A stretch of 64,000 nt of DNA from Phyllosticta citribraziliensis (lineage: Eukaryota), in assembly GCF_038025025.1 (NCBI RefSeq), contig NW_027117338.1, forward strand, positions 496,001 through 560,000, given 5' to 3'. The notes beneath the pieces were generated by a model that did no database searches, was not told the DNA's origin, and saw nothing but the letters and a program-made list of their open reading frames with translations. Position numbers and translations under genes: made by a program. How positions within the stretch are numbered: the stretch's first letter is position 1; the number at the start of each line of letters is the position of its first letter. This document shows positions 1-64,000 of the stretch, one piece after another.

Positions 1-839
1 AGTGTTCGGTGCATCACTCCTTTGTCTCATGTGATACCCAAAGCCTATTGCTCTCCATTCCGGATCAGAGGGACTCATTTGACACATGGGCGTTTCTTCC
101 CCCTTCCTCAGGTCAAAACGTTTGTTCGGTGCTTCGTTTTACTTCCAAACGGCCGCAACTGTCTTCTTAGACGCGTGATAGGGAGTCAACATAACACTCC
201 GTATGGCCACCCGTATGTGTTCGCTAGGAATCTTGATACTGAAAAATGTGCCTCCACTCCGAACCGCTCGAAGAAATCCAAGTCGCTCATACGATGATTG
301 CCACATTGTGGTTACAAAGAAATGACAGCTCCCGCCACCACTTTTGCGTCCCGGGAGCGTTCATTCCTACAGCGAACAAAACTTAAAAGGTTGCGGCCTA
401 CTACCTGTGGTAAAACCAATTAATGAAACCTCTTTAGCATTGATGATTTCCACGTGTGAACTCAGATAGAATTGTAGCAAAAGAAGGGTGCATTTATTTG
501 TCGACCGCTTGTTTGTAGATGGAGTCTTGTTTGAAAAAGTAAGGAGATTGACTAAGACAACTGTTAATCTAAGCTCCCTCTTTCAGTGCCTATAAATACA
601 ACCATCTTGTTCCACCTCTACTAGTTCAAATGCTGTAATAATCAGGGCTTGTAGTATATCCCAACTTATTCCAATATCTTAGTTGGGGCGTAGGAGGGTT
701 TACTGCAAAGTGCGCGGGTCGCCTGGGTGGTTTTAGAAGGAAGTTGCGACCGGTGCGTAGAGGAAGCCTCTACTGGCCCACAGCAACAAACCTTTCACAC
801 TTTCCGTCGCCCTTCTTTTCAACTGCTGGCAACATAGCC

Positions 840-1574
840 ATGTTTTCTTTGGGCGATACGGTCCACGAAGGCCAAGGCCGAGAGCCACCCACTGGCGACG
901 CCTCGCGTGGAGACAACATGCGTGCGCTCAGGGACTTTGATGAGATGGAGGTAAGTCAACGACCTACGATGATAACGCAGCGATTTCTAACGAAGCGAAG
1001 ATCATTGGAGAGGTCTCGGCTGGAAACTTCGATAGTGCAGGCGAACTAGCTGAGCAGGCTCTGCTTGATGCCCGCCTCCCGCTACTCGACCGCTACATGT
1101 TCGAGTCCCTTCTTGCTACCTTGCCTGGTAAAGATTCCTGGCGCCATCTAGGGAATGCGGAAAGAGTTGCCAGAATCATCGAGGACGATGTGGAAGGTGT
1201 CAGTATTGCCGTTCTCTTTCCAAATAAAACATGATCTAACGGAGAAACAGAGTCCCGATCCTGATCCTGTCAACTTCGAGATTATCGACTGCATGCGCTC
1301 ATTTCTCCGAAAATGCAAGGCTGGCCTACTCAATCAGGCAGCTGAGAAGGCTCGTCAGAAGCTGGACGACGAAGCCGAGACAACAAAGCCGAAAGACAAA
1401 GGCGGACAAAGAACCCTCGACCAGTTTTTCAACAAAGTCGACACGGGCGCGAAGCCGGTCAAGCCCGCTAGAAAGAACAAGTTGGACGACGACTATGTCA
1501 TATACTTCCAAATGGCAATCTTCGATTACTTCAGTCCTCTACAGGATGAAGAAGGCACCGAGCTAGAATCATGA
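840..1574 (+). CDS. Uncharacterised helical (TPR-like) protein, paralog 1 of a tandem triad; ends at first in-frame stop
   Basis: ATG 840; phase-0 introns 951-1000 (GTAAGT..CTAAC..AAG) and 1199-1250 (GTCAGT..CTAAC..CAG). Spliced: MFSLGDT..GDNMRALRDFDEME|IIGEVSAGNFDSAGELAEQALLDARLPLLDRYMFESLLATLPGKDSWRHLGNAERVARIIEDDVEG|SPDPDPVNFEIIDCMRSFL... Aligns with the genes at 3699 and 6135. Confidence 0.7.
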
Positions 1575-2602
1575 GCCAGCAAATCCGATTCGAGTCAGCG
1601 CAGCATCGAACTGGGCGAGGATTATTAGTCCCGCCCGACAACGAGGGAAAAGACTGGTGACAAAGTTCAGGGAGGCCCGTGTACCAACTCATTGGGCGCA
1701 GTGGCGTCACTAGTGGCTGATCAATTTATGTTGTTTTGACGCGTCCTCTGCTAGAATAAGAATATACAGCATATCACAGTTCCAGATTTTCTCACTGATG
1801 ATTGTGAAGACGACGACACCCCTCGCGCCAGGCGTCATCAGCCACACGCACCCAAGACAGACGCGGAGCATGCCGATTCGGAGCGTGATGAGCTTGCCGT
1901 CTTCTCCAGTGGCGGCACGCTTCGCCGTGGCCGCAACCGCGGGCGTGAATCTATTCCGCAATTTGCCACTGGAGTCGAGGAGCCTGAGCGCTCTAACTCT
2001 CGAAACGGTTTCCTCGCTCCGGGCTTCAACTTCATTCCGGCAGATTCAACGCCTATGCGCAGCATTCCGACCGCATCTTCCAACAGAAGATCGAATACCA
2101 CCTTCTCGGACGATGAATATGCATCAGCGGTCCACTCTCCAGTGCTTCAGAACTTGGCCGATCGCAGGAGGTCCAACGCCTTCGGCAGTATGCCTGAGAT
2201 GGCGCTTTTCTCGCCCGCCAACATTAGCCGATCGAGCACGCCTTTCCCCGGCTATGGTGCCTCTGCCAGCTCAGACTCTGGCAGGACAGAGTCCGATGAG
2301 CCAGATGAACGTCGCCGCGGTCGTCTGTCTTGGCAGTCCTGGTCCACCAACGCCAACAGGAGGTCCGGTACGCCCATCTGGGGAGGCAGCAGGGCTGGCC
2401 CGGGATATTATGGTCCTTTTCTCATTTCTAGCAGCTTGATGCGCCCGCAAGGTCCAGCACGTTTGCATACCGTCCGCAATTTGGTATTGGCTCCACCGAT
2501 GGCTCGGACTCGCAGTCCGCTGAACGCACAGTCGGCGACGAAGATGAGGACAAGAAGCCAGGCAAGCTATCTCCACAGAAGAAGCTTCGCCAGTGCAAGT
2601 GA
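1575..2602 (+). pseudogene. Interrupted low-complexity (S/R/D-rich) coding tail of paralog 1
   Basis: The same frame continues past TGA1572, TAG1626, TGA1737 and TAG1752 and is open from 1755 to 2672. A coding-like end in another frame (DGSDSQSAERTVGDEDEDKKPGKLSPQKKLRQCK*) stops at 2600-2602. Confidence 0.4.
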
Positions 2603-3023
2603 GACACGCTACTTCTCAGCCGTTGGATATTGGGGCGATGGACCCGCAAGTTGCAGCGGTTGGGTTCCGTAGTGGTCGACTGACGGCTCGGGTTTTGGTG
2701 ACGGTCGGCTGGCATTGGAATCTCTTGGTTTCCAAACTTGGTGAGCTCTTCGTAGAGCTATGGGTCTGTACTTGGCGACATGGCGCTCCTAAAAGACTGA
2801 ATACCCAATAGAAAAAAGGAGAGTTTGGACGTGTCAGCTACACATGAATGAATTGGTGATCCAAAAATGGATGACAGGTTATTGAACGCGACTGGGAAGG
2901 CTCTGTATAACAACAAATCTGTTGGAATACTCGACCGGTTAGCATATAAAGGGGGACGAATGCTCCTTGTGCGCATCATTCACAGCACTAGAATGCTCCC
3001 TGTGCGCAACGTGAATTGACTTT
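2601..3023 (+). repeat. Non-coding 3' block duplicated at 5391-5659, containing 33-bp-period GAATGCTCC units (cores at 2925, 2958, 2991)
   Basis: Direct similarity, e.g. ggcattggaatctcttggttt vs ggcattgaaatctcttggttt; aaagggggacgaatgctcctt vs aaaggggacgaatgctcctt; cagcactagaatgctccctgtgcgcaac vs cagcacaagaatgctccctgtgtgcaac. Confidence 0.85.
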
Positions 3024-3698
3024 CTGTTGCCAAATCCGTACCTCCGATAGTCGAAATGAAGCAGACCAGGAGCTCGACACGGCCTTCACGATGAAATACT
3101 CCCTCGAGGAACGCCGAGGGCTATTCGAGGCCCTTGAAGAACTTGAGATTTTGTTGACTAGTCCCCACCAGCCCAAGCGGCAGGCGTCGTAGCTCTGTTC
3201 ATGGAATCCCTGAGCAAGGTTTGGCGAAGAAAATCTCCTGCGAATGATCAGCATTCGAAATGAGCAAGCCTTGGAGCTGGGGCGTACTTGATGAGGACGG
3301 TTGCCCGAGCCGACTGTCATGGTCCCTCGAATCGCTGGCCATCTTTGCAGTAAAGGCGAAAGTTCAAGCTCCAAAGTGAGAGAATCAAAAGATTTCGGTA
3401 GACCCTTTGGAAATGAGGAGGGTAATGGAGATTGACGTAGGGGAGATGACGGTGTTGATGAGCGGTGATCTTGGAAGAGGTCAAGAGGTTAGAGGTCGAG
3501 GTTTCGGTTTCGCAGAGCACAGAACAAATTCTGTGGGTTGTGCGCGACAACAACGCCGACAACAAACTGGAGCGTTTGGGAAGCGGCGTATCGGCCACGC
3601 ACACTGCAGGCGCAGCAATCACCTTGCCGACACGCCCGAAAGTCTGCGCATCTTGTCCGCAACGGCCTTCTCTCCGTCAACCTCAGCACTTCACCATT

Positions 3699-4448
3699 AT
3701 GGCTGATTCCCAGGACAATTCAGCCATCTCTGACAGCGGCACCGCTGGAACCAACATGGCTGATTCTCAGGAAATCTCAGCCAGACCTGGCTACGACACC
3801 GCTGGCCTTGACGTCAACCCTGTCCGCGACGGAACGAACATGCGAGCCTTTCGTGAATGGGAGGAGAGAGAGGTACGTATCAATCCAAATGAAAGAAGAT
3901 GCCTGCAACTAAGAAGCTCAACAAGATCGACGAAGCATGCGAGGAGGGAGACATGGCCAAGGCCAGTGGATTCGCTGAAGAGGCGCTTTCGGATCCAGCG
4001 CTTGGTTTCTTCTACAGAATCAAGTACGAGTGTCTACTGTGTGTGACGCCCGGCTACGATCCTTGGGAGCACGTGAAAAAAGCCCGAGAAGTCGTCCAAA
4101 TGGCGGAGAATTCCGTGATGAATGTGGAAGAGGTGAGTGACTCACTACGTTGAAACACACCATGTGCTGACAGTCTGAGTAAAGGATGAGACTCCAAACT
4201 CCACCAACGTTGAGGCTATCAGGAGAATGCGAGCATTTCTTGACGAGCGCGAGGCCGACCTTCTCGCAGAGGGCCAGGACCTGGCTGTCCATCAGGCAAG
4301 CAAAGACCAGCCTGACGTCGTTGGAGGAACACACTCGATCTTGAAAGAGGACACTGCGGCTGCGCATGAAGCTCCGATGGACACCAGCGTCGGCGTGGTA
4401 GGTGAAAAGCCCAAGCCGATCAAGCGAAGCAGAGAATCGGACGATTAA
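3699..4448 (+). CDS. Uncharacterised helical (TPR-like) protein, paralog 2; ends at first in-frame stop
   Basis: ATG 3699; phase-0 introns 3873-3925 (GTACGT..AAG) and 4133-4184 (GTGAGT..GCTGAC..AAG). Spliced: ..GTNMRAFREWEERE|IDEACEEGDMAKASGFAEEALSDPALGFFYRIKYECLLCVTPGYDPWEHVKKAREVVQMAENSVMNVEE|DETPNSTNVEAIRRMRAFLDEREADLL... Confidence 0.7.
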
Positions 4449-5349
4449 GATAAAACTTGCTCAAGAAGGTTCAGTTGGAGGAGGATACCGCGACAAGGTC
4501 AGAAGCTCCTGTAGACCCCAACACGCCTGTTTCCATGACATATTCCCCGCGGAAACTCGTGAAATGCTCAACACCCTTGCGACCTACTATGGTGAAGACC
4601 GAAGACGATGTGGACATCGACATGGCGGCCCCCAGCATCGAAGCTCGCGACCGCAACATCGCAACCATGGACAATGAATACGGTGGCAGCCACCTTCGTG
4701 CTGCAATTCATCAAGACCAGGGCTCTAAGCGTAGTGCTCTCCAGTGGTCAATACCGAAGATGACATGGAAATCGACGTGGCGGCCCCTAGCATTGAGGCC
4801 CACGACCCCTCTCCAGTGATCAAGACCCAGGACGACGCAGACGTCAACATCGCGCCGCCCAGCATCATCCAACACCAGATGCTCAAGTCCCACAGCCGTC
4901 AAAGCACACCCACAGAGAGCGAACAGAACACCCTTCGCACTGCAATTCACCAAGACCGCGTTTCGAAGCGCATGAACAGTCCCAACATTCCCGGCATGTC
5001 TGGTAGCCACGAGAAGGTCCTCCAGTGGAATGCCCGCTCGCAAATGCCTCCGCCGCCCACGAAAAGCCCAGAAGCTCCTCGCTTCAAGAAGCACTCTGTC
5101 TTACCCCTTCCAAAGCTGAACTTGACCGAGGCGAACCATGGAGGCCTCTTTCCCCGCCCGCTCACGCACCGCGAGATCACACCCGCAACGTCCGTAGCGA
5201 GCAGCGACAAGTCTGAGGCGAATCAGAGCGAGGCGTCTCCGATGCAGGAGTTCGTCGAGCCCATTTCGCCCATTGCGCGCAGGCCCACGCCGCTCTCGTA
5301 TGTTGAAACAGTCATCAAGACTGAGGAGGTGGACGAGGACGACGAGTAG
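4449..5349 (+). pseudogene. Frameshifted repeat-containing tail of paralog 2
   Basis: After TAA4446, coding-like sequence resumes in a second frame (4457 ORF) and then a third (4744 ORF). The motifs (V/I)(K/N)T(E/Q)DD..(D/N)(M/V/I)A(A/P)PSI x3 and LR(A/T)AIHQD..SKR x2 span both frames. Confidence 0.5.
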
Positions 5350-5390
5350 CAGCATTGGGGGAATCGTCGGTGACGGAGGTTAGGGAGGCT

Positions 5391-5659
5391 TGGATACGCA
5401 ACTCCTCAACAACTGGATGTTGGCGCCATGGGTGGTGGATTGGCGGTTCGGGTTTTGCTTGCCAGCCGGCATTGAAATCTCTTGGTTTTCTCGGTGAGCT
5501 CTTGGTGCTCTCGGTGAGCTCTTGGTGCAGCTCTAGGTCTGTACTTGGTGATAGAAAGAATGGAATGCCGAGTCCCGGCCTGCGAAAGGGGACGAATGCT
5601 CCTTCCAATCGCCTTGGACAGCACAAGAATGCTCCCTGTGTGCAACATAAGTGACTTTC
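5391..5659 (+). repeat. Second copy of the duplicated non-coding 3' block; GAATGCTCC cores at 5594 and 5627
   Basis: Matches 2601-3023 and carries a local 20-bp tandem duplication tctcggtgagctcttggtgc (5489-5528). Confidence 0.85.
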
Positions 5660-6134
5660 ATCTGCCGAATCCCCACTGCCCGCAGTCAATCCTCGCAGAG
5701 AACATGGTATTGAGTCTCGGGCCGGGCCATTACCTACAGCAAGCTGTTAGCGCACGGCACTGAAGGCAGCTAGTTGGAGACGTACGAGTTGGAAATCCAG
5801 GCCAGGGCGGCCGGACAACCACTCAACACCACCACTCTTTGCAAGCCAGTCAGGGGTAGAAGTCGACACGAATGAGAACTGACAGCAAAATCACAGACCA
5901 TTGTCTGCTCTAGACACAAAGTGACCTGGAAAGCTGCAATCCAGATAGGCAGCAGACACACATAGGGAATTGAAACTCTGTGGTCCTCCCGTCCTTTTGC
6001 GGCGTAGAGCACTGGCCGTCGAGCGCCAACGCTCATTTAGCTGCTCGGCGTGAGGATGTGTTGAAGTGATGGCCACGGTGATGCAAACGACCCATCTGCA
6101 CCACCGCAGCTTTCATCGCGCAGCTCCCGTCACC

Positions 6135-6899
6135 ATGGAGCCGAACGGAAATCCCTGCTCTACTGTCCCCATTCAGCCTCTTGTGCACCCGGAAGAACTG
6201 AACCATCCGTGGTTCGTCGAGGTACGCGGAGATTGGACGAGAAGAAACTGGAAGATTCTTAACAACGCAAACAGTACGAAGCCGCGTGGGAAGCCAACGA
6301 CCTTCAAAGGGTTGACTGCCTCTGCAGAGCCGCGGTGGAGGATCGACGCGCCAGTCTGACGGCTCGCTTCAGGGCCAGTGTGACGCTTGCGGGCTTGACC
6401 TCCGGCGGCGAGCCCTGGGAGCACTACAAGAGAGCCCACGTCTGTGCAGCAATTCTCCAGCACGCAGCCATGACGGTCAGTGGTTACAGCATTCCATTCG
6501 AGAGAAATTGGGGGACTAACGAGGAAGTAGAGCCCGGATGCATATAGCCGCCACCTTGAAGTCAACATCGACGGAGTCCATGCGATGTTCGGCATCCTCA
6601 AGGTCCTGGAGCATAACATAAAGGAGCTCGATAAGTGCAATCAGCGCGATTGGCTTCAGAACGTGGCGAGCAAGCTCTTGGGACCCCAGCAGGGTGAAGC
6701 GGCAGAGCAGCCTCAGGCCATGGTGCAAGAAGAGCCGTCCGCCGCCGCCGCTGCCGCCGCTGATGCTATGGCTGAGATCGCCGCGAACACCACCGCTCCC
6801 GACAGCCCCCCTCCCGATCCCACGATCGACCGCCCCTGGACAAAACGCGAGATCGCCAAGGGACTTGAGATGGTCAAGGCGTGGAATGCGACCCACTAA
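6135..6899 (+). CDS. Uncharacterised helical (TPR-like) protein, paralog 3
   Basis: ATG 6135; phase-0 introns 6222-6274 (GTACGC..CAG) and 6476-6530 (GTCAGT..CTAAC..TAG). Exon 2: YEAAWEANDLQRVDCLCRAAVEDRRASLTARFRASVTLAGLTSGGEPWEHYKRAHVCAAILQHAAMT. Exon 3 starts SPD..VNIDGVHAMFGIL, as in paralog 1 (SPD..VNFEIIDCMRSFL). Confidence 0.65.
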
Positions 6900-6965
6900 G
6901 ACAAGGTGGACAAGGAGGACAAGACAGATAGACGGAATTGGATGATTCAGAAAGCGGAGAATATG

Positions 6966-7235
6966 TGACTGTGGTAGCGCACGAAAGCTCCCTCTGCGCG
7001 ATTGTGGTGGCGGAAGAATGCTTCTTGAGTGCGAACGCAGCAATGGACGACAGACTTTTGGGCGACTGCTCCATAGGCGCGACTGTGGTGGCGAAAGAAA
7101 GCTCCTTGGACGCGGACAGAGCGGAAGAAAGCTCCTCAGGCACAACCATAACAGTGGACGATAGCGTAGTGGATGACGGCTCCTGCGTGTAATTGTAATA
7201 GCGTACGAAAGCTCCCAAGGTGTGACTGCGGTAGT
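6966..7235 (+). repeat. Degenerate ~33-bp minisatellite, core GAA(A/T)GCTCC
   Basis: Cores at 6983, 7016, 7064, 7097, 7127, 7175 and 7207 (several spacings of 33, others 30-32 or 48). Unit approx. tgactgtggtagcgcacgaaagctccctctgcg. Confidence 0.75.
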
Positions 7236-7437
7236 TAGCAATCCTGGCGGCAGACCGCCTCCAGACACGTGCATGACGCAGTTTGACAAGTTGACAGACG
7301 CAGCTCTTTGAAACCGGGACAAGAAACAAGAGAAAAAAATGGATTGACAGAGTGACAGAGAAGAAAGTGCAGAATGACGCTACCATGCCAGATTCCTCGC
7401 GAAGACGCCGTCGACTAAATCTATACCAGGAGTACAA

Positions 7438-9267
7438 CTAATTGTCAAACCAGCGGCCCCAGCTGCCCTGTTTCTTCCGCTCCGCACCGGCAAACTTACT
7501 CTCCTCCTCCTCCCACACGAGCCTCTCGACGCGCCTCCGTGCCGAAAACGCTCTCGCGAACCGCCAGGCTTCCGTGTCGGCCAAGTTCCACGCCTCGACG
7601 GCGTCCTTGACCTTTGCCATCTCCTTAAAGTTGGAGATGACGGCACGCCGCGCCTTGGCAAAGAGTTCCTCCTCGGCGGCAAGTTCGGCCTGCGTGGGTA
7701 GAGGACCTTCACCGGCTGCGGGCTTGGGAGGGGGCGGGCGGCGCTCCGGGCCGGGGACGGGCGTCTCTGAGCGGCCATCGTCTTCGGGCGAGTCGGGAAG
7801 CTCAAAGCCAAACAGCCAGTTGAGGTCCTTTTGCGACTCGCGCTCGGCGGTCAGCCAGATGGTGTGGTGGGAACCGTGCTCCGAGGCGACGGCTTCTTTG
7901 AAGTGTGAGATGCGGGTCGACGCGCTCTTGCCAGTCCCAAGCAGCTCTTTCGTCACAGAAATGAGCCACAGGTCGCGCTCCTTGACCTCGCGGCGCAAAA
8001 ACTTGGCGTCAATGGCGTCGCGCTGGTAGTTGAGCGACAAGAACGTGTACGGATGCGGGACGGTGCCAATGGTAAAGAGCTGCGAGTCGTTCCGGTAGAT
8101 GGGCATGAGCTGGATGCGGCGCGAGCTCACATTCGAAACGCAGGGCTTGCATTTGCGGTTTGGTGGGCAGGACGACGGCATGGGCGAATCCGGGCACTGC
8201 GTGAGGTTGCGGGCGAGGTCGACAGCCTCGGAAACAAGCGCCGTCATGTGTGCGGGGACGGGCTTGAGCACAGCAATGCCCTTTTCGAAAATGTTTTGCC
8301 AAGTGTTGTGCAAGTGTGAATTCATGAGTTGCGCGAGCGTGTGGAGTCCCTGGGCGCCGTCCTGGTCCAGCACCTTGACAACGTCCTTGTATTTTTCGCC
8401 GACAGTCTCCAAATCGTACACGGCAATGGCGTCTCCTTCGGGGTTGACTGTGAACAGGTCTTTGGGGATTGCGTCAATCATCGTCTTGGCTTTTTGGAGC
8501 TCCGGGTTATCGAGGGCCGCCTTGATGGCCTTGTTGATGGCGTCCTTTTCTCCGACGTAGAGACCTGTGCGCAGCGGCTCAAAGCGAGTCAACTTGGGGT
8601 ATTCTCCGCGACGAAGATAGGTCATAAAGTGATCGTCGTAGGGAGCCATGGGCAGCGTCAGCCAGTTGGCGAGAATACCACTGCCCATGTTGCCCCATGC
8701 CAGCCAACGGGCAAATTCCAGTTCCAGCCTCTTCAAGTCTGGCGTTCCATCGAGGTTGGCCAGCTGCAAGGTCTTGTATAGGGGGTTATTCAGGGCTTCA
8801 GGCCTGCCCAGGACAACGGGCTTGAAACCTTGTGCCCACCACGCTCTTCGCCATTGTAAAAGCAGCCTCTGTTCTGCTGCGCGTATTGCCGGATCTTGTT
8901 TGACTTCGCCATCGTAAAAGGTGTAGACTAGAGGCCTGGTGTGCAGGGGAGGCAGCACTGCCCTGTTCTCGTCGAGAGTGATTGAGGATGAAAAGGGATT
9001 CTTCCATTTCCAGTCACTAAACCAAGACGACGTCCCACTAGTACTATTTGCTTGTATCGGCGGCTTGTGGACGGAGACGAAGGGATTGTAGGATTGCGGG
9101 ATCGATATCGACGGTATCTTGGGATTCTTGACGGCCTGGGATATCTCGGAGACGCTTGGGACGTGGTCGACCTTTGTGGGAGATCCAAAGAGGAAAAGAC
9201 TGCAGACGAAGAATACAACCACCGCGAGCACCACCTTGTACCGGGGAGGGATAAAGATTCCAGGCAT
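7438..9267 (-). CDS. Conserved fungal hypothetical type II membrane protein (~609 aa)
   Basis: Intronless ORF from MPGIFIPPRYKVVLAVVVFFVCSLFLF (single N-terminal TM), a P/S stem, then a globular domain with WRRAWWAQGF, RWLAW and a Cys cluster CPDSPMPSSCPPNRKCKPC. Confidence 0.8.
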   Translation of the reverse strand: MPGIFIPPRYKVVLAVVVFFVCSLFLFGSPTKVDHVPSVSEISQAVKNPKIPSISIPQSYNPFVSVHKPPIQANSTSGTSSWFSDWKWKNPFSSSITLDENRAVLPPLHTRPLVYTFYDGEVKQDPAIRAAEQRLLLQWRRAWWAQGFKPVVLGRPEALNNPLYKTLQLANLDGTPDLKRLELEFARWLAWGNMGSGILANWLTLPMAPYDDHFMTYLRRGEYPKLTRFEPLRTGLYVGEKDAINKAIKAALDNPELQKAKTMIDAIPKDLFTVNPEGDAIAVYDLETVGEKYKDVVKVLDQDGAQGLHTLAQLMNSHLHNTWQNIFEKGIAVLKPVPAHMTALVSEAVDLARNLTQCPDSPMPSSCPPNRKCKPCVSNVSSRRIQLMPIYRNDSQLFTIGTVPHPYTFLSLNYQRDAIDAKFLRREVKERDLWLISVTKELLGTGKSASTRISHFKEAVASEHGSHHTIWLTAERESQKDLNWLFGFELPDSPEDDGRSETPVPGPERRPPPPKPAAGEGPLPTQAELAAEEELFAKARRAVISNFKEMAKVKDAVEAWNLADTEAWRFARAFSARRRVERLVWEEEESKFAGAERKKQGSWGRWFDN

Positions 9268-9629
9268 GGCGATGAGTCGGCGGTTAGGACATTTGTCGGA
9301 GGTGTTGAGGTTTGCCCCTTGGTGGATTACGTGGCAACGGCGGGGCCGCGAGAATGAGTGAGTGGTAGCGAACGAGGTCGAGCAAAGACGCAGCAGTGAA
9401 GCTAGGCGGATTCGGACGTGACTGATACGAATCAACAGCCAGATGCGTCGGGAGAAGGACGCGACGTACGGAGCGCACAACGCCATCTCAGCCCTACCGC
9501 TCTTGGCGCGCAGGGTCCCGCCATTCCGCTTGGGCCGACTTCGGAGCCCTTCCCCAGCTTTTTGGTTGCGTACTCATCGACTCATCGCTCAATTGGAGCG
9601 CTCCTCTCTACACCATCCAATTCCTCGCC

Positions 9630-12600
9630 ATGGCTCAAAACGGAGCTTCAGTGCTGCCAGACCCCGCAGCCGACTTGCATTGGAGCAACTACCGCGGAGG
9701 CAAGCCTTTCAAACTCCACAAAAGAGCTAGTGTTGACTCACGCAGCCATTCACGAAATCTTCGCCGCCAACGCTACAAGACACCCCGAGAGACCATGTGT
9801 TGTCGAGACCAAGAGCGCCCATACACCAGAGAGATCCTTCACCTACAAGCACATAAATGAGAGCTCGAATCAGCTCGCGCACCACTTTCTCGCCCATGGA
9901 TGTGAGCGTGGAGATGTCGTCATGGTCTACGCCCACCGCGGGTTAGCAGCTTCACCATTGTTGCGGGCAAATCTAACGTGATGCAGCGTTGACCTCGTCG
10001 TAGCCTACATGGGAGCTCTCAAGGCCGGAGCAACAGTTAGCGTCCTCGATCCGCAATATCCTCCCGACCGCCAAAACATTTACCTCGAGGTTGCCAACCC
10101 CAAATTCCTCGTGCAGATTGAGCGTGCAACTGAGGAGGCCGGTCAACTCTCAGACAAAGTCAGAGACTTTATCAACAAGAATCTGACCATCAAGGCCGAA
10201 GTACCGGCGCTGAAGCTTCGGGATGATGGCACGCTTGCTGGTGGTGAGGTCGGTGGAAAAGATTGTTTGGAGGCACAAGAGGCTCTCAAGAGTCAATTGC
10301 CAGATGTCGTGGTTGGCCCCGACTCGATTCCCACCCTGAGCTTCACCAGTGGCTCCGAGGGAAGACCCAAGGGTGTTCAAGGACGTCACTTTTCTTTGAC
10401 CTACTACTTTCCTTGGATGGCGGAGCGATTCAACTTGTCTGAAAATGACAGGTTCACCATGTTGTCTGGCATTGCTCACGACCCGATTCAGGTACGTCAT
10501 CCAATCTTTTCCCCAGCGGTACTAACAGCAACAGAGAGATATTTTTACTCCCCTCTTCCTCGGTGCACAGCTGCTGGTCCCCAGCCGGGACGACATTGCA
10601 CACGAACTCTTGGCCGAATGGATGCGCAACCACAAGGCCACCGTAACCCACTTGACTCCGGCCATGGGACAGATTCTCGTGGGAGGTGCAAGTGCTCAAT
10701 TCCCGTCGCTTCACCACTCGTTTTTCGTTGGCGACATTTTGATCAAGAGAGATGTCCGCCGACTACAGGACCTCGCCCCCAACGTACGAGTCGTCAACAT
10801 GTACGGTACGACCGAGACTCAGCGTGCCGTGTCTTACTTCGAGGTTCCAAGCAAGAAGGACGATGCCGCATACCTCGACACCCTTGGTGACGTCATTCCG
10901 GCTGGCAAGGGCATGTTGGATGTCCAGCTTCTCGTTGTCGATCGCGAGAACCGGAACCGAATCTGCGGCGTTGGAGAACAGGGAGAGCTCTTCACCCGTG
11001 CTGGTGGTTTGGCCGAAGGCTACCTTGGCAACGACGAGACCACGGCTAAGCTCAACGAAGCCAAGTTCATTACCAACTGGTTCGTCGACCCCAACAAGTG
11101 GGTCAAGGAAGATGAAGAGAAACTGGCCACCGCCGGGAGCAAGGAGCCATGGAGACAATTCTACAAGGGCCCTCGCGACCGTCTCTACAGGACCGGCGAC
11201 TTGGGACGTTACACTGCCGACGGAAATGTCGAGTGTACCGGCCGCATCGACAATCAGGTCAAGATTCGGGGTTTCCGCATCGAACTGGGCGAAATTGACA
11301 CTCACCTGTCCCGCCACCCGCTCGTCCGAGAGAACGTCACTCTTGTTCGCAGAAACAAGGATGAGGAACCTACTCTGGTCAGCTACATTGTGCCCGAGAT
11401 GAAGCGTTGGTACCAATGGTTGGAAGAAAGAGGTCTTGTCAAGGATGAGTCGCCAGACGAGTCAATGGTGGCCATGCTTAAGAAATTCAAGCCCCTGTCA
11501 GAGGACTGCAAGAACCTCCTCAAGACCAAGGTGCCGTCGTATGCGGTCCCCAGTGTCTTTGTGCCGCTGGTCCGCATGCCTCTGAGTAAGTTTTCCCAAA
11601 CTGACTTGGTGCAGACTAACATGTACAGACCCCAACGGAAAAATCGACAAGCCCGCTCTTCCCTTCCCCGAGCCCACTGATCTTTTGCTGGCTGCTGGCA
11701 GGAGGCCCTCCCAAGTTCAAGCTGCCATGACTCCCACGCAAAAGGCCCTTACTGAGATCTGGGGCTCCCTCCTTCCCAACACCTCGGCGCGCATGCTAAC
11801 CCCCGAGTCCAACTTTTTCGAAGAGGGTGGACACTCCATCCTCGCACAGCAAATGCTTCTCAAGGTTCGCAGACATTGGAAGGGCATCGACGTTCCCATG
11901 AGCGTCATCTTCCAATCGCAGACGTTGGAAGCCTTTGCAGCCGAAATCGACCGAGCTCAGGATCCTGCTGGTCTCTACCTCGAAAACTTGCCCGCCCCTG
12001 AGGACATCACCGACGAGGCTTACTCTGCCGATGCGCGCGAGTTGGCACAACAGCTGCCTCAGACTATTCCCAGTGCGGAGATTGACTTTTCCCAGCCAAA
12101 GACAATTTTCCTTACTGGCGCCACGGGTTTCCTCGGATCATATCTGCTGCGCGACCTGCTCAACCGCAAGCACCAGGTCATTGCCCACGTCCGTGCCAAG
12201 GATGCAGCCAGTGGTCTCGACCGTATCATCTCCACAATGCAGGCCTATGGTACTTGGAATGAAGCATGGCGTCCTCAGCTCGAGGTCGTCACTGGAGACT
12301 TGACCAAGCCCAACCTTGGCCTCGCTTCGGAGTCTTGGGAGCGCGTTGTCAACAACGCTGACGCTGTCATCCACAACGGCGCACTTGTCAACTGGATGCA
12401 GCCCTACTCTTCTCTGCGTGCACCCAATGTTCTCTCCACCATGAACACGATCGCCCTTTGCACGGCCGGCAAGCCCAAGCAGCTGGGCTTCGTGTCGTCG
12501 ACTTCCACCCTCGACTCGGACCACTACATTCGTCTGTCCAAGGAGTCTGCCCCCGCAGGAGGAACTGGAGTGCAAGAGAGCGACGACCTTGAAGGCTCGC

Positions 12601-13349
12601 GCAAGGGTCTTGGTACGGGTTACGGCCAAAGCAAGTGGGCGTCCGAGTATATTGTCCGGGAAGCAGGCAAGCGCGGTCTTCGTGGAGCCGTCATCAGGCC
12701 AGGCTACGTCACTGGTGACCCCACCAGCGGCACCAGTATTACCGACGACTTTTTGATCCGTCTCTGGAAGGGCTGTCTCCAGCTGGGCGCGCGCCCCGAC
12801 ATTTCCAACACGGTCAACCAAGTTCCCGTCACCCACGTCGCGCGGGTTGTCATCGCATCGACGCTGCACCCGCCCGTCACGCCCCTCGGTGTCACTCAAG
12901 TCACCAGCCACCCCCGTCTCACATTCAACGAGCTCGTCGGCGCGCTGGAAGTTTACGGATACCCTGTCCCGCTCATCTCGTACGACGAGTGGCGCAACAA
13001 GATGGAAGACTACGTCGCTGATGCTGTGCCGGACCGCGAGGAGCACGCCCTCCTCCCCCTGTTCCACTTTGTCACTGGAGACTTGCCTGCCAACACGATC
13101 GCGCCAGAGCTCGACGACAGGAACGCGGCCGAATCGCTGCGCAAGGACGCCAAGGTCACTGGCGAAGACTGGAGTGCTGGTGGCAAGGTTGACGTTGAGA
13201 TTATTGGCAGATATCTTGCCTTTTTGGTTGAGATTGGATTCTTGCCGCCGCCGGAGAAGCAGGGCGAGAGGGCGCTGCCAAAGGCCGAGTTGGGAGAGGA
13301 GAGGCGAAATGCATTGGGAAGAATTGGAGGAAGGGGTGGAGCTGCATAG
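9630..13349 (+). CDS. LYS2: L-aminoadipate-semialdehyde dehydrogenase (alpha-aminoadipate reductase), A-T-R architecture
   Basis: [55 protein letters not shown]; PPant site FFEEGGHS; reductase [12 protein letters not shown] and GYGQSKW. Four introns (~9700-9745 GC-AG, 9942-9986, ~10492-10536, ~11586-11628). Confidence 0.97.
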
Positions 13350-13477
13350 ATGGTTTTTCAGGGCGTAGAAAAAAGTGCCTGCAAAGGTTTAAGATGATAG
13401 TCATGAAATGTCATCAATCATACTCCATTGGCGTCTCTAGTCATCTACATCATCCACATCATCATCTCGTAACTTTT

Positions 13478-14793
13478 CTACTGCACAAACGCCGTGTACA
13501 GCTCCAACTCCTTGCCCGTCTTGTACTCGACTTCGACGCCAGCCCGGATGAAAAACACGTAGCCCTCCTTGACCTCGACCTTTTTGCCCTCGACAACCAA
13601 CTCGCCCTCGCCCTTGGTACACACAACCATACTCGGACCATTAACCGGCGCCAAGATCTCCGTCTCGCCCGCGGGCACGCTCGTCTTCAGCATATCAAAC
13701 TCGCTCATGGGCGGGGCATAGACCTTGGAGAAGCCCTTCTTGCTCCCCTTATACGACGTAGCCGGCAAGAGAGCCTGCTTCGCATCGTGCGGCTTGAATG
13801 ACAGGACAGAAACAAAGGTGTCGACGTTGTCGCGGTCAGCGCGGGGGCAGAAGCCCGTGTTGAGGACGTTGTTGGAGCGCGCCATGCACTCGATGATGTC
13901 GCCGGCCAGGTACGCGTGGATGCCGTCGGCGGGGATGTAGATGCTCTCGCCGGGCGCCAGGCGCAGGTAGTTCATCGTGATTAGCGCAACCAGGCTGCCG
14001 TTGTCTGTCGCCCCGTACTGGTCTTGCAGCCGTGGTAGCAGCGCGGCGATGTAGCCGTGTTGGCCGTAGGCGGAGCCTGGCAGGGCGCTGAGCGCTTCTT
14101 CTGTTCGCTTGACGGTGTCCTCGGATGCCTTGAGCATCTTTTCTACCACGGCTTTGAGGGTTTGGTCTGTGAATGGGCCCTTGTGTCCCTTGGGCAGGAA
14201 TTGCTGCAGGGGCTCCAGTCGCAGCAGTGCTTCGATGTCGGCGAGATGTTTGAAGCCTGTAAAAGCTTCGAACGGAGAAAGGGCTATCGCGATCTCGGGC
14301 TTGTGGTTAGGGTCGGTGAAGTGGGAGGGCTCCTTTTCGTGCAGTTTGGCTGCGAGCTCCTTGTTCTGCGTGGTCTCAGCATCTGGATACATCAATTTCT
14401 CTCGAGGACTCACGGGATGTAGTTGGAGAGGGAGCGCCTTGGCGATGGACAGGACTTTGGGGAGGAAGGGCAAATTCGAGTGGCCGAACTTTGACAAGAC
14501 TTGTTTGCCCAGGTAGTACTCGGGGTTGGTGTCGATCAAGTCTTGCAGATTCTCTCCCGTCTCGAGGACGTATGATGGGAGGTCGGGATAGGTACCAAAC
14601 CACCTACAGTTGTTAGACGGGACAATTGACTGGATTGAGAATCTTACATTTCTGCGTAGGGTTTGCTCTCATCAATCTTGAATTCGGTTCCAGGAGTCTT
14701 CGAGGCTATCCGGGCAGCGGCAGACTTTGAGCCTTGCTTGCCCCATGGGTACTCATTGCAATAACACTTGAGTTGAATGGCTGATTGAGACAT
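13478..14793 (-). CDS. Class I mannose-6-phosphate isomerase-like protein (divergent paralog)
   Basis: [76 protein letters not shown]. Zn ligands Q/H/E/H are present. Two introns. Confidence 0.9.
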
Positions 14794-15572
14794 GATGAAT
14801 TGATTTGAGAGTCGAGCTGTTGGGAGTAAAAGATTCGAGTAGATAATTGTGAGTGGACAGGATGTGAGTGCGAGAATGCAGAGATGGGTTCAAGACTGGT
14901 GGATGATCCGATTATATCGACAGGAACCTGGGGACAACGTCATAGTAACGTCGGCCAATCGGCAGGGCGGTGGTCAAGGGGCGGCGAGGCCGGAGAGCGC
15001 CATGGGCATTTGGCCATGGCCCATGGCATTCGTCGACAATCTAGAAATGTCCCATTTGTCTGCTCCATGCTGTCATTCTGCGTCCCTCTTCTTCTGGGCA
15101 TGATTTGGGAGCATCCCATCTGTCCGGTTGGTGGCGATTCGTACTCAACGAAGCGGGTTGAGCGATATGGAGAAAAGTCACTCTGTTTCTTTTTAGTTCA
15201 AGCTCCTCGAAAAAGAACATGATGATGCACATGATGGAGGAGTCGTGAGTTGAAACTCCAAGCTGAAAGGTGTCGGTGACGCAAGAGTGCAGGGTCCAGT
15301 TCGGCGCCGGGGCATGGCGTTGCGACAACTCCAACGGCGCGACCATGGCCTCATCATCCTTCATTCCATGAAATTTGCAGTACACGCTTCTTCAGCTTTC
15401 CAGCTTTGGCCTTGTCTCGACGACAGCAACGTGACATGATGCCCTGAACTAATTGAATTTGTCTCCCGGCCCTCCTTGCGTGCGCAACCGCCGCGCCGAG
15501 ACGCTACCCTCCGCCCGAATCTACAACCTCTCATTTAGCTTCAACCCACGTTGCTCGAGCCTCACCACCGCC

Positions 15573-16608
15573 ATGCATTTCGCCTTTCCTCCGCGCAAGA
15601 CCTCGCGCCCTCCTCCATACGTCGCCGTTGCCAATGGTCGCTCATCCGGTCCACTGCTGTCACGACGCAAAGCAAAGCAATTCGCCCTCTTTGCGCTCTT
15701 TGCCCTGGGCGTTTTGTATGCCTTACGGTGGCTGTTTAGCAGTCCAGGCGACAATGACTACATACCGCCCGGCACCCCGCCAGTGGTTCTCGTCACAACG
15801 CTTGACTCGAACCTGCCCGAGACCTTCAAGGACAACATTCGGAAAAACAGGCAGGTGTATGCGGACAAACACGGTATGTTCATGGCGACAAGGTTGGACA
15901 TGGACTGACAGGCCAGGATACACCACCTTCTTTGCAAACACCTCCGACTACAACGTTGGCGAATATCCGAAAAGCTGGGCCAAGGTTCCTTCGATCCGAC
16001 ACGCCATGACGACGCATCCGCACAGCAGCTACTTCTTCTTCCTCGACATTGATACCCTCATCGTCAACAACAAGCTGTCCTTGGAGGAACACGTCATGGA
16101 CAAAAGGCGGTTGGAAGACTTGATGATTGTGGGACTGCCGGTCGTTCCGCCCGACAGCGTCATCAAGACTTTTGCGCACCTTTCGGGCGACAACATTGAC
16201 TTGGTCCTTACTCAGGACAAGGATAATTTGTGTCACAACAGCATAATACTGCGGCGCGGGGATTGGGCCAAGTTCTTTTTGGATGCATGGTATGATCCAC
16301 TCTACCGATCATACAATTTCCAAAAAGCCGAGGGGCATGCATTGGAGCACATTGTCCAGTAAGCGATCTACTCTACTTTCTTGGGAATCGGCACTAACAT
16401 GCGTAGGTGGCATGGCACCATCCTCGCCAAACTCGCCATTGTCCCCCAACGCATCATCAACTCGTACACGCGTGATGAAATAGGCACAAACGGCGATGGC
16501 ATGTACCATGATGAGGACTTTATTGCTGCATTCCCCGGTTGCCTTACCGAGGACAGAAATACTTGCCCCGAGGATATGGCACCTTGGTTTGCAAAAGCAA
16601 ACGCATGA
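15573..16608 (+). CDS. GT34 (MNN10/MNN11/GMA12 family) glycosyltransferase, MNN11-like mannan polymerase subunit
   Basis: MHFAFPPRKTS, TM helix, NRQVYADKHG|YTTFF, SWAKVPSIRHAM, DxD motif FFLDID, FFLDAWYDPLYRSYNF..AEGHALEHIVQ|WH, VPQRIINSY. Two introns. Confidence 0.9.
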
Positions 16609-16937
16609 TGGCCACTGGTGAATTGCAGAGGATCTTTGGCGTTTAGCGAATATATGGGCCGGCATTGGTATGAGCGCGGGAGTTTGGCTTGTTGCATCGC
16701 CTGAGTAGGTAAAGCCCGGGGCTTTTACCATCTGTACCAAACCATCATCAGTCTCAAGATACCACTTCTTCTATAGTAATTCCCATTCAACACAGGTGGG
16801 CGGCCATGACTTTTGGTCGGCGCTCGGACCATTCGCCAGGTGCTCAGCAGGGTGACCTCAACGTCGCGCTACGCCAACCAAACAACATCTCCCTTGAGAC
16901 TGTCTCAGCGATGCCATCTCTAGAAAGCTCTTCGACA

Positions 16938-18087
16938 ATGTTGCCGCCATTGGATCCGTCCATATTCGAGCAAAATCCTAGATTCAAGGCCCTTTACGAC
17001 GATCTCTCACAAAATAAACTCAACGCCGACGCGTCGACCAAGAATAGCAAGAAACAGATTCAGGCTGAAAGAGCAAGAGCGGTCAGTATTGAGCGCGATG
17101 CTTTGAATTCAAACATTACATTTGTTTGTTTCGTCTGACGCGTCGTAGGATGTCAACACCAAACAAACAAACGCCGCAAAAGCCAATATCATTGGCTCGA
17201 CACTTGACCACGTGGCTTGGAAAGATGCACGACTTTCAGAAGAGGTTCGAGGATCTCAAATGTTATTTTTGTCTGCTTGACTAAAAATTGTAGATGCACG
17301 AAGTCACTGTGATTGCCGCAGATCAAGTCAACGGCCGCATTTCCAAGAACCATCAAGAGATTCTCGAACCCGACTTGGAATTCTTCAAAGAGAACATCGA
17401 GTCTGTATCAGCTCTGCTTGAGGACTCCATTGCTTCAACAGCCATTCAGCTGTGCCGAATCATCGACCCAGGTAAACACCACCGCATTCTCCGAAAACGT
17501 CGCTCATTGGTTCTAGAATTTTCGACCGATGACCCCGACTACTGGCTACTGGATGAGCCGCCTCATATTCTTGCTCGGCAGCAAGAGATTGAGGCGCAAA
17601 GCTCCTCTCTGGGTGCATACCGAGCGCACTTGTCCGATCTGGCCGCCTCCATCATGCAGGCTCAAGCGGAGTTGATGGAGGTCGTCGTCAGGATTATGGA
17701 GCAGACTGCCCATGGTACTCTGGCAAGATTTCTGCGCGCCAAGGCAGAGCACTTGGCGGCGGTGTCGGAGGGCTTGGAGAAGAAGCTGAGGTATCACTGT
17801 GAACCAGATTTTAACTTCACTCACTAACACGACGCAGCATCGTCACACTCGGTCAAGAACCCCCGGCCTCCCTACAGATGGCGCTTAGAAAGTACAAGGA
17901 GCACGTGTCGCGCGAAAAGTGGGAGTTGGAGCACCGTGGAGAAATCGCTTCGGACAAGCTCAATGCGTTTGACGAGGCAGGTAAAGGCCGCGGCGACATG
18001 ATGAGGCAGATTGCACAGCGCTACGTCGAGATTGAGGCAGAGATTCAGAAGGTCCAGCGCGACATGGAGAAACTGGATGGCAGGTAG
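16938..18087 (+). CDS. Coiled-coil protein, probable augmin subunit HAUS4-like
   Basis: MLPPLDPSIFEQNPRFKALYDDLSQNKLNADASTK resembles the HAUS4 N-terminal NPxFxxLxxxLS motif. C-terminal coiled coil LNAFDEAG..MRQIAQRYVEIEAEI. Introns 17082-17148, 17245-17293, ~17791-17838. Confidence 0.55.
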
Positions 18088-21000
18088 GTTGCGACGGAGC
18101 AGTCAGACCTGGCGCCGTTTCAACGCTTTTCCACGGCGCATCAGGACGACCACGACCTTCTTGTTTCCAAGATTGCACGCTGTGAAATGGCCGTGGAATG
18201 TTATACCCACGACAGATTTTAACAGAAGCAGTAATGATATACTTTCCTAATTTCACTGAACGACTGCCGTGGAGTCAAAAGCTGCACATCCAAAAGCAAC
18301 GAAATCGGAACTTCCGTGGATTTGCTCCCTAGTCGCCGCGAGAACTCAGACCACTCACCTCGCACGTCGGCTGCACAAGTTTCTAGTCCCAACCACAACT
18401 TCTCCGGACCAAACCTACTGCATCCAGCCAGGCACTTGCCTCATAACCTCATGCACGAGCAAAGCAACCACAGCACTGGCACCAGCAGGCCGCTACGCGT
18501 CTCCGTCTCGATATGTCCAGCACATGCACAAGACGCAAGTGCTTACTGGATCGCCAACCAAAATCACAAGAAGCAAGCAGCCAGTAAGCGAATAGTTTGC
18601 GTCACGTTGTGGCGCGGGGTGCGCAAGAGGACGCAAATCCGGCGCTTGAGGGACGAACCAAAATTCCGCAAACCGCTTTTTGCCTTTGAGGGATTTGCGT
18701 ACCTGGCGATCCGGCGGCAGGGTGGGTGGGTGCTAATTGGCCACCTAGGGAAACATTACGTTTGGCGGGGGGTTGTTGGCGAAGTTTGTTAAGCAAGAAC
18801 CTGGCTTGGCTGCGCGAGCGGATTGTTGTGTCAGCAGCTCTCGACTTTCGTGGCCCTCTTTGGTCATCTTTGGACAAGTACCGGCAGGCTGCTGCATCAC
18901 GAAAAATTCGAAAATCCTGATGCGTATACTCATCCCGCATCGCAAGCAGCCTCCGGTTTGACCATCGTCGACAGGTTCAGCGGGGAACATGGCGAGACTC
19001 ATCTCTCAACCCCCCCCCAAGTCTGGAAGTTCTAAAGCTCGTGATGCAAAGGCTGTGGCCGAGCTTGTCTACCGTACTCATGCAAGTGTCTCCTGCTCCA
19101 GGGTCGAAAAAGGCCGGAGGTCGAAGAAGACCGCGACCCCGACGAAAGCCTATGCACGGCAACGGTACGATGTGCCGAAGCAAAGTTCTTCCTCTTTACC
19201 TTCAACTTGATTTCCTACTTCATCACTGCTTCAGCACAGTTTGCTTAATTGAAGTGAGACTTTGACGATGCATCGGCTCCTGCGTGTGGATGCTGAGGTC
19301 GAAAAACACAGCTGCATCTGGTTGAATATCTCGACACCTCCAGCGGGGAGAAGCTCAGCAACCGCAAGCAACCGGTGATGAGGGGAGAGTTCATGCGGGG
19401 AGGCGGATTTAGAGTTAACTGCACTTGATGCAAGGCTCAGGCCAGGCACCGCGAAACGAGTGCACGCAGCACACCGTTCGACGGGCCGTTCCGGCACACG
19501 GGACGCCTTTGGTCCAACCGGCTAGCCCTCCCCACCACATACGACATCGCCACCACATTCCAAACACTGCGTAAGCTCGTACTGGACTTTGATTCGACGC
19601 CCGAGACTTGCCGCCGCTGTCAAGCGGTCGAGTGGGTGAGCGGCGGAGTTGCCGGCTCAGGTTTTCGCCGACACAGAGAGTCAAGAAGTTTTGACAGGGG
19701 TCGAGTTTAGCTTCACTGCAGCAGTACAGTCTTACTGGGCCTCTACGCGAGGCCCAACCAGAGCTTGCAGTATCAAGACTCCAAGGTGCTAATGATGTGT
19801 GCAAGCCTGCATTCAATTGATCGAAGACTGGATGTTGAAAGAGCCGCCGGAATCCAGCATCTCCGGGTTCACTGTCATCGGTTCCCCTGTGCACATCAAC
19901 AAGCAATTATCAGTTCGGGGTTTTCGTTGACAATACATGTGGTGAAAAGTTTGTAGGTCCAGTTTACTCTGTTGTCCAACTCTGATGTTTTGGAAGACTA
20001 ATCACCATGCGAGCTGGTTTGAGGAATTATGTGCCTAGGACACTTCCCGAAGCATGCACGATTTGGTTTTGACCGGACACCATACTCGCTTGTCCGACCC
20101 ATTATGGACCCTGGCTCGCTTCTACACGTCCTCAGATTGAGATCAACAACAGATGGCCGAAAATCACCAAATTCCGTTGCCGGTGGACTACTTACAGTAC
20201 ACACATTTTAGTCCGAGCTCACCAGTCTTCTCATGGCCAATCACGGACTCAACAACACGTTCAGGTGAACTCGCAAGGCTGAGCCCTGAAAAGCTTTTTT
20301 GAATCCCCCGCGGCTCCACATACGCCAAATTGCCGAGCTAGGCAGGCGGATGCGCGGAACTCGCGCCACCAAGCGTCAACGTTCTCCCCCGTTGTTTGTT
20401 ACCGCTTTGAGAATAGCTGGTCGTGGGATAGAATAATCGCCACTCATGCTTGATCAGTCTCTCGGGAGGGGAAGCGAGGCAAGATCTGTTGAGCTTGGCG
20501 ACTCTGACCATTCGACCGCTACGTTGAATACTTACCAGAAGCTCCACAAGCCATGAAGCAGAGGTCTAAAGTGTTCATCAATTGACAAAGAGTGTGGTGT
20601 GAGTTGGTCCTTGACACGACCCTCGCCACCGTGATCAAGTGTTGACTTTACCAATTCAGGGGTACGCACCGAGACTTCCAAAAGACCCTTTCTAGAAGAT
20701 TATTTCCTAAAATTAGTGAGCCCCCTCACGACCTTCCCAGTCCAACCCACCACATGTGACCTGCGTGGTTGGAACGGAGCCTCGCGGTGTACAATGTACA
20801 CCTTTTTTTAGTCCCGAGCTTGAGCATCAAGACTTTTAGATGCAGGTACCCAAACGCAAAACAGCAGTAAACTCGTCGACTAGCTCGACCGTTCCAACGG
20901 CTATCATTTTCGTCGTCCTAGATTGGTGCGGCGATCGCGGAGGCGCGTCGTATTCTGCCATGTCAAATCAGCGCGGGCAAGCAAACCTTGGGTCGTCGTG

Positions 21001-21148
21001 CAGCTGTTGAGATATATATGCGAGGTGAGCACTTTGGTAACTCGACATCTGAAACCGATACGTACCTCCTTCGTTCTGTCTCCCTGAAATCTTTGGGATT
21101 TGTCTGATCACTCGTTCGGTTCAGATCTCTCCTCCTGAATTTCCCACC

Positions 21149-22443
21149 ATGCGCCTTCTCAATCTCCTCTCGTTTGGGCTGATGGGGTTCGCTGCAGCCT
21201 TCCCCATGGCCTCCCCCAATCTGGACCCGGAGGAAGTTGCCCTGGCAAAGAGACAAGACCAGAGAACCAGTCAAGCGCCTGACCCAAAGTCACTTGTTCC
21301 ATTTACTGTGACCGATTTCAAGTTCAGCGGAACCGCCAATCTGTTTGATGTTGCGTTCAGAGTCCAAAACATCAATACCAATATCGTCATTTTGTGTACG
21401 GCGAAGTCTTCTGTTCGGACTGGAGGCGTCTGGTTTAACTGCGATCGCACCATGACGAAATTCAGGGTCTATGCGGACATCAACGACTTCAATGGTCAGA
21501 ACGGAAGGATAACATTGGAGCTCTTCTGGGTAAAGCGATTCTTCGATTCTCGTCCATCCCAACAGCTCTTTGCACGTTCCTCTTATTTTCTTTTGTTATT
21601 TTTCCTGTTTCCCCCACTCCTCCTTTACAGTGAGACCTTGACTGACACCTTGCTAAGAAACACATCCCGTTCGCCCTGACACAAGCCACGGACGCAATAT
21701 TCATCAGTTACGGATATGGCATCTTCGAAGTCCAGTGCGTAACCGGGATTCAAGATGTCACCCCACCACCTCTCAACAATCAGCCTGGAACTCAGCCGGT
21801 AACGCAACCGGTAACCCAGCCAGAGAATAACCAGCTGAATACCGCTACCAATCCTCCGCCACCTACTACCAACACGAATCAAGTTGCCGATCAGAAAACA
21901 CAACAGCCAGGCGGCACCACGCCTGTAGACACGACGAAGAAGACGACGACCGACACCACCAACAATAATGGCGGCGGAGGTACCGGCGGAGGTACCGGCA
22001 ACGGTCAGGGCCGCAGGCTCAAGTCAAAGAGACAGACGACCACTACCAATACTACCCCAGTCGACAACACGAAAAAGCCTGCTGTCGCGCCTGCGACGGT
22101 TGGGGAGCAGAAAACACAACAGCAAAACACGCAGCCGCTCGACACGACGAAAAAGCCAGAGACCAAGCCAGTCGATACGACGAAGAAGACGGAGTCAACG
22201 ACCGACAACGTGCCGACTACGCCAAACAACAACCAGCAACTTACCTCTACGGATCAGACACAGAACAACAACCAACTCAACCAACTGCCTCCCCCGCCTA
22301 CCACCGAGGCTGTCAACGTTCCGCCGGACTCTGGCCTCAACCCCCAGGCCTACTTTGTCGAGGTCACTTGCAATGGGTTGGGTGCCATTGCTGTTGTTGT
22401 GCAGGATGTCATCGAGGGCGATACGCAGCAGGTGCCCTTCTAG
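21149..22443 (+). CDS. Secreted protein with Alt a 1 (AA1)-like Cys pattern and a long T/Q/N/P-rich insertion
   Basis: Signal peptide MRLLNLLSFGLMGFAAAFP; Kex2 site AKRQ; FTVTDF..VAFRV..C..WFNC..F. Intron 21530-21657 (GTAAAG..CTGAC..AAG) joins an open frame to TAG 22441-22443. Confidence 0.7.
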
Positions 22444-22913
22444 TTTCGAAAAGGGGCTGTCTTTCCAATTTAGTGTTTTTCCTTCTCTCGGTACCTGGCT
22501 TTGCCAAGTTGGTGGACCATTCTGGTCGATCCAAAGACTTGGACTGCTTTTCGGACATGGCTCAATGTGGCCGTAGTAGTAGTCGTAGTTACAGTGGTGA
22601 ATCATCACGGACTGAATCATGGAGTATTCATACTTTGCGGACTACTATGAGAACTCGTGTTCGACTGAGTGGGGAGTTCTATCGGTCTCATGTCTATGTG
22701 GACTGTAAACCTTGATTCAGCTGTATCGCGACTCCTCTTCCTCTTAGGAGCAGGCCGCTTCTTAGTCACAGCGTTTGAGAAACCAGACTCGAGTGTCGCT
22801 TCAAGGCAGACGAAAACTATCACAGCCTATCCCCAACCAGGCCGCGGCGTCGACTCTAACTCCGCAGCAAGCAACTCCAACCATCGGCTAGCCATTCTTC
22901 GAGCAACTCCAGC

Positions 22914-24425
22914 TCACTTCCGCGGATGTTTCCAAGTCGACTTCCTCGCCTGGAGATACGTGCCACTCTGAATGGCCTTGTAAATGGCATAAATGCCACC
23001 CAAAGGCCAAAGCTCCAGCAGCGGATTGGTCTTCTTATCCGCGCTGACATCAACCTTGACCTTTTCGTAGACGCTCGGCAGAGAAGTGGCGCCGTACTTT
23101 TCGCGCAGCTTATCGTACCACTCGCGGTCGTAAATCTGCCAAAAGTCTTCCTCGTTGTAGTAAGTGTGCGCGTAGAACCACTTCATGCCGCCCAGCTCGC
23201 GCAGCTTGTGTTCGAGGTCGCGGTTCAGTTCGACGAAGGTCTGGTGATCCCGAGGTCCTTGTCCCCACAGGCCGACGTTTAGCATGGGCTTGAGCGTCTT
23301 GCCGTCTGCTTCAAAATCCTTCGAGTGCGGATGGAATGTTGGCAGCGGGTTCTGCTTCAGGGGACACAGCCAGAGGGGCCAGATGTCGAATTTTTCGTTC
23401 GTGTAGTCGATGAACTTTTCGGCCGTTGCAAACGGCACGCCGAGATCCTGGACGACATATTGCTTTGATTGACCGCTTGCGTGGAGAGCTGTGTACAGCA
23501 TGCGCGTGTGGAGAAAGTCGTCCAACCACCAGCGCGTTGCCTTGTTGAAAGGAAACTTGAAGTAATCAAATGCCGAGGCTCCTACCCAGAATCCACCCCT
23601 GTCATATCGGAACAGATACTCTCCCAGGGGGATGGTTTCGGTAACTGGCTTTCCGCCACTCTTGCTGATTGACTCTTGGACGTGTAAATAGAACCAGGGG
23701 TCCTGTGGTTCGCTAAAGCACTGAATTGAAGTGCCTTCCTTGACCGAGTCCGTCAGGCGACCGGTAATAATTGCTCCTTGGGTTTTCGAGAAGAGAATTC
23801 CGTCGACATACTCAAGTTCGGGGTCCTTGATGAGTTGTTGACACTTTTCAACAGCGTCTGCGTTGCTGGAAGTGGGGTGGTAGGTCGTTTCGACATACTT
23901 TGCCGCCTTTTGCAGTTGAAGCTCGACCAGCGTCGTCACGCCCAAGCTTCCCACTGCGCCAGCTGCACCGTTGAACAGGTCTGACATTTCGTCTTTTGAG
24001 CAGCGCACGACATCTCCATTGGCGAGCACAATTTGAGCCCAATTCACCGTCCGGTCAAAGTAGCCGTGCTTGAAGGAGCTACTCTCGCCTGCAGTCCCTG
24101 CGTAGCCTCCGCCAACAGTGATGCCCGGAAACTCCATGACAACGGGGGGAACGAGCCCATATTTCAGGGTTTCCTCCACGAGCCGATCCATGGGCACGTT
24201 AGGCTCGACCAAGGCCGTCTTGGATTCGACGTCAACCTTCAAGACGCGATTGAGGCCGCTGAGGTCAATGACATTCGGCTTGTTCGTTGGACGGGTGCTG
24301 TTTGTGGATCCATGGCTGATGCGAAATTTCAGTCCTTGCTCGTGAAAAGACCGGACCTTTTGAGAGACTTCGGCAACGGCTCTTTCATGACTTTCAAAGG
24401 CTGTGGCCGTATATTGAGTTGCCAT
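22914..24425 (-). CDS. FAD-linked oxidoreductase, Delta(24)-sterol reductase (DHCR24/DWF1)-like
   Basis: HGSTNSTR, VEPNVPMDRLV, PPVVMEFPGITVGGG..GESSSFKHG, YLFRYDRGGFW, WPLWLCP, LPSVYEKV; intronless. Confidence 0.9.
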   Translation of the reverse strand: MATQYTATAFESHERAVAEVSQKVRSFHEQGLKFRISHGSTNSTRPTNKPNVIDLSGLNRVLKVDVESKTALVEPNVPMDRLVEETLKYGLVPPVVMEFPGITVGGGYAGTAGESSSFKHGYFDRTVNWAQIVLANGDVVRCSKDEMSDLFNGAAGAVGSLGVTTLVELQLQKAAKYVETTYHPTSSNADAVEKCQQLIKDPELEYVDGILFSKTQGAIITGRLTDSVKEGTSIQCFSEPQDPWFYLHVQESISKSGGKPVTETIPLGEYLFRYDRGGFWVGASAFDYFKFPFNKATRWWLDDFLHTRMLYTALHASGQSKQYVVQDLGVPFATAEKFIDYTNEKFDIWPLWLCPLKQNPLPTFHPHSKDFEADGKTLKPMLNVGLWGQGPRDHQTFVELNRDLEHKLRELGGMKWFYAHTYYNEEDFWQIYDREWYDKLREKYGATSLPSVYEKVKVDVSADKKTNPLLELWPLGGIYAIYKAIQSGTYLQARKSTWKHPRK

Positions 24426-25571
24426 GAGGACCTTTGGGCTGTGCGAAAAGTTTCTCGTTGGTTGAGACTGGAAATCAGGAAAATGAAAAGACTTGGTAGG
24501 AAAGACTGAGGCGCATGGCGCTCGAAACGACCGTCCGGCACAATCTTCAAAGTTGTCAATATTCCGCGCATTCACTGCCAGCGAGAAGTCATACGCGCCG
24601 ATGGTCGAATCAGACTGTGTTGTACATGCGGGAAACGCGTCCGCGTCAAAACAGTCCTCATCTTGGGAAAAAGAGTGTCCGTTTCCACGGCAAGAAGACG
24701 ACGTCAAGCACGCGACGACGAAACCCTAGCCGAGACCGGAACCTTGCAACCGAGGTTGAGCCGTAAGAACGGCAGGGCTGAACGTGGCCATCGGTTTACT
24801 GAAACAATTTCGACATGCAAACATCACGGACACAAGCAAATGTATTGCGCAGAAAAAGGAGTGAATTGGAATTCAGAATGAAGCGCCTTGTACAAAATAT
24901 TTTCAAAACGACATTGTATAGAGAGGTGAATAGGTGAGCCAGTGAAGAGCAATACGCCTAGCCTTGTACTACATGGTCAACCCTGAACATAAGTTCATCG
25001 GCCATGAATTCGGCATCTTGGTCCCAGAAAATCACTCCAAATGTGGAGAGCGCTCATGTGTGAAGATCTTTCCTAGAGAGGAACATGCAAGTCCACTCAA
25101 GTGTGGCCCGCGTCGACAAAAAGGGACACTCCTCGAAACTGGCCCCTTGAAGCTCACCAGAATAGCCTACATCTTCATAGGCCAGAGAACCTCAACCATG
25201 CAGCAGGTCAGCTTCAAGTGGAGTCAATCCTCCACGTGGTGGCAGTGACGCTCCTGGAGCATCAGCTTGCGAATGACAATTCTAACAAGGGAACCAATAC
25301 ATTCAGCAAGTGACATGCACTTTGATGGGGCGAAGCCTGGCGTAAGGGTACTGATAAAGGCCCGTTGGTGGTCGCGGAAGGCTGATCGCAAAGAAAGATC
25401 GTCGGACATCTTTGGGGGCCAAACACGAGGGTCGTGCATTTCCAATGTATTATAGTCATTTAGCCCGTTGCCTGATTGCGGGGAGACTGTTGTTCGAATT
25501 TCTCCAGTCTGCCTCGCTCGGATAACCCTTTTCTGGAGTTTGGCGTCGCGCCAGCATCCCACTTCACGAAC

Positions 25572-27429
25572 ATGGCGAGGGCTACCTGGTCCCGCTCCTG
25601 GACGATCCGGACGATTGTGTTCTTGCTTTCCACGTTCCAAACAGGAGTTGCAAAAGGCTCGCCTGCTGCCGAACATCTCCCTAGTGCAGCTGTCAAGACT
25701 CCTTCGCGACGACAAGTCTCCAATCCAGCCACCTCGAACTTCATCCGGCGAGCGCTCCACTCTTCAGTCGTTGTGGGCAACCATCTCTTCATAGATGGTG
25801 GGGAGCTGACCCAGTTCATTGATGGCTACCTCGACACGCGAAGTTCAAGGGTGAATAACGTCACCATTTCCATCGACTTGAGCTCGGACTGGACCAACTC
25901 GAGCGTCGAAATAAAGGCCGTGGCCAAAGGAGATGCGCCTATCCTCACCTGGCCTGGACTCTGGCCCCATGGAAATGACAGTTTTTTTCTCTGGGCCGGC
26001 GGAGTGTCCGAAGTAGCAGTCAACATGAGCACTCCTGAGAAAGCGCTATGGAAGTTTACAGCCGACTCGACAGGAAATGGGACGTGGGCAAAGGTCGACC
26101 CAGGGGATCCCAGAGTGTTCAACCAGTTGACGAGACCGACAAACGGAGTTTGGGGCGCGTCGAATACTACGGGATATTACATTGGCGGATGGTCTTCCAG
26201 CGTTACGGATCCAGACGTGGATAGCACCGCCCAAGTTCCACTGACAGGCATGGTAACATACAACTGGGAGACGCAGACGTGGAACAACGTTTCATCGATC
26301 CCATACACCAGTCCCTATGGGACAGCTCTGGGCGGTCGAATGGTGTACGTCCCGACCTTTGGAGGCGAAGGTCTCCTGATGCCGATGGGCGGCCTTACAT
26401 CGTCTTTGAGCAGCTGGTCCGATGATTCAGGGCTGCTTCAGATGAACAACCTTACCGTTTATGACACGGCCACGGGTGGATGGTATGCTCAACAGACCAC
26501 CGGAGAAGCCCCAGGAAAACGAGACCGATTTTGTATTGTTGGTGCTCAGGGGGCAGATTCTTACGAGATGTAAGTTGAGATGCGAAATTAGCAGTAACTT
26601 CGTAGTGCCTGACTCTTGCAGATTCTTGTATGGCGGCTGGGACGCAAGTCTCCAAATAGCCTACGACGACATTTATATTTTGTCTCTCCCAGCATTCAGG
26701 TGGTTCAGGATATCATCAGAAACGACTGGCACACCAAGGTCTTACCAAACCTGCCACACGGTCGCCAGCCAGATGATCGTTGTTGGAGGAGTTGATTTTT
26801 CCTTGGGTATTCCAGGGGATTGGTACGCAAAATGAAGGAGTCCATGCTTTTGGAGACTGACGTATTTCAGGCAAGATCCAGATCCATGGGACAATGGACT
26901 TGGTGTATTCGACTTGAACGACCTTGAATGGAAGACCTCATACAATGCCAGCGCAGTCGCATACGAGACTCCCCAAGTGGTGAAAGACTGGTATAACAAA
27001 GGGCAAGTGCTGAAATCGTTTTGTCTGAAGAGAATCTGACTTTCTCGCAGAAGAGCCGCCAACGTCTCATGGGACAGCGACGGCGTCCAGAGCCTATTCT
27101 CATCAGCACTCACCGACTCCAGTGGAAGCAACGACACCGCTCAAAGCGGCTCTCAGAATTCATCCAGCCATGCTGGTGCCATCGCTGGTGGCGTCGTGGG
27201 TGGAGTCGCTGGAGTCGCTCTTCTTGCAGGGCTTGCGTTCTTCATGCTTCGACGCCGACGAAACTCTGGGAGTCTGCCTGCTCCGGTACAAGACAAGCAG
27301 ACGGCTGAAAAAGATGCCGAAAATGTGTACAACGAGCTCCCAGACCGGCAGCCGGAGATGGGGGACTCGGAAGACATTGTACATGAGCTTCCGGACGAGC
27401 CAACGGCACGGAAGCCAGGGACGAGATGA
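25572..27429 (+). CDS. Kelch/galactose-oxidase beta-propeller type I membrane protein
   Basis: Signal-like N-terminus; FIRRALHSSVVVGNHLFIDGGE; repeated GG/W Kelch motifs; DIYILSLPAFRWF; TM AGAIAGGVVGGVAGVALLAGLAFFML followed by RRRR; cytosolic ELP repeats. Introns include a GC-AG at 27003-27050. Confidence 0.85.
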
Positions 27430-27702
27430 CGAGATTCAGAATCATGAAACTTGCTGATATGGTTGGAGGATGGATACCCCAGTTGATGAGGAATGGAGCC
27501 GCATAGATAAATCTGAAGACTTATTGAAAGACCGGAAGATGTGAGAAGCGGAAGATGTGGTGTAACGATACATGGGGAAAAATACGTAATTTTCCAAGCT
27601 TGACGTAGTCTGGACCCTGCCGGGATCAACCACCTTGCTCGAACTTTCCAACGCAACACCCCATCGAATCATCAACACCACTACACACTCGCCGCGTACA
27701 CG

Positions 27703-28785
27703 ATGGAGAGCCCAGAGGAGAGCCCAGCGCAACGGCAAGCGCGCTTGCGCCGCGAACGGCGGCAAGCAAAGATCAACTCGCAAGGCGCGTCACGACTGGA
27801 AGCAATCACGTCGCTGAGCGGACGGCCAGCGCCAGCTCCAGAAGAACGTAAGACTCCTTAACGCAGCTGAGAAGCTACAGGGACAGCGAGGCAAATCCAA
27901 CTAACACCTACAGCTTCCTCCGACCCCTCCTCCAAACCAAGCGCTGCCCCACCCTCCATCTCCGCCTCCAGCACCTCGACAACAGTTGGCGGCGCCGCAG
28001 TCACACCCACGTCCTCTTCCGCCGAAACCGATGATCCGCCCGAAATCGACATTAGCCAGCACTACTACGCGCCCAGCCGACCAGCGCGCTCACTTACGCC
28101 CTCGACGCCCGCCTCGGGGCAGTTGACGCCCGGCACGCCGGATAATGGCAGCGGCAATCCCAACGACGATCCCATGATGCGGATGATGCAGCAAATGCTG
28201 CGCGGCGGAGGTCCGCCCGGCATGGACGGTGCTCCCGGTCCTGGCGGTGCTCCTGAGGGAGAGGACCCCATGCTCAAAATGCTGCAGCAGATGATGGGCG
28301 GAGGCGGCGGCATGCCCGGTATGCCCGGTATGCCCGGCGCACCTGGAGCACCGCAGCAAGAAGAAAGCAGCAGCAACGCGGCGTACGTGTGGCGCATAGT
28401 ACATGCGCTCATGTCGTTCAGTCTGGCCATCTACATTGCCCTGGGTAGCGCGTTTGATGGCACCAAGGTGACCCGAGAACACGGACAGTCATCTTTCGAT
28501 GGTGTCGTTGAAATCGGCGGCGTCAACATCGGACAGCGGCTGTTTTGGATGTTTGCAACTGTCGAGGTGGTGCTGCAGAGCACTCGGTTCTTCGTTGAAA
28601 AGGGACAGTTGCAACAGGGTGGGTTGATGGGGACGCTGTCTACCATACTTCCCGAGCCGTATGCGGGATATGTGAGGATGGCTGGAAGATACAGCGTCAT
28701 ATACACCACGGTCGTAGCAGACGCCATGGTTGTAGTGTTTGTTCTGGGAGCTGTGGCATGGTGGAAGGGGCTGGTAGCAAATTGA
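27703..28785 (+). CDS. GET2: GET complex membrane subunit Get2/Sif1 (CAML-like)
   Basis: N-terminal RQARLRRERRQAKI..GASRLEAIT motif, disordered linker and three C-terminal TM helices; intron 27848-27913. Confidence 0.75.
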
Positions 28786-28976
28786 CGGAGGGGCAGAATG
28801 ATGTAAAAGATCAAGACATGGGAAGTGGTCTCCAAAATGAATGCAATGATACACGAGCTCTACGACGTCAGTCTGGATCAACGCACTTTTCCAGACGAAC
28901 TAACCATAAGTCTGCAAGAAAATCCTTTTTCAATGCGCCGCACATGCCCTTATCCCAAAAAGACCTCTACAATTCT

Positions 28977-29749
28977 CTACGCACCCTGCTCGGCCTGCAT
29001 CACAGCAGCCGTCTGCTGCTTCGCCGCCTCCAGCAACTCCTTCTCCCTCTTCAACTTGGCATTGACAGCGAGCTGCGCCTCCCTCACCACCCGACTATGC
29101 TCATTCCTCTTGCGTATCTCCTCCGTTTCCTCGAGCTCGACCTCAGACGGGGCGATGGTCTGCGCGCGCACGACGTCGGCGAGCTGGCTCCAGATCTCGC
29201 TCTCGGGCTTGTACTTCATCTCGATGCGCGTGGGGTCGCGCTTGGCGCTGGGCGTGAAGGTGACGGTCATGAAGGCGGCTTCGTGGTTGGGCGCGTTGCG
29301 GTCCACCTTGATCGGCAGCCACGGGTTGCGGTATTTGATGCGCGGCAGGATTTCGCGGATGAATTTTCTGTGCAGAGAGCGGCGGCGTCAGTATGAGGTC
29401 GAGGTTTCGTTGCGGTTGAGTGGAGGCGCTCCGTGTGTTGGTGGTGGAGCGCCGCCGGTGGCTGCGCAGCACGTACTTGGGCCCTCGGTGGCCGCCGTCA
29501 ATCTGGCGTGCCAGGCGCAGGCTTATTGACTGGACGTTCCGCGGGATGGTGGCAGATCCCGGTCCCATTCGTATCCATAGCAGCTACAACGAATGCGCGC
29601 GTGAGTTGTACGTTCTTTGCGGCGGAGGTCTTGTGGAGGTGTGCCTACTTGCTGTTGAGGTTGTGTTAGAGAGGGCAGTATGAGGTTGGCAGGCTGGCTG
29701 GATCGCTTACTTCCTTCAACTTGAACATGCGCTGTTGGATTGTCGGCAT
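28977..29749 (-). CDS. Mitochondrial ribosomal protein, L51/S25/CI-B8 domain (Mrp49/mL61-like)
   Basis: MPTIQQRMFKLKE|LLWIRMGPGSATIP..GGHRGP|RKFIREILPRIKYRNP; two introns. Confidence 0.8.
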
Positions 29750-30213
29750 GGTGGGCGATTGGATTTGTAGACCTCACCAGCAATGCGGAGAGCTTGAACA
29801 ATCACCGTTGGCCGCCGCTCGAGAATTGAGGTCGGGAATTTGGAACGCCGACATCTTATCGCTGATTATGTAATGTTGGCACCAATACGGAATAAATTAC
29901 ACAGTACTCTCGAGCTTCATCCAGTCGTGCTCGCCATCACGTCGAGAAAATTAGTTGGACTTTGAACTTTTTTTGGAATTGAACAAGTGCCGGACGCCGC
30001 ATGCAGCCCGCTAACCTGAATCCTCCCAAGTCATTCCGCCGTAGAGTCTCATGACAATAACCGTGACATTATTTACAATGCAAGAAGCGGAGCTTTGCTT
30101 TCCCATTTCCAATACCAAAGACATCTTTCTCCCAATAGACCTACTTCACTGCCATTGATAAGACTGGTCTCTGCTGAACAAGGTATTCCGTGTGCTGCGC
30201 CAAACGCTATACC

Positions 30214-31102
30214 TTACTGCGCAGCGGGAGCGGCACCCGCGGGCCTGGCGGCAGGCTGGGCTCTGCGGCTCCTACAAAAAGTTAGCGTGTGGTGGAGTCA
30301 TAGTCGATATACAACGTACATGAAGTTGCGGCTGATCATGGAAATGGCGACCATGGGGAGCCAGCTGGGCATCTTGGAGAAGGCCCAGAAAGCGTAAGCC
30401 ACGGGGACTTCGACACCGAATTGAACCAAGAGACCATTGAAAGGGTGGAAGATGCCCTCGTACGGCTCAGTCTGCTCAAACTTCTTCTCGGTGTGCAGCT
30501 GCGTAATGTTCAAAGCAGTGGTGTTGACACGGTTGAGAGGAATGAAGCGAACAGCAGGAGCAGGCGCCGACTGGTCGGGGAGAGGAGCAGGGATTTGAAT
30601 GTGGACAATGGACGGGGGAGAGGCCGCCCAAGTGTTGCAAAGAATATTGTCGATCTCGCAATCAATGACGCCGAGGTTGGGCGACTTTGGCGCCGCAGCG
30701 AGAACGGGGACGGATTTCTGCAGAGATGCGAGATTAGCACCTGGCCTTGGGATAGGGAACCTGTCAACATACATTCCATGCCTCAGTGGTGTTCCCACAG
30801 AGCCCAAAGCACGTCTTGTTGCCGCCCGTCACGTAGATCATCCATTCCTGGGGTCCCGCGGCGGCAGCTGAGGCGCTAGAGTTGATGGTCTGGCGCCAGT
30901 TCTCGAGCGTCAGGTTGGCAACAGCCTTCTCGGCAACCTTTGAGGCAGCAGCTTCGACGGGGGTGGCAGCGGCGGGGATGGCGGTCGAGACGTAGGACTG
31001 AGCCTGGTTGAACCAGCCCTTGACCTTATCAACGAGAGGTACCTGGTCCTCGGCGAGCGCAAGGGCGGGCAAAGCCACGAGGAGAGCGGAAGAGACGCGC
31101 AT
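30214..31102 (-). CDS. Secretory-pathway thioredoxin-like-fold protein with C-terminal membrane anchor (conserved fungal hypothetical)
   Basis: Signal peptide MRVSSALLVALPALALA; LTLENW..EWMIYVTGGNKTCFGLC..AWN; LGVIDCEIDNILCNTW; C-terminal hydrophobic segment; two introns. Confidence 0.75.
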
Positions 31103-31579
31103 GGTGAAGTCGAGTCGGTGGTGAGGTGGGGACGGAGTGATGGAGCAAAGGGACGTATAAGTGTGACGATGCGGTAATCGTGCAGATGCAGGCGGGCGGA
31201 CCAAGGGTTTTGTTCGAGGTCAGGTTGGTGAGTGACGCGGAGCCGCAACGGAGTGAACGGGGAGAACGTGGACTGGACCTGGAGTGGGTGAAGATGCCAG
31301 GTTGCCCGCAACCACGGGAACCTTGAATTGTGCGCGCGGGAAGCCTCGACTGTCTGCACGTGCACGCGTCTGATGAAACGAAACCGGTACATCACCACCT
31401 CACCTTTGTACCTTGCCCAGGAAACGCCGTCGCCCTCTCGACCATGGTGTCTGGCGCCGTTGAGCCGTCATGGCCTCGACTGCCCAACTGTTTCCTGTCC
31501 CTTTCGTGCTGTAGCAATGTCCTGCTTCGCCAATGACGGCAATCCATCCATTTTCGGCCCGGATAGCATCAATAAGCCC

Positions 31580-32698
31580 ATGATGCATTTGACGCGTGCT
31601 TTCGCTCTCGCAGCATTCGTCACTGCTACTTCTGCTTCGCTGTTGGACAATAGAGCTCCGAGTAAGACTGTCAAAGCTCCAGTCGACCCGCGCTGACCAT
31701 TCCAGACTCGACCTCGACCTCCTCAGCCACCGCATCCGTCCCCACAGTCACGCTCATCGAAACCAAAATCCGGGGCCAGCTGACGACCATTGAAGTCCCC
31801 TTGCCCACGGCCGTGGCATCAGCAAACGCAACCGGAACCAGTGCGGCTGCTTCCCCGACCAACAGCCTCGGCCTGGACCCAAGCAAAGACTTTCCCGTCT
31901 GCAATGACAGGAATGCAAAGCCCTTTTGCCTCCCGGCCAACAATTCAGACGTCTATTATTTTGAGACTTACTACGTGACCTGGTAGCTTCTTCCACTCTC
32001 ATCCAATCCGCAATACTGATTTGACCAGGAACTCGGCGTATTTTCCATCCACCGCCAACGTGACCATCCTCCTCAACTGGACCAATGACACGCGCAAGCA
32101 AGCATGGCAGTCCGAGTCCATCGACAACCGCATCGGCGCGACCTCCGTCACCATGAAGAAAGAATGGCTGCAAGGCTACACCGCCTACAACCTGACCTTC
32201 TTTGCCCAAGTGTTCGACTCGGACACCGACACGACGGCCACCTACTACGACGGGCCCACCGTGCAACTCATCTCAAAGCCGCCGCACTACAAGTCTCCCG
32301 GGAAGACGACCAAAGCCCCGAACGGCCTGGGACTGAAGCTCGGCTTGCCCCTCTCTCTCGGCTTCTTCTGCGTCATGGTGTTTGGCCTGTTTTTCCTCAT
32401 GCGCAAGCACCGCGCCATTGGGCTAGGCAACATCATGGGCCGTCGCAGGGGCTACGGTGGTGCCAAGTCGCGCGGTCAGCGCATGGGTTGGCGCAAGAGG
32501 GACGATATCTCGTTGCAGGAGAGCGAGCTGCTGGGCGTCGAACGTTATACGGATGATCCACCGCCCGCCCCGAGATCTTTGAGTGACATTGCCTGGAGTC
32601 GTTTGCGTGGGACATCGCCTGCGCATCCATCGAGGGATGAGATGGAGAGTGAAAGACTCTTTGCCGCTGATGAGGCTGAGGATGTACGAGAGGACTAG
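31580..32698 (+). CDS. Psg1/YKL077W-like type I membrane protein
   Basis: Signal peptide, S/T region, FPVC..PFCLP..TYYVTWN, TM LGLPLSLGFFCVMVFGLFFLM followed by RKHR..GYG; introns ~31662-31705 and ~31983-32028. Confidence 0.7.
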
Positions 32699-33090
32699 GA
32701 CGGGGTGGATAACGAAATGGCCTGAAGGCCTGCATTTCATACCATCTTTGTCTAATGGATATAGAGCAGTTCGCATAGATTCGAGAGCAGACCGGGACGA
32801 GGAAGAAGAAAAGGCTTGCTTTTAGTTCACAAGTAAGGTAGTTTTGACTTTTGAAGCTTCGAGCGTATTCATTCGGGATTGTGTAATGTCTGTCGTAGAC
32901 ACTGATGGTCCAACTCAGTGTCGCTTTCAAACAACTACGCTTCGTGCGCAATGCCCTAATGGCTTCATTAATTGCATCAGCCAACAATGCTGTACAGCAC
33001 GAGCAGACGCAGAATGGGTATTCAAAAGTAGCAGTCCGTCCCCTCTTCCATTCCCTCACTCGTACATCATAAACAGGCCATCTCCAACCA

Positions 33091-36000
33091 CTATCCAGCC
33101 CATGTGTCCCACCTCTGAACGCCTATCTTCGGCTCCGGGCTCGCGGGCGTTGGACTCTTGCCCCGCCGCAACGCGGCCATGCCGGCCCCGAGACCAGTCC
33201 AGCCGTCCGGACTAGCGCTCCCCACGACGCCAGCAGCAGCCCTCGAGGTGCCCCAACTGCTCGCCGCAGGTGATCCGACAGCAGCTTGCATGCCGCGTGT
33301 GAAGCAGCCGTAGTGAACGACCACGTCGTCCGGGTAGACGCGGATGGCGCTGTTGCCGAAGCGCTTGCCGCAGACGCTGCAGTGGCGGTCCTCGCCCACG
33401 ACGACGCGCCGGTTGCGCCCGCCGACGCGGTCGACCGAGCCCGTGCCTAGCAGCAGGTCTTTTTCGACCGATAGCTTCTCGACGGCGCGAAGCTGCGCGA
33501 CTATGCGTTCAGAGTTGCGCACGCTGTTGGCGCTGCGGATGCGGCCGCGGAAGTAGGATTCGAGGTCGGCGATTGGTAAAGATGGCGGGATTAGATCAAG
33601 AGTGGATGAGGCTGGGAGGCGAGCACCGTGTTTGGAGAGTAAAGAAAGGGCGGGCTCAAAGTTGGGCGTATGTGGCGATGGGGGAGTGAGGTATAGCGAG
33701 AGCAGAGTATGATAGATGGACGGCTCGGCGTCCTCAGGGTCTTGGTGGAGAAATGCACTTGGCTTTCCTGTGGTGCGTGAAATCTTTGCGGTGGATTGGG
33801 CTGTGATGGTTGAGAGGTAGACTTGATTGCAGTAACTGCGTCCAATTAGCCAAGTCCGAATAAAAGATGGACAAACGTACTCTTCCGCCTTGTCGTAGTC
33901 TTTCACTTGGAAGACATAGATCTGGAGAGCTTGCTTGTGTTGGCCCATCTTGCTCAGCACAATTGCCCTAGCCTCGAAGAAATGAGGTTCTGTCCGCTGT
34001 TAGCAATGACCAGATTAAACGATTCAAACACGTACCATCTTGGGGTAGTGCACGGAAGACCCGAGCTTTGTTGTACTGATTGCTGCTTCTGAGGAAGGAC
34101 TCGACCTTTTCACACCACTTTTCATAGTACCCCTCCTTGTCGGTGATCTCTGGATCGCTACACTTCAACCGATCGAGGTACTCATCAATCAGCCTCTGAT
34201 GAAACTCGGGCGTCTGATCGTTGAGCTCGTAGATGATGTGTTCCAGGTATCTGATAGCCAGATCGTGGTCAATCTTTTGAAGGAATTCCAGAACACGGTC
34301 TCGGGGAAGTGTTTCGGCATTTTCAGTATCGGCGAGGAAAATCTCCATTCCATTCTCAGGGTCTTCTCGGAGCGGCCATTCTGCGTATTCGAGGATGAGG
34401 TCAATCAAATCGGGTGGGAGCTGTTGCAGGTACGATATCGTCCTTTGAGGCCCTTGGAGCGCAACTGGTGCTTCTTCCTCTGCTTCGCCTTTTCCAAACT
34501 TTTGCAAAATCTCGAGAGCCTCATGATGCATCTTCTTCCCGTGCAGAAAATCAATCAAGTCTGTATATCTTCCACTCTCATATAGCTTCTCTCGTACAAC
34601 GTTGGGTTCGCAAAAGTTGTCGAGTCGGAAGAGAGGGCCTGCCATTCCAGGGCGAGCAAACATGTAGGCGCGGAACAGTGTGGTATCTGTGATGCGCGCA
34701 ACCTTGTGCAAGCGCCCTGCCCAGTCAATCTCTTCCTGTATATCTTCTGGGAGTAATATGAAGGGAGCAAAAGGTGGGCGATAATCTTCTGGTCGCTCAT
34801 CCTTGGGAGGCAATGGAGTTTTGAGGGTCCCGTCGTAGTTGATGAATTTTTGAAGTTGCGCTCGGGTCTGCGCCAGGAATCCAAAAAGAGCCGTGACTGC
34901 CAGTGTCAAGTCCTTCCCTTCTACATAAAGGTTAGTGTGAACATCTAATCGATGAGTGCAATCCTTACGCAGGGGTTTCTCTTGGCCATCAGTGTGGCGG
35001 TCAGAAGCCTTTTTGCCCCTGACACTCGCAATGTCACTGTCGACCTTGACAGAGCGCACAGAAGCAGCGTCAGAGTCCTTTCTCTGTTCAGAGACCAGCC
35101 TTCCAAACATGGCTCTCGTGATGGAATTGGCATTTGGTGCATTCTTCTCAGCGGCCGCATTTTCCTCGTCCGCCTTGCCCTCTTCTTCATCCGTATCAGA
35201 CTCACTTTCGCTCTCCTCGATTGATGACAATTCTCCAGCAATAAGCTTTGGGAAAAGCGCAATGACCTTTTCAGGTGGAGCAACAGCGTCGGAAAAGAGG
35301 TCCATGGCGTCCCGATATCGCCGCTGCTCAAAGAGATTCCGAGCCTTGCGGATTTGTACGTCCCTGATGCGCCCCTGCTTGTCCTTGAGGAGTGTGTCTT
35401 CGAGCATGTTTAGCAAGCTAATTGCTTCATCGAAGCGGTTTTGGGTGACAAGCGCATCAATTTGAGCTTCGTAATGCAGGGCGCCCATTCGCCAGATGCA
35501 CCGATCACTGGCCACCAAGAAACCCTTTCCGGCGTGCGCCAGGCTGATATTTGGCTGAGGGACGTGCATGAAGCTGGCGTTGGGAACATGCACAATTTGA
35601 AGGAGATTCAACGTGTCGGGATTCCGGACTTCGAGAGCACCTTTGGATGGATGTTGGAGGGCCAGCATGTACGGATAAGAGTAGCCCAAAGCTTCTGGGG
35701 CCGAGGTCCACGGGATTTGGCGCTTCTCCAGAGCCTTGCCGTCCGTGTCAATGAACAGACTGTTGACGTCCTTGGCAAGAAGCATTTCGCCGTCGCCTAG
35801 TTTGGTGGCCATTGGCTTTGGTACCCAGCTCCCCATTCCCATGTAGCCCATTCCTGATGACCCTACGGCCCCAAAACGAGCTCCCTGTTGACTGTTGACG
35901 TCGCTGAGCGCACCGGGCTTGACAATGTCTGCGACCTCTTGACTTTCAATGTCCACTAGAACAAAACCTGGGTCCATTCCCGCCACAATTTTTGTCCCGG

Positions 36001-36624
36001 TTGCCCATGTCAACGACTTGACAGCGGCTATCAACGTGAGCTCTGCCGTGTCGCCGGAGAGCTCCATGTCCTGCCATGACCATAGTATGATTCTCCTCTT
36101 GACAGCGACAGCAAGACGAGATACGATTGAAGGTATACCAGTCTCTGGATCTTTGACGATGTTGGATATGACAGCGAAGCATGTTGCACCCTTGGTCTTT
36201 TCCAGCCGTTCCTGCAGCTCGTATGTTTGTAGGTCGTGTATCGAGACGTAGTTGTCGCTCAGAGAGACGAGGATATTTGCTTCCTTGATTATGGAAAGCT
36301 GTTGGATCGGTCTGCGCGCAAATTTCTCGACCTCGCGCAAAAGATCTGCAGGTCGCTGTTTGGGTTTCGGCGCGGCATCCTCAGCGCCTTCGGTAGATTC
36401 TGTTGAGGTACTTGGCTCGGGCTCCTCGTTGACTTCGTTGATGCGGTAAATGCGCAGGATTCCCGTGTTGAGTCCTACTAGCAGCCTGTCGCCTGGGAAT
36501 TGTTCAGTAAGAGCTCCGAATGAGCGGCGCTTGGTTGGTTACCATATGCGAGGATGGACTCGATGCGCGACTTGTCCCGCTGCTTGAGCTCGACAATGGG
36601 TCGAGCTGTGAAGGCGGACAGCAT
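33091..36624 (-). CDS. VPS39: HOPS subunit Vps39/Vam6 (AvaB)
   Basis: MLSAFTARPIVELKQRDKSRIESILAYG|DRLLVGLNTG; CNH domain; DTTLFRAYM..LFRLDNFC; C-terminal CSVCGKRFGNS..VHYGC; several introns. Confidence 0.93.
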
Positions 36625-38110
36625 GGTCCCGCCTTCGACTTTGAGGAGCGTTCCTGCTCAGTCCATAAGAAGTGGTGGATGAAAGTTTGAAGCCAAAATC
36701 AAAACAGACTGCGCATCCAGAGAAGGCGTGCAAGGTAGCTCGTCGGTGACGATGATAGGTCTTGGGGATGCCGGTCGTTGCACGTGCACGTCATTGGCGA
36801 GCGTGGCCCGTGCGTCAGCTCCACGTTCATCCCTTCGCCTCTCTTCTCACAAACCTCTCATTCGCACAACGCGAGGTCGATACGCCTGTGGTTTCTCCCG
36901 GATCACTCTCATCAGCCAACACATTGTCGACCTTTGAGACTGGGCATATTGACGCAATGCGCACTCGGGATAGGTCACAAAAATCCCGTGGATCCCACGA
37001 ACATCGATAATTTGCGGACAATCTCCCATCACACCTAGTCCGTGTTCGTCCCCGGTACTGACAGAGTCATTGAGCTTTTCTCAATTCACAGTCTCCCGGC
37101 GATGACAACATTTTTCCCGCCTGTTCAGAGCATCAGTTGAATAGTGCAGCCCCCGAACTCATCAGGACTTGCTTGCTCAGCCTCTTGCCATTTTCCTGGA
37201 ATTTAAGTTGCTGACCCTTGAAGCATCCACTCCTGCCATTCCCACAAAAGTCAAATCAGCCTCACACTGGCCGAAATCGCCAGCTGAGCGCCTCAGGTCC
37301 ATGCCCAATCGACGATGTAAACAAAGCTCCTACGTTCGAAGTTGCTCAACCCATTGCCGCTTTGGTTAAGGTTCAGCATGGGTAAAGGCAACAATGATGT
37401 AAACAAACCTCCTACGTCTGAAGTTGGTTGTGTGTCATGCGAGTCTCCTTTTTCAATTCCTCTGCAGCCGGGCTTTGTCATCTTTGTCTGCCTTCTCTTT
37501 TCTCCTCTCCTGTATTCTGCTCCTCTGCATTCTTCAAAAAATTTCGACGTCAATTGGTCAGCAATCCGGTCTACCTTCATGATGCATCACGCGAACCTTT
37601 GCGGCGCACATTACGAACCACAGCGAGTCCGACAAAGCCGTTCCTCGGATCAGACCAGTGCGAAGATGCGAACGGGTTGGTCAGCTAGTTCCAGCCAACT
37701 ATCATCATAGCGTGAAGCTACCAAGGAAAGAGTTTGGATGCGGTTCATTCCACGCAGCTAGCCGACCCTAGCGCACGGCGATCAGCTTAGCTGCATGGCA
37801 GAAGTGAACAAGTGAGACGGATGCTCCACGACCAGCACCTTTTCCCCGCACACTTTTTGCTCCACCAGTTCGTCAGCGGAACTGTGCAAATCCGACGAGT
37901 GCAACGCGGCCGAGTTCCGTCCTCCAAAAAGGCGGATCTCGGAGCAATCCTGGCCCAGTATGTCATATATCCTGCTCAGCCCAGTGGCTGACAATTGACA
38001 CTTCCAAGTCTTTGGTCCCTTACTTAAATTGAGATTCTCGCTTCTGGATCATCATCTCTGAATTCATCACTTGGTAATACCACCATTGAAGACCTAAAGC
38101 CAAACTCAAG

Positions 38111-38731
38111 ATGTCTGCCACCGAAGCCACGACCACGACAACAACCAAAACCGTCACCTCTTTCACCACCATCCCAGAGGTCCCTCCCCCAGCGGCCCTT
38201 GCCCACTTCGTCCTTCAAACCACGACGGCCAACTTCCCCGCCATGGTCCATTTCTACAAGACGATGCTCTCAGCACATCAAACATTCGGGACAGAAAAAG
38301 CAGCCTTCCTGACCTGGGACGACGAGCACCACCGTCTGGGCATCTTTGCCTCTTCTGACGTCTCCCCACGTTCACCCAAAACGACCGGGCTTCGTCACGT
38401 TGCCTTTAGCTACAACACGCTCGCCGACCTGGTGGCCGGGTACAAGGGGCGCAAGGCCGCCGGCTTCGAACCAGCCTGGTGCGTCGATCATGGCATGTCG
38501 ACCAGCATGTACTATGAAGACCCGGATGGCAATCGCATCGAGTGCCAGGTGGACAACATGAGCAAGCTGGAGGCAATGCAGTTCATGGAGAGCGAGTCGT
38601 TCAGCAAGAATCCGGTCGGCGTGGATTATGATCCTGAAGAGCTGGTCAAGCGATTCGAAAGCGGCGAGGAGTGGGTTGGTTTTGCGGAGAAGGCGGCGCG
38701 GGGAGAGAGGGAAATCAACCTTGCCAGGTAA
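38111..38731 (+). CDS. VOC/glyoxalase-family protein (single-domain extradiol dioxygenase-like)
   Basis: LAHFVL, FLTWDDEHHRLGI, GLRHVAF, VDHGMSTSMYYEDPDGNRIECQVDN; intronless. Confidence 0.9.
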   Translation: MSATEATTTTTTKTVTSFTTIPEVPPPAALAHFVLQTTTANFPAMVHFYKTMLSAHQTFGTEKAAFLTWDDEHHRLGIFASSDVSPRSPKTTGLRHVAFSYNTLADLVAGYKGRKAAGFEPAWCVDHGMSTSMYYEDPDGNRIECQVDNMSKLEAMQFMESESFSKNPVGVDYDPEELVKRFESGEEWVGFAEKAARGEREINLAR

Positions 38732-38921
38732 ATGGGTCTTCTCTGGCTTGCTTCAACAGTTAGATGGTTGAGGCGACTGCATCTGCGCCTTGAACCCGTC
38801 GACACAGCGTTTGGTCATCGCTTTTTTCATCTCCAGTTTCTGACATTCCGAACTTTGCAAAACCTCGATTCAACAAGCGCAATGGGTAGTCATCTACAAG
38901 AGCAAAGCAAAACAGCACGAA

Positions 38922-40589
38922 TCAAGCAGTCTGGCCTTGGCCTGCCTCCTTCTGGCCTTCCATCTTGTCCAACTCTGTCTGCGTTTTCGCCATGTCCTCC
39001 TCCGACGGCATGTTGACAATCATGAGATACACGACGTCCTACAACAAGAAAAGCAGTCAGCAACAATCTCCTCTTCGGTGGAAAAACGACGTACCTGTCT
39101 CAACGCCTTCTTGACAGAGCCAATCAGCCCAACGCGTCTGGGCGGCGGCCTGCGCGCACGCGACCCCGAAGCCGCCCTACTCCTGCCCACAGGCCTTCCG
39201 TTTGCAGCCGGGCGAGGCGCCGGGCTGGTCGATTTGGCAGCTGGGGCTTCTCCATTAGTATCGCGAGTCTTGTTCTTGTTGTACAAGTCGATGCCCCTGC
39301 GAATCAACCCACGGTGTTGGATGCGGCCGCCCGAGATCAACGTGATGAGGCCGCCCTGGTAGGCAGGGTGCGTGGGGTCACTGAGGGCCGACGCAAACTG
39401 CGGGTCCTTTGGCAGAAGCGTCGAGTCGGGGTTTTCCTGCAACTGTGCGGGAGGTGAGTGTGCTGTCCGAGAAAGGGGTCAAGGTGGGTGTGGCGCAACT
39501 TACAAACACGGCCTGCGCCCGCCTGTCGTAGTACTCCTGGACGAACTTGGAGCCCCTCCTCACCTTGTCCTTGACGTCCTGCTTCTCCTGCGTCTGGCCC
39601 TCAGCCGCCGCGTCGTCCAGCGCCGGGAACACCAGCTCCGCCGCCTCGGGCAGCTCCGCCTCGCCGTACGTCTTGCCGCTCGTGAAGCGGAACTTGCGGC
39701 CAAAGTCCTTGGTCTTGGAGCCCGAAGCCTGCCCATACTTCATGATGGCCGCATTGATGTCCAAGGGCTGTGCCGCAATAGGCCGTTCCGTGTCGCTCTT
39801 GAACGACACGATCATGGCGTAGAGCCCGCGCGGCCGGAAAATGGCGTCGTTGGCACGGTCGAGGAAGTTGTTGGCGCTATAGCGCGTCTGGAGCATCACG
39901 GCTGGGACCATGGCGGCTTGGATGGCCGTGCACACCGCAGCCACTGTGATGTCAGGCACGAAGCCGGCAATGGTGGTCCCGACGAAAATGACGTTGAAGA
40001 CGGGGTGGATCTGGCTCTCGCGATGAAAAGCCGACAGAAACGACATGAAAGACGCTTCGTCGATGCCAGCGGAGCTCAGCGAGGGAGCATATGCTCTGAC
40101 GAAGCCGCGAGCCTTTTCGCGAGGACGGCGCTGGGGAAGAATCACAGGAAAAGGGAGTCGAGCCGCGCCGGGCTGTGCTGGCGGAGCTGATGCCAGGTTT
40201 TCGACAATGGTCTGAATGCGCTTGTTGGAGCTCTTTTGCGCCTCCTCGGTCTCCGCGTAGGCAGGTGGTTGCTCGTCCGCAGGCACTTCCTCCCACACCT
40301 CGTCTGCAGCGTCGTCCAGCTCCCAGACTTCCTCGTCTTCTTCGACGCGGTCTGGGATGATGACGTTGACCGGCTCGTCTTTTTCGCTCACTTCCTCTGC
40401 CGACACAGCTTGCCCGGTTGATTTGAGGTGCTCGGCTTCCTTTTCGGAGATTTCAATGACTTCTCCTGTCTCTTGGGGTGTCGAAGCCAGGGGTTGGGTG
40501 GATCCATTCGTTCTGTTCGCTCTGCGGTGAGCCATTGCCTCGTTGGCGAGGCCAACACCGTTGCTGATAAGCTTGACTAGGAGAGGCAT
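38922..40589 (-). CDS. Conserved fungal hypothetical protein
   Basis: PVILPQRRPREKARGFVRAYAPSL, NNFLDRANDAIFRPRGLYAMIV, LPEAAELVFP, YYDRRAQAVF, GGLITLISGG, DVVYLMIVNMPSEE; two introns (the second 39039-39094). Confidence 0.8.
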
Positions 40590-41248
40590 TGTTGTTTGAA
40601 TGAGATAGAGAGGTCGCTTTCTGCGGGGCGAGGCTCGAGCTATTTCTACCTCCTTATATTATGTCAAGCAGAGCTCCAGAGGCGCAAGCTGAGCTCGAGC
40701 TGCCAGCTGCTTTGGGGCTAGTCCACTATGGCCTCTCATAATTTCGGGGTTACCTCACGTCAGCGCGCGACAGCTGCCAATCAGGAGATGGATTCCAAAA
40801 TTGGGGCCGGAGCTCTTTGGCGTCTACCACGGATTTTTGACAGCCCAGAGGCTGGACCCTGCGATGCAGCGCACATGGAAAATGCCGTTTCAGAGAGGCT
40901 GTCCAGCTCCAAGGTACGTGTGGTGGACAGTCACGCGCCTTGAAGTTTGTCGGTCCATGTTTGAGCCATGTGGTCGCGGTGTCGCGGCTCCCAAGGTTGA
41001 CTTTGGCGCCCTGTGAGCAGATGATTGTCGCTGGATCGAGGGGGCCTTCTAGACCCTAGCGTAGACCCCTTGAAAACACTCAAAATGACGAGAGCTGGCT
41101 GCAACTCTTCAGCGAGAATTGGGAACACAGCGCGGAGAGCCGGAGAGAACTGAATCCGTATTGTCAAAAACTTTCGATTCCAGTTCAATCAGGCTGAGAA
41201 GAAAAGGAATGGGCTTCTCCCATGTGTGTGTGATCTAACTCTTTCTCA

Positions 41249-41858
41249 TCAGGCGCTTTTCCGTGCCGGCCGACACATGGTCAAAATTGCAAAGTCGTGT
41301 GCCATACCCCAAGTACCCGCAGGCACTATTCTTCTCTCAGTCTCTTCAAAGCCTTTGCGTTTCCAATACGGAGCCGCACGAGTTTCTCCGCACAGCAGCC
41401 ACAGTCGAATATTCTTCGAGTCTGGGTTGGCGCTCCTTTGCGACACAACCACCTCTTCGACCGCGGCACAGCTCGCTTCCGCCAGCCCGTTTTGGCGCCA
41501 TTCTGGCGGGCAAGCGACAGTTGAAAGTTCGAAATCGTCGGTGTCCTTCAGGGCTCAGTTTCTCGTTGCGTTGGCGGGCTCGAGAGCGTCGGCTTACCAT
41601 GCTGTCTCCTTTCCAAGGGATTAACGAAGCAGTGGCAACTGGCACGCCTTCAATGAAGAGGACAGCGCATGTTCCGCTGCCCAATCGCGCAAGCATTTCT
41701 GCAGCATCATCGAACCGGAATCCTTCGGTCTTCGCCTGACCTTTTGGGGGGTGGGAATAAGACCTGTTGACGAGATCAAGGAGCTCGGCCAGGAAAGCCG
41801 GATCATTGATCAAATCTTGCGCGTTGAAAAACTTGACATCGTGCGTCGCAACCGTCAT
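41249..41858 (-). CDS. GNAT-family N-acetyltransferase
   Basis: LLDLVNRSY..VATASL..|DTDDFELSTVACPPEWRQNGLAEA (motif A)..PYWKRKGFEE. A GTAAGC..AAG intron at ~41546-41597 joins the two ORF-track fragments. Confidence 0.8.
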
Positions 41859-42367
41859 CGTTAGAAGTGTTCTAGGGCAAAGTCGCTGTGGTTTGATGAA
41901 GCTTGGTTTCAGTGACAGGGAATCCTCGGTAAGCAAGGTACGTACGGAATAATAGAAAACGTAAGGAACATTCAGACTCAGGAAGCGTGAACCGCGTCGC
42001 AGACTTCTGCGGTTTCATCAGTACTTATATTGGACCCGAACAAGGGTTGAGACGGGACATCAAAATAAGAGTCATAGATTAGGGTCAATGCTTCGCTTGG
42101 GTCCGAAATGCAAAGATAAGCAGAGTTAGAAAGAATCCTCCGCACCCCCTGCATGCAGACTCGTGAAAGTTGACCATAAGCCGACTTATCAACTCAAAGA
42201 AGCCACGTCTGTGTTCTAGTAAACTACTCTTCGCCCAATCGAGCTCCGGATCTTGAATGATTCCACAACGGTCTATATATTACAACAATGGCATATCAAC
42301 GCCATTTCATAGTCTGCTCATGCAAACCCGGGGATCTTAAGCAGACCACAAGTAAAACGACATACCT

Positions 42368-43201
42368 TCACCAAGGCAACTCTTGACCTTCTCGATGCCA
42401 GAATTTCCCCGTCTCTTCAATCTTTTTGCTCATAAACACCTTGAACAGCTTTTGCGCTGCCTCATCCGGATTCACAGCATCTCTCAACTGTTCAGAAGTC
42501 TGGGGGACGAGGCCGGTTCGCACGATGCCTGGGTGGAGAATGGCGACGACCACACCCTTATCCTGGAGGTCGACGGCCATGCTCTTGCCAATGCTATTCA
42601 GCGCTGCTTTTGACGAGCGGTACGCATAAGTGCCACCGCTCGTATTGTCGGCAATGCTACCCATGCGACTCGACATGAGGCCAATGCGGGGATTCTTGGA
42701 CTTGAGCAGGTTGGGCAGCAGGGCCTGGGTGAGGAGCAGCGGACCAAAGGTGTTGACGGAGAAGACGGAGAGGAGGGAATGGTGGTCGACGGTGGTCAGG
42801 GAGTCGCGCTCCTTGGGGGCAATGACACCTGGGCGGCAGCCGAGTAAGCATTCGCGACAGGCCATTCCGGAGGGAGCTGGGAATATACCGGCAATGTGGA
42901 GAAGCAGGTCGAGTGGCCCATCGCCGTAGCGGTTCTCCTTGAAGTTGGCGACGGCCTCGGGCGAGGACACGTCCAGGCGCGCTGTCCGGCAGCCCAGGCT
43001 CTTGAGGTTCTCTCCTTCGTAGATGTCTACGGCCATGACGTCGTAGCCCTGGGAAAGTTCGGTTCAGACTGCGCGACGCAGCGATGGAAAGGCGCATTCT
43101 CGTACCTGCTTGATCAGAACTTTGGCAAACTCGAAGCCAATGCCAGAGTTGGCGCCTGTGACCAGTGCCGTTGGCTGAATCAGGTTGGTTGGAGGGGGCA
43201 T
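42368..43201 (-). CDS. Short-chain dehydrogenase/reductase (CsgA/C-factor-like)
   Basis: ALVTGANSGIG, VNTFGP, SSRMGSIADN, YAYRSSKAALN, HPGIVRT; two introns. Confidence 0.9.
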
Positions 43202-43712
43202 GTTGGGCAAGGCGGAAGACAACACCAGGACGACGACATGGTGCTGGCAGCCTCAGCAGCAATATAAGCCGCTGCCATATGTCTCCAGTCTCGTGGCGAG
43301 TCCGACAATGGTGGTTTCTTACAAATGTGTTGGTGCGGGGGCTGACGTTTTGACGTGGTAGCGGATCTGCGTCCGACAAGCAGGCATGCAGCCTCCAATC
43401 AATCTGCTTTCGTCATATTCGCCTTAAACAACCGCGGTTCTTTTTCGCCTTCTCCTGCCCGCCTGTTCACTAACTGCGCATGCCATCGGGAATAACACTG
43501 TCAACCACGCGGGCGTTCAAGAGCTTGGATGAGAAATAGGGCAGAGGCTGCAGCGCGCTACCGTAGCATCAAGGATTGCCCACGCAGGACGGAAGTTGAC
43601 GACAACCTGACGCAACCTGGGGGCGCGTCGCCCAATCCAACCACCCACGCGAAAGAGGGTCTGTACACCAAGACCACCGCGCTCGTCGAGTACAGTCCTC
43701 GACCGGCTGGCC

Positions 43713-45038
43713 ATGCGGCTCCTCGCCGCAGGCTTCAACGCCCACGGCCAGCTCTCGCCCAACGCAGGCCCGACCATTTCGACCTTTTCCGAAATCGCGC
43801 GCAGTCAGCCTGGCGAGCCCATCGAGGTCTGCTGGGCCGGGTGGTCCGATGTCGTGCTGCGGGTTGGGTCTCGAGGCCCTCGCTACTACTGGCGCGGGCA
43901 CCAGGGAGAGCTCGAGCTGCGGGTGCTGGCAACCCAATCTCCTGACGGGGAAAACGGCGAACGCGACGCGGCGCCGCCGTCATTGCATTCCTTCTTCGGC
44001 ACGCATGATGGATGTCGCGGCGCTGTAACGAGCGAGTCGAAGCTGTTTCTGTTTCCTGAAGGCTCGAAGCTGAGTGACGAATCAATGACAATGACATGTT
44101 CGGCAACGGACTTCAGATGCACACACGTCGCCGTCAACGGCGTCGGTAGAACCGTAGTCGCAATACCACCTCCTGACAAGCACACCAAAGCTTCTCCGAC
44201 ATCAACAACACTCTGGGAATTCAGCAGTCTGGACGACTTCATCGCCTTCGCACGCAACCCTTCCACCAACGTCCCCACGCCTCCCCAGCACCCATGCACA
44301 TCACACACCATCTCCAAGTCCCCTCTCCGAGCTTTGCACGCCGGCCAGACATTCCACCTGGCGCACTCCGCATCGTCACTCGAGTCGTGGTCCACAGACC
44401 TGCGGCACGCCTCCTCCCTCGGCCGGCCCACAGACGAAACACCATGCACATCGCCCTCCCCCGTGACCGGCTTCTCCTCGACCAACGACGACGACGAGAG
44501 CACCGCTCCCGCAAAGGCAGCCACATGCGCCAACAGCCACCTCGCGGCCGCCCTGACGCGCGACGGCAGCGCGTACATCTGGGGCACGCACGGCGCGGCC
44601 GACCCGCTCGACGCAGACGCAGACGCAGACGCCGACGCCGACGCAGACAGCCGCCTCGCCCTCTTCGCCTCCGCCGAAGCCGACGGCTGGAGCCCGCCCG
44701 ACGGCCCGCTCCCCGTAGCCATCGACGCGCTGCCGGACGAGCAGCTCGTCGACGTGGCGGTGGGCGCGGCGCACGTTGTCTTGCTCGATCGCACGCGCGG
44801 CGTGTGGGTTGCGGGGGGCAATGCGGAGGGGCAGTTGGGGGCGAGGTTTGTGGGGGAGGGGGCCGAAGGGAAGAGGGAAAGGGAGAGGGGGAGGCGGTTT
44901 TTGAGGGAGTTTCGGAGAGTCGATTTGGGTGATGGGGAGCGCGAGGGGAGGGTGAGGGTCAGGGTCGTGGCGTGTGGGTGGTATGCGACGTTCTTGCTGG
45001 TTGAGGATGTGGATGATGAGGTGGAGGTTGGCGTATGA
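43713..45038 (+). CDS. RCC1/BLIP-II repeat protein
   Basis: LLAAGFNAHGQL, ALTRDGSAYIWG, DVAVGAAHVVLL..VWVAGGNAEGQLG, VACGWYATF; (DA)n microsatellite at ~44610-44648. Confidence 0.8.
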   Translation: MRLLAAGFNAHGQLSPNAGPTISTFSEIARSQPGEPIEVCWAGWSDVVLRVGSRGPRYYWRGHQGELELRVLATQSPDGENGERDAAPPSLHSFFGTHDGCRGAVTSESKLFLFPEGSKLSDESMTMTCSATDFRCTHVAVNGVGRTVVAIPPPDKHTKASPTSTTLWEFSSLDDFIAFARNPSTNVPTPPQHPCTSHTISKSPLRALHAGQTFHLAHSASSLESWSTDLRHASSLGRPTDETPCTSPSPVTGFSSTNDDDESTAPAKAATCANSHLAAALTRDGSAYIWGTHGAADPLDADADADADADADSRLALFASAEADGWSPPDGPLPVAIDALPDEQLVDVAVGAAHVVLLDRTRGVWVAGGNAEGQLGARFVGEGAEGKRERERGRRFLREFRRVDLGDGEREGRVRVRVVACGWYATFLLVEDVDDEVEVGV

Positions 45039-45450
45039 TATGGTGAGGTGTATGCGAGAAGTTGGGATTGGACGATGTGGGTGATTATTGAATGACTAGA
45101 TATTCATCAATCACTGCATTGTAGCATTCTCAAATTACTGGTTGCAGGGCACTCAGTTCATGAGATATAGACGCACACAAATAGAACGGTGCAATGATCA
45201 CAGCATCTGAGCAATCATAAAAGACATATTTCTGAATAAAAGGCTTGAATCTCAAGCAGACCACCTCTTCTCGCCCCCTGACAGAACAAAGAAAGTTCGA
45301 GTCAAACAATTGACAAAGGAAATCGTAAGTGAGTGTGGTTAGGACAAGGTCGCGTAGCAGTGCCACACGGCACACACAAACGCAGCCACAATCCCAAAGC
45401 GAAAATGGAGAGACTTAACTTTCTCCTACCAGACAAACAATGGGAAAACC

Positions 45451-46602
45451 TCACTTCCCACCAGCAGCACCCATCCGCACCCTCCTCCACCCCCTCCTCA
45501 CCCTGCCACCGACCTGCCTCTGCACGCGCCCCCTAACCCACCGCCCCAGCATGCCGACCTTGACGTCGCAGAAGCTCAACTGCGCCACGCTCCACGCCGC
45601 GGCGCTGGGGTGGCGGCAGAGCGACAGCGCGTCGCAGGCGTTGGGCGAGTAGACGGACGTGTAGGCGGCGGCGGCCTGGCAGAACGGCGACGAAGAAGAA
45701 GAGAGAACGCGAGATAGTGATGATGGGGCCGCGCTGGCGAACGACGGCACGAGCGCCAGGCGCGCGTACGACGACGCCGTGCCTGGCCGCGGCGTGCCCC
45801 GGGGCGACGAGTGCGCGGAGCAGGTGCTCCACGTGTACGCGGTCCAGGCGTCGGACGAAGACGACGACGTCGACGACGAGAAGAGACTCGGCGCGGAGGC
45901 GCGGCGGTGCAGGGTCCCGCTGAGCGCGGTGTAGGATGAGCTGGGCGAGTCGGGCTCGCTGCCGCTGTGGCTGTAGAGGCTAGAGGAGGAAGAGAAGACG
46001 GCTGTGTCTTGAATCTGAGGGAGGCTGACGGTGGAAAAGTTGAAGTCCTCGTCATTCGTGTAGGCGCTGCTCTCGCTGCTGATGCTGGCGCTGCGCATAC
46101 TGGACACGCCGAAGATTCCTAGACCGCATTCGCCGGCGGCGTCGTCTTCGCCGTGTGTACTTTCGGTTTCGATGCTGCCCGGGGCGGGCGAGTTGCACTG
46201 GCATTTAGAGTGCAAAGCCAGTCCCAGACTCAGTGCACGCAGCCAGTCGCCAGGGGTCTGCTGGGACTGCAGCTCGCGTGCTCGACCAAGAAGGTACTTC
46301 GCAAAGGCGAGCTGCTCGATATTGGGGAGCTGGGACAGGGAAGGGTGGATACTTACCTCCTCATTTATAAAATCCAACAGGCCCGCGTCAATGTCCACAT
46401 CCAATGGAGCGTCCACCGAATGAAGGCAAAAGTGGTCAGGATCGAGGGAAGTGGTTGAGTCTGAGGTGGCCCCAGAGGTGGGAGAGACGGGGCTGTCGCA
46501 GCAAGAAGGCTCCGTGGACGCCGTCAAGGTGCCGGTGGATGTGTTTCTGCTCGAGATTAGCATGCTGCTGAGCCTACGGCGGAGACCTCTCAAAGCTGCC
46601 AT
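45451..46602 (-). CDS. Ser-rich hypothetical protein (gene model uncertain)
   Basis: 383-codon ORF starting MAALRGLRRRLSS, with an internal GTAAGT donor after FINEE; no recognisable domain. Confidence 0.4.
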   Translation of the reverse strand: MAALRGLRRRLSSMLISSRNTSTGTLTASTEPSCCDSPVSPTSGATSDSTTSLDPDHFCLHSVDAPLDVDIDAGLLDFINEEVSIHPSLSQLPNIEQLAFAKYLLGRARELQSQQTPGDWLRALSLGLALHSKCQCNSPAPGSIETESTHGEDDAAGECGLGIFGVSSMRSASISSESSAYTNDEDFNFSTVSLPQIQDTAVFSSSSSLYSHSGSEPDSPSSSYTALSGTLHRRASAPSLFSSSTSSSSSDAWTAYTWSTCSAHSSPRGTPRPGTASSYARLALVPSFASAAPSSLSRVLSSSSSPFCQAAAAYTSVYSPNACDALSLCRHPSAAAWSVAQLSFCDVKVGMLGRWVRGRVQRQVGGRVRRGWRRVRMGAAGGK

Positions 46603-48160
46603 GATTGTTTGCTAGTGGTTTGGTTACGTGGGTCTTTACAAAGGTAGACGAGGAAGTTGTGTGTGTTGAGATGTCGAAAGCAAAGACGATGCTCGCACTG
46701 TCTGTTGCTCAGAATACTCTGCTGGTGGCTGCAAGTCGGGTCTGGTCTTGTTATTTATCCAGGCCCGAAGGATGGATATCAGGTGTTGTTCAATGATGGA
46801 AGAAGACAAAGCCCATTGTGTCCACACCGCGCGCCACCAACCAAAATATCCAAAGATCAAAGAGACTTGCTTTTGAGAAACGGGCAATAAAGGAGAGTCC
46901 AGAGGATTGTTTGCACAAAGCGTCAACAACCATGATGACATGGACAGCGAGCTAGAGAATGGTGAACTGAAAAAGAGCATCTCATTCTTACAACGCTGAA
47001 TGCGAGACCAGCTCAACACCACATCACACTGATTTGACTTTCTTGAAAAGCAAGACTTGACCACCATGTCTGTCGTCTCTGCGATGTGTCTTCAAGACGA
47101 CGGGCGGACGGTTGAGCGGTCGGACCGAAAGGGGTTGTGCGCGTGCACGTCCGAGTTATCACCCTTGTAGTATTTCGGGCCACGGATGAGGAACGTCCAG
47201 ACTGAACGAAGGAGACGCATCGACTCGGTACGCTTCGGAATGACGCAAACCGCATCCACAGGTTTCAAGATCCATGGGTACCACGACGCGCGAGAGAGCG
47301 CACAAGGTAATACAACACAGGAACGAAGTGAGGAGGGAACGGTATTTAGCGCAGCCGTAGAGTCGCGCAGGCGGAGATAAAGACCGGCGATCAGCTGCAA
47401 TGTCAAAACGCGTGTCAAGCCAGCTGGTTGGCGATTCTTGTTTGCAGCTGTTGCGATGAAGTCATGTTTGCGGGTGGCCTCGGGGGTGGCGGTGATGATG
47501 ATTTTCTCCGCAAGAGGACAGGAGCTGCCAGATGGACAAAACGCAAGGAGTGGCGAGCAGCGCATGCAAGGTACCTGTACCTGTGGGTACCGTTGGTCGG
47601 TACCGTACTGGACACGCGAGGGCACGTGAGATGAACTTGGTTCACTAGGACACGGTGAGAACATTGTAACCGGTTTGGGGAGGAGGAAGGCCTTCGGCAT
47701 GTCGGGACCGGGAAGATCGTGAGCCGATTGGCGTTGAGAGACAGGGGATTGTCAGCAACAGCGCGTCTTTGGAAGCAACACTATCTGCATCGCGTGTTCG
47801 CTTGTCAAAGGGCGGATGGCAGTTGTGAGGTCAAACGACAGGACCACTGCCAGTGGTCGACCGTGGTTGGTTAATGCAAACAAACTGCCTGTTGCGGAAA
47901 AGTCAAGACCATGGAATCCAACGACCAGCCCCAGTCTAAAAACAACTCAAGGCGAATTTTTACTTCCCAGCGCTATGCATTAGCAGACTAGTAAAGAGCC
48001 CGATTCGTTCCAGTAGAATCTCAACGCCGCAACCCCTGTCCGTTCTGCCCTGATGCGGGCAACATCAAATCCTACAACCAATGACGCCCTCTTTTGGTCT
48101 GCAACGGCAGAGATGACAAGGAAATGGGTTACATGAAAGAAAATGACGAATTCTAGCCAA

Positions 48161-49480
48161 TCATTGGCGTCGTCTACCACTGCCGAAACCCATGCGCTGC
48201 GCGGCCGCAGACCTCTTGGTCGGTCTAGGAGTCTCGACCTCGCTGCCAGACACGTCCTCTCCGTCATCGACATCTTCCTCTAGATCGTCCTCGGACTCTT
48301 CGTCGCCCGAGTCGTTTTCGGTTTCCTCGGCCTCGTCGTCCAAAACGTCTTCGTCCTCGCTGGCCTCGGATCCATCCTCAGCCTCAGCATTGAAGTGCAT
48401 GGCACCGTCATCGCTGCTCTCAGCACCGTCGAGTTCGTCATAGTCCTTGGGGCCGCGACCATCCGTAATGGCTCCGGCAACCTCGTCTTCGTCGGATTCG
48501 TCGTCTTCGCCCTCGACGTAAATGACACCCTCCTCATCTTCCAGGTCGTTCATTGCGGCGGATCTTTGCATGTTCTTTCTGAGTTCCAATTGAGCCGACA
48601 GCATGTCGAGCTTGCCCTTCAGTGTAAGCAGAGGCTGCAGACCGCTTGCCCTCTCCTTGATGACGCGGTTCAGACTGGTGAGCTGGCGCATGACTTCCTG
48701 CCTGCCGGCCAGGTAGCCGCCGTGCGAGACTATCGACCATTGAACCCAGACCATCAGGTTTCCGGCGCGACCAGGTCTCTTGTGTAGTCTTTCGGCAAGC
48801 TTGCGGAGGAGGTTTGCAACCAGCGGCGAGGGGAGACGTTCGATGGTGGCTCGGACGCTGTCGAGGTCGTTCATTTCGAAACATGACTCGAGAAGCTCGC
48901 GATCGTTGGTTTTGAGTGCTTGAGTCAGGACTGTGCTCAAAGAAGTGGCAGAGGGCGCGGAGAGGGCGCGATTGTTGTTTGTGGGAGCTAATGCGCGCGA
49001 CGGCGCGTTCGCGTCTTCAAAGGTTGCCTCGACGTCGACGACTTCGGGGGCGTTGGCCTGCAGCAACTCGCCGAAAGAAGGCGGTTCGTTGTCTGCTTGG
49101 TCGTCGTCATGTCCGTTTTGCATGGCGACATCAGTGGCTCCAGCTTTGGTGTCGGCGGCATCTTCATCTTGATCGTCGTCGGAGCTTGACAGGTCGCTCA
49201 TTTCTTCCTCGCCGCTCGAAATGGTGACGACTTCTGGGGTAGCATCCTGCATGTCGACATCGGCATGGCCAACCACGGCTTGCGACTCGTCGACTTGGGC
49301 TCCTCGGGTGCGTTTTGAACCGTTGATGGCGGCGACGGGGCGCTTGGCGGCATTTTGGTCCGAGGGCACGAGGGCGGCGAGGGCGGATTTGGGCTCGGAG
49401 CGTCTCGTCTTCTTGGCGGGGAGGGGGGAGTCGAGGTTGGCGGCCTCAGCCTTGCGACGGGAGCTCAGGGCGGTGGGCAT
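48161..49480 (-). CDS. UTP5: SSU processome component Utp5 (Dip2/Utp12 C-terminal domain)
   Basis: SLSTVLTQALKTNDRELLESC..IERL..LMVWVQW..HGGYLA..LLTLKGKLDML; acidic C-terminus. Confidence 0.85.
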   Translation of the reverse strand: MPTALSSRRKAEAANLDSPLPAKKTRRSEPKSALAALVPSDQNAAKRPVAAINGSKRTRGAQVDESQAVVGHADVDMQDATPEVVTISSGEEEMSDLSSSDDDQDEDAADTKAGATDVAMQNGHDDDQADNEPPSFGELLQANAPEVVDVEATFEDANAPSRALAPTNNNRALSAPSATSLSTVLTQALKTNDRELLESCFEMNDLDSVRATIERLPSPLVANLLRKLAERLHKRPGRAGNLMVWVQWSIVSHGGYLAGRQEVMRQLTSLNRVIKERASGLQPLLTLKGKLDMLSAQLELRKNMQRSAAMNDLEDEEGVIYVEGEDDESDEDEVAGAITDGRGPKDYDELDGAESSDDGAMHFNAEAEDGSEASEDEDVLDDEAEETENDSGDEESEDDLEEDVDDGEDVSGSEVETPRPTKRSAAAQRMGFGSGRRRQ

Positions 49481-49537
49481 GGCTGGTGGAGGAGGGCGTG
49501 GTGATGGAGGCAGACGGACGTCGAGTTGGAGTGGGCC

Positions 49538-49597
49538 AAAATTTTTGTTGGAGGGAGGGCCGGGTCGGCGTCGGCGGCGGCGGCGGCGGCAGATGAG
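49538..49597. promoter_or_regulatory. RRPE-like (AAAATTTTT, 49538-49546) and PAC-like (GATGAG, 49592-49597) elements upstream of UTP5
   Basis: Both ribosome-biogenesis regulon motifs lie within 120 bp of the UTP5 ATG in otherwise GC-rich sequence. Confidence 0.45.
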
Positions 49598-50418
49598 ATT
49601 AGATTGATTGATTAGGGCCAGAGCGATGGCCGGGAAGGGTTAGGGGAAAGGGAGGCCGTGCACAGGCGTCAGTGTCAGTGCCGGCACAATAAATGGCTGC
49701 TCCTGCCCGACGCCCTAAGCTTCGCCCTCAGTGCTTTTTGGTTGTCGTCGCGTCGTCGCTGCTCGGCTCCGGACCTGGACCTGGACCACGACCACGACCA
49801 CTGATTCGCCCGCACCGCAACCACCACCACCACACCCACACCCACTCCCACTCCCACTCCTTACCCACCAGTCTAGCCCGTTCCGCCCCGAGCATTTTCG
49901 ACCTCTGCTTCTGAGCACCTAGCTCCACCAAGCTCCCTCCAAGCTGTACCGCCTGCGATTCCGTCCCGCCGCGCAGCTGTCCGCCGTCTCCGCAAGCTCC
50001 TTCTGACTCACCACCGCACCGCACCGCACCGCACCGCGTCCCCGTCCCCGTCGCGCCTGCCCTTCACCTGCCTTCCCGGGCCAGGGCATCACCACATTCG
50101 GCGCACGTGATCCGCCGCCTCCGCCCGTCGCCCGCCGCCCGCCGCCCTTGGTGTTTCGCTCGGCCCGTATATATTGCCTGCTCGGGTCTCTGCTCTTCGA
50201 TTCCTCCCATCCCCCCGGCTCCGTCCGCCCGTCCATCCACAAACAAAGGACAGTCTCAGGCGTGTCGCAGCTCCGCCCAACGCGTCACCCCGATCCTAGC
50301 GCGTCCCCAAGCTCCAATTCCTCTCGTCCACCGCCACCACACCTCTACTTGTTGTTGCAGCCTGGTGGAGCTGGCGCCCATCGCGTTGTCCACGGGTCTC
50401 TCTTGTCGTCGCGTTTGC

Positions 50419-53400
50419 ATGGCCGTCATGACCTCACCCGCAACGGACAAGCCGTCCCTGGATGCGAAACCCGTTCCATCTGCAGACACGATGGCTTTGG
50501 ACTCCAACATCAACGGGTGAGTCGGCTCTTTTGCATTCTCTTTACCCCAAGCCCATGTAGTTAATCGATACCGTCGCCCGCAGAAGCGCAAGTGATCATG
50601 ATCCTCTCTTTGATGAAGACCCGACACCTCACCTCGACCTGCCTGACCCGCCGCCCGCCGACACTACACACGACGACACCGTCGCCGCGACAAACGGCAA
50701 CGGTGCCATGAATGGAACATCCCCGACACCCGACGCCCTCCCAGTGAAAGATTCCTTGCCGGCACCTGCAGGCGACGCCAATGGTGGCATTGCGCCTACT
50801 GCGCCCATCCTCGCTGAAGATCCGCCCGACGTCCCGCGGACCCTTCCTCCCGCGCCTGACAGCCTCGCGACAACTACCCAACCTCCTTCGATCGACCAGC
50901 CTACCTCCAACGATCGCAAAGACCACACGGACGCCACCAACGCGACAGAGGACGTCAAGTCACCTCGCGACATGAACGAGCAGGAGTCTCACCTTCCTAC
51001 CGAGCCTGCGCAATCAGCGCCACTCTCGGATGCTGCCCCCGCCGACGCCGCGCCTTCTGCGGCGCCCGCCCCGCCCGCTGTCGAAACCACCGCGCCCACG
51101 AATGATGTCGAGAGCAAGATGGACATTTCTGAGGATGACAAGGCTGTGGCGCATGCTCCCGTGTCGGAGACGGTCACACACAAGGAGGAGCCATCTGAAC
51201 AGGTGTCTGCCATCCCTTCCACCGAGGTTGCGCCCCAAGCTCCCGCAACAGCCGGCGCCGGCCACACCAGCTTGAGCGCCGCCGCGAGTGCGACCCCGAC
51301 CGCCAGCGGGTCGGATCATCCGATGGAGGATGCGCCCGCAATGACCAAAACCAGGCCGCGCGAAGAGGACGAGGGCGACGACGGCCCGTCTGCGAAGCGA
51401 GCAAGAACCGCTGAGGGTACCGCCGAAGCTGAGGCAAAGCTGGTCGATGCGCCTGCGCCTGTGCCAACGACCAACGGAAATACATCGCAACCGCCAAAAC
51501 CAGCAAATATCGAGACGAACAACATCGCCGTCCCCACAGATGGTGCTCCGACCACTCCTGCCATTAGCAATGCGCCGGAGAAAAAGAAGTACGATGCAGC
51601 ACCACTCACTCCGGCGCAATACAAGTTCTTGATGGACCGCCTTCGCGGCGCGAAGAAGACCAAGTCTGCCGCGCCATTTCTCCACCCGGTTGACCCTGTG
51701 TCGCTCAACATCCCTCACTACCCGCAAGTCATCCAGCGCCCAATGGACCTTGGCACGATGGAGTCCAAGCTTCGGGACAAGAAATACCAGAGCGTCGACA
51801 ACTTCATGTCCGACTTTTACCTAATGATCGACAACTGCATCACCTTTAATGGAGCGGCGCATCCCGTCTCGCAGTCGGCCTGGAATATGCAAGTGTGGTT
51901 TGAGCGTGGAATGCACCTCTTGCCTGCCCGAGACGTCCAGGCGGACCCCCCGAAGAGGACGAAGAAAGCGAACAATGGTCCGCCAAAGGCTCGTCGCGAG
52001 TCTCGCGCACATGTTCCTGCGCACTCGCCCAAAGAGTCCAACACCCCGACGGTCACGTATGCTTTGCAAGCCGATGGAACGCCCTTGATTCGACGCGACT
52101 CGACGACCGGTGATGGCCGTCCGAAGCGAGAGATTCACAGACCACCACCCAAGGATCTCCCGTACACAAACCCAAGGCCCAAGAGCAAAAAGTCGCAACT
52201 GGAGCTCAAGTTCTGCGACATGGTCGTCAACGAAATGCTAAAGCCCAAGCATCAGGCCTTCTCCTATCCATTCCTCGCCCCCGTCGATCCGATTGCTCTC
52301 AACATTCCCCAATACTTGAAAATCATCAAAAAGCCCATGGACCTTGGTACGATTGCCAGCAGGCTCAAGCATGGCGAGTACAGTGGGGCCAAGGAGGTCA
52401 AGGCAGACATTGAGCTCATGTTTGCCAATTGCTTCAAGTTCAATCCCGAAGGAGACGAGGTCAACAAGATGGGTCATTTGCTCCAGGATCTCTTCAAGCG
52501 GACCTGGGAGAAGAAGGCGGACTGGCTGGAGCAGCATGCGCCGGCCTCTGACCCCGAGTCTGACGAGGATGAAGAAGAGGAGGAAGAGAGCGACGACGGG
52601 GAAGAGGAGGCCATTCGTCAGCGTCAGGCCGAGATTGCCCAGCAAATCATGAAGTTGACGCAGGAGCAGCTGGCCTTGCAGAACAAGAAGAAGAGTTCGC
52701 CCAAATACATCAGCAAGAAAAGTGCGAAGAAGGAGAAGGAGAGCAAGCCCAAGAAGGCTTCAAAGCCGTCCGTTACTCTCAAGCCCAAGAAGAAGCAGCG
52801 CCAGATCACATTCGAAGAGAAGCGTCTCATCTCGGAGACTATTGGCAACCTGGATGAGAATCAGATGGCCAGGGCAGTTCAAATCATCCGAAACGGAGTG
52901 CCCCATCTTCAGGTAAGTAGATTATCAACACCCATCAACAATGACCCTTGTTCGGCGCGATTGGCAACGGCTGTTTGCGGGTCGCAAGTGATACAATGGC
53001 TCATGACCCTATCACTTTATGGAGTTGGAGCTGACTCTGACAGGGTGTCAACGACGACGAGCTCGAGCTTGACATTGACACCATCCCGAACGACGTTCTC
53101 CACGACTTGCTCAAATACATCAAGAACGTGGCCCCAGACTCCATCGTGGTCCAGCAGCAGCCAGTAGCTCAAGACGACGACTACGAGCCTCCAACCCACA
53201 AGGGCCAGGCGCAGCCTAGAAAGAACAAGCCCATGGGCAAACATGAGCAGGAGGCTGCCATTGCGGACATTAAGCAGCGCTTGCAAAACTTCACCAACAG
53301 AGGTTCAAGCGATGATGCAAGCCCTGAACCTACTGGTAAGTTGGTCGGTCGTCTTGTTCCTCCCGTTCTAACACATTATGCAGCTGTCCATCGAGACGAC

Positions 53401-53445
53401 TCTGACGACGACGACTCGAGTGCGTCGGAAAGTGAAGAGGAGTAA
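50419..53445 (+). CDS. BDF1: BET-family double bromodomain protein with ET domain
   Basis: BD1 PFLHPVDPVSLNIPHYPQVIQRPMDLGTM..NCITFNG; BD2 PFLAPVDPIALNIPQYLKIIKKPMDL..NCFKFN; ET ITFEEKRLISETI..ELELDID; multiple introns. Confidence 0.93.
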
Positions 53446-54325
53446 GCTTCGAATTCGACGGCTACAAGCTGGCGTTTGAGGCGCAGCCATGGACAACTCA
53501 ATGGGACTTTCCATGTCGGCCTGCCCTCACCTTCTGCTTCCTCGCATACAGCCGGGACACACCCTCCTTGCGCATTCCCATTCGCTGTACAACAGTCCTC
53601 TTGCAAGCCCTTCATTTCCCCTGTGTTTTTTCACTCACCTTTCTTTCTTTCTGGTTCTTGTCGATAAAGTTGAAGCGTGCACTCTGCTGGCTAGCGGAGC
53701 CGTAGTTGACGATGGATGACTGACGTTTACGAGCGGGTTGGGATTCTGGGAAACAGAAAAGTCTGCTTCTTTCTCTACCAGGACGGAGGCGGTATTGCAT
53801 GAATTGAGGGCAAAAGAAATTTTTGGGAGCGGTGTGGGTTGGTTGACTTGCTTCCACAATACCTCTGACAACTACAGCCTGGTCCTCGGATACCCCGTGC
53901 CAGCAGCGAGGTTTGTACGGCAGGCAGTGACGGAGTTGGTGACGGATAAAAAGCCAGGACGTGGCACATGGCTTGCCGTGTGTCGGCCTGGCTCGGTTGA
54001 AAATTAGATAGTGGACGAGAAAACAAAAGACAATGATCTGTAATCGAAGCATCTTGCGGTGAGGTGTGTTTAGGCCGGAGGACAAGGAGGGAGCACAGGA
54101 GCATTCTTCTGCTGAGGTAAGAGACTACCGAGCCGCCGGTCTTGGCGGTTGTCGCGCATCGCGTTTCGACGCCCCAGCTTTGATTTTCCCCAAGCTTCAA
54201 CACCCAAACCGACAAGTCCGTTGCAAAATCCGATTCTTCCCTACCGCCCTTTTGCCACCGAATCTCAATCTTACCCTGACCTCCGACTACAACCCCTCGC
54301 AAATCCCTCAAAGACCGCCATCGCC

Positions 54326-55937
<1,612 letters not shown>

Positions 55938-56196
55938 GTGGTGGACGAGTCGGGTGGAGTTTGGTGCGTTTCTGCTGCTGGGCCATGGTATGGATGGATG
56001 GATGGATGAATTCGATGAATGGAGATGAGGCGGGCTTGTTCCCCCTTTTTTGACTTACGCTTTTTCCTTTCTGACCGGTTGCGGGTGGGCGTGGAAAGAT
56101 TTCGTTTGCGCACGCCGTCGAGAGACCCAAGACGAGAGCGTGCGAAGGACCAGGCGTCGGCAGTTGGCTTCGTACGCAATGCATCGTAGGTAGGAC

Positions 56197-56197
56197 G

Positions 56198-56229
<32 letters not shown>

Positions 56230-56260
56230 AGAAGAAGAAGAAGAAGCAGCAAAAGAAGCA
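56197..56260. repeat. Compound (GCA)n(GAA)n microsatellite
   Basis: Read directly from the sequence. Confidence 0.9.
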
Positions 56261-57173
56261 GTAGAAGGAGACGACGTAATAACATCCATCCTAATTCCAA
56301 CGAACACACAAGCCTGCCTGCCTGCCTGCCCACACATTAAACACACACGCTGAGCTTCTCCGTTGGTACTCTTGTTTCCGTGAGGTGAAGTCAATCTAAC
56401 TCACCAAGGCAGCTTACTACTAGCTTCCCGGCTTGCTGGACCGCCGGCTGAGGAGTTGAAAAGTGTAAGCGTTGCAAGAGAGAAAGAAAGAAAAAAAGAA
56501 AAGAAAAGAAAAGAAAAAAAGACGGTAACCCGCGATTTCGTCTGCAGGCCCCGTTACCCAAGCTAGCGAGAGAAGGGGGAGGGGAGAGAGATGGCGGCGT
56601 GGGTACAGTGAGGGAGGTGCCGGTCTCCATACCGCAGTCAAGAAAGCAGCATTTACTTGTTGGTTCAGGGGTGTGAGATGTGAAACACCCGATCAAGGAC
56701 GTGTGGACTGTGTAGGTGACTCTTTTCAGGAAATGTATGTATCTACATGATGGATTTAAAAACGAAGAGAAAGAGCCTAAGGGGATAGGTATATAGGTAG
56801 GTGCTTTTCATGTTGGTTCTCGATTTAACCTACAGTAGCCCGTATTTCCCACCCACTACAATCCAGCTCTCAGAAAAGAGCGACTGCGTGGGACGGTACA
56901 GACACTTGGTTGATGATCTGATGTTTTTGCGGTGGTCACTTACCATTGACCTACCTACCTGACTGGGTACCCGCACTGAGTACCCGCACCTGTACCTACA
57001 TGTCTGTGGGTTATTCTATCCAACTTGCTTGAGCAATGTGGCCAGTCCGCCCGCTTCCATCCTCTCCTACCCCCTAGCTACGCACCTCTCCACCCCCGTC
57101 CCCTGAGCCGCTTACTCAACCACCTACCTGTCTGCCTATGTCCGTCCCCATCCACCACCTCCCCAAAGAACTC

Positions 57174-58634
57174 CTACTCGAATCCAACGCCCGCCGCCTC
57201 TCTATACCCGACGCCCCTCCCCTCTTCCAGCTCCCGCGCACCCATCTCACAAACAGCCACGCCCTCCACCCTAACGCCCTCCGCCCACACAAACCCGTCA
57301 AACCGCTGCATCACCTCCCTCGCGTCGAATTTGCCGCTGTCTCTGCTCTTCTTTTTGCCACCACCGCCCGCGCGTCCCCTTCTCTCCTTGGCGTAAATGG
57401 TGTTGACGACCGTGGCATGCAGCCGCAGCGGGCGGTCGTCCGGCACGAGCAGCGGCGCAAAGGCGTCGCGCACGGCGGACGCGAAGGCGTAGAGGCGGGC
57501 TGTCGGGTCGTGCGGCGCGGCGTAGAGGATTGATGTGCGGGTGGGACTGTGCATGGGGTGCAGGCCGCGGAGGGAGAGCGTGAGAGGGGGTTCATGGGGT
57601 GTGTTGCCCGTTTCCGAGGGTGGGTGCGCGAGGTGAGGTTGGTTTGCGAATTGGGATGTGGATGTGGAGGAGTGGAGGAGTGACGAGAGGTTCAGGCTGC
57701 GCAGGAGCTCGTGGGCGCGCGCCATGCTGGCGTCGTCGCGCAGGGACATGACGCCGAGGGTCAGGTGCAGCGTGCCGACAGGGCGGACGGCCGAGGGCGG
57801 GAAGGGTGATGCTGCTGTTGCAGTTGCTGCCGTGCCATGCGTCGTGTTGTCGCCATTGCCCGGTGTCTGCGCTGGGTATTCCCCATTCGACCTCAGCGTG
57901 TCGCCATCCGTGCTCTTTTCAGCTGCCCGTCCGTGGTCGTACGCTCCCCTTCTCTCACCACCTCCCTCCTCTTCCCCCAACACCTCGCGCCGAAACCGCG
58001 CCATCGACGCTTCGAGCTGCGGCCGCGACGCATCCGTCACGAGCGGGATACACAAGAAATGCGTGAGCTGCGGCTTTTTCTCCCCTCCCTTTCCCTTTCC
58101 CTTTGCAGTTCCCTTCACCGAGCCCGCAGAAGCAGAAGCGGTTCCTCCAGCTGATGCCACTGGCAGCGTCTCTTTCGCGATGCCTGTGCTTTGAGCAGAT
58201 GCTGCCGCGTCCGCGGCGTCGGTCTGAGCGTTGGATGACGAGATGGTGGCCGTGGAATGCGCCAATGCGAGGGCGCCCGGATCCGAGTTTCCCGAGGCTG
58301 CGGTTGTCGAGAGAGTGGATTGGCCTCCTCCATTGTGGTCGCTTCTCGTCGCGCTGCGCCGCGGCATGTCGGGCAACAGAGAAGATGAGATGGTCGAGTG
58401 CGAGTGAGAGCGGCGATGTTGGGCGGGGAGTCGCGACTCGACTGCCGAAAACGCCAATGGCAAGGCGGAGCGTTGTGTTTTTGTTTCTGTTCGCCGACCA
58501 ACCGTTGGTTGTAGTTGTCGAGGCGTTGGAAGAGAGACGGACGCAGGGCGAGGGAAATATTTTTGCAGAGAGCGTCTGCAAGACAAGCTTGTAGAAGCAG
58601 CACCGCAAGACGTGGCTGCAGCAAAAAGTGGCAT
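57174..58634 (-). CDS. 2H phosphoesterase (AKAP7/ASCC1-like 2',5' RNA ligase-like domain); alternative start at 58367
   Basis: LTHFLCIPL, first HxT (LHLTLGVMSL), second HxT (LHATVVNT), FDAR, VAVCEMG. Confidence 0.85.
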   Translation of the reverse strand: MPLFAAATSCGAASTSLSCRRSLQKYFPRPASVSLPTPRQLQPTVGRRTETKTQRSALPLAFSAVESRLPAQHRRSHSHSTISSSLLPDMPRRSATRSDHNGGGQSTLSTTAASGNSDPGALALAHSTATISSSNAQTDAADAAASAQSTGIAKETLPVASAGGTASASAGSVKGTAKGKGKGGEKKPQLTHFLCIPLVTDASRPQLEASMARFRREVLGEEEGGGERRGAYDHGRAAEKSTDGDTLRSNGEYPAQTPGNGDNTTHGTAATATAASPFPPSAVRPVGTLHLTLGVMSLRDDASMARAHELLRSLNLSSLLHSSTSTSQFANQPHLAHPPSETGNTPHEPPLTLSLRGLHPMHSPTRTSILYAAPHDPTARLYAFASAVRDAFAPLLVPDDRPLRLHATVVNTIYAKERRGRAGGGGKKKSRDSGKFDAREVMQRFDGFVWAEGVRVEGVAVCEMGARELEEGRGVGYREAAGVGFE

Positions 58635-59399
58635 GAGTCACTTGCAGACGTCCTGTTGTCTGCTTGCCCGTTTGGGAAGTCGCCTCAGTCTGGAGATGAG
58701 ACCGGATGAGGGCTAGGCTCGGCACGTGAGATGCTGATCAGGGTCCTCAGGTCGACCTGACGACTCTTGATGTAACAACCTGTGGGAAAGAATGGTTTAG
58801 CCAACCGTCAGGTTCCCAAGATAAGAAGCGCCAAATGTCCAGCTAACCGGGTCGCAGAGGGAGCTCGGGCGCAGGAGGGGCTGGACGGGCACGACGGGAC
58901 CGAGTCGCAGGCCAGCCATGGAGAAGACCCGACTGGAGTAGCAGCCACAATGACACGTGCCGAGGCAAGGGTGCGGTGCGGTGCCGCCGGGTCCCCTTCT
59001 GGGGGGAGTCGGGTTCTAGAATAGGTACCAGATATGACCCTTTCTGGTCGGGTTCTAGAACAAACACACACGCATGACACGATTTTGTGACAGAAGTCGA
59101 GGCAGGAGAAGCTCGAGGATTCGAATTCAAAGAGTTTGGAAAATAATTGAGAAGCGGAGCCGCCCATGCTATCTCTGCAGAGCCGTAGCCCGTGCAGCAG
59201 TTGTCTTTGTTAATAACGAGTTATCCAGAAAACCCATAAGTCATGATTCCAGAGAGACGCAGCCGTTCATCTTCTTCCTCGTCCAACTACACACTCCCGT
59301 CCCTCGACGCTCCACGGCCCAGCCGAGGGCTCGCGGCGGCAGCAGTAGTCCGGCTTGCTGACATGGTGCACACACAAACGGTCCCCCCACCCCCCTCCC

Positions 59400-60048
59400 T
59401 TAGGACGTGTCGTCGTGGTAGAATTTGCGCAACACCTTCTCAACGTCCTTGAACTCTTGCTTGGCCTGCGCAATGATCTTGGTCAGGCGCTCGAGGCAGA
59501 CCTTGTCGTCCGGCTCGTCGTGGGTACCCGTCTCGTCCTTGTGCGCACCAAAGTGCTGTATCTTTTCGCAGCTGTCCTTGACCTTTGTGAGGCCGAGCGT
59601 GGCGGATGAGCCCTTGAGGAAGTGGCCGAGCTGGGAGAGCTGGTTGAGGTCCTTTTTTTCACTATGACGCGAGAAGAGGAGATGACGCGTCAGCGTGGGG
59701 GACAAGGGAGGGAAAAGGGAAAAGAAGAAGGGGAAAAAAAAAAAAAAAAAAAAAGGGAGGGGGTCCTCACAGGCTGGTTTCCATCTTCTCAAAGGTGCTG
59801 TCGGCTTGCTGGAAAAAGTCAAAGACGATGCTCTTGCTGAACTCGCGCTCCTCCTCGTCGTCATCCATTTCGAGAATCTGCTCAAAGGTTGCCGTGTCGA
59901 TGGCATCGCCAGCTTCGGGCAGGCCAGTGGAGCCCTCCTCGCTCTGTCGGGTCATTGCTGGTCAGCCGTGGAAACGAAGGCGAGAAGATGGCGGATAAAA
60001 CGGTCGGGGTCCTACTTTGTCCTCGGGATGATCGGTCGCCCGAGCCAT
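59400..60048 (-). CDS. YPD1: Histidine phosphotransfer (HPt) protein
   Basis: TFEQILEMDDDEEEREFSKSIV..FFQQA; LSQLGHFLKGSSATLGL..CEKIQHFG. Two introns, the second with a long poly-T tract. Confidence 0.95.
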
Positions 60049-60747
60049 GTCTATGATGTAGGGGGATGTGATTCGCGCGTCCTTTGTGCGGGAGGTCGTC
60101 GCGTGGCGGGGGTGGGATGAGAACGGCGGGTGGGCGACAGGAGCGGCAATGGGGTGAGGTCAGAGTCTTGGAAGCGAGACAGAGACAGGAAGGATTTTGA
60201 AATGGGCGGAGGAGTGGGTGGCTGGTTGGTTATGGCGTGGTGGACGGGGGCGGGCGGTGGGCGGTGGGCGGCGGGCGGCGGGCGGCGGGCGGCGGGGCAC
60301 GGGCACAGGGCAGGCGATGGGTGGAAAGGGAAGGTAGAGGTGGGAAGGGAAATGGAGATTGTAGAACCCGAGGTCGAGGTCGAGGTCGCGGTCGAGGTCG
60401 GGGCGAGGCAGGCAGAGGCTGGCTGGCTGGCTGGCGGGCGGGCGGGGAGGGGGAGCAAAGACAGCAGACAGACAAAATGACCGCGCAACGGGCCGACGAG
60501 TTGCTTGAGGTGAGCGGGCGAGGGATGAGGATGGAGGAAATTTTGTGGTGCCGGTTGGTCGAGAGGTGGACCGTGAGCAAGGTGAACAATGGGCACCAGG
60601 GCAGCACGCACCTCAGCACCAGCATGCGGTGGGTGGAGGGGAAGGGCGCGGCGGGCGGGAGGGAGGGCAGTGCGTGAGCTGGTGAGGTGTGCTTAGGGAG
60701 GGAGGGGTGGGGATCCAGGTTCAGGCGCCGACTCTGTCACTCACAAC

Positions 60748-60818
60748 CCTCTCTCTCGCGCCCTCTCTCTCTCGCTCTCTCGCTCTCTCGCTCTCTCGCT
60801 CTCTCGCTCTCTCTCTCA
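60748..60818. repeat. (CT)/(CTCTCTCG)-type low-complexity tract upstream of YPD1
   Basis: Read directly from the sequence. Confidence 0.85.
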
Positions 60819-62586
60819 GCGGTTGACTTTGGCCGTCATGTGCCATCCCGGCGCCGCATCCCGTCGTCGCCGGCCATGACGCTATCCATGGCGACATGAC
60901 CACGGGGAGCATTCCCAGCCAGTCCGCCGGCCAGCCATGAGCCCAAGCCTCTTCACGGCTTCGTCTAGACGGCCACTAGCAACATCTAGACCTCGACGAC
61001 TGGTTGATATAGCTCACGGGCTGATGGGCCTAACCTGACGTCGGGTCCGCATGGTGACGTATTTGGGCAGGGCAGGGCAGGGGCCAGTGGAATACCTTAC
61101 GTAGCCAGTGTAATGTGAAAGTGGCTGTTTTGCTCCCCGCTCCCGCATCTGAGTGTCCGTTGGGCGATCTTTCCTCGCTTTTGTCGCCGGCTCCCGAGCC
61201 CCGACCGCCCGGCACCCCCCTCTCCCCCCCCGCCCGCCTCGGCTGACCACTCTTCTTTGGCTTCTTCTCCCCTTCCACTGCAGCACCTGCACTGCACCAC
61301 CTCGGAATCGCCATTGATGCGCTCCATCAACCGCCAGCTTCGATCGATTCTCAACGAGAGAGCCTCAATCTACCCCCCTCGACTGGGAGCCTCCCTGTCC
61401 CCGAGCCCTACATTTTCGGCTACCTTTTTTTTCTCATTGGCCTTCACATGGCTTGCATTTTTTTAAGCTTTCACCCAACAAGCGACGGCCTGTCCGTACG
61501 TCGTCATAGACTGTGCAACTTGTCCGTGGGAATACGAAGACTCGACGAGGCGGCAGGGGCCAGGCCTTTGAATAGTCATCACAGCTGTCACGAATTAAAC
61601 TTGGCCACCACCGCGCAGCAGAGACTGCAATGCTGCGGATGCTTCGCAAACTGACTGACTCCATGTACCTACTCGTACAATCATCTGCGGCCCGCGTGGC
61701 AGCTGACTGCCTTTCCAGGTCCTCTACCGACACCCCTGCATCCCATCCCCAGTCCCTTGGCCCTGGTTTCCTCGATGCCCGCCTCATTGCAACAACAGCT
61801 GCCGGAAAAAAAACTGCTCCCATCCCGGACATGCTTCTCACCCCATCTTCTCCTCCGCCGTCACCGCTCCTCAACATCCCACCCACGCTGCACTGCATCC
61901 ATCCACATGGCCGGTTCTGCACAGCCTCCTGCTCATCCAATCTGCACCTCCAAATGACGTCGCCCAAAACACGCTTCCAGCTTCCTCTTGCGTCCCGCCC
62001 AGCATGACACTCGGTACTCGACCCACTCCTCTGGAAAGCCCATAGCCCTCTGAAACGGCAAAACCCAGCATCCCGCGCCACAATCACGGGAGATGCGCTT
62101 TCGGGAGCCAATCTTCCCGCCCACCAGCCTTGTACTTGCCGTTTCCTCTGGGGAAAAAAGAAAAGAAAAAGAAAAAAAAAAAAAAAAAAAAACGGGTTGT
62201 CGTCGCCTAATGCTGGGGGTTTCCGGCATCACTGCCCAATCTGGAGCCAATCCCGACCATGCGAACCCTTCCAAGATTCTACCAAGAGATTTGATCTGCA
62301 GCTTTGGCTTTGCTGCTGCTTTCTGGAGCGCTCCATGGGGCGGCATGCGCTTTGTGATGGATTTCTCATTGTTGACCAAGAACTCCAGGCTGCCAGATTC
62401 CTCGACTGTCCACTGAGGTGGCCACAGCACCGAGTCGGCGCTCTGGATGGTGAATTTGTTATGCCGGAACTTTTCAAGCCGAACACTTGAAGATTAGTCT
62501 TGAGGGGCACCTGCTCCCTTCTATGCCGCCTCCCTCCGCTCTGAAGACGCGGACGAGATGATCGTGACCTCCTGGCAATATGAGTG

Positions 62587-62701
62587 CACTTGGGGAGCAT
62601 TCATCTGCTACTTCAGTCACGCTTAAGGAGCATTCATTTACTACTACAACCACACTTAGGGAGCATCCGTTCACTGCTGCATCTCGACTTGGGGAGTCTC
62701 C
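62587..62701 (-). repeat. 33-bp tandem repeat (~3.5 units), inverted member of the family seen at 2.9, 5.6 and 7.0 kb
   Basis: GGAGCATTC at 62594 and 62627, GGAGCATCC at 62660 and GGAGTCTCC at 62693, each exactly 33 bp apart. The reverse complement of unit 1, tgactgaagtagcagatgaatgctccccaagtg, matches 6966 tgactgtggtagcgcacgaaagctccctctgcg. Confidence 0.85.
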
Positions 62702-63277
62702 TTTCTTTCTACACCCACTGTGCTGCAACTAAACAGCGCATCGGATTCTTTCCTCTACATGGTTTGACTGAAATGATTAAATACTTCTCTGTGGTTATTG
62801 GGCGCGCACCGACTACTATTTGCACACTGACCCATTCATCAGCCTTGCTGAATTCCTGTGGGTGAAATGGTATTTACGCGCTGGGTAAGAGTACTGAGCA
62901 AAGAAAGCTGAACGTGATGGTATTTCAGTTCATTTTGCATGATGCAAGGCCAGATTTGATGTTCAAAGACCGAATCATCACCGGTAGGTCAATGCCACCA
63001 CCGAAAACGCTGCTGGCTGTCGGCAATTGACGGCTGAGACCGAGGGAGAAACCAATTCTCCGGGACCGACGGATGGTCTGTGCGCGCTGGACCCTTCTGG
63101 CACCTGCATGTGGCAAGTCGAATGACGCTCTTCAACTTGTCAACTCTACGCCACCGATCTCGCTCTCCAAAAGCAATCAACCTTCAGTCAACCTCTCGAC
63201 CCACGCGCACAAAAGACTGCATTATTTCTTCGCCTCTGACAAACCGAGTTTGGCCGCAAGCGATTTGCAACATCACC

Positions 63278-63709
63278 ATGCCCTCCATCATCAAGCCTCA
63301 GTTCTTCGCCCGCCGCTGCTTCACAACCAGCCTGCGCGCACGCTCAACACCACCGCCCTTCCGCACCGCACCCGGCCCGGAGCGACTCCCGCAAGAAGAG
63401 CAAGAGATCTTTGAAGAGCTCCAGCGACGCTCCACGGGCGCCTTTAGCACCCCCCGAGCTACGCCCGTCGTCAACCAATCTCCTCAAGCTTCATCGTCGG
63501 CCGATCAGGCAGACAGTCGCGACAAATACCAAATCAGTGCGGAAGGTGAAGGCGAGGAACTGCACCCCGATGTCCGGAGAGGAGCACAGCCTGAGTTCGA
63601 GGGTGACGTCAATCCAAAGACGGGAGAGGTGGGCGGTCCCAAAAACGAGCCGCTCAGGTGGGGAGCTCAGGGAGATTGGAGCTTCAACGGCAGGGTTACG
63701 GATTTCTAG
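63278..63709 (+). CDS. SDH8: Succinate dehydrogenase assembly factor 4 (DUF1674)
   Basis: Mitochondrial presequence MPSIIKPQFFARRCFTTSLRARS; PGPERLPQEEQEIFE; EFEGDVNPKTGEVGGPKNEPLRWG..GDWSFNGRVTDF. Confidence 0.92.
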   Translation: MPSIIKPQFFARRCFTTSLRARSTPPPFRTAPGPERLPQEEQEIFEELQRRSTGAFSTPRATPVVNQSPQASSSADQADSRDKYQISAEGEGEELHPDVRRGAQPEFEGDVNPKTGEVGGPKNEPLRWGAQGDWSFNGRVTDF

Positions 63710-64000
63710 ATGAGATTTGAAGAGAAGGAATCTACAAATTTCTACTCGGGTTCGGTATACCGGTCAACGTTGGCGTGGGATGTTCGGGAGCCCAGGATGG
63801 CTGCATCATATTGTCCAGCGACGACGCTTGACGTGCGTCTTTGCCGTCATGGCCACCCAGTTTCGAAGTTGGTCAAACATCAATCGCGATAGAGGTGCAG
63901 AAGGCTTAGAGCGGAGACGCGTCCGCGGGGGTGAGGTCAGTTAAGCTAATTGGCCTTCGCATCCTCCAATTCATCGCCGTCACCATCTATCAATTCAACC

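Follow-up and report, generated by a model that had tools for sequence, protein, structure and literature searches.

A 33-bp-period repeat of Phyllosticta citribraziliensis, probably the interior of two families of non-autonomous transposons, with a putative protein-binding core

CMCT-clade transposons (EnSpm/CACTA, Mirage, Chapaev, Transib, and Plavaka, plus ESTA and Lanisha) have 5'-CA..TG-3' termini and target duplications of 2–5 bp; fungal EnSpm families produce 3-bp duplications, and Plavaka elements 2- to 3-bp duplications (Kojima 2025, PMC12730594). The supplements of that article list termini and duplications and may bear on the classification given below. In plants, non-autonomous elements known as MITEs have amplified the sites of host factors, E2F in Brassicas and also bZIP60, PIF3, and TCP (Morata et al. 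2018, PMC5950925, citing Henaff 2014). In the VANDAL elements of Arabidopsis, the targets of VANC contain a 9-bp motif that was built up by tandem repeats in non-coding element DNA and is also present in the unrelated element AT9TSD1 (Hosaka et al. 2017, PMC5735166). The response element of the TEA-domain protein AbaA is CATTCY (Mead et al. 2020, PMC7531577).

The repeat analyzed here lies in a 64,000-nucleotide stretch of P. citribraziliensis DNA, referred to below as the window, and forms part of two MITE families, A and B. Family A, with CAC..GTG ends and 4-bp duplications, falls inside the CA..TG and 2–5 bp of the CMCT clade, but differs from the 3 bp of fungal EnSpm and the 2–3 bp of Plavaka (PMC12730594). 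The hallmarks of CMCT transposases are the motifs C(2)C and H(3–4)H; no transposase was found for family A by the searches described below. As in plants, several MITE families redistribute one short intergenic motif; however, the plant factor is known, with E2F binding shown in vivo (PMC5950925), whereas the case made here is based on conservation, and the strict 33- to 34-bp phase is a feature of the Phyllosticta elements as opposed to the plant MITEs. The VANC system resembles ours in that a short motif is multiplied tandemly in non-coding element DNA and occurs in an unrelated element as well. It differs in that VANC is encoded by Mutator-like elements, whereas here the ends are not Mutator-like and a helper gene was not found by the searches described below. 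Mutator-like elements produce 9-bp duplications. The likeness to AbaA is that CATTC can be read on the strand opposite the core and that the genome has one TEA-domain gene; however, 287 of 319 cores have A or G as the sixth base, whereas AbaA prefers a pyrimidine there (PMC7531577).

The repeat in the window

A sequence-only reading of the window had described a dispersed repeat with a 33-bp period. Core counts, Markov simulation, and genome-wide phased pairs confirmed that this repeat is genuine. The exact 9-mer core occurs eight times on the two strands of the window (Table 1), compared with a mean of 1.0 and a maximum of 4 in 200 runs of an order-3 Markov simulation; the earlier expectation of about 0.5 fell a little short, yet the core remains in excess. 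Genome-wide, the 9-mer has 1,743 exact occurrences, versus about 300–390 expected. Exact core pairs at 33 bp number 97 (control 0), and phased pairs are present on at least 17 contigs. The proposed 33-bp spacing held for the 2.9-, 5.6-, and 62.6-kb arrays, but the 7-kb array has gaps of 33, 48, 33, 30, 48, and 32 bp. The similarity noted between the 7-kb and 62.6-kb arrays is genuine outside the core as well: the 7-kb spacers fit the family-A spacer matrix with P = 0.0002 relative to shuffles. A family-A HMM gave no match at E ≤ 1 on the reversed window. The single cores at 54098 and 60906 are probably background, about one such match being expected per window. The terminal inverted repeat at 62700..62722 and the relic end at 302..366 had gone unnoticed in the sequence-only reading.

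Table 1 Repeat-related features of the window and the neighboring paralog genes
Feature	Position	Strand	Basis or remarks
Relic end of family A, with its final core and a degenerate TIR	302..366	-	72% identity with L121 (148-212) across 65 nt
Paralog 1, model P0004	840..2599	+	tblastn; helical domain plus low-complexity tail; no Pfam family
Array 1, much decayed, with three phased sites	2925..3008	+	A-HMM E=8.7e-5, B-HMM 5e-5; family assignment weak
Exact core GAATGCTCC	2958, 2991, 5594, 5627	+	exact match
Degenerate core sites	2925 (2 mismatches); 6983, 7016, 7064, 7097, 7127, 7207 (1 each); 7175 (2)		
Paralog 2, model P0001	3699..5349	+	tblastn; no Pfam family
Array 2, array 1 duplicated together with the gene's 3' region	5579..5644	+	sequence identity
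Paralog 3, model P0002	6069..6899	+	stop 6897-6899, upstream of array 3
Array 3, about eight A-type units with internal deletions	6964..7237	+	between two convergent genes
Exact core GAATGCTCC	62594-62602, 62627-62635, 60906-60914, 54098-54106	-	exact match
Single core	54098..54106	-	unpartnered; no pyrimidine 5' flank
Single core	60906..60914	-	unpartnered; no pyrimidine 5' flank
Stretch skipped by related-organism contig (run X5)	62489..62745	.	contig aligns on both flanks
Family-A MITE copy, four-unit (185/186-bp) class	62566..62722	-	one TIR intact; last ~28 bp and other TIR lost
Four 33-bp-phased sites in the MITE	62594..62701	-	two exact, one with 1 mismatch, one degenerate adjoining the TIR
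Degenerate core sites, 62.6-kb array	62660-62668 (1 mismatch), 62693-62701 (3)	-	
Terminal inverted repeat (begins CACAGTGGG)	62700..62722	-	exact TIR-pattern match G000:C1:558702-558722

Two MITE families around the repeat

Family-A elements are 119–248 bp long, with terminal inverted repeats (TIRs) of ~23 bp of the form CAC..GTG and GC-rich 4-bp target duplications. The TIR pattern gave 201 matches (control 0). Among the 51 two-ended copies, the CAC and GTG termini were found at 44 and 41 of 51 ends, and an exact 4-bp duplication flanked 33 copies, using 28 distinct 4-mers; shuffled end pairing gave a mean of 1.07 and a maximum of 6. The other 18 copies lacked an exact duplication, and none of the 51 had a duplication of 5 bp or more. 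The target sites have a palindromic bias. The gap between core sites is 33 in 73 of 85 cases, and element length shifts in 33-bp steps. The copies are short, dispersed, multicopy, and non-coding (53 and 61 DNA matches; no codon bias), as is characteristic of MITEs. One single-copy element, L063, has A ends and a 4-bp duplication without phased cores; thus, jumping needs no more than the ends. The elements would have been dispersed by a transposase that works in trans on their terminal repeats, and slippage or unequal exchange may have added and removed units. With respect to RIP, transitions dominate the substitutions, yet they are not polarized against the unit consensus.

Family-B elements are 135–260 bp long and have ends unlike those of A, with mixed CA/CG termini and 3-bp duplications that are mostly GTC/GAC. 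An exact 3-bp duplication was present in 10 of 23 copies; the mean in shuffles was 2.9, and 10 was never reached in 10,000. The B unit is distantly related to the A unit and has the same core and period, and the spacers of each family fit the matrix of the other better than shuffles do (P = 0.0002).

Scans of the genome with PF02992, PF13359, and PF18759, which are insensitive searches, gave no match, and no DDE family was found among 138 ORFs near elements. Because no transposase was found, the superfamily could be judged from the ends only: family A, with 5'-CA..TG-3' ends and a duplication in the 2- to 5-bp range, would be CMCT-like, and family B, with its mixed ends, fits less well. A 4-bp duplication with CAC ends is the signature of Chapaev. 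Transib elements make 5-bp duplications, and Transib was rejected for family A because such duplications were present in 0 of 51 copies. For family B, the 3-bp duplication fits PIF/Harbinger, and the insensitive PF13359 scan gave no match. No report of the CAC..GTG/4-bp signature in fungi was found in a literature search with thin coverage of subscription journals; nor was a published description of these MITEs, in titles and abstract openings with the same thin coverage and outside Repbase. At the least, A and B are two undescribed MITE families for a fungal genus.

The window copy of family A at 62.6 kb is 87% identical over 158 nt to the intact element L032 (positions 1–158 of 186) and 92% identical over 136 nt to L031, and it is recognized by the family-A HMM with E = 1.6e-42. 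Its TIR has two mismatches to the 23-nt family TIR, and the spacers of its four sites fit the family-A matrix (P = 0.0002). Contigs of other A copies extend into the end that is missing at 62566. A contig of run X5, from a related organism that has other A copies, has no alignable copy of the window element at this site. Its joint (62488 to 62746) has GA..GA ends, which are not those of a splice, and comes from a single contig at depth 25; the skip of 257 bp exceeds the element ends, and the letters between the joint ends were not seen. Runs X7 and X9 give no coverage of the array, and the coverage in X2 stems from other copies and is therefore uninformative on polymorphism.

Array 3 matched the family-A HMM with E = 5e-11, 2e-9, and 3e-6, and has no terminal repeat (12 of 23 positions mismatched in the best TIR-like match) and no target duplication; it is very probably an end-less A derivative. 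The pooled spacers of arrays 1 and 2 gave P = 0.02 with the A matrix and 0.03 with the B matrix. Positions 2949–3037 and 5585–5672 are 77.5% identical, and 2672–2753 and 5432–5506 are 75.6% identical; on balance we favor a single older relic that was duplicated together with the gene. The relic end at 302..366 matched the family-A HMM with E = 5.5e-7. A single large element spanning 302–7270 was rejected, since its right end was not found.

It is practically certain that A and B both carry head-to-tail cored units in variable number and that an A copy minus one end makes up the 62.6-kb array; it is probable that non-autonomous cut-and-paste transposons contain the 33-bp unit as their internal minisatellite. 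The suggestion of a mobile or non-autonomous minisatellite was therefore borne out, in the form of MITE family A, with inverted repeats at its termini and target duplications of 4 bp. The sequence-only reading had named a fragment of a known transposon family as the outcome that would undo it, and in spirit this is what the repeat is, the interior of a MITE.

Candidate autonomous elements were rejected. Locus L051, with 4.5 kb between outward-facing A ends, lacks both a matching duplication and a transposase, and reads as two separate eroded copies flanking a gene with an Ulp1-like lead. The outward-facing arrays of L068 surround 6.7 kb with an ordinary-looking long ORF, which we take to resemble asparaginase. 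L056, an A half-copy adjoining a gag-like ORF, has no LTR. In JGI metagenomes the TIR pattern had 0 matches, and the 27 loci with a phased pair were unrelated minisatellites or coding repeats, two of which match the HMMs across repeat units only. CRISPR-like spacer capture was dismissed, since from locus to locus the spacers of A and B show kinship; the spacers of L078 had no match elsewhere among the loci examined.

Conservation of the core

The consensus YGAATGCTCCY is common to A and B units. In 29 A copies taken from TIR matches, mean column identity was 0.87 in the core versus 0.72 in the spacer (P = 6e-5), 0.89 versus 0.76 without CG/CA/TG-context columns (P = 0.001), and 0.92 in the TIR, in statistics that disregard kinship among copies. 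In the end-less arrays L078 and L068, 6 of 7 and 9 of 11 sites are exact, and spacer identity is 0.39 versus 0.34 when shuffled in each; these arrays were retrieved via intact cores (two sites per array, no condition on the remaining sites), and core conservation is thereby inflated. End-less arrays lie, among other places, near 1.054 Mb of G000:C12 and 0.337 Mb of C8. Unpartnered cores have a pyrimidine flank in 19 of 24 cases on each side.

Cores are clustered: 160 kb of sequence sampled at round coordinates contained 1, where an even spread would give 8.9. This is unlike a general promoter factor.

The core is a candidate site for a sequence-specific protein, recurring about every three helical turns; selection on binding would hold core and spacing while the spacers drift. 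Judged from this conservation, the core is likely a protein-binding site under selection. The phased protein-binding array proposed earlier is thus supported indirectly, but not in its TEA/AbaA form: 287 of the 319 cores read CATTC(A/G), and 32 agree with CATTCY. The protein could plausibly be host-encoded, as a DNA-binding or chromatin factor; an element-encoded protein is slightly less likely; and the absence of any protein behind the core is improbable.

We tentatively suggest that YGAATGCTCCY at a 33- to 34-bp phase may be the site of an undescribed DNA-binding or chromatin factor specific to the host's fungal lineage, which two MITE families spread and which the host kept in some end-less arrays. 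The MITEs would have amplified and relocated a host binding module, like plant MITEs with E2F sites; the differently ended A and B would have adopted one module, adding well over a thousand sites; and some arrays would have been retained after loss of their ends, leaving core and spacing only.

A rather unlikely alternative is that the core is an element-side signal alone, bound subterminally by the transposase or by an accessory protein of the element such as CACTA TnpA or VANC-type anti-silencing proteins, with the end-less arrays as dead copies. It agrees with a core nearly as conserved as the TIR, with the concentration of cores where elements are, with the absence of amplification of the core-less L063, and with the shared descent of A and B units, whose shells could both be CMCT-like. 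However, A and B have different ends and duplications of different length, as is usual for elements served by separate transposases. Exact cores also outlast spacer randomization in end-less arrays, although nothing at the level of the element would make an immobile copy keep them, and neither the Pfam scans nor the 138 ORFs near elements yielded a transposase or helper gene.

Remaining readings and significance

Processing of the units from 3' UTRs as an RNA element is very improbable. Contigs of the spliced-RNA type from runs X2 and X5 include A-family sequence, and arrays neighbor 3' gene ends somewhat more often than 5' ends (31 versus 17), but there is no strand preference (15 sense versus 16 antisense to the 3' neighbor), no Rfam match in 5 loci, and a stable fold (z = −4.7) that is mainly TIR–TIR pairing, the centroid leaving most units open.

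We give equally little credence to a protein-target system, in which the repeat is bound or processed by the three paralog proteins. In the window, an array lies 70–330 bp from the 3' end of each of the three genes, so that an array behind every paralog, as first described, is correct within the window; however, arrays 1 and 2 go back to a single event that was duplicated, and none of four outside paralog loci (10 kb examined in each) has a 3' array. The proposed co-location was not supported, with phased pairs on those 17 or more contigs and within about 1.5 kb of none of the four outside loci. Two of the four have a MITE 1.8–2.8 kb upstream, compared with MITEs in 2 of 16 stretches of 10 kb chosen arbitrarily (P = 0.16, Fisher test), and the paralog proteins contain no Pfam nucleic-acid-binding family. 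The Atlas neighbors of paralog 2 are unnamed Ascomycota proteins, with TPR-like leads at 0.83 only; P0002 and its second-species orthologue P0003 end in identical C-terminal residues.

Least probable is an 11-residue repeat micropeptide, whose named frame is free of stops in all but 3 of the 73 A units and is kept by three of four array-3 indels, but which shows no third-position or synonymous-site bias between units (variability 0.29/0.30/0.26 at codon positions 1/2/3), has an equally open opposite-strand frame (stops in 3 of 73), lacks a methionine in the 62474–62728 frame, is stopped in B units and several free arrays, and overlaps a coding-like segment in 0 of 69 arrays with a low-sensitivity model.

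An eye-catching repeat is thus explained as transposon residue and not as a new protein-target system. A single motif at a single helical phase, present in two transposon shells and in motif-only arrays, provides a probe set for seeking the protein. Its identity would tell whether fungal MITEs carry host regulatory sites, like plant MITEs, or share an element-encoded helper. If a host factor does bind the core, this would be a fungal case of a transposon-built regulatory or anti-silencing network.

The core and its phasing

The exact 9-mer GAATGCTCC, the core of the repeat unit, occurred 8 times in the window, compared with a mean of 1.0 and a maximum of 4 in 200 simulated runs; the excess is real, and the site positions given in the sequence-only reading were confirmed. 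The 33-bp spacing held at 2925/2958/2991, 5594/5627, and 62594–62701, but only in part in the 7-kb array, where the gaps between sites were 33, 48, 33, 30, 48, and 32.

Genome-wide (G000; 31.35 Mb in 22 contigs, the window being C1:496001-560000), the exact pair GAAWGCTCC-N24-GAAWGCTCC was found 97 times (control 0), and 150 core pairs were found when the spacing was left free (control 1). Among the 100 of these pairs listed, the spacing was 33 bp in 57, 34 in 22, and 37–38 in 11. The 9-mer itself occurred 1,743 times (control 99), versus 291–386 predicted by Markov models. Cores were clustered: 160 kb sampled at round coordinates contained 1, versus 8.9 under an even spread. Of 46 cores in 200 kb picked for core richness, 6 were near ends of family A, 2 near ends of family B, and 14 in arrays lacking ends; the other 24 were singles, which kept pyrimidine flanks (19 of 24 on each side).

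Coordinates of arrays, elements, and neighboring genes (L, stretch of G000 examined; C, contig)
Feature	Location	Observations
Relic family-A end	window 302–366	
Three-gene tandem cluster	window 840–6899	Phyllosticta family; conserved ~70-residue helical exon, low-complexity tails; at least 4 further genome loci
Array 1	window 2925–3008	
Array 2	window 5579–5644	
Array 3 (7-kb array)	window 6964–7237	
Gene flanking 62.6-kb array	window 59400–60050	spliced at 59944–60015; deep RNA-type contigs
62.6-kb array, family-A copy	window 62566–62722 (−)	positions 1–158 of a 186-bp copy, 87% identity; far end missing
Gene flanking 62.6-kb array	window 63161–63930	matches DUF1674; deep RNA-type contigs
Core and element concentrations	C1 1.45–1.69 and 2.35–2.46 Mb	scarce in round-coordinate samples
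L063 element	L063:306-523 = C13:1208205-1208422	218 bp; A ends, 4-bp duplication, interior AT-rich and lacking phased cores; present once
L078 array	L078:9082-9290 (C12)	7 sites, 6 exact; gaps 32–34; no ends; spacer identity 0.39 vs. 0.34 shuffled
L077 array	L077:8767-9134 (C8)	eleven sites, apparently intronic; coding-like DNA flanks both sides, and a branch-point-like motif and an AG follow closely
L079 repeat	L079:9171-9326 (C5)	same core, period 22–23 bp (also 15 bp); core seeds other tandem units too
L051 gene	L051:3736-4806 (C8, −)	between two eroded A ends; Ulp1/Peptidase_C48-like Atlas neighbors 0.91–0.94, recognition below threshold; no Pfam match
L056 open frame	L056:1569-3227 (C9, −)	single frame; copia-type gag match plus another, weaker one; truncated A copy immediately upstream

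Two families of miniature elements

Two families of elements carry the unit. They are short and non-coding, and by their ends, target duplications, size, and dispersion they are MITEs. The suggestion of a mobile, non-autonomous minisatellite was borne out in this form, the minisatellite being internal to the element.

The 62.6-kb sequence matched 53 places in the genome. Common to these matches was the family-A terminal inverted repeat, which starts CACAGTGGG and gave 201 hits (control 0). The DNA examined contained 51 distinct copies with both ends. An exact 4-bp flanking duplication was present in 33 of them and one of 5 bp or more in none, whereas random pairing of flanks gave a mean of 1.07 4-bp duplications. 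These 33 represented 28 different 4-mers (G+C 74%). One terminus was CAC in 44 of the 51 copies, the other GTG in 41. Copies were 119–248 bp long and formed length classes of 152, 185, and 218; the internal gap was 33 in 73 of 85 cases. Because nearest neighbors were mostly 70–95% identical (closest pair, 98%), family A is mostly old.

In aligned contigs other A copies ran on into the end missing from the window copy, and differences in unit number between copies showed up as joints. One contig from a related organism (run X5) aligned on both sides of 62489–62745 and skipped between, which is compatible with absence of the element at that site, in a single contig whose skip is wider than the element. 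The L063 element may be a deletion remnant of a lost autonomous element.

The family-B shell, with 61 matches, has inverted ends other than those of A. Exact 3-bp duplications, mostly GTC/GAC, were found in 10 of 23 cases and duplications of 2, 4, 5, or 6 bp in none; shuffled flanks gave a mean of 2.9 and never reached 10. Family B shares its core and period with A, and the spacers of the two families show a distant relationship (fit of each to the other's matrix, P = 0.0002 versus shuffles; absolute scores negative). The elements would have been moved by a transposase working in trans, and slippage or unequal exchange would have altered the unit number; weak searches of the genome and near the elements found no transposase. 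The L056 frame is possibly a domesticated gag, and no pol or LTR was seen nearby.

A 4-bp duplication is the Chapaev signature, and a 5-bp duplication that of Transib. CMCT elements have CA..TG termini and 2- to 5-bp duplications (PMC12730594); family A agrees in both and is a candidate member of this clade. Repbase itself uses the ends and the length of the duplication to class elements of this kind (PMC4455052). The feature is real: a minisatellite within fungal MITE families, for which no earlier description was found in a partial coverage of the literature.

Conservation of the core

Column identity in 29 A copies taken from the terminal-repeat hit list was 0.87 in the core and 0.72 in the spacers (P = 6e-5, optimistic because columns are not independent), or 0.89 and 0.76 with mutable contexts removed; the ends averaged 0.92. 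Several arrays without detectable ends retained their cores with spacers near random. The end-less L068 array had 9 of 11 sites exact. In the last L078 spacer, 11 nt match the family-A terminal repeat, perhaps by chance. L074, L077, and L081 were ordinary local tandem repeats with units alike.

Core and phase would both be kept by a putative protein that binds the core and prefers sites roughly three helical turns apart. The candidate given a slight edge is a host factor, because two different shells share the motif, the ends were enough for at least one jump, and the core persists in immobile arrays. A putative element-encoded helper remains likely because the A and B units are of common descent, cores are clustered where elements lie, and the L063 copy, which lacks the core, was not amplified.

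Other readings and known systems

Array 3 is built of A-type units (HMM E as low as 5e-11; spacer test, P = 0.0002), and a search there for an element end found none. Arrays 1 and 2 belong to a block that was duplicated together with the gene (76–78% identity) and thus represent one event; their spacers weakly resemble A or B (P = 0.02–0.03). A search with the paralog exon found 6 loci in the genome. At the 4 loci beyond the window there was no phased core pair within about 1.5 kb, and a MITE lay within 3 kb upstream at 2 of 4, a frequency that could not be told apart from the 2 in 16 seen for arbitrary stretches. The paralog proteins matched no Pfam family, and their named relatives were Phyllosticta proteins only, which marks the genome as that of a Phyllosticta-type dothideomycete. 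Gene family and repeat are therefore paired locally, and a paralog-protein/target system was not supported.

An 11-aa repeat micropeptide could draw on the frame of 62474–62728, which is stopped in just 3 of 73 A units and kept by 3 of 4 array-3 indels, but one antisense frame was equally open, variability was flat over codon positions 1/2/3 (0.29/0.30/0.26), and the frame has no methionine over 62474–62728; this reading was not supported. None of 69 arrays overlapped a coding-like segment, by a model under which just 11% of random DNA is flagged. A 3′-UTR RNA element fared no better: arrays showed no strand preference relative to their 3′ neighbors (15 sense, 16 antisense), 5 loci had no Rfam match, and the predicted fold was mainly pairing of the terminal repeats. 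A TEA gene is present in the genome, but an AbaA/TEA-like site was not supported: 287 of 319 cores read CATTC(A/G), whereas AbaA binds CATTCY (PMC7531577).

In mode, the elements resemble plant MITEs, which spread host factor sites (PMC5950925); VANC target repeats offer an alternative analogue (PMC5735166). Retention of the core in two shells and in end-less arrays tentatively suggests that a host factor may bind it.
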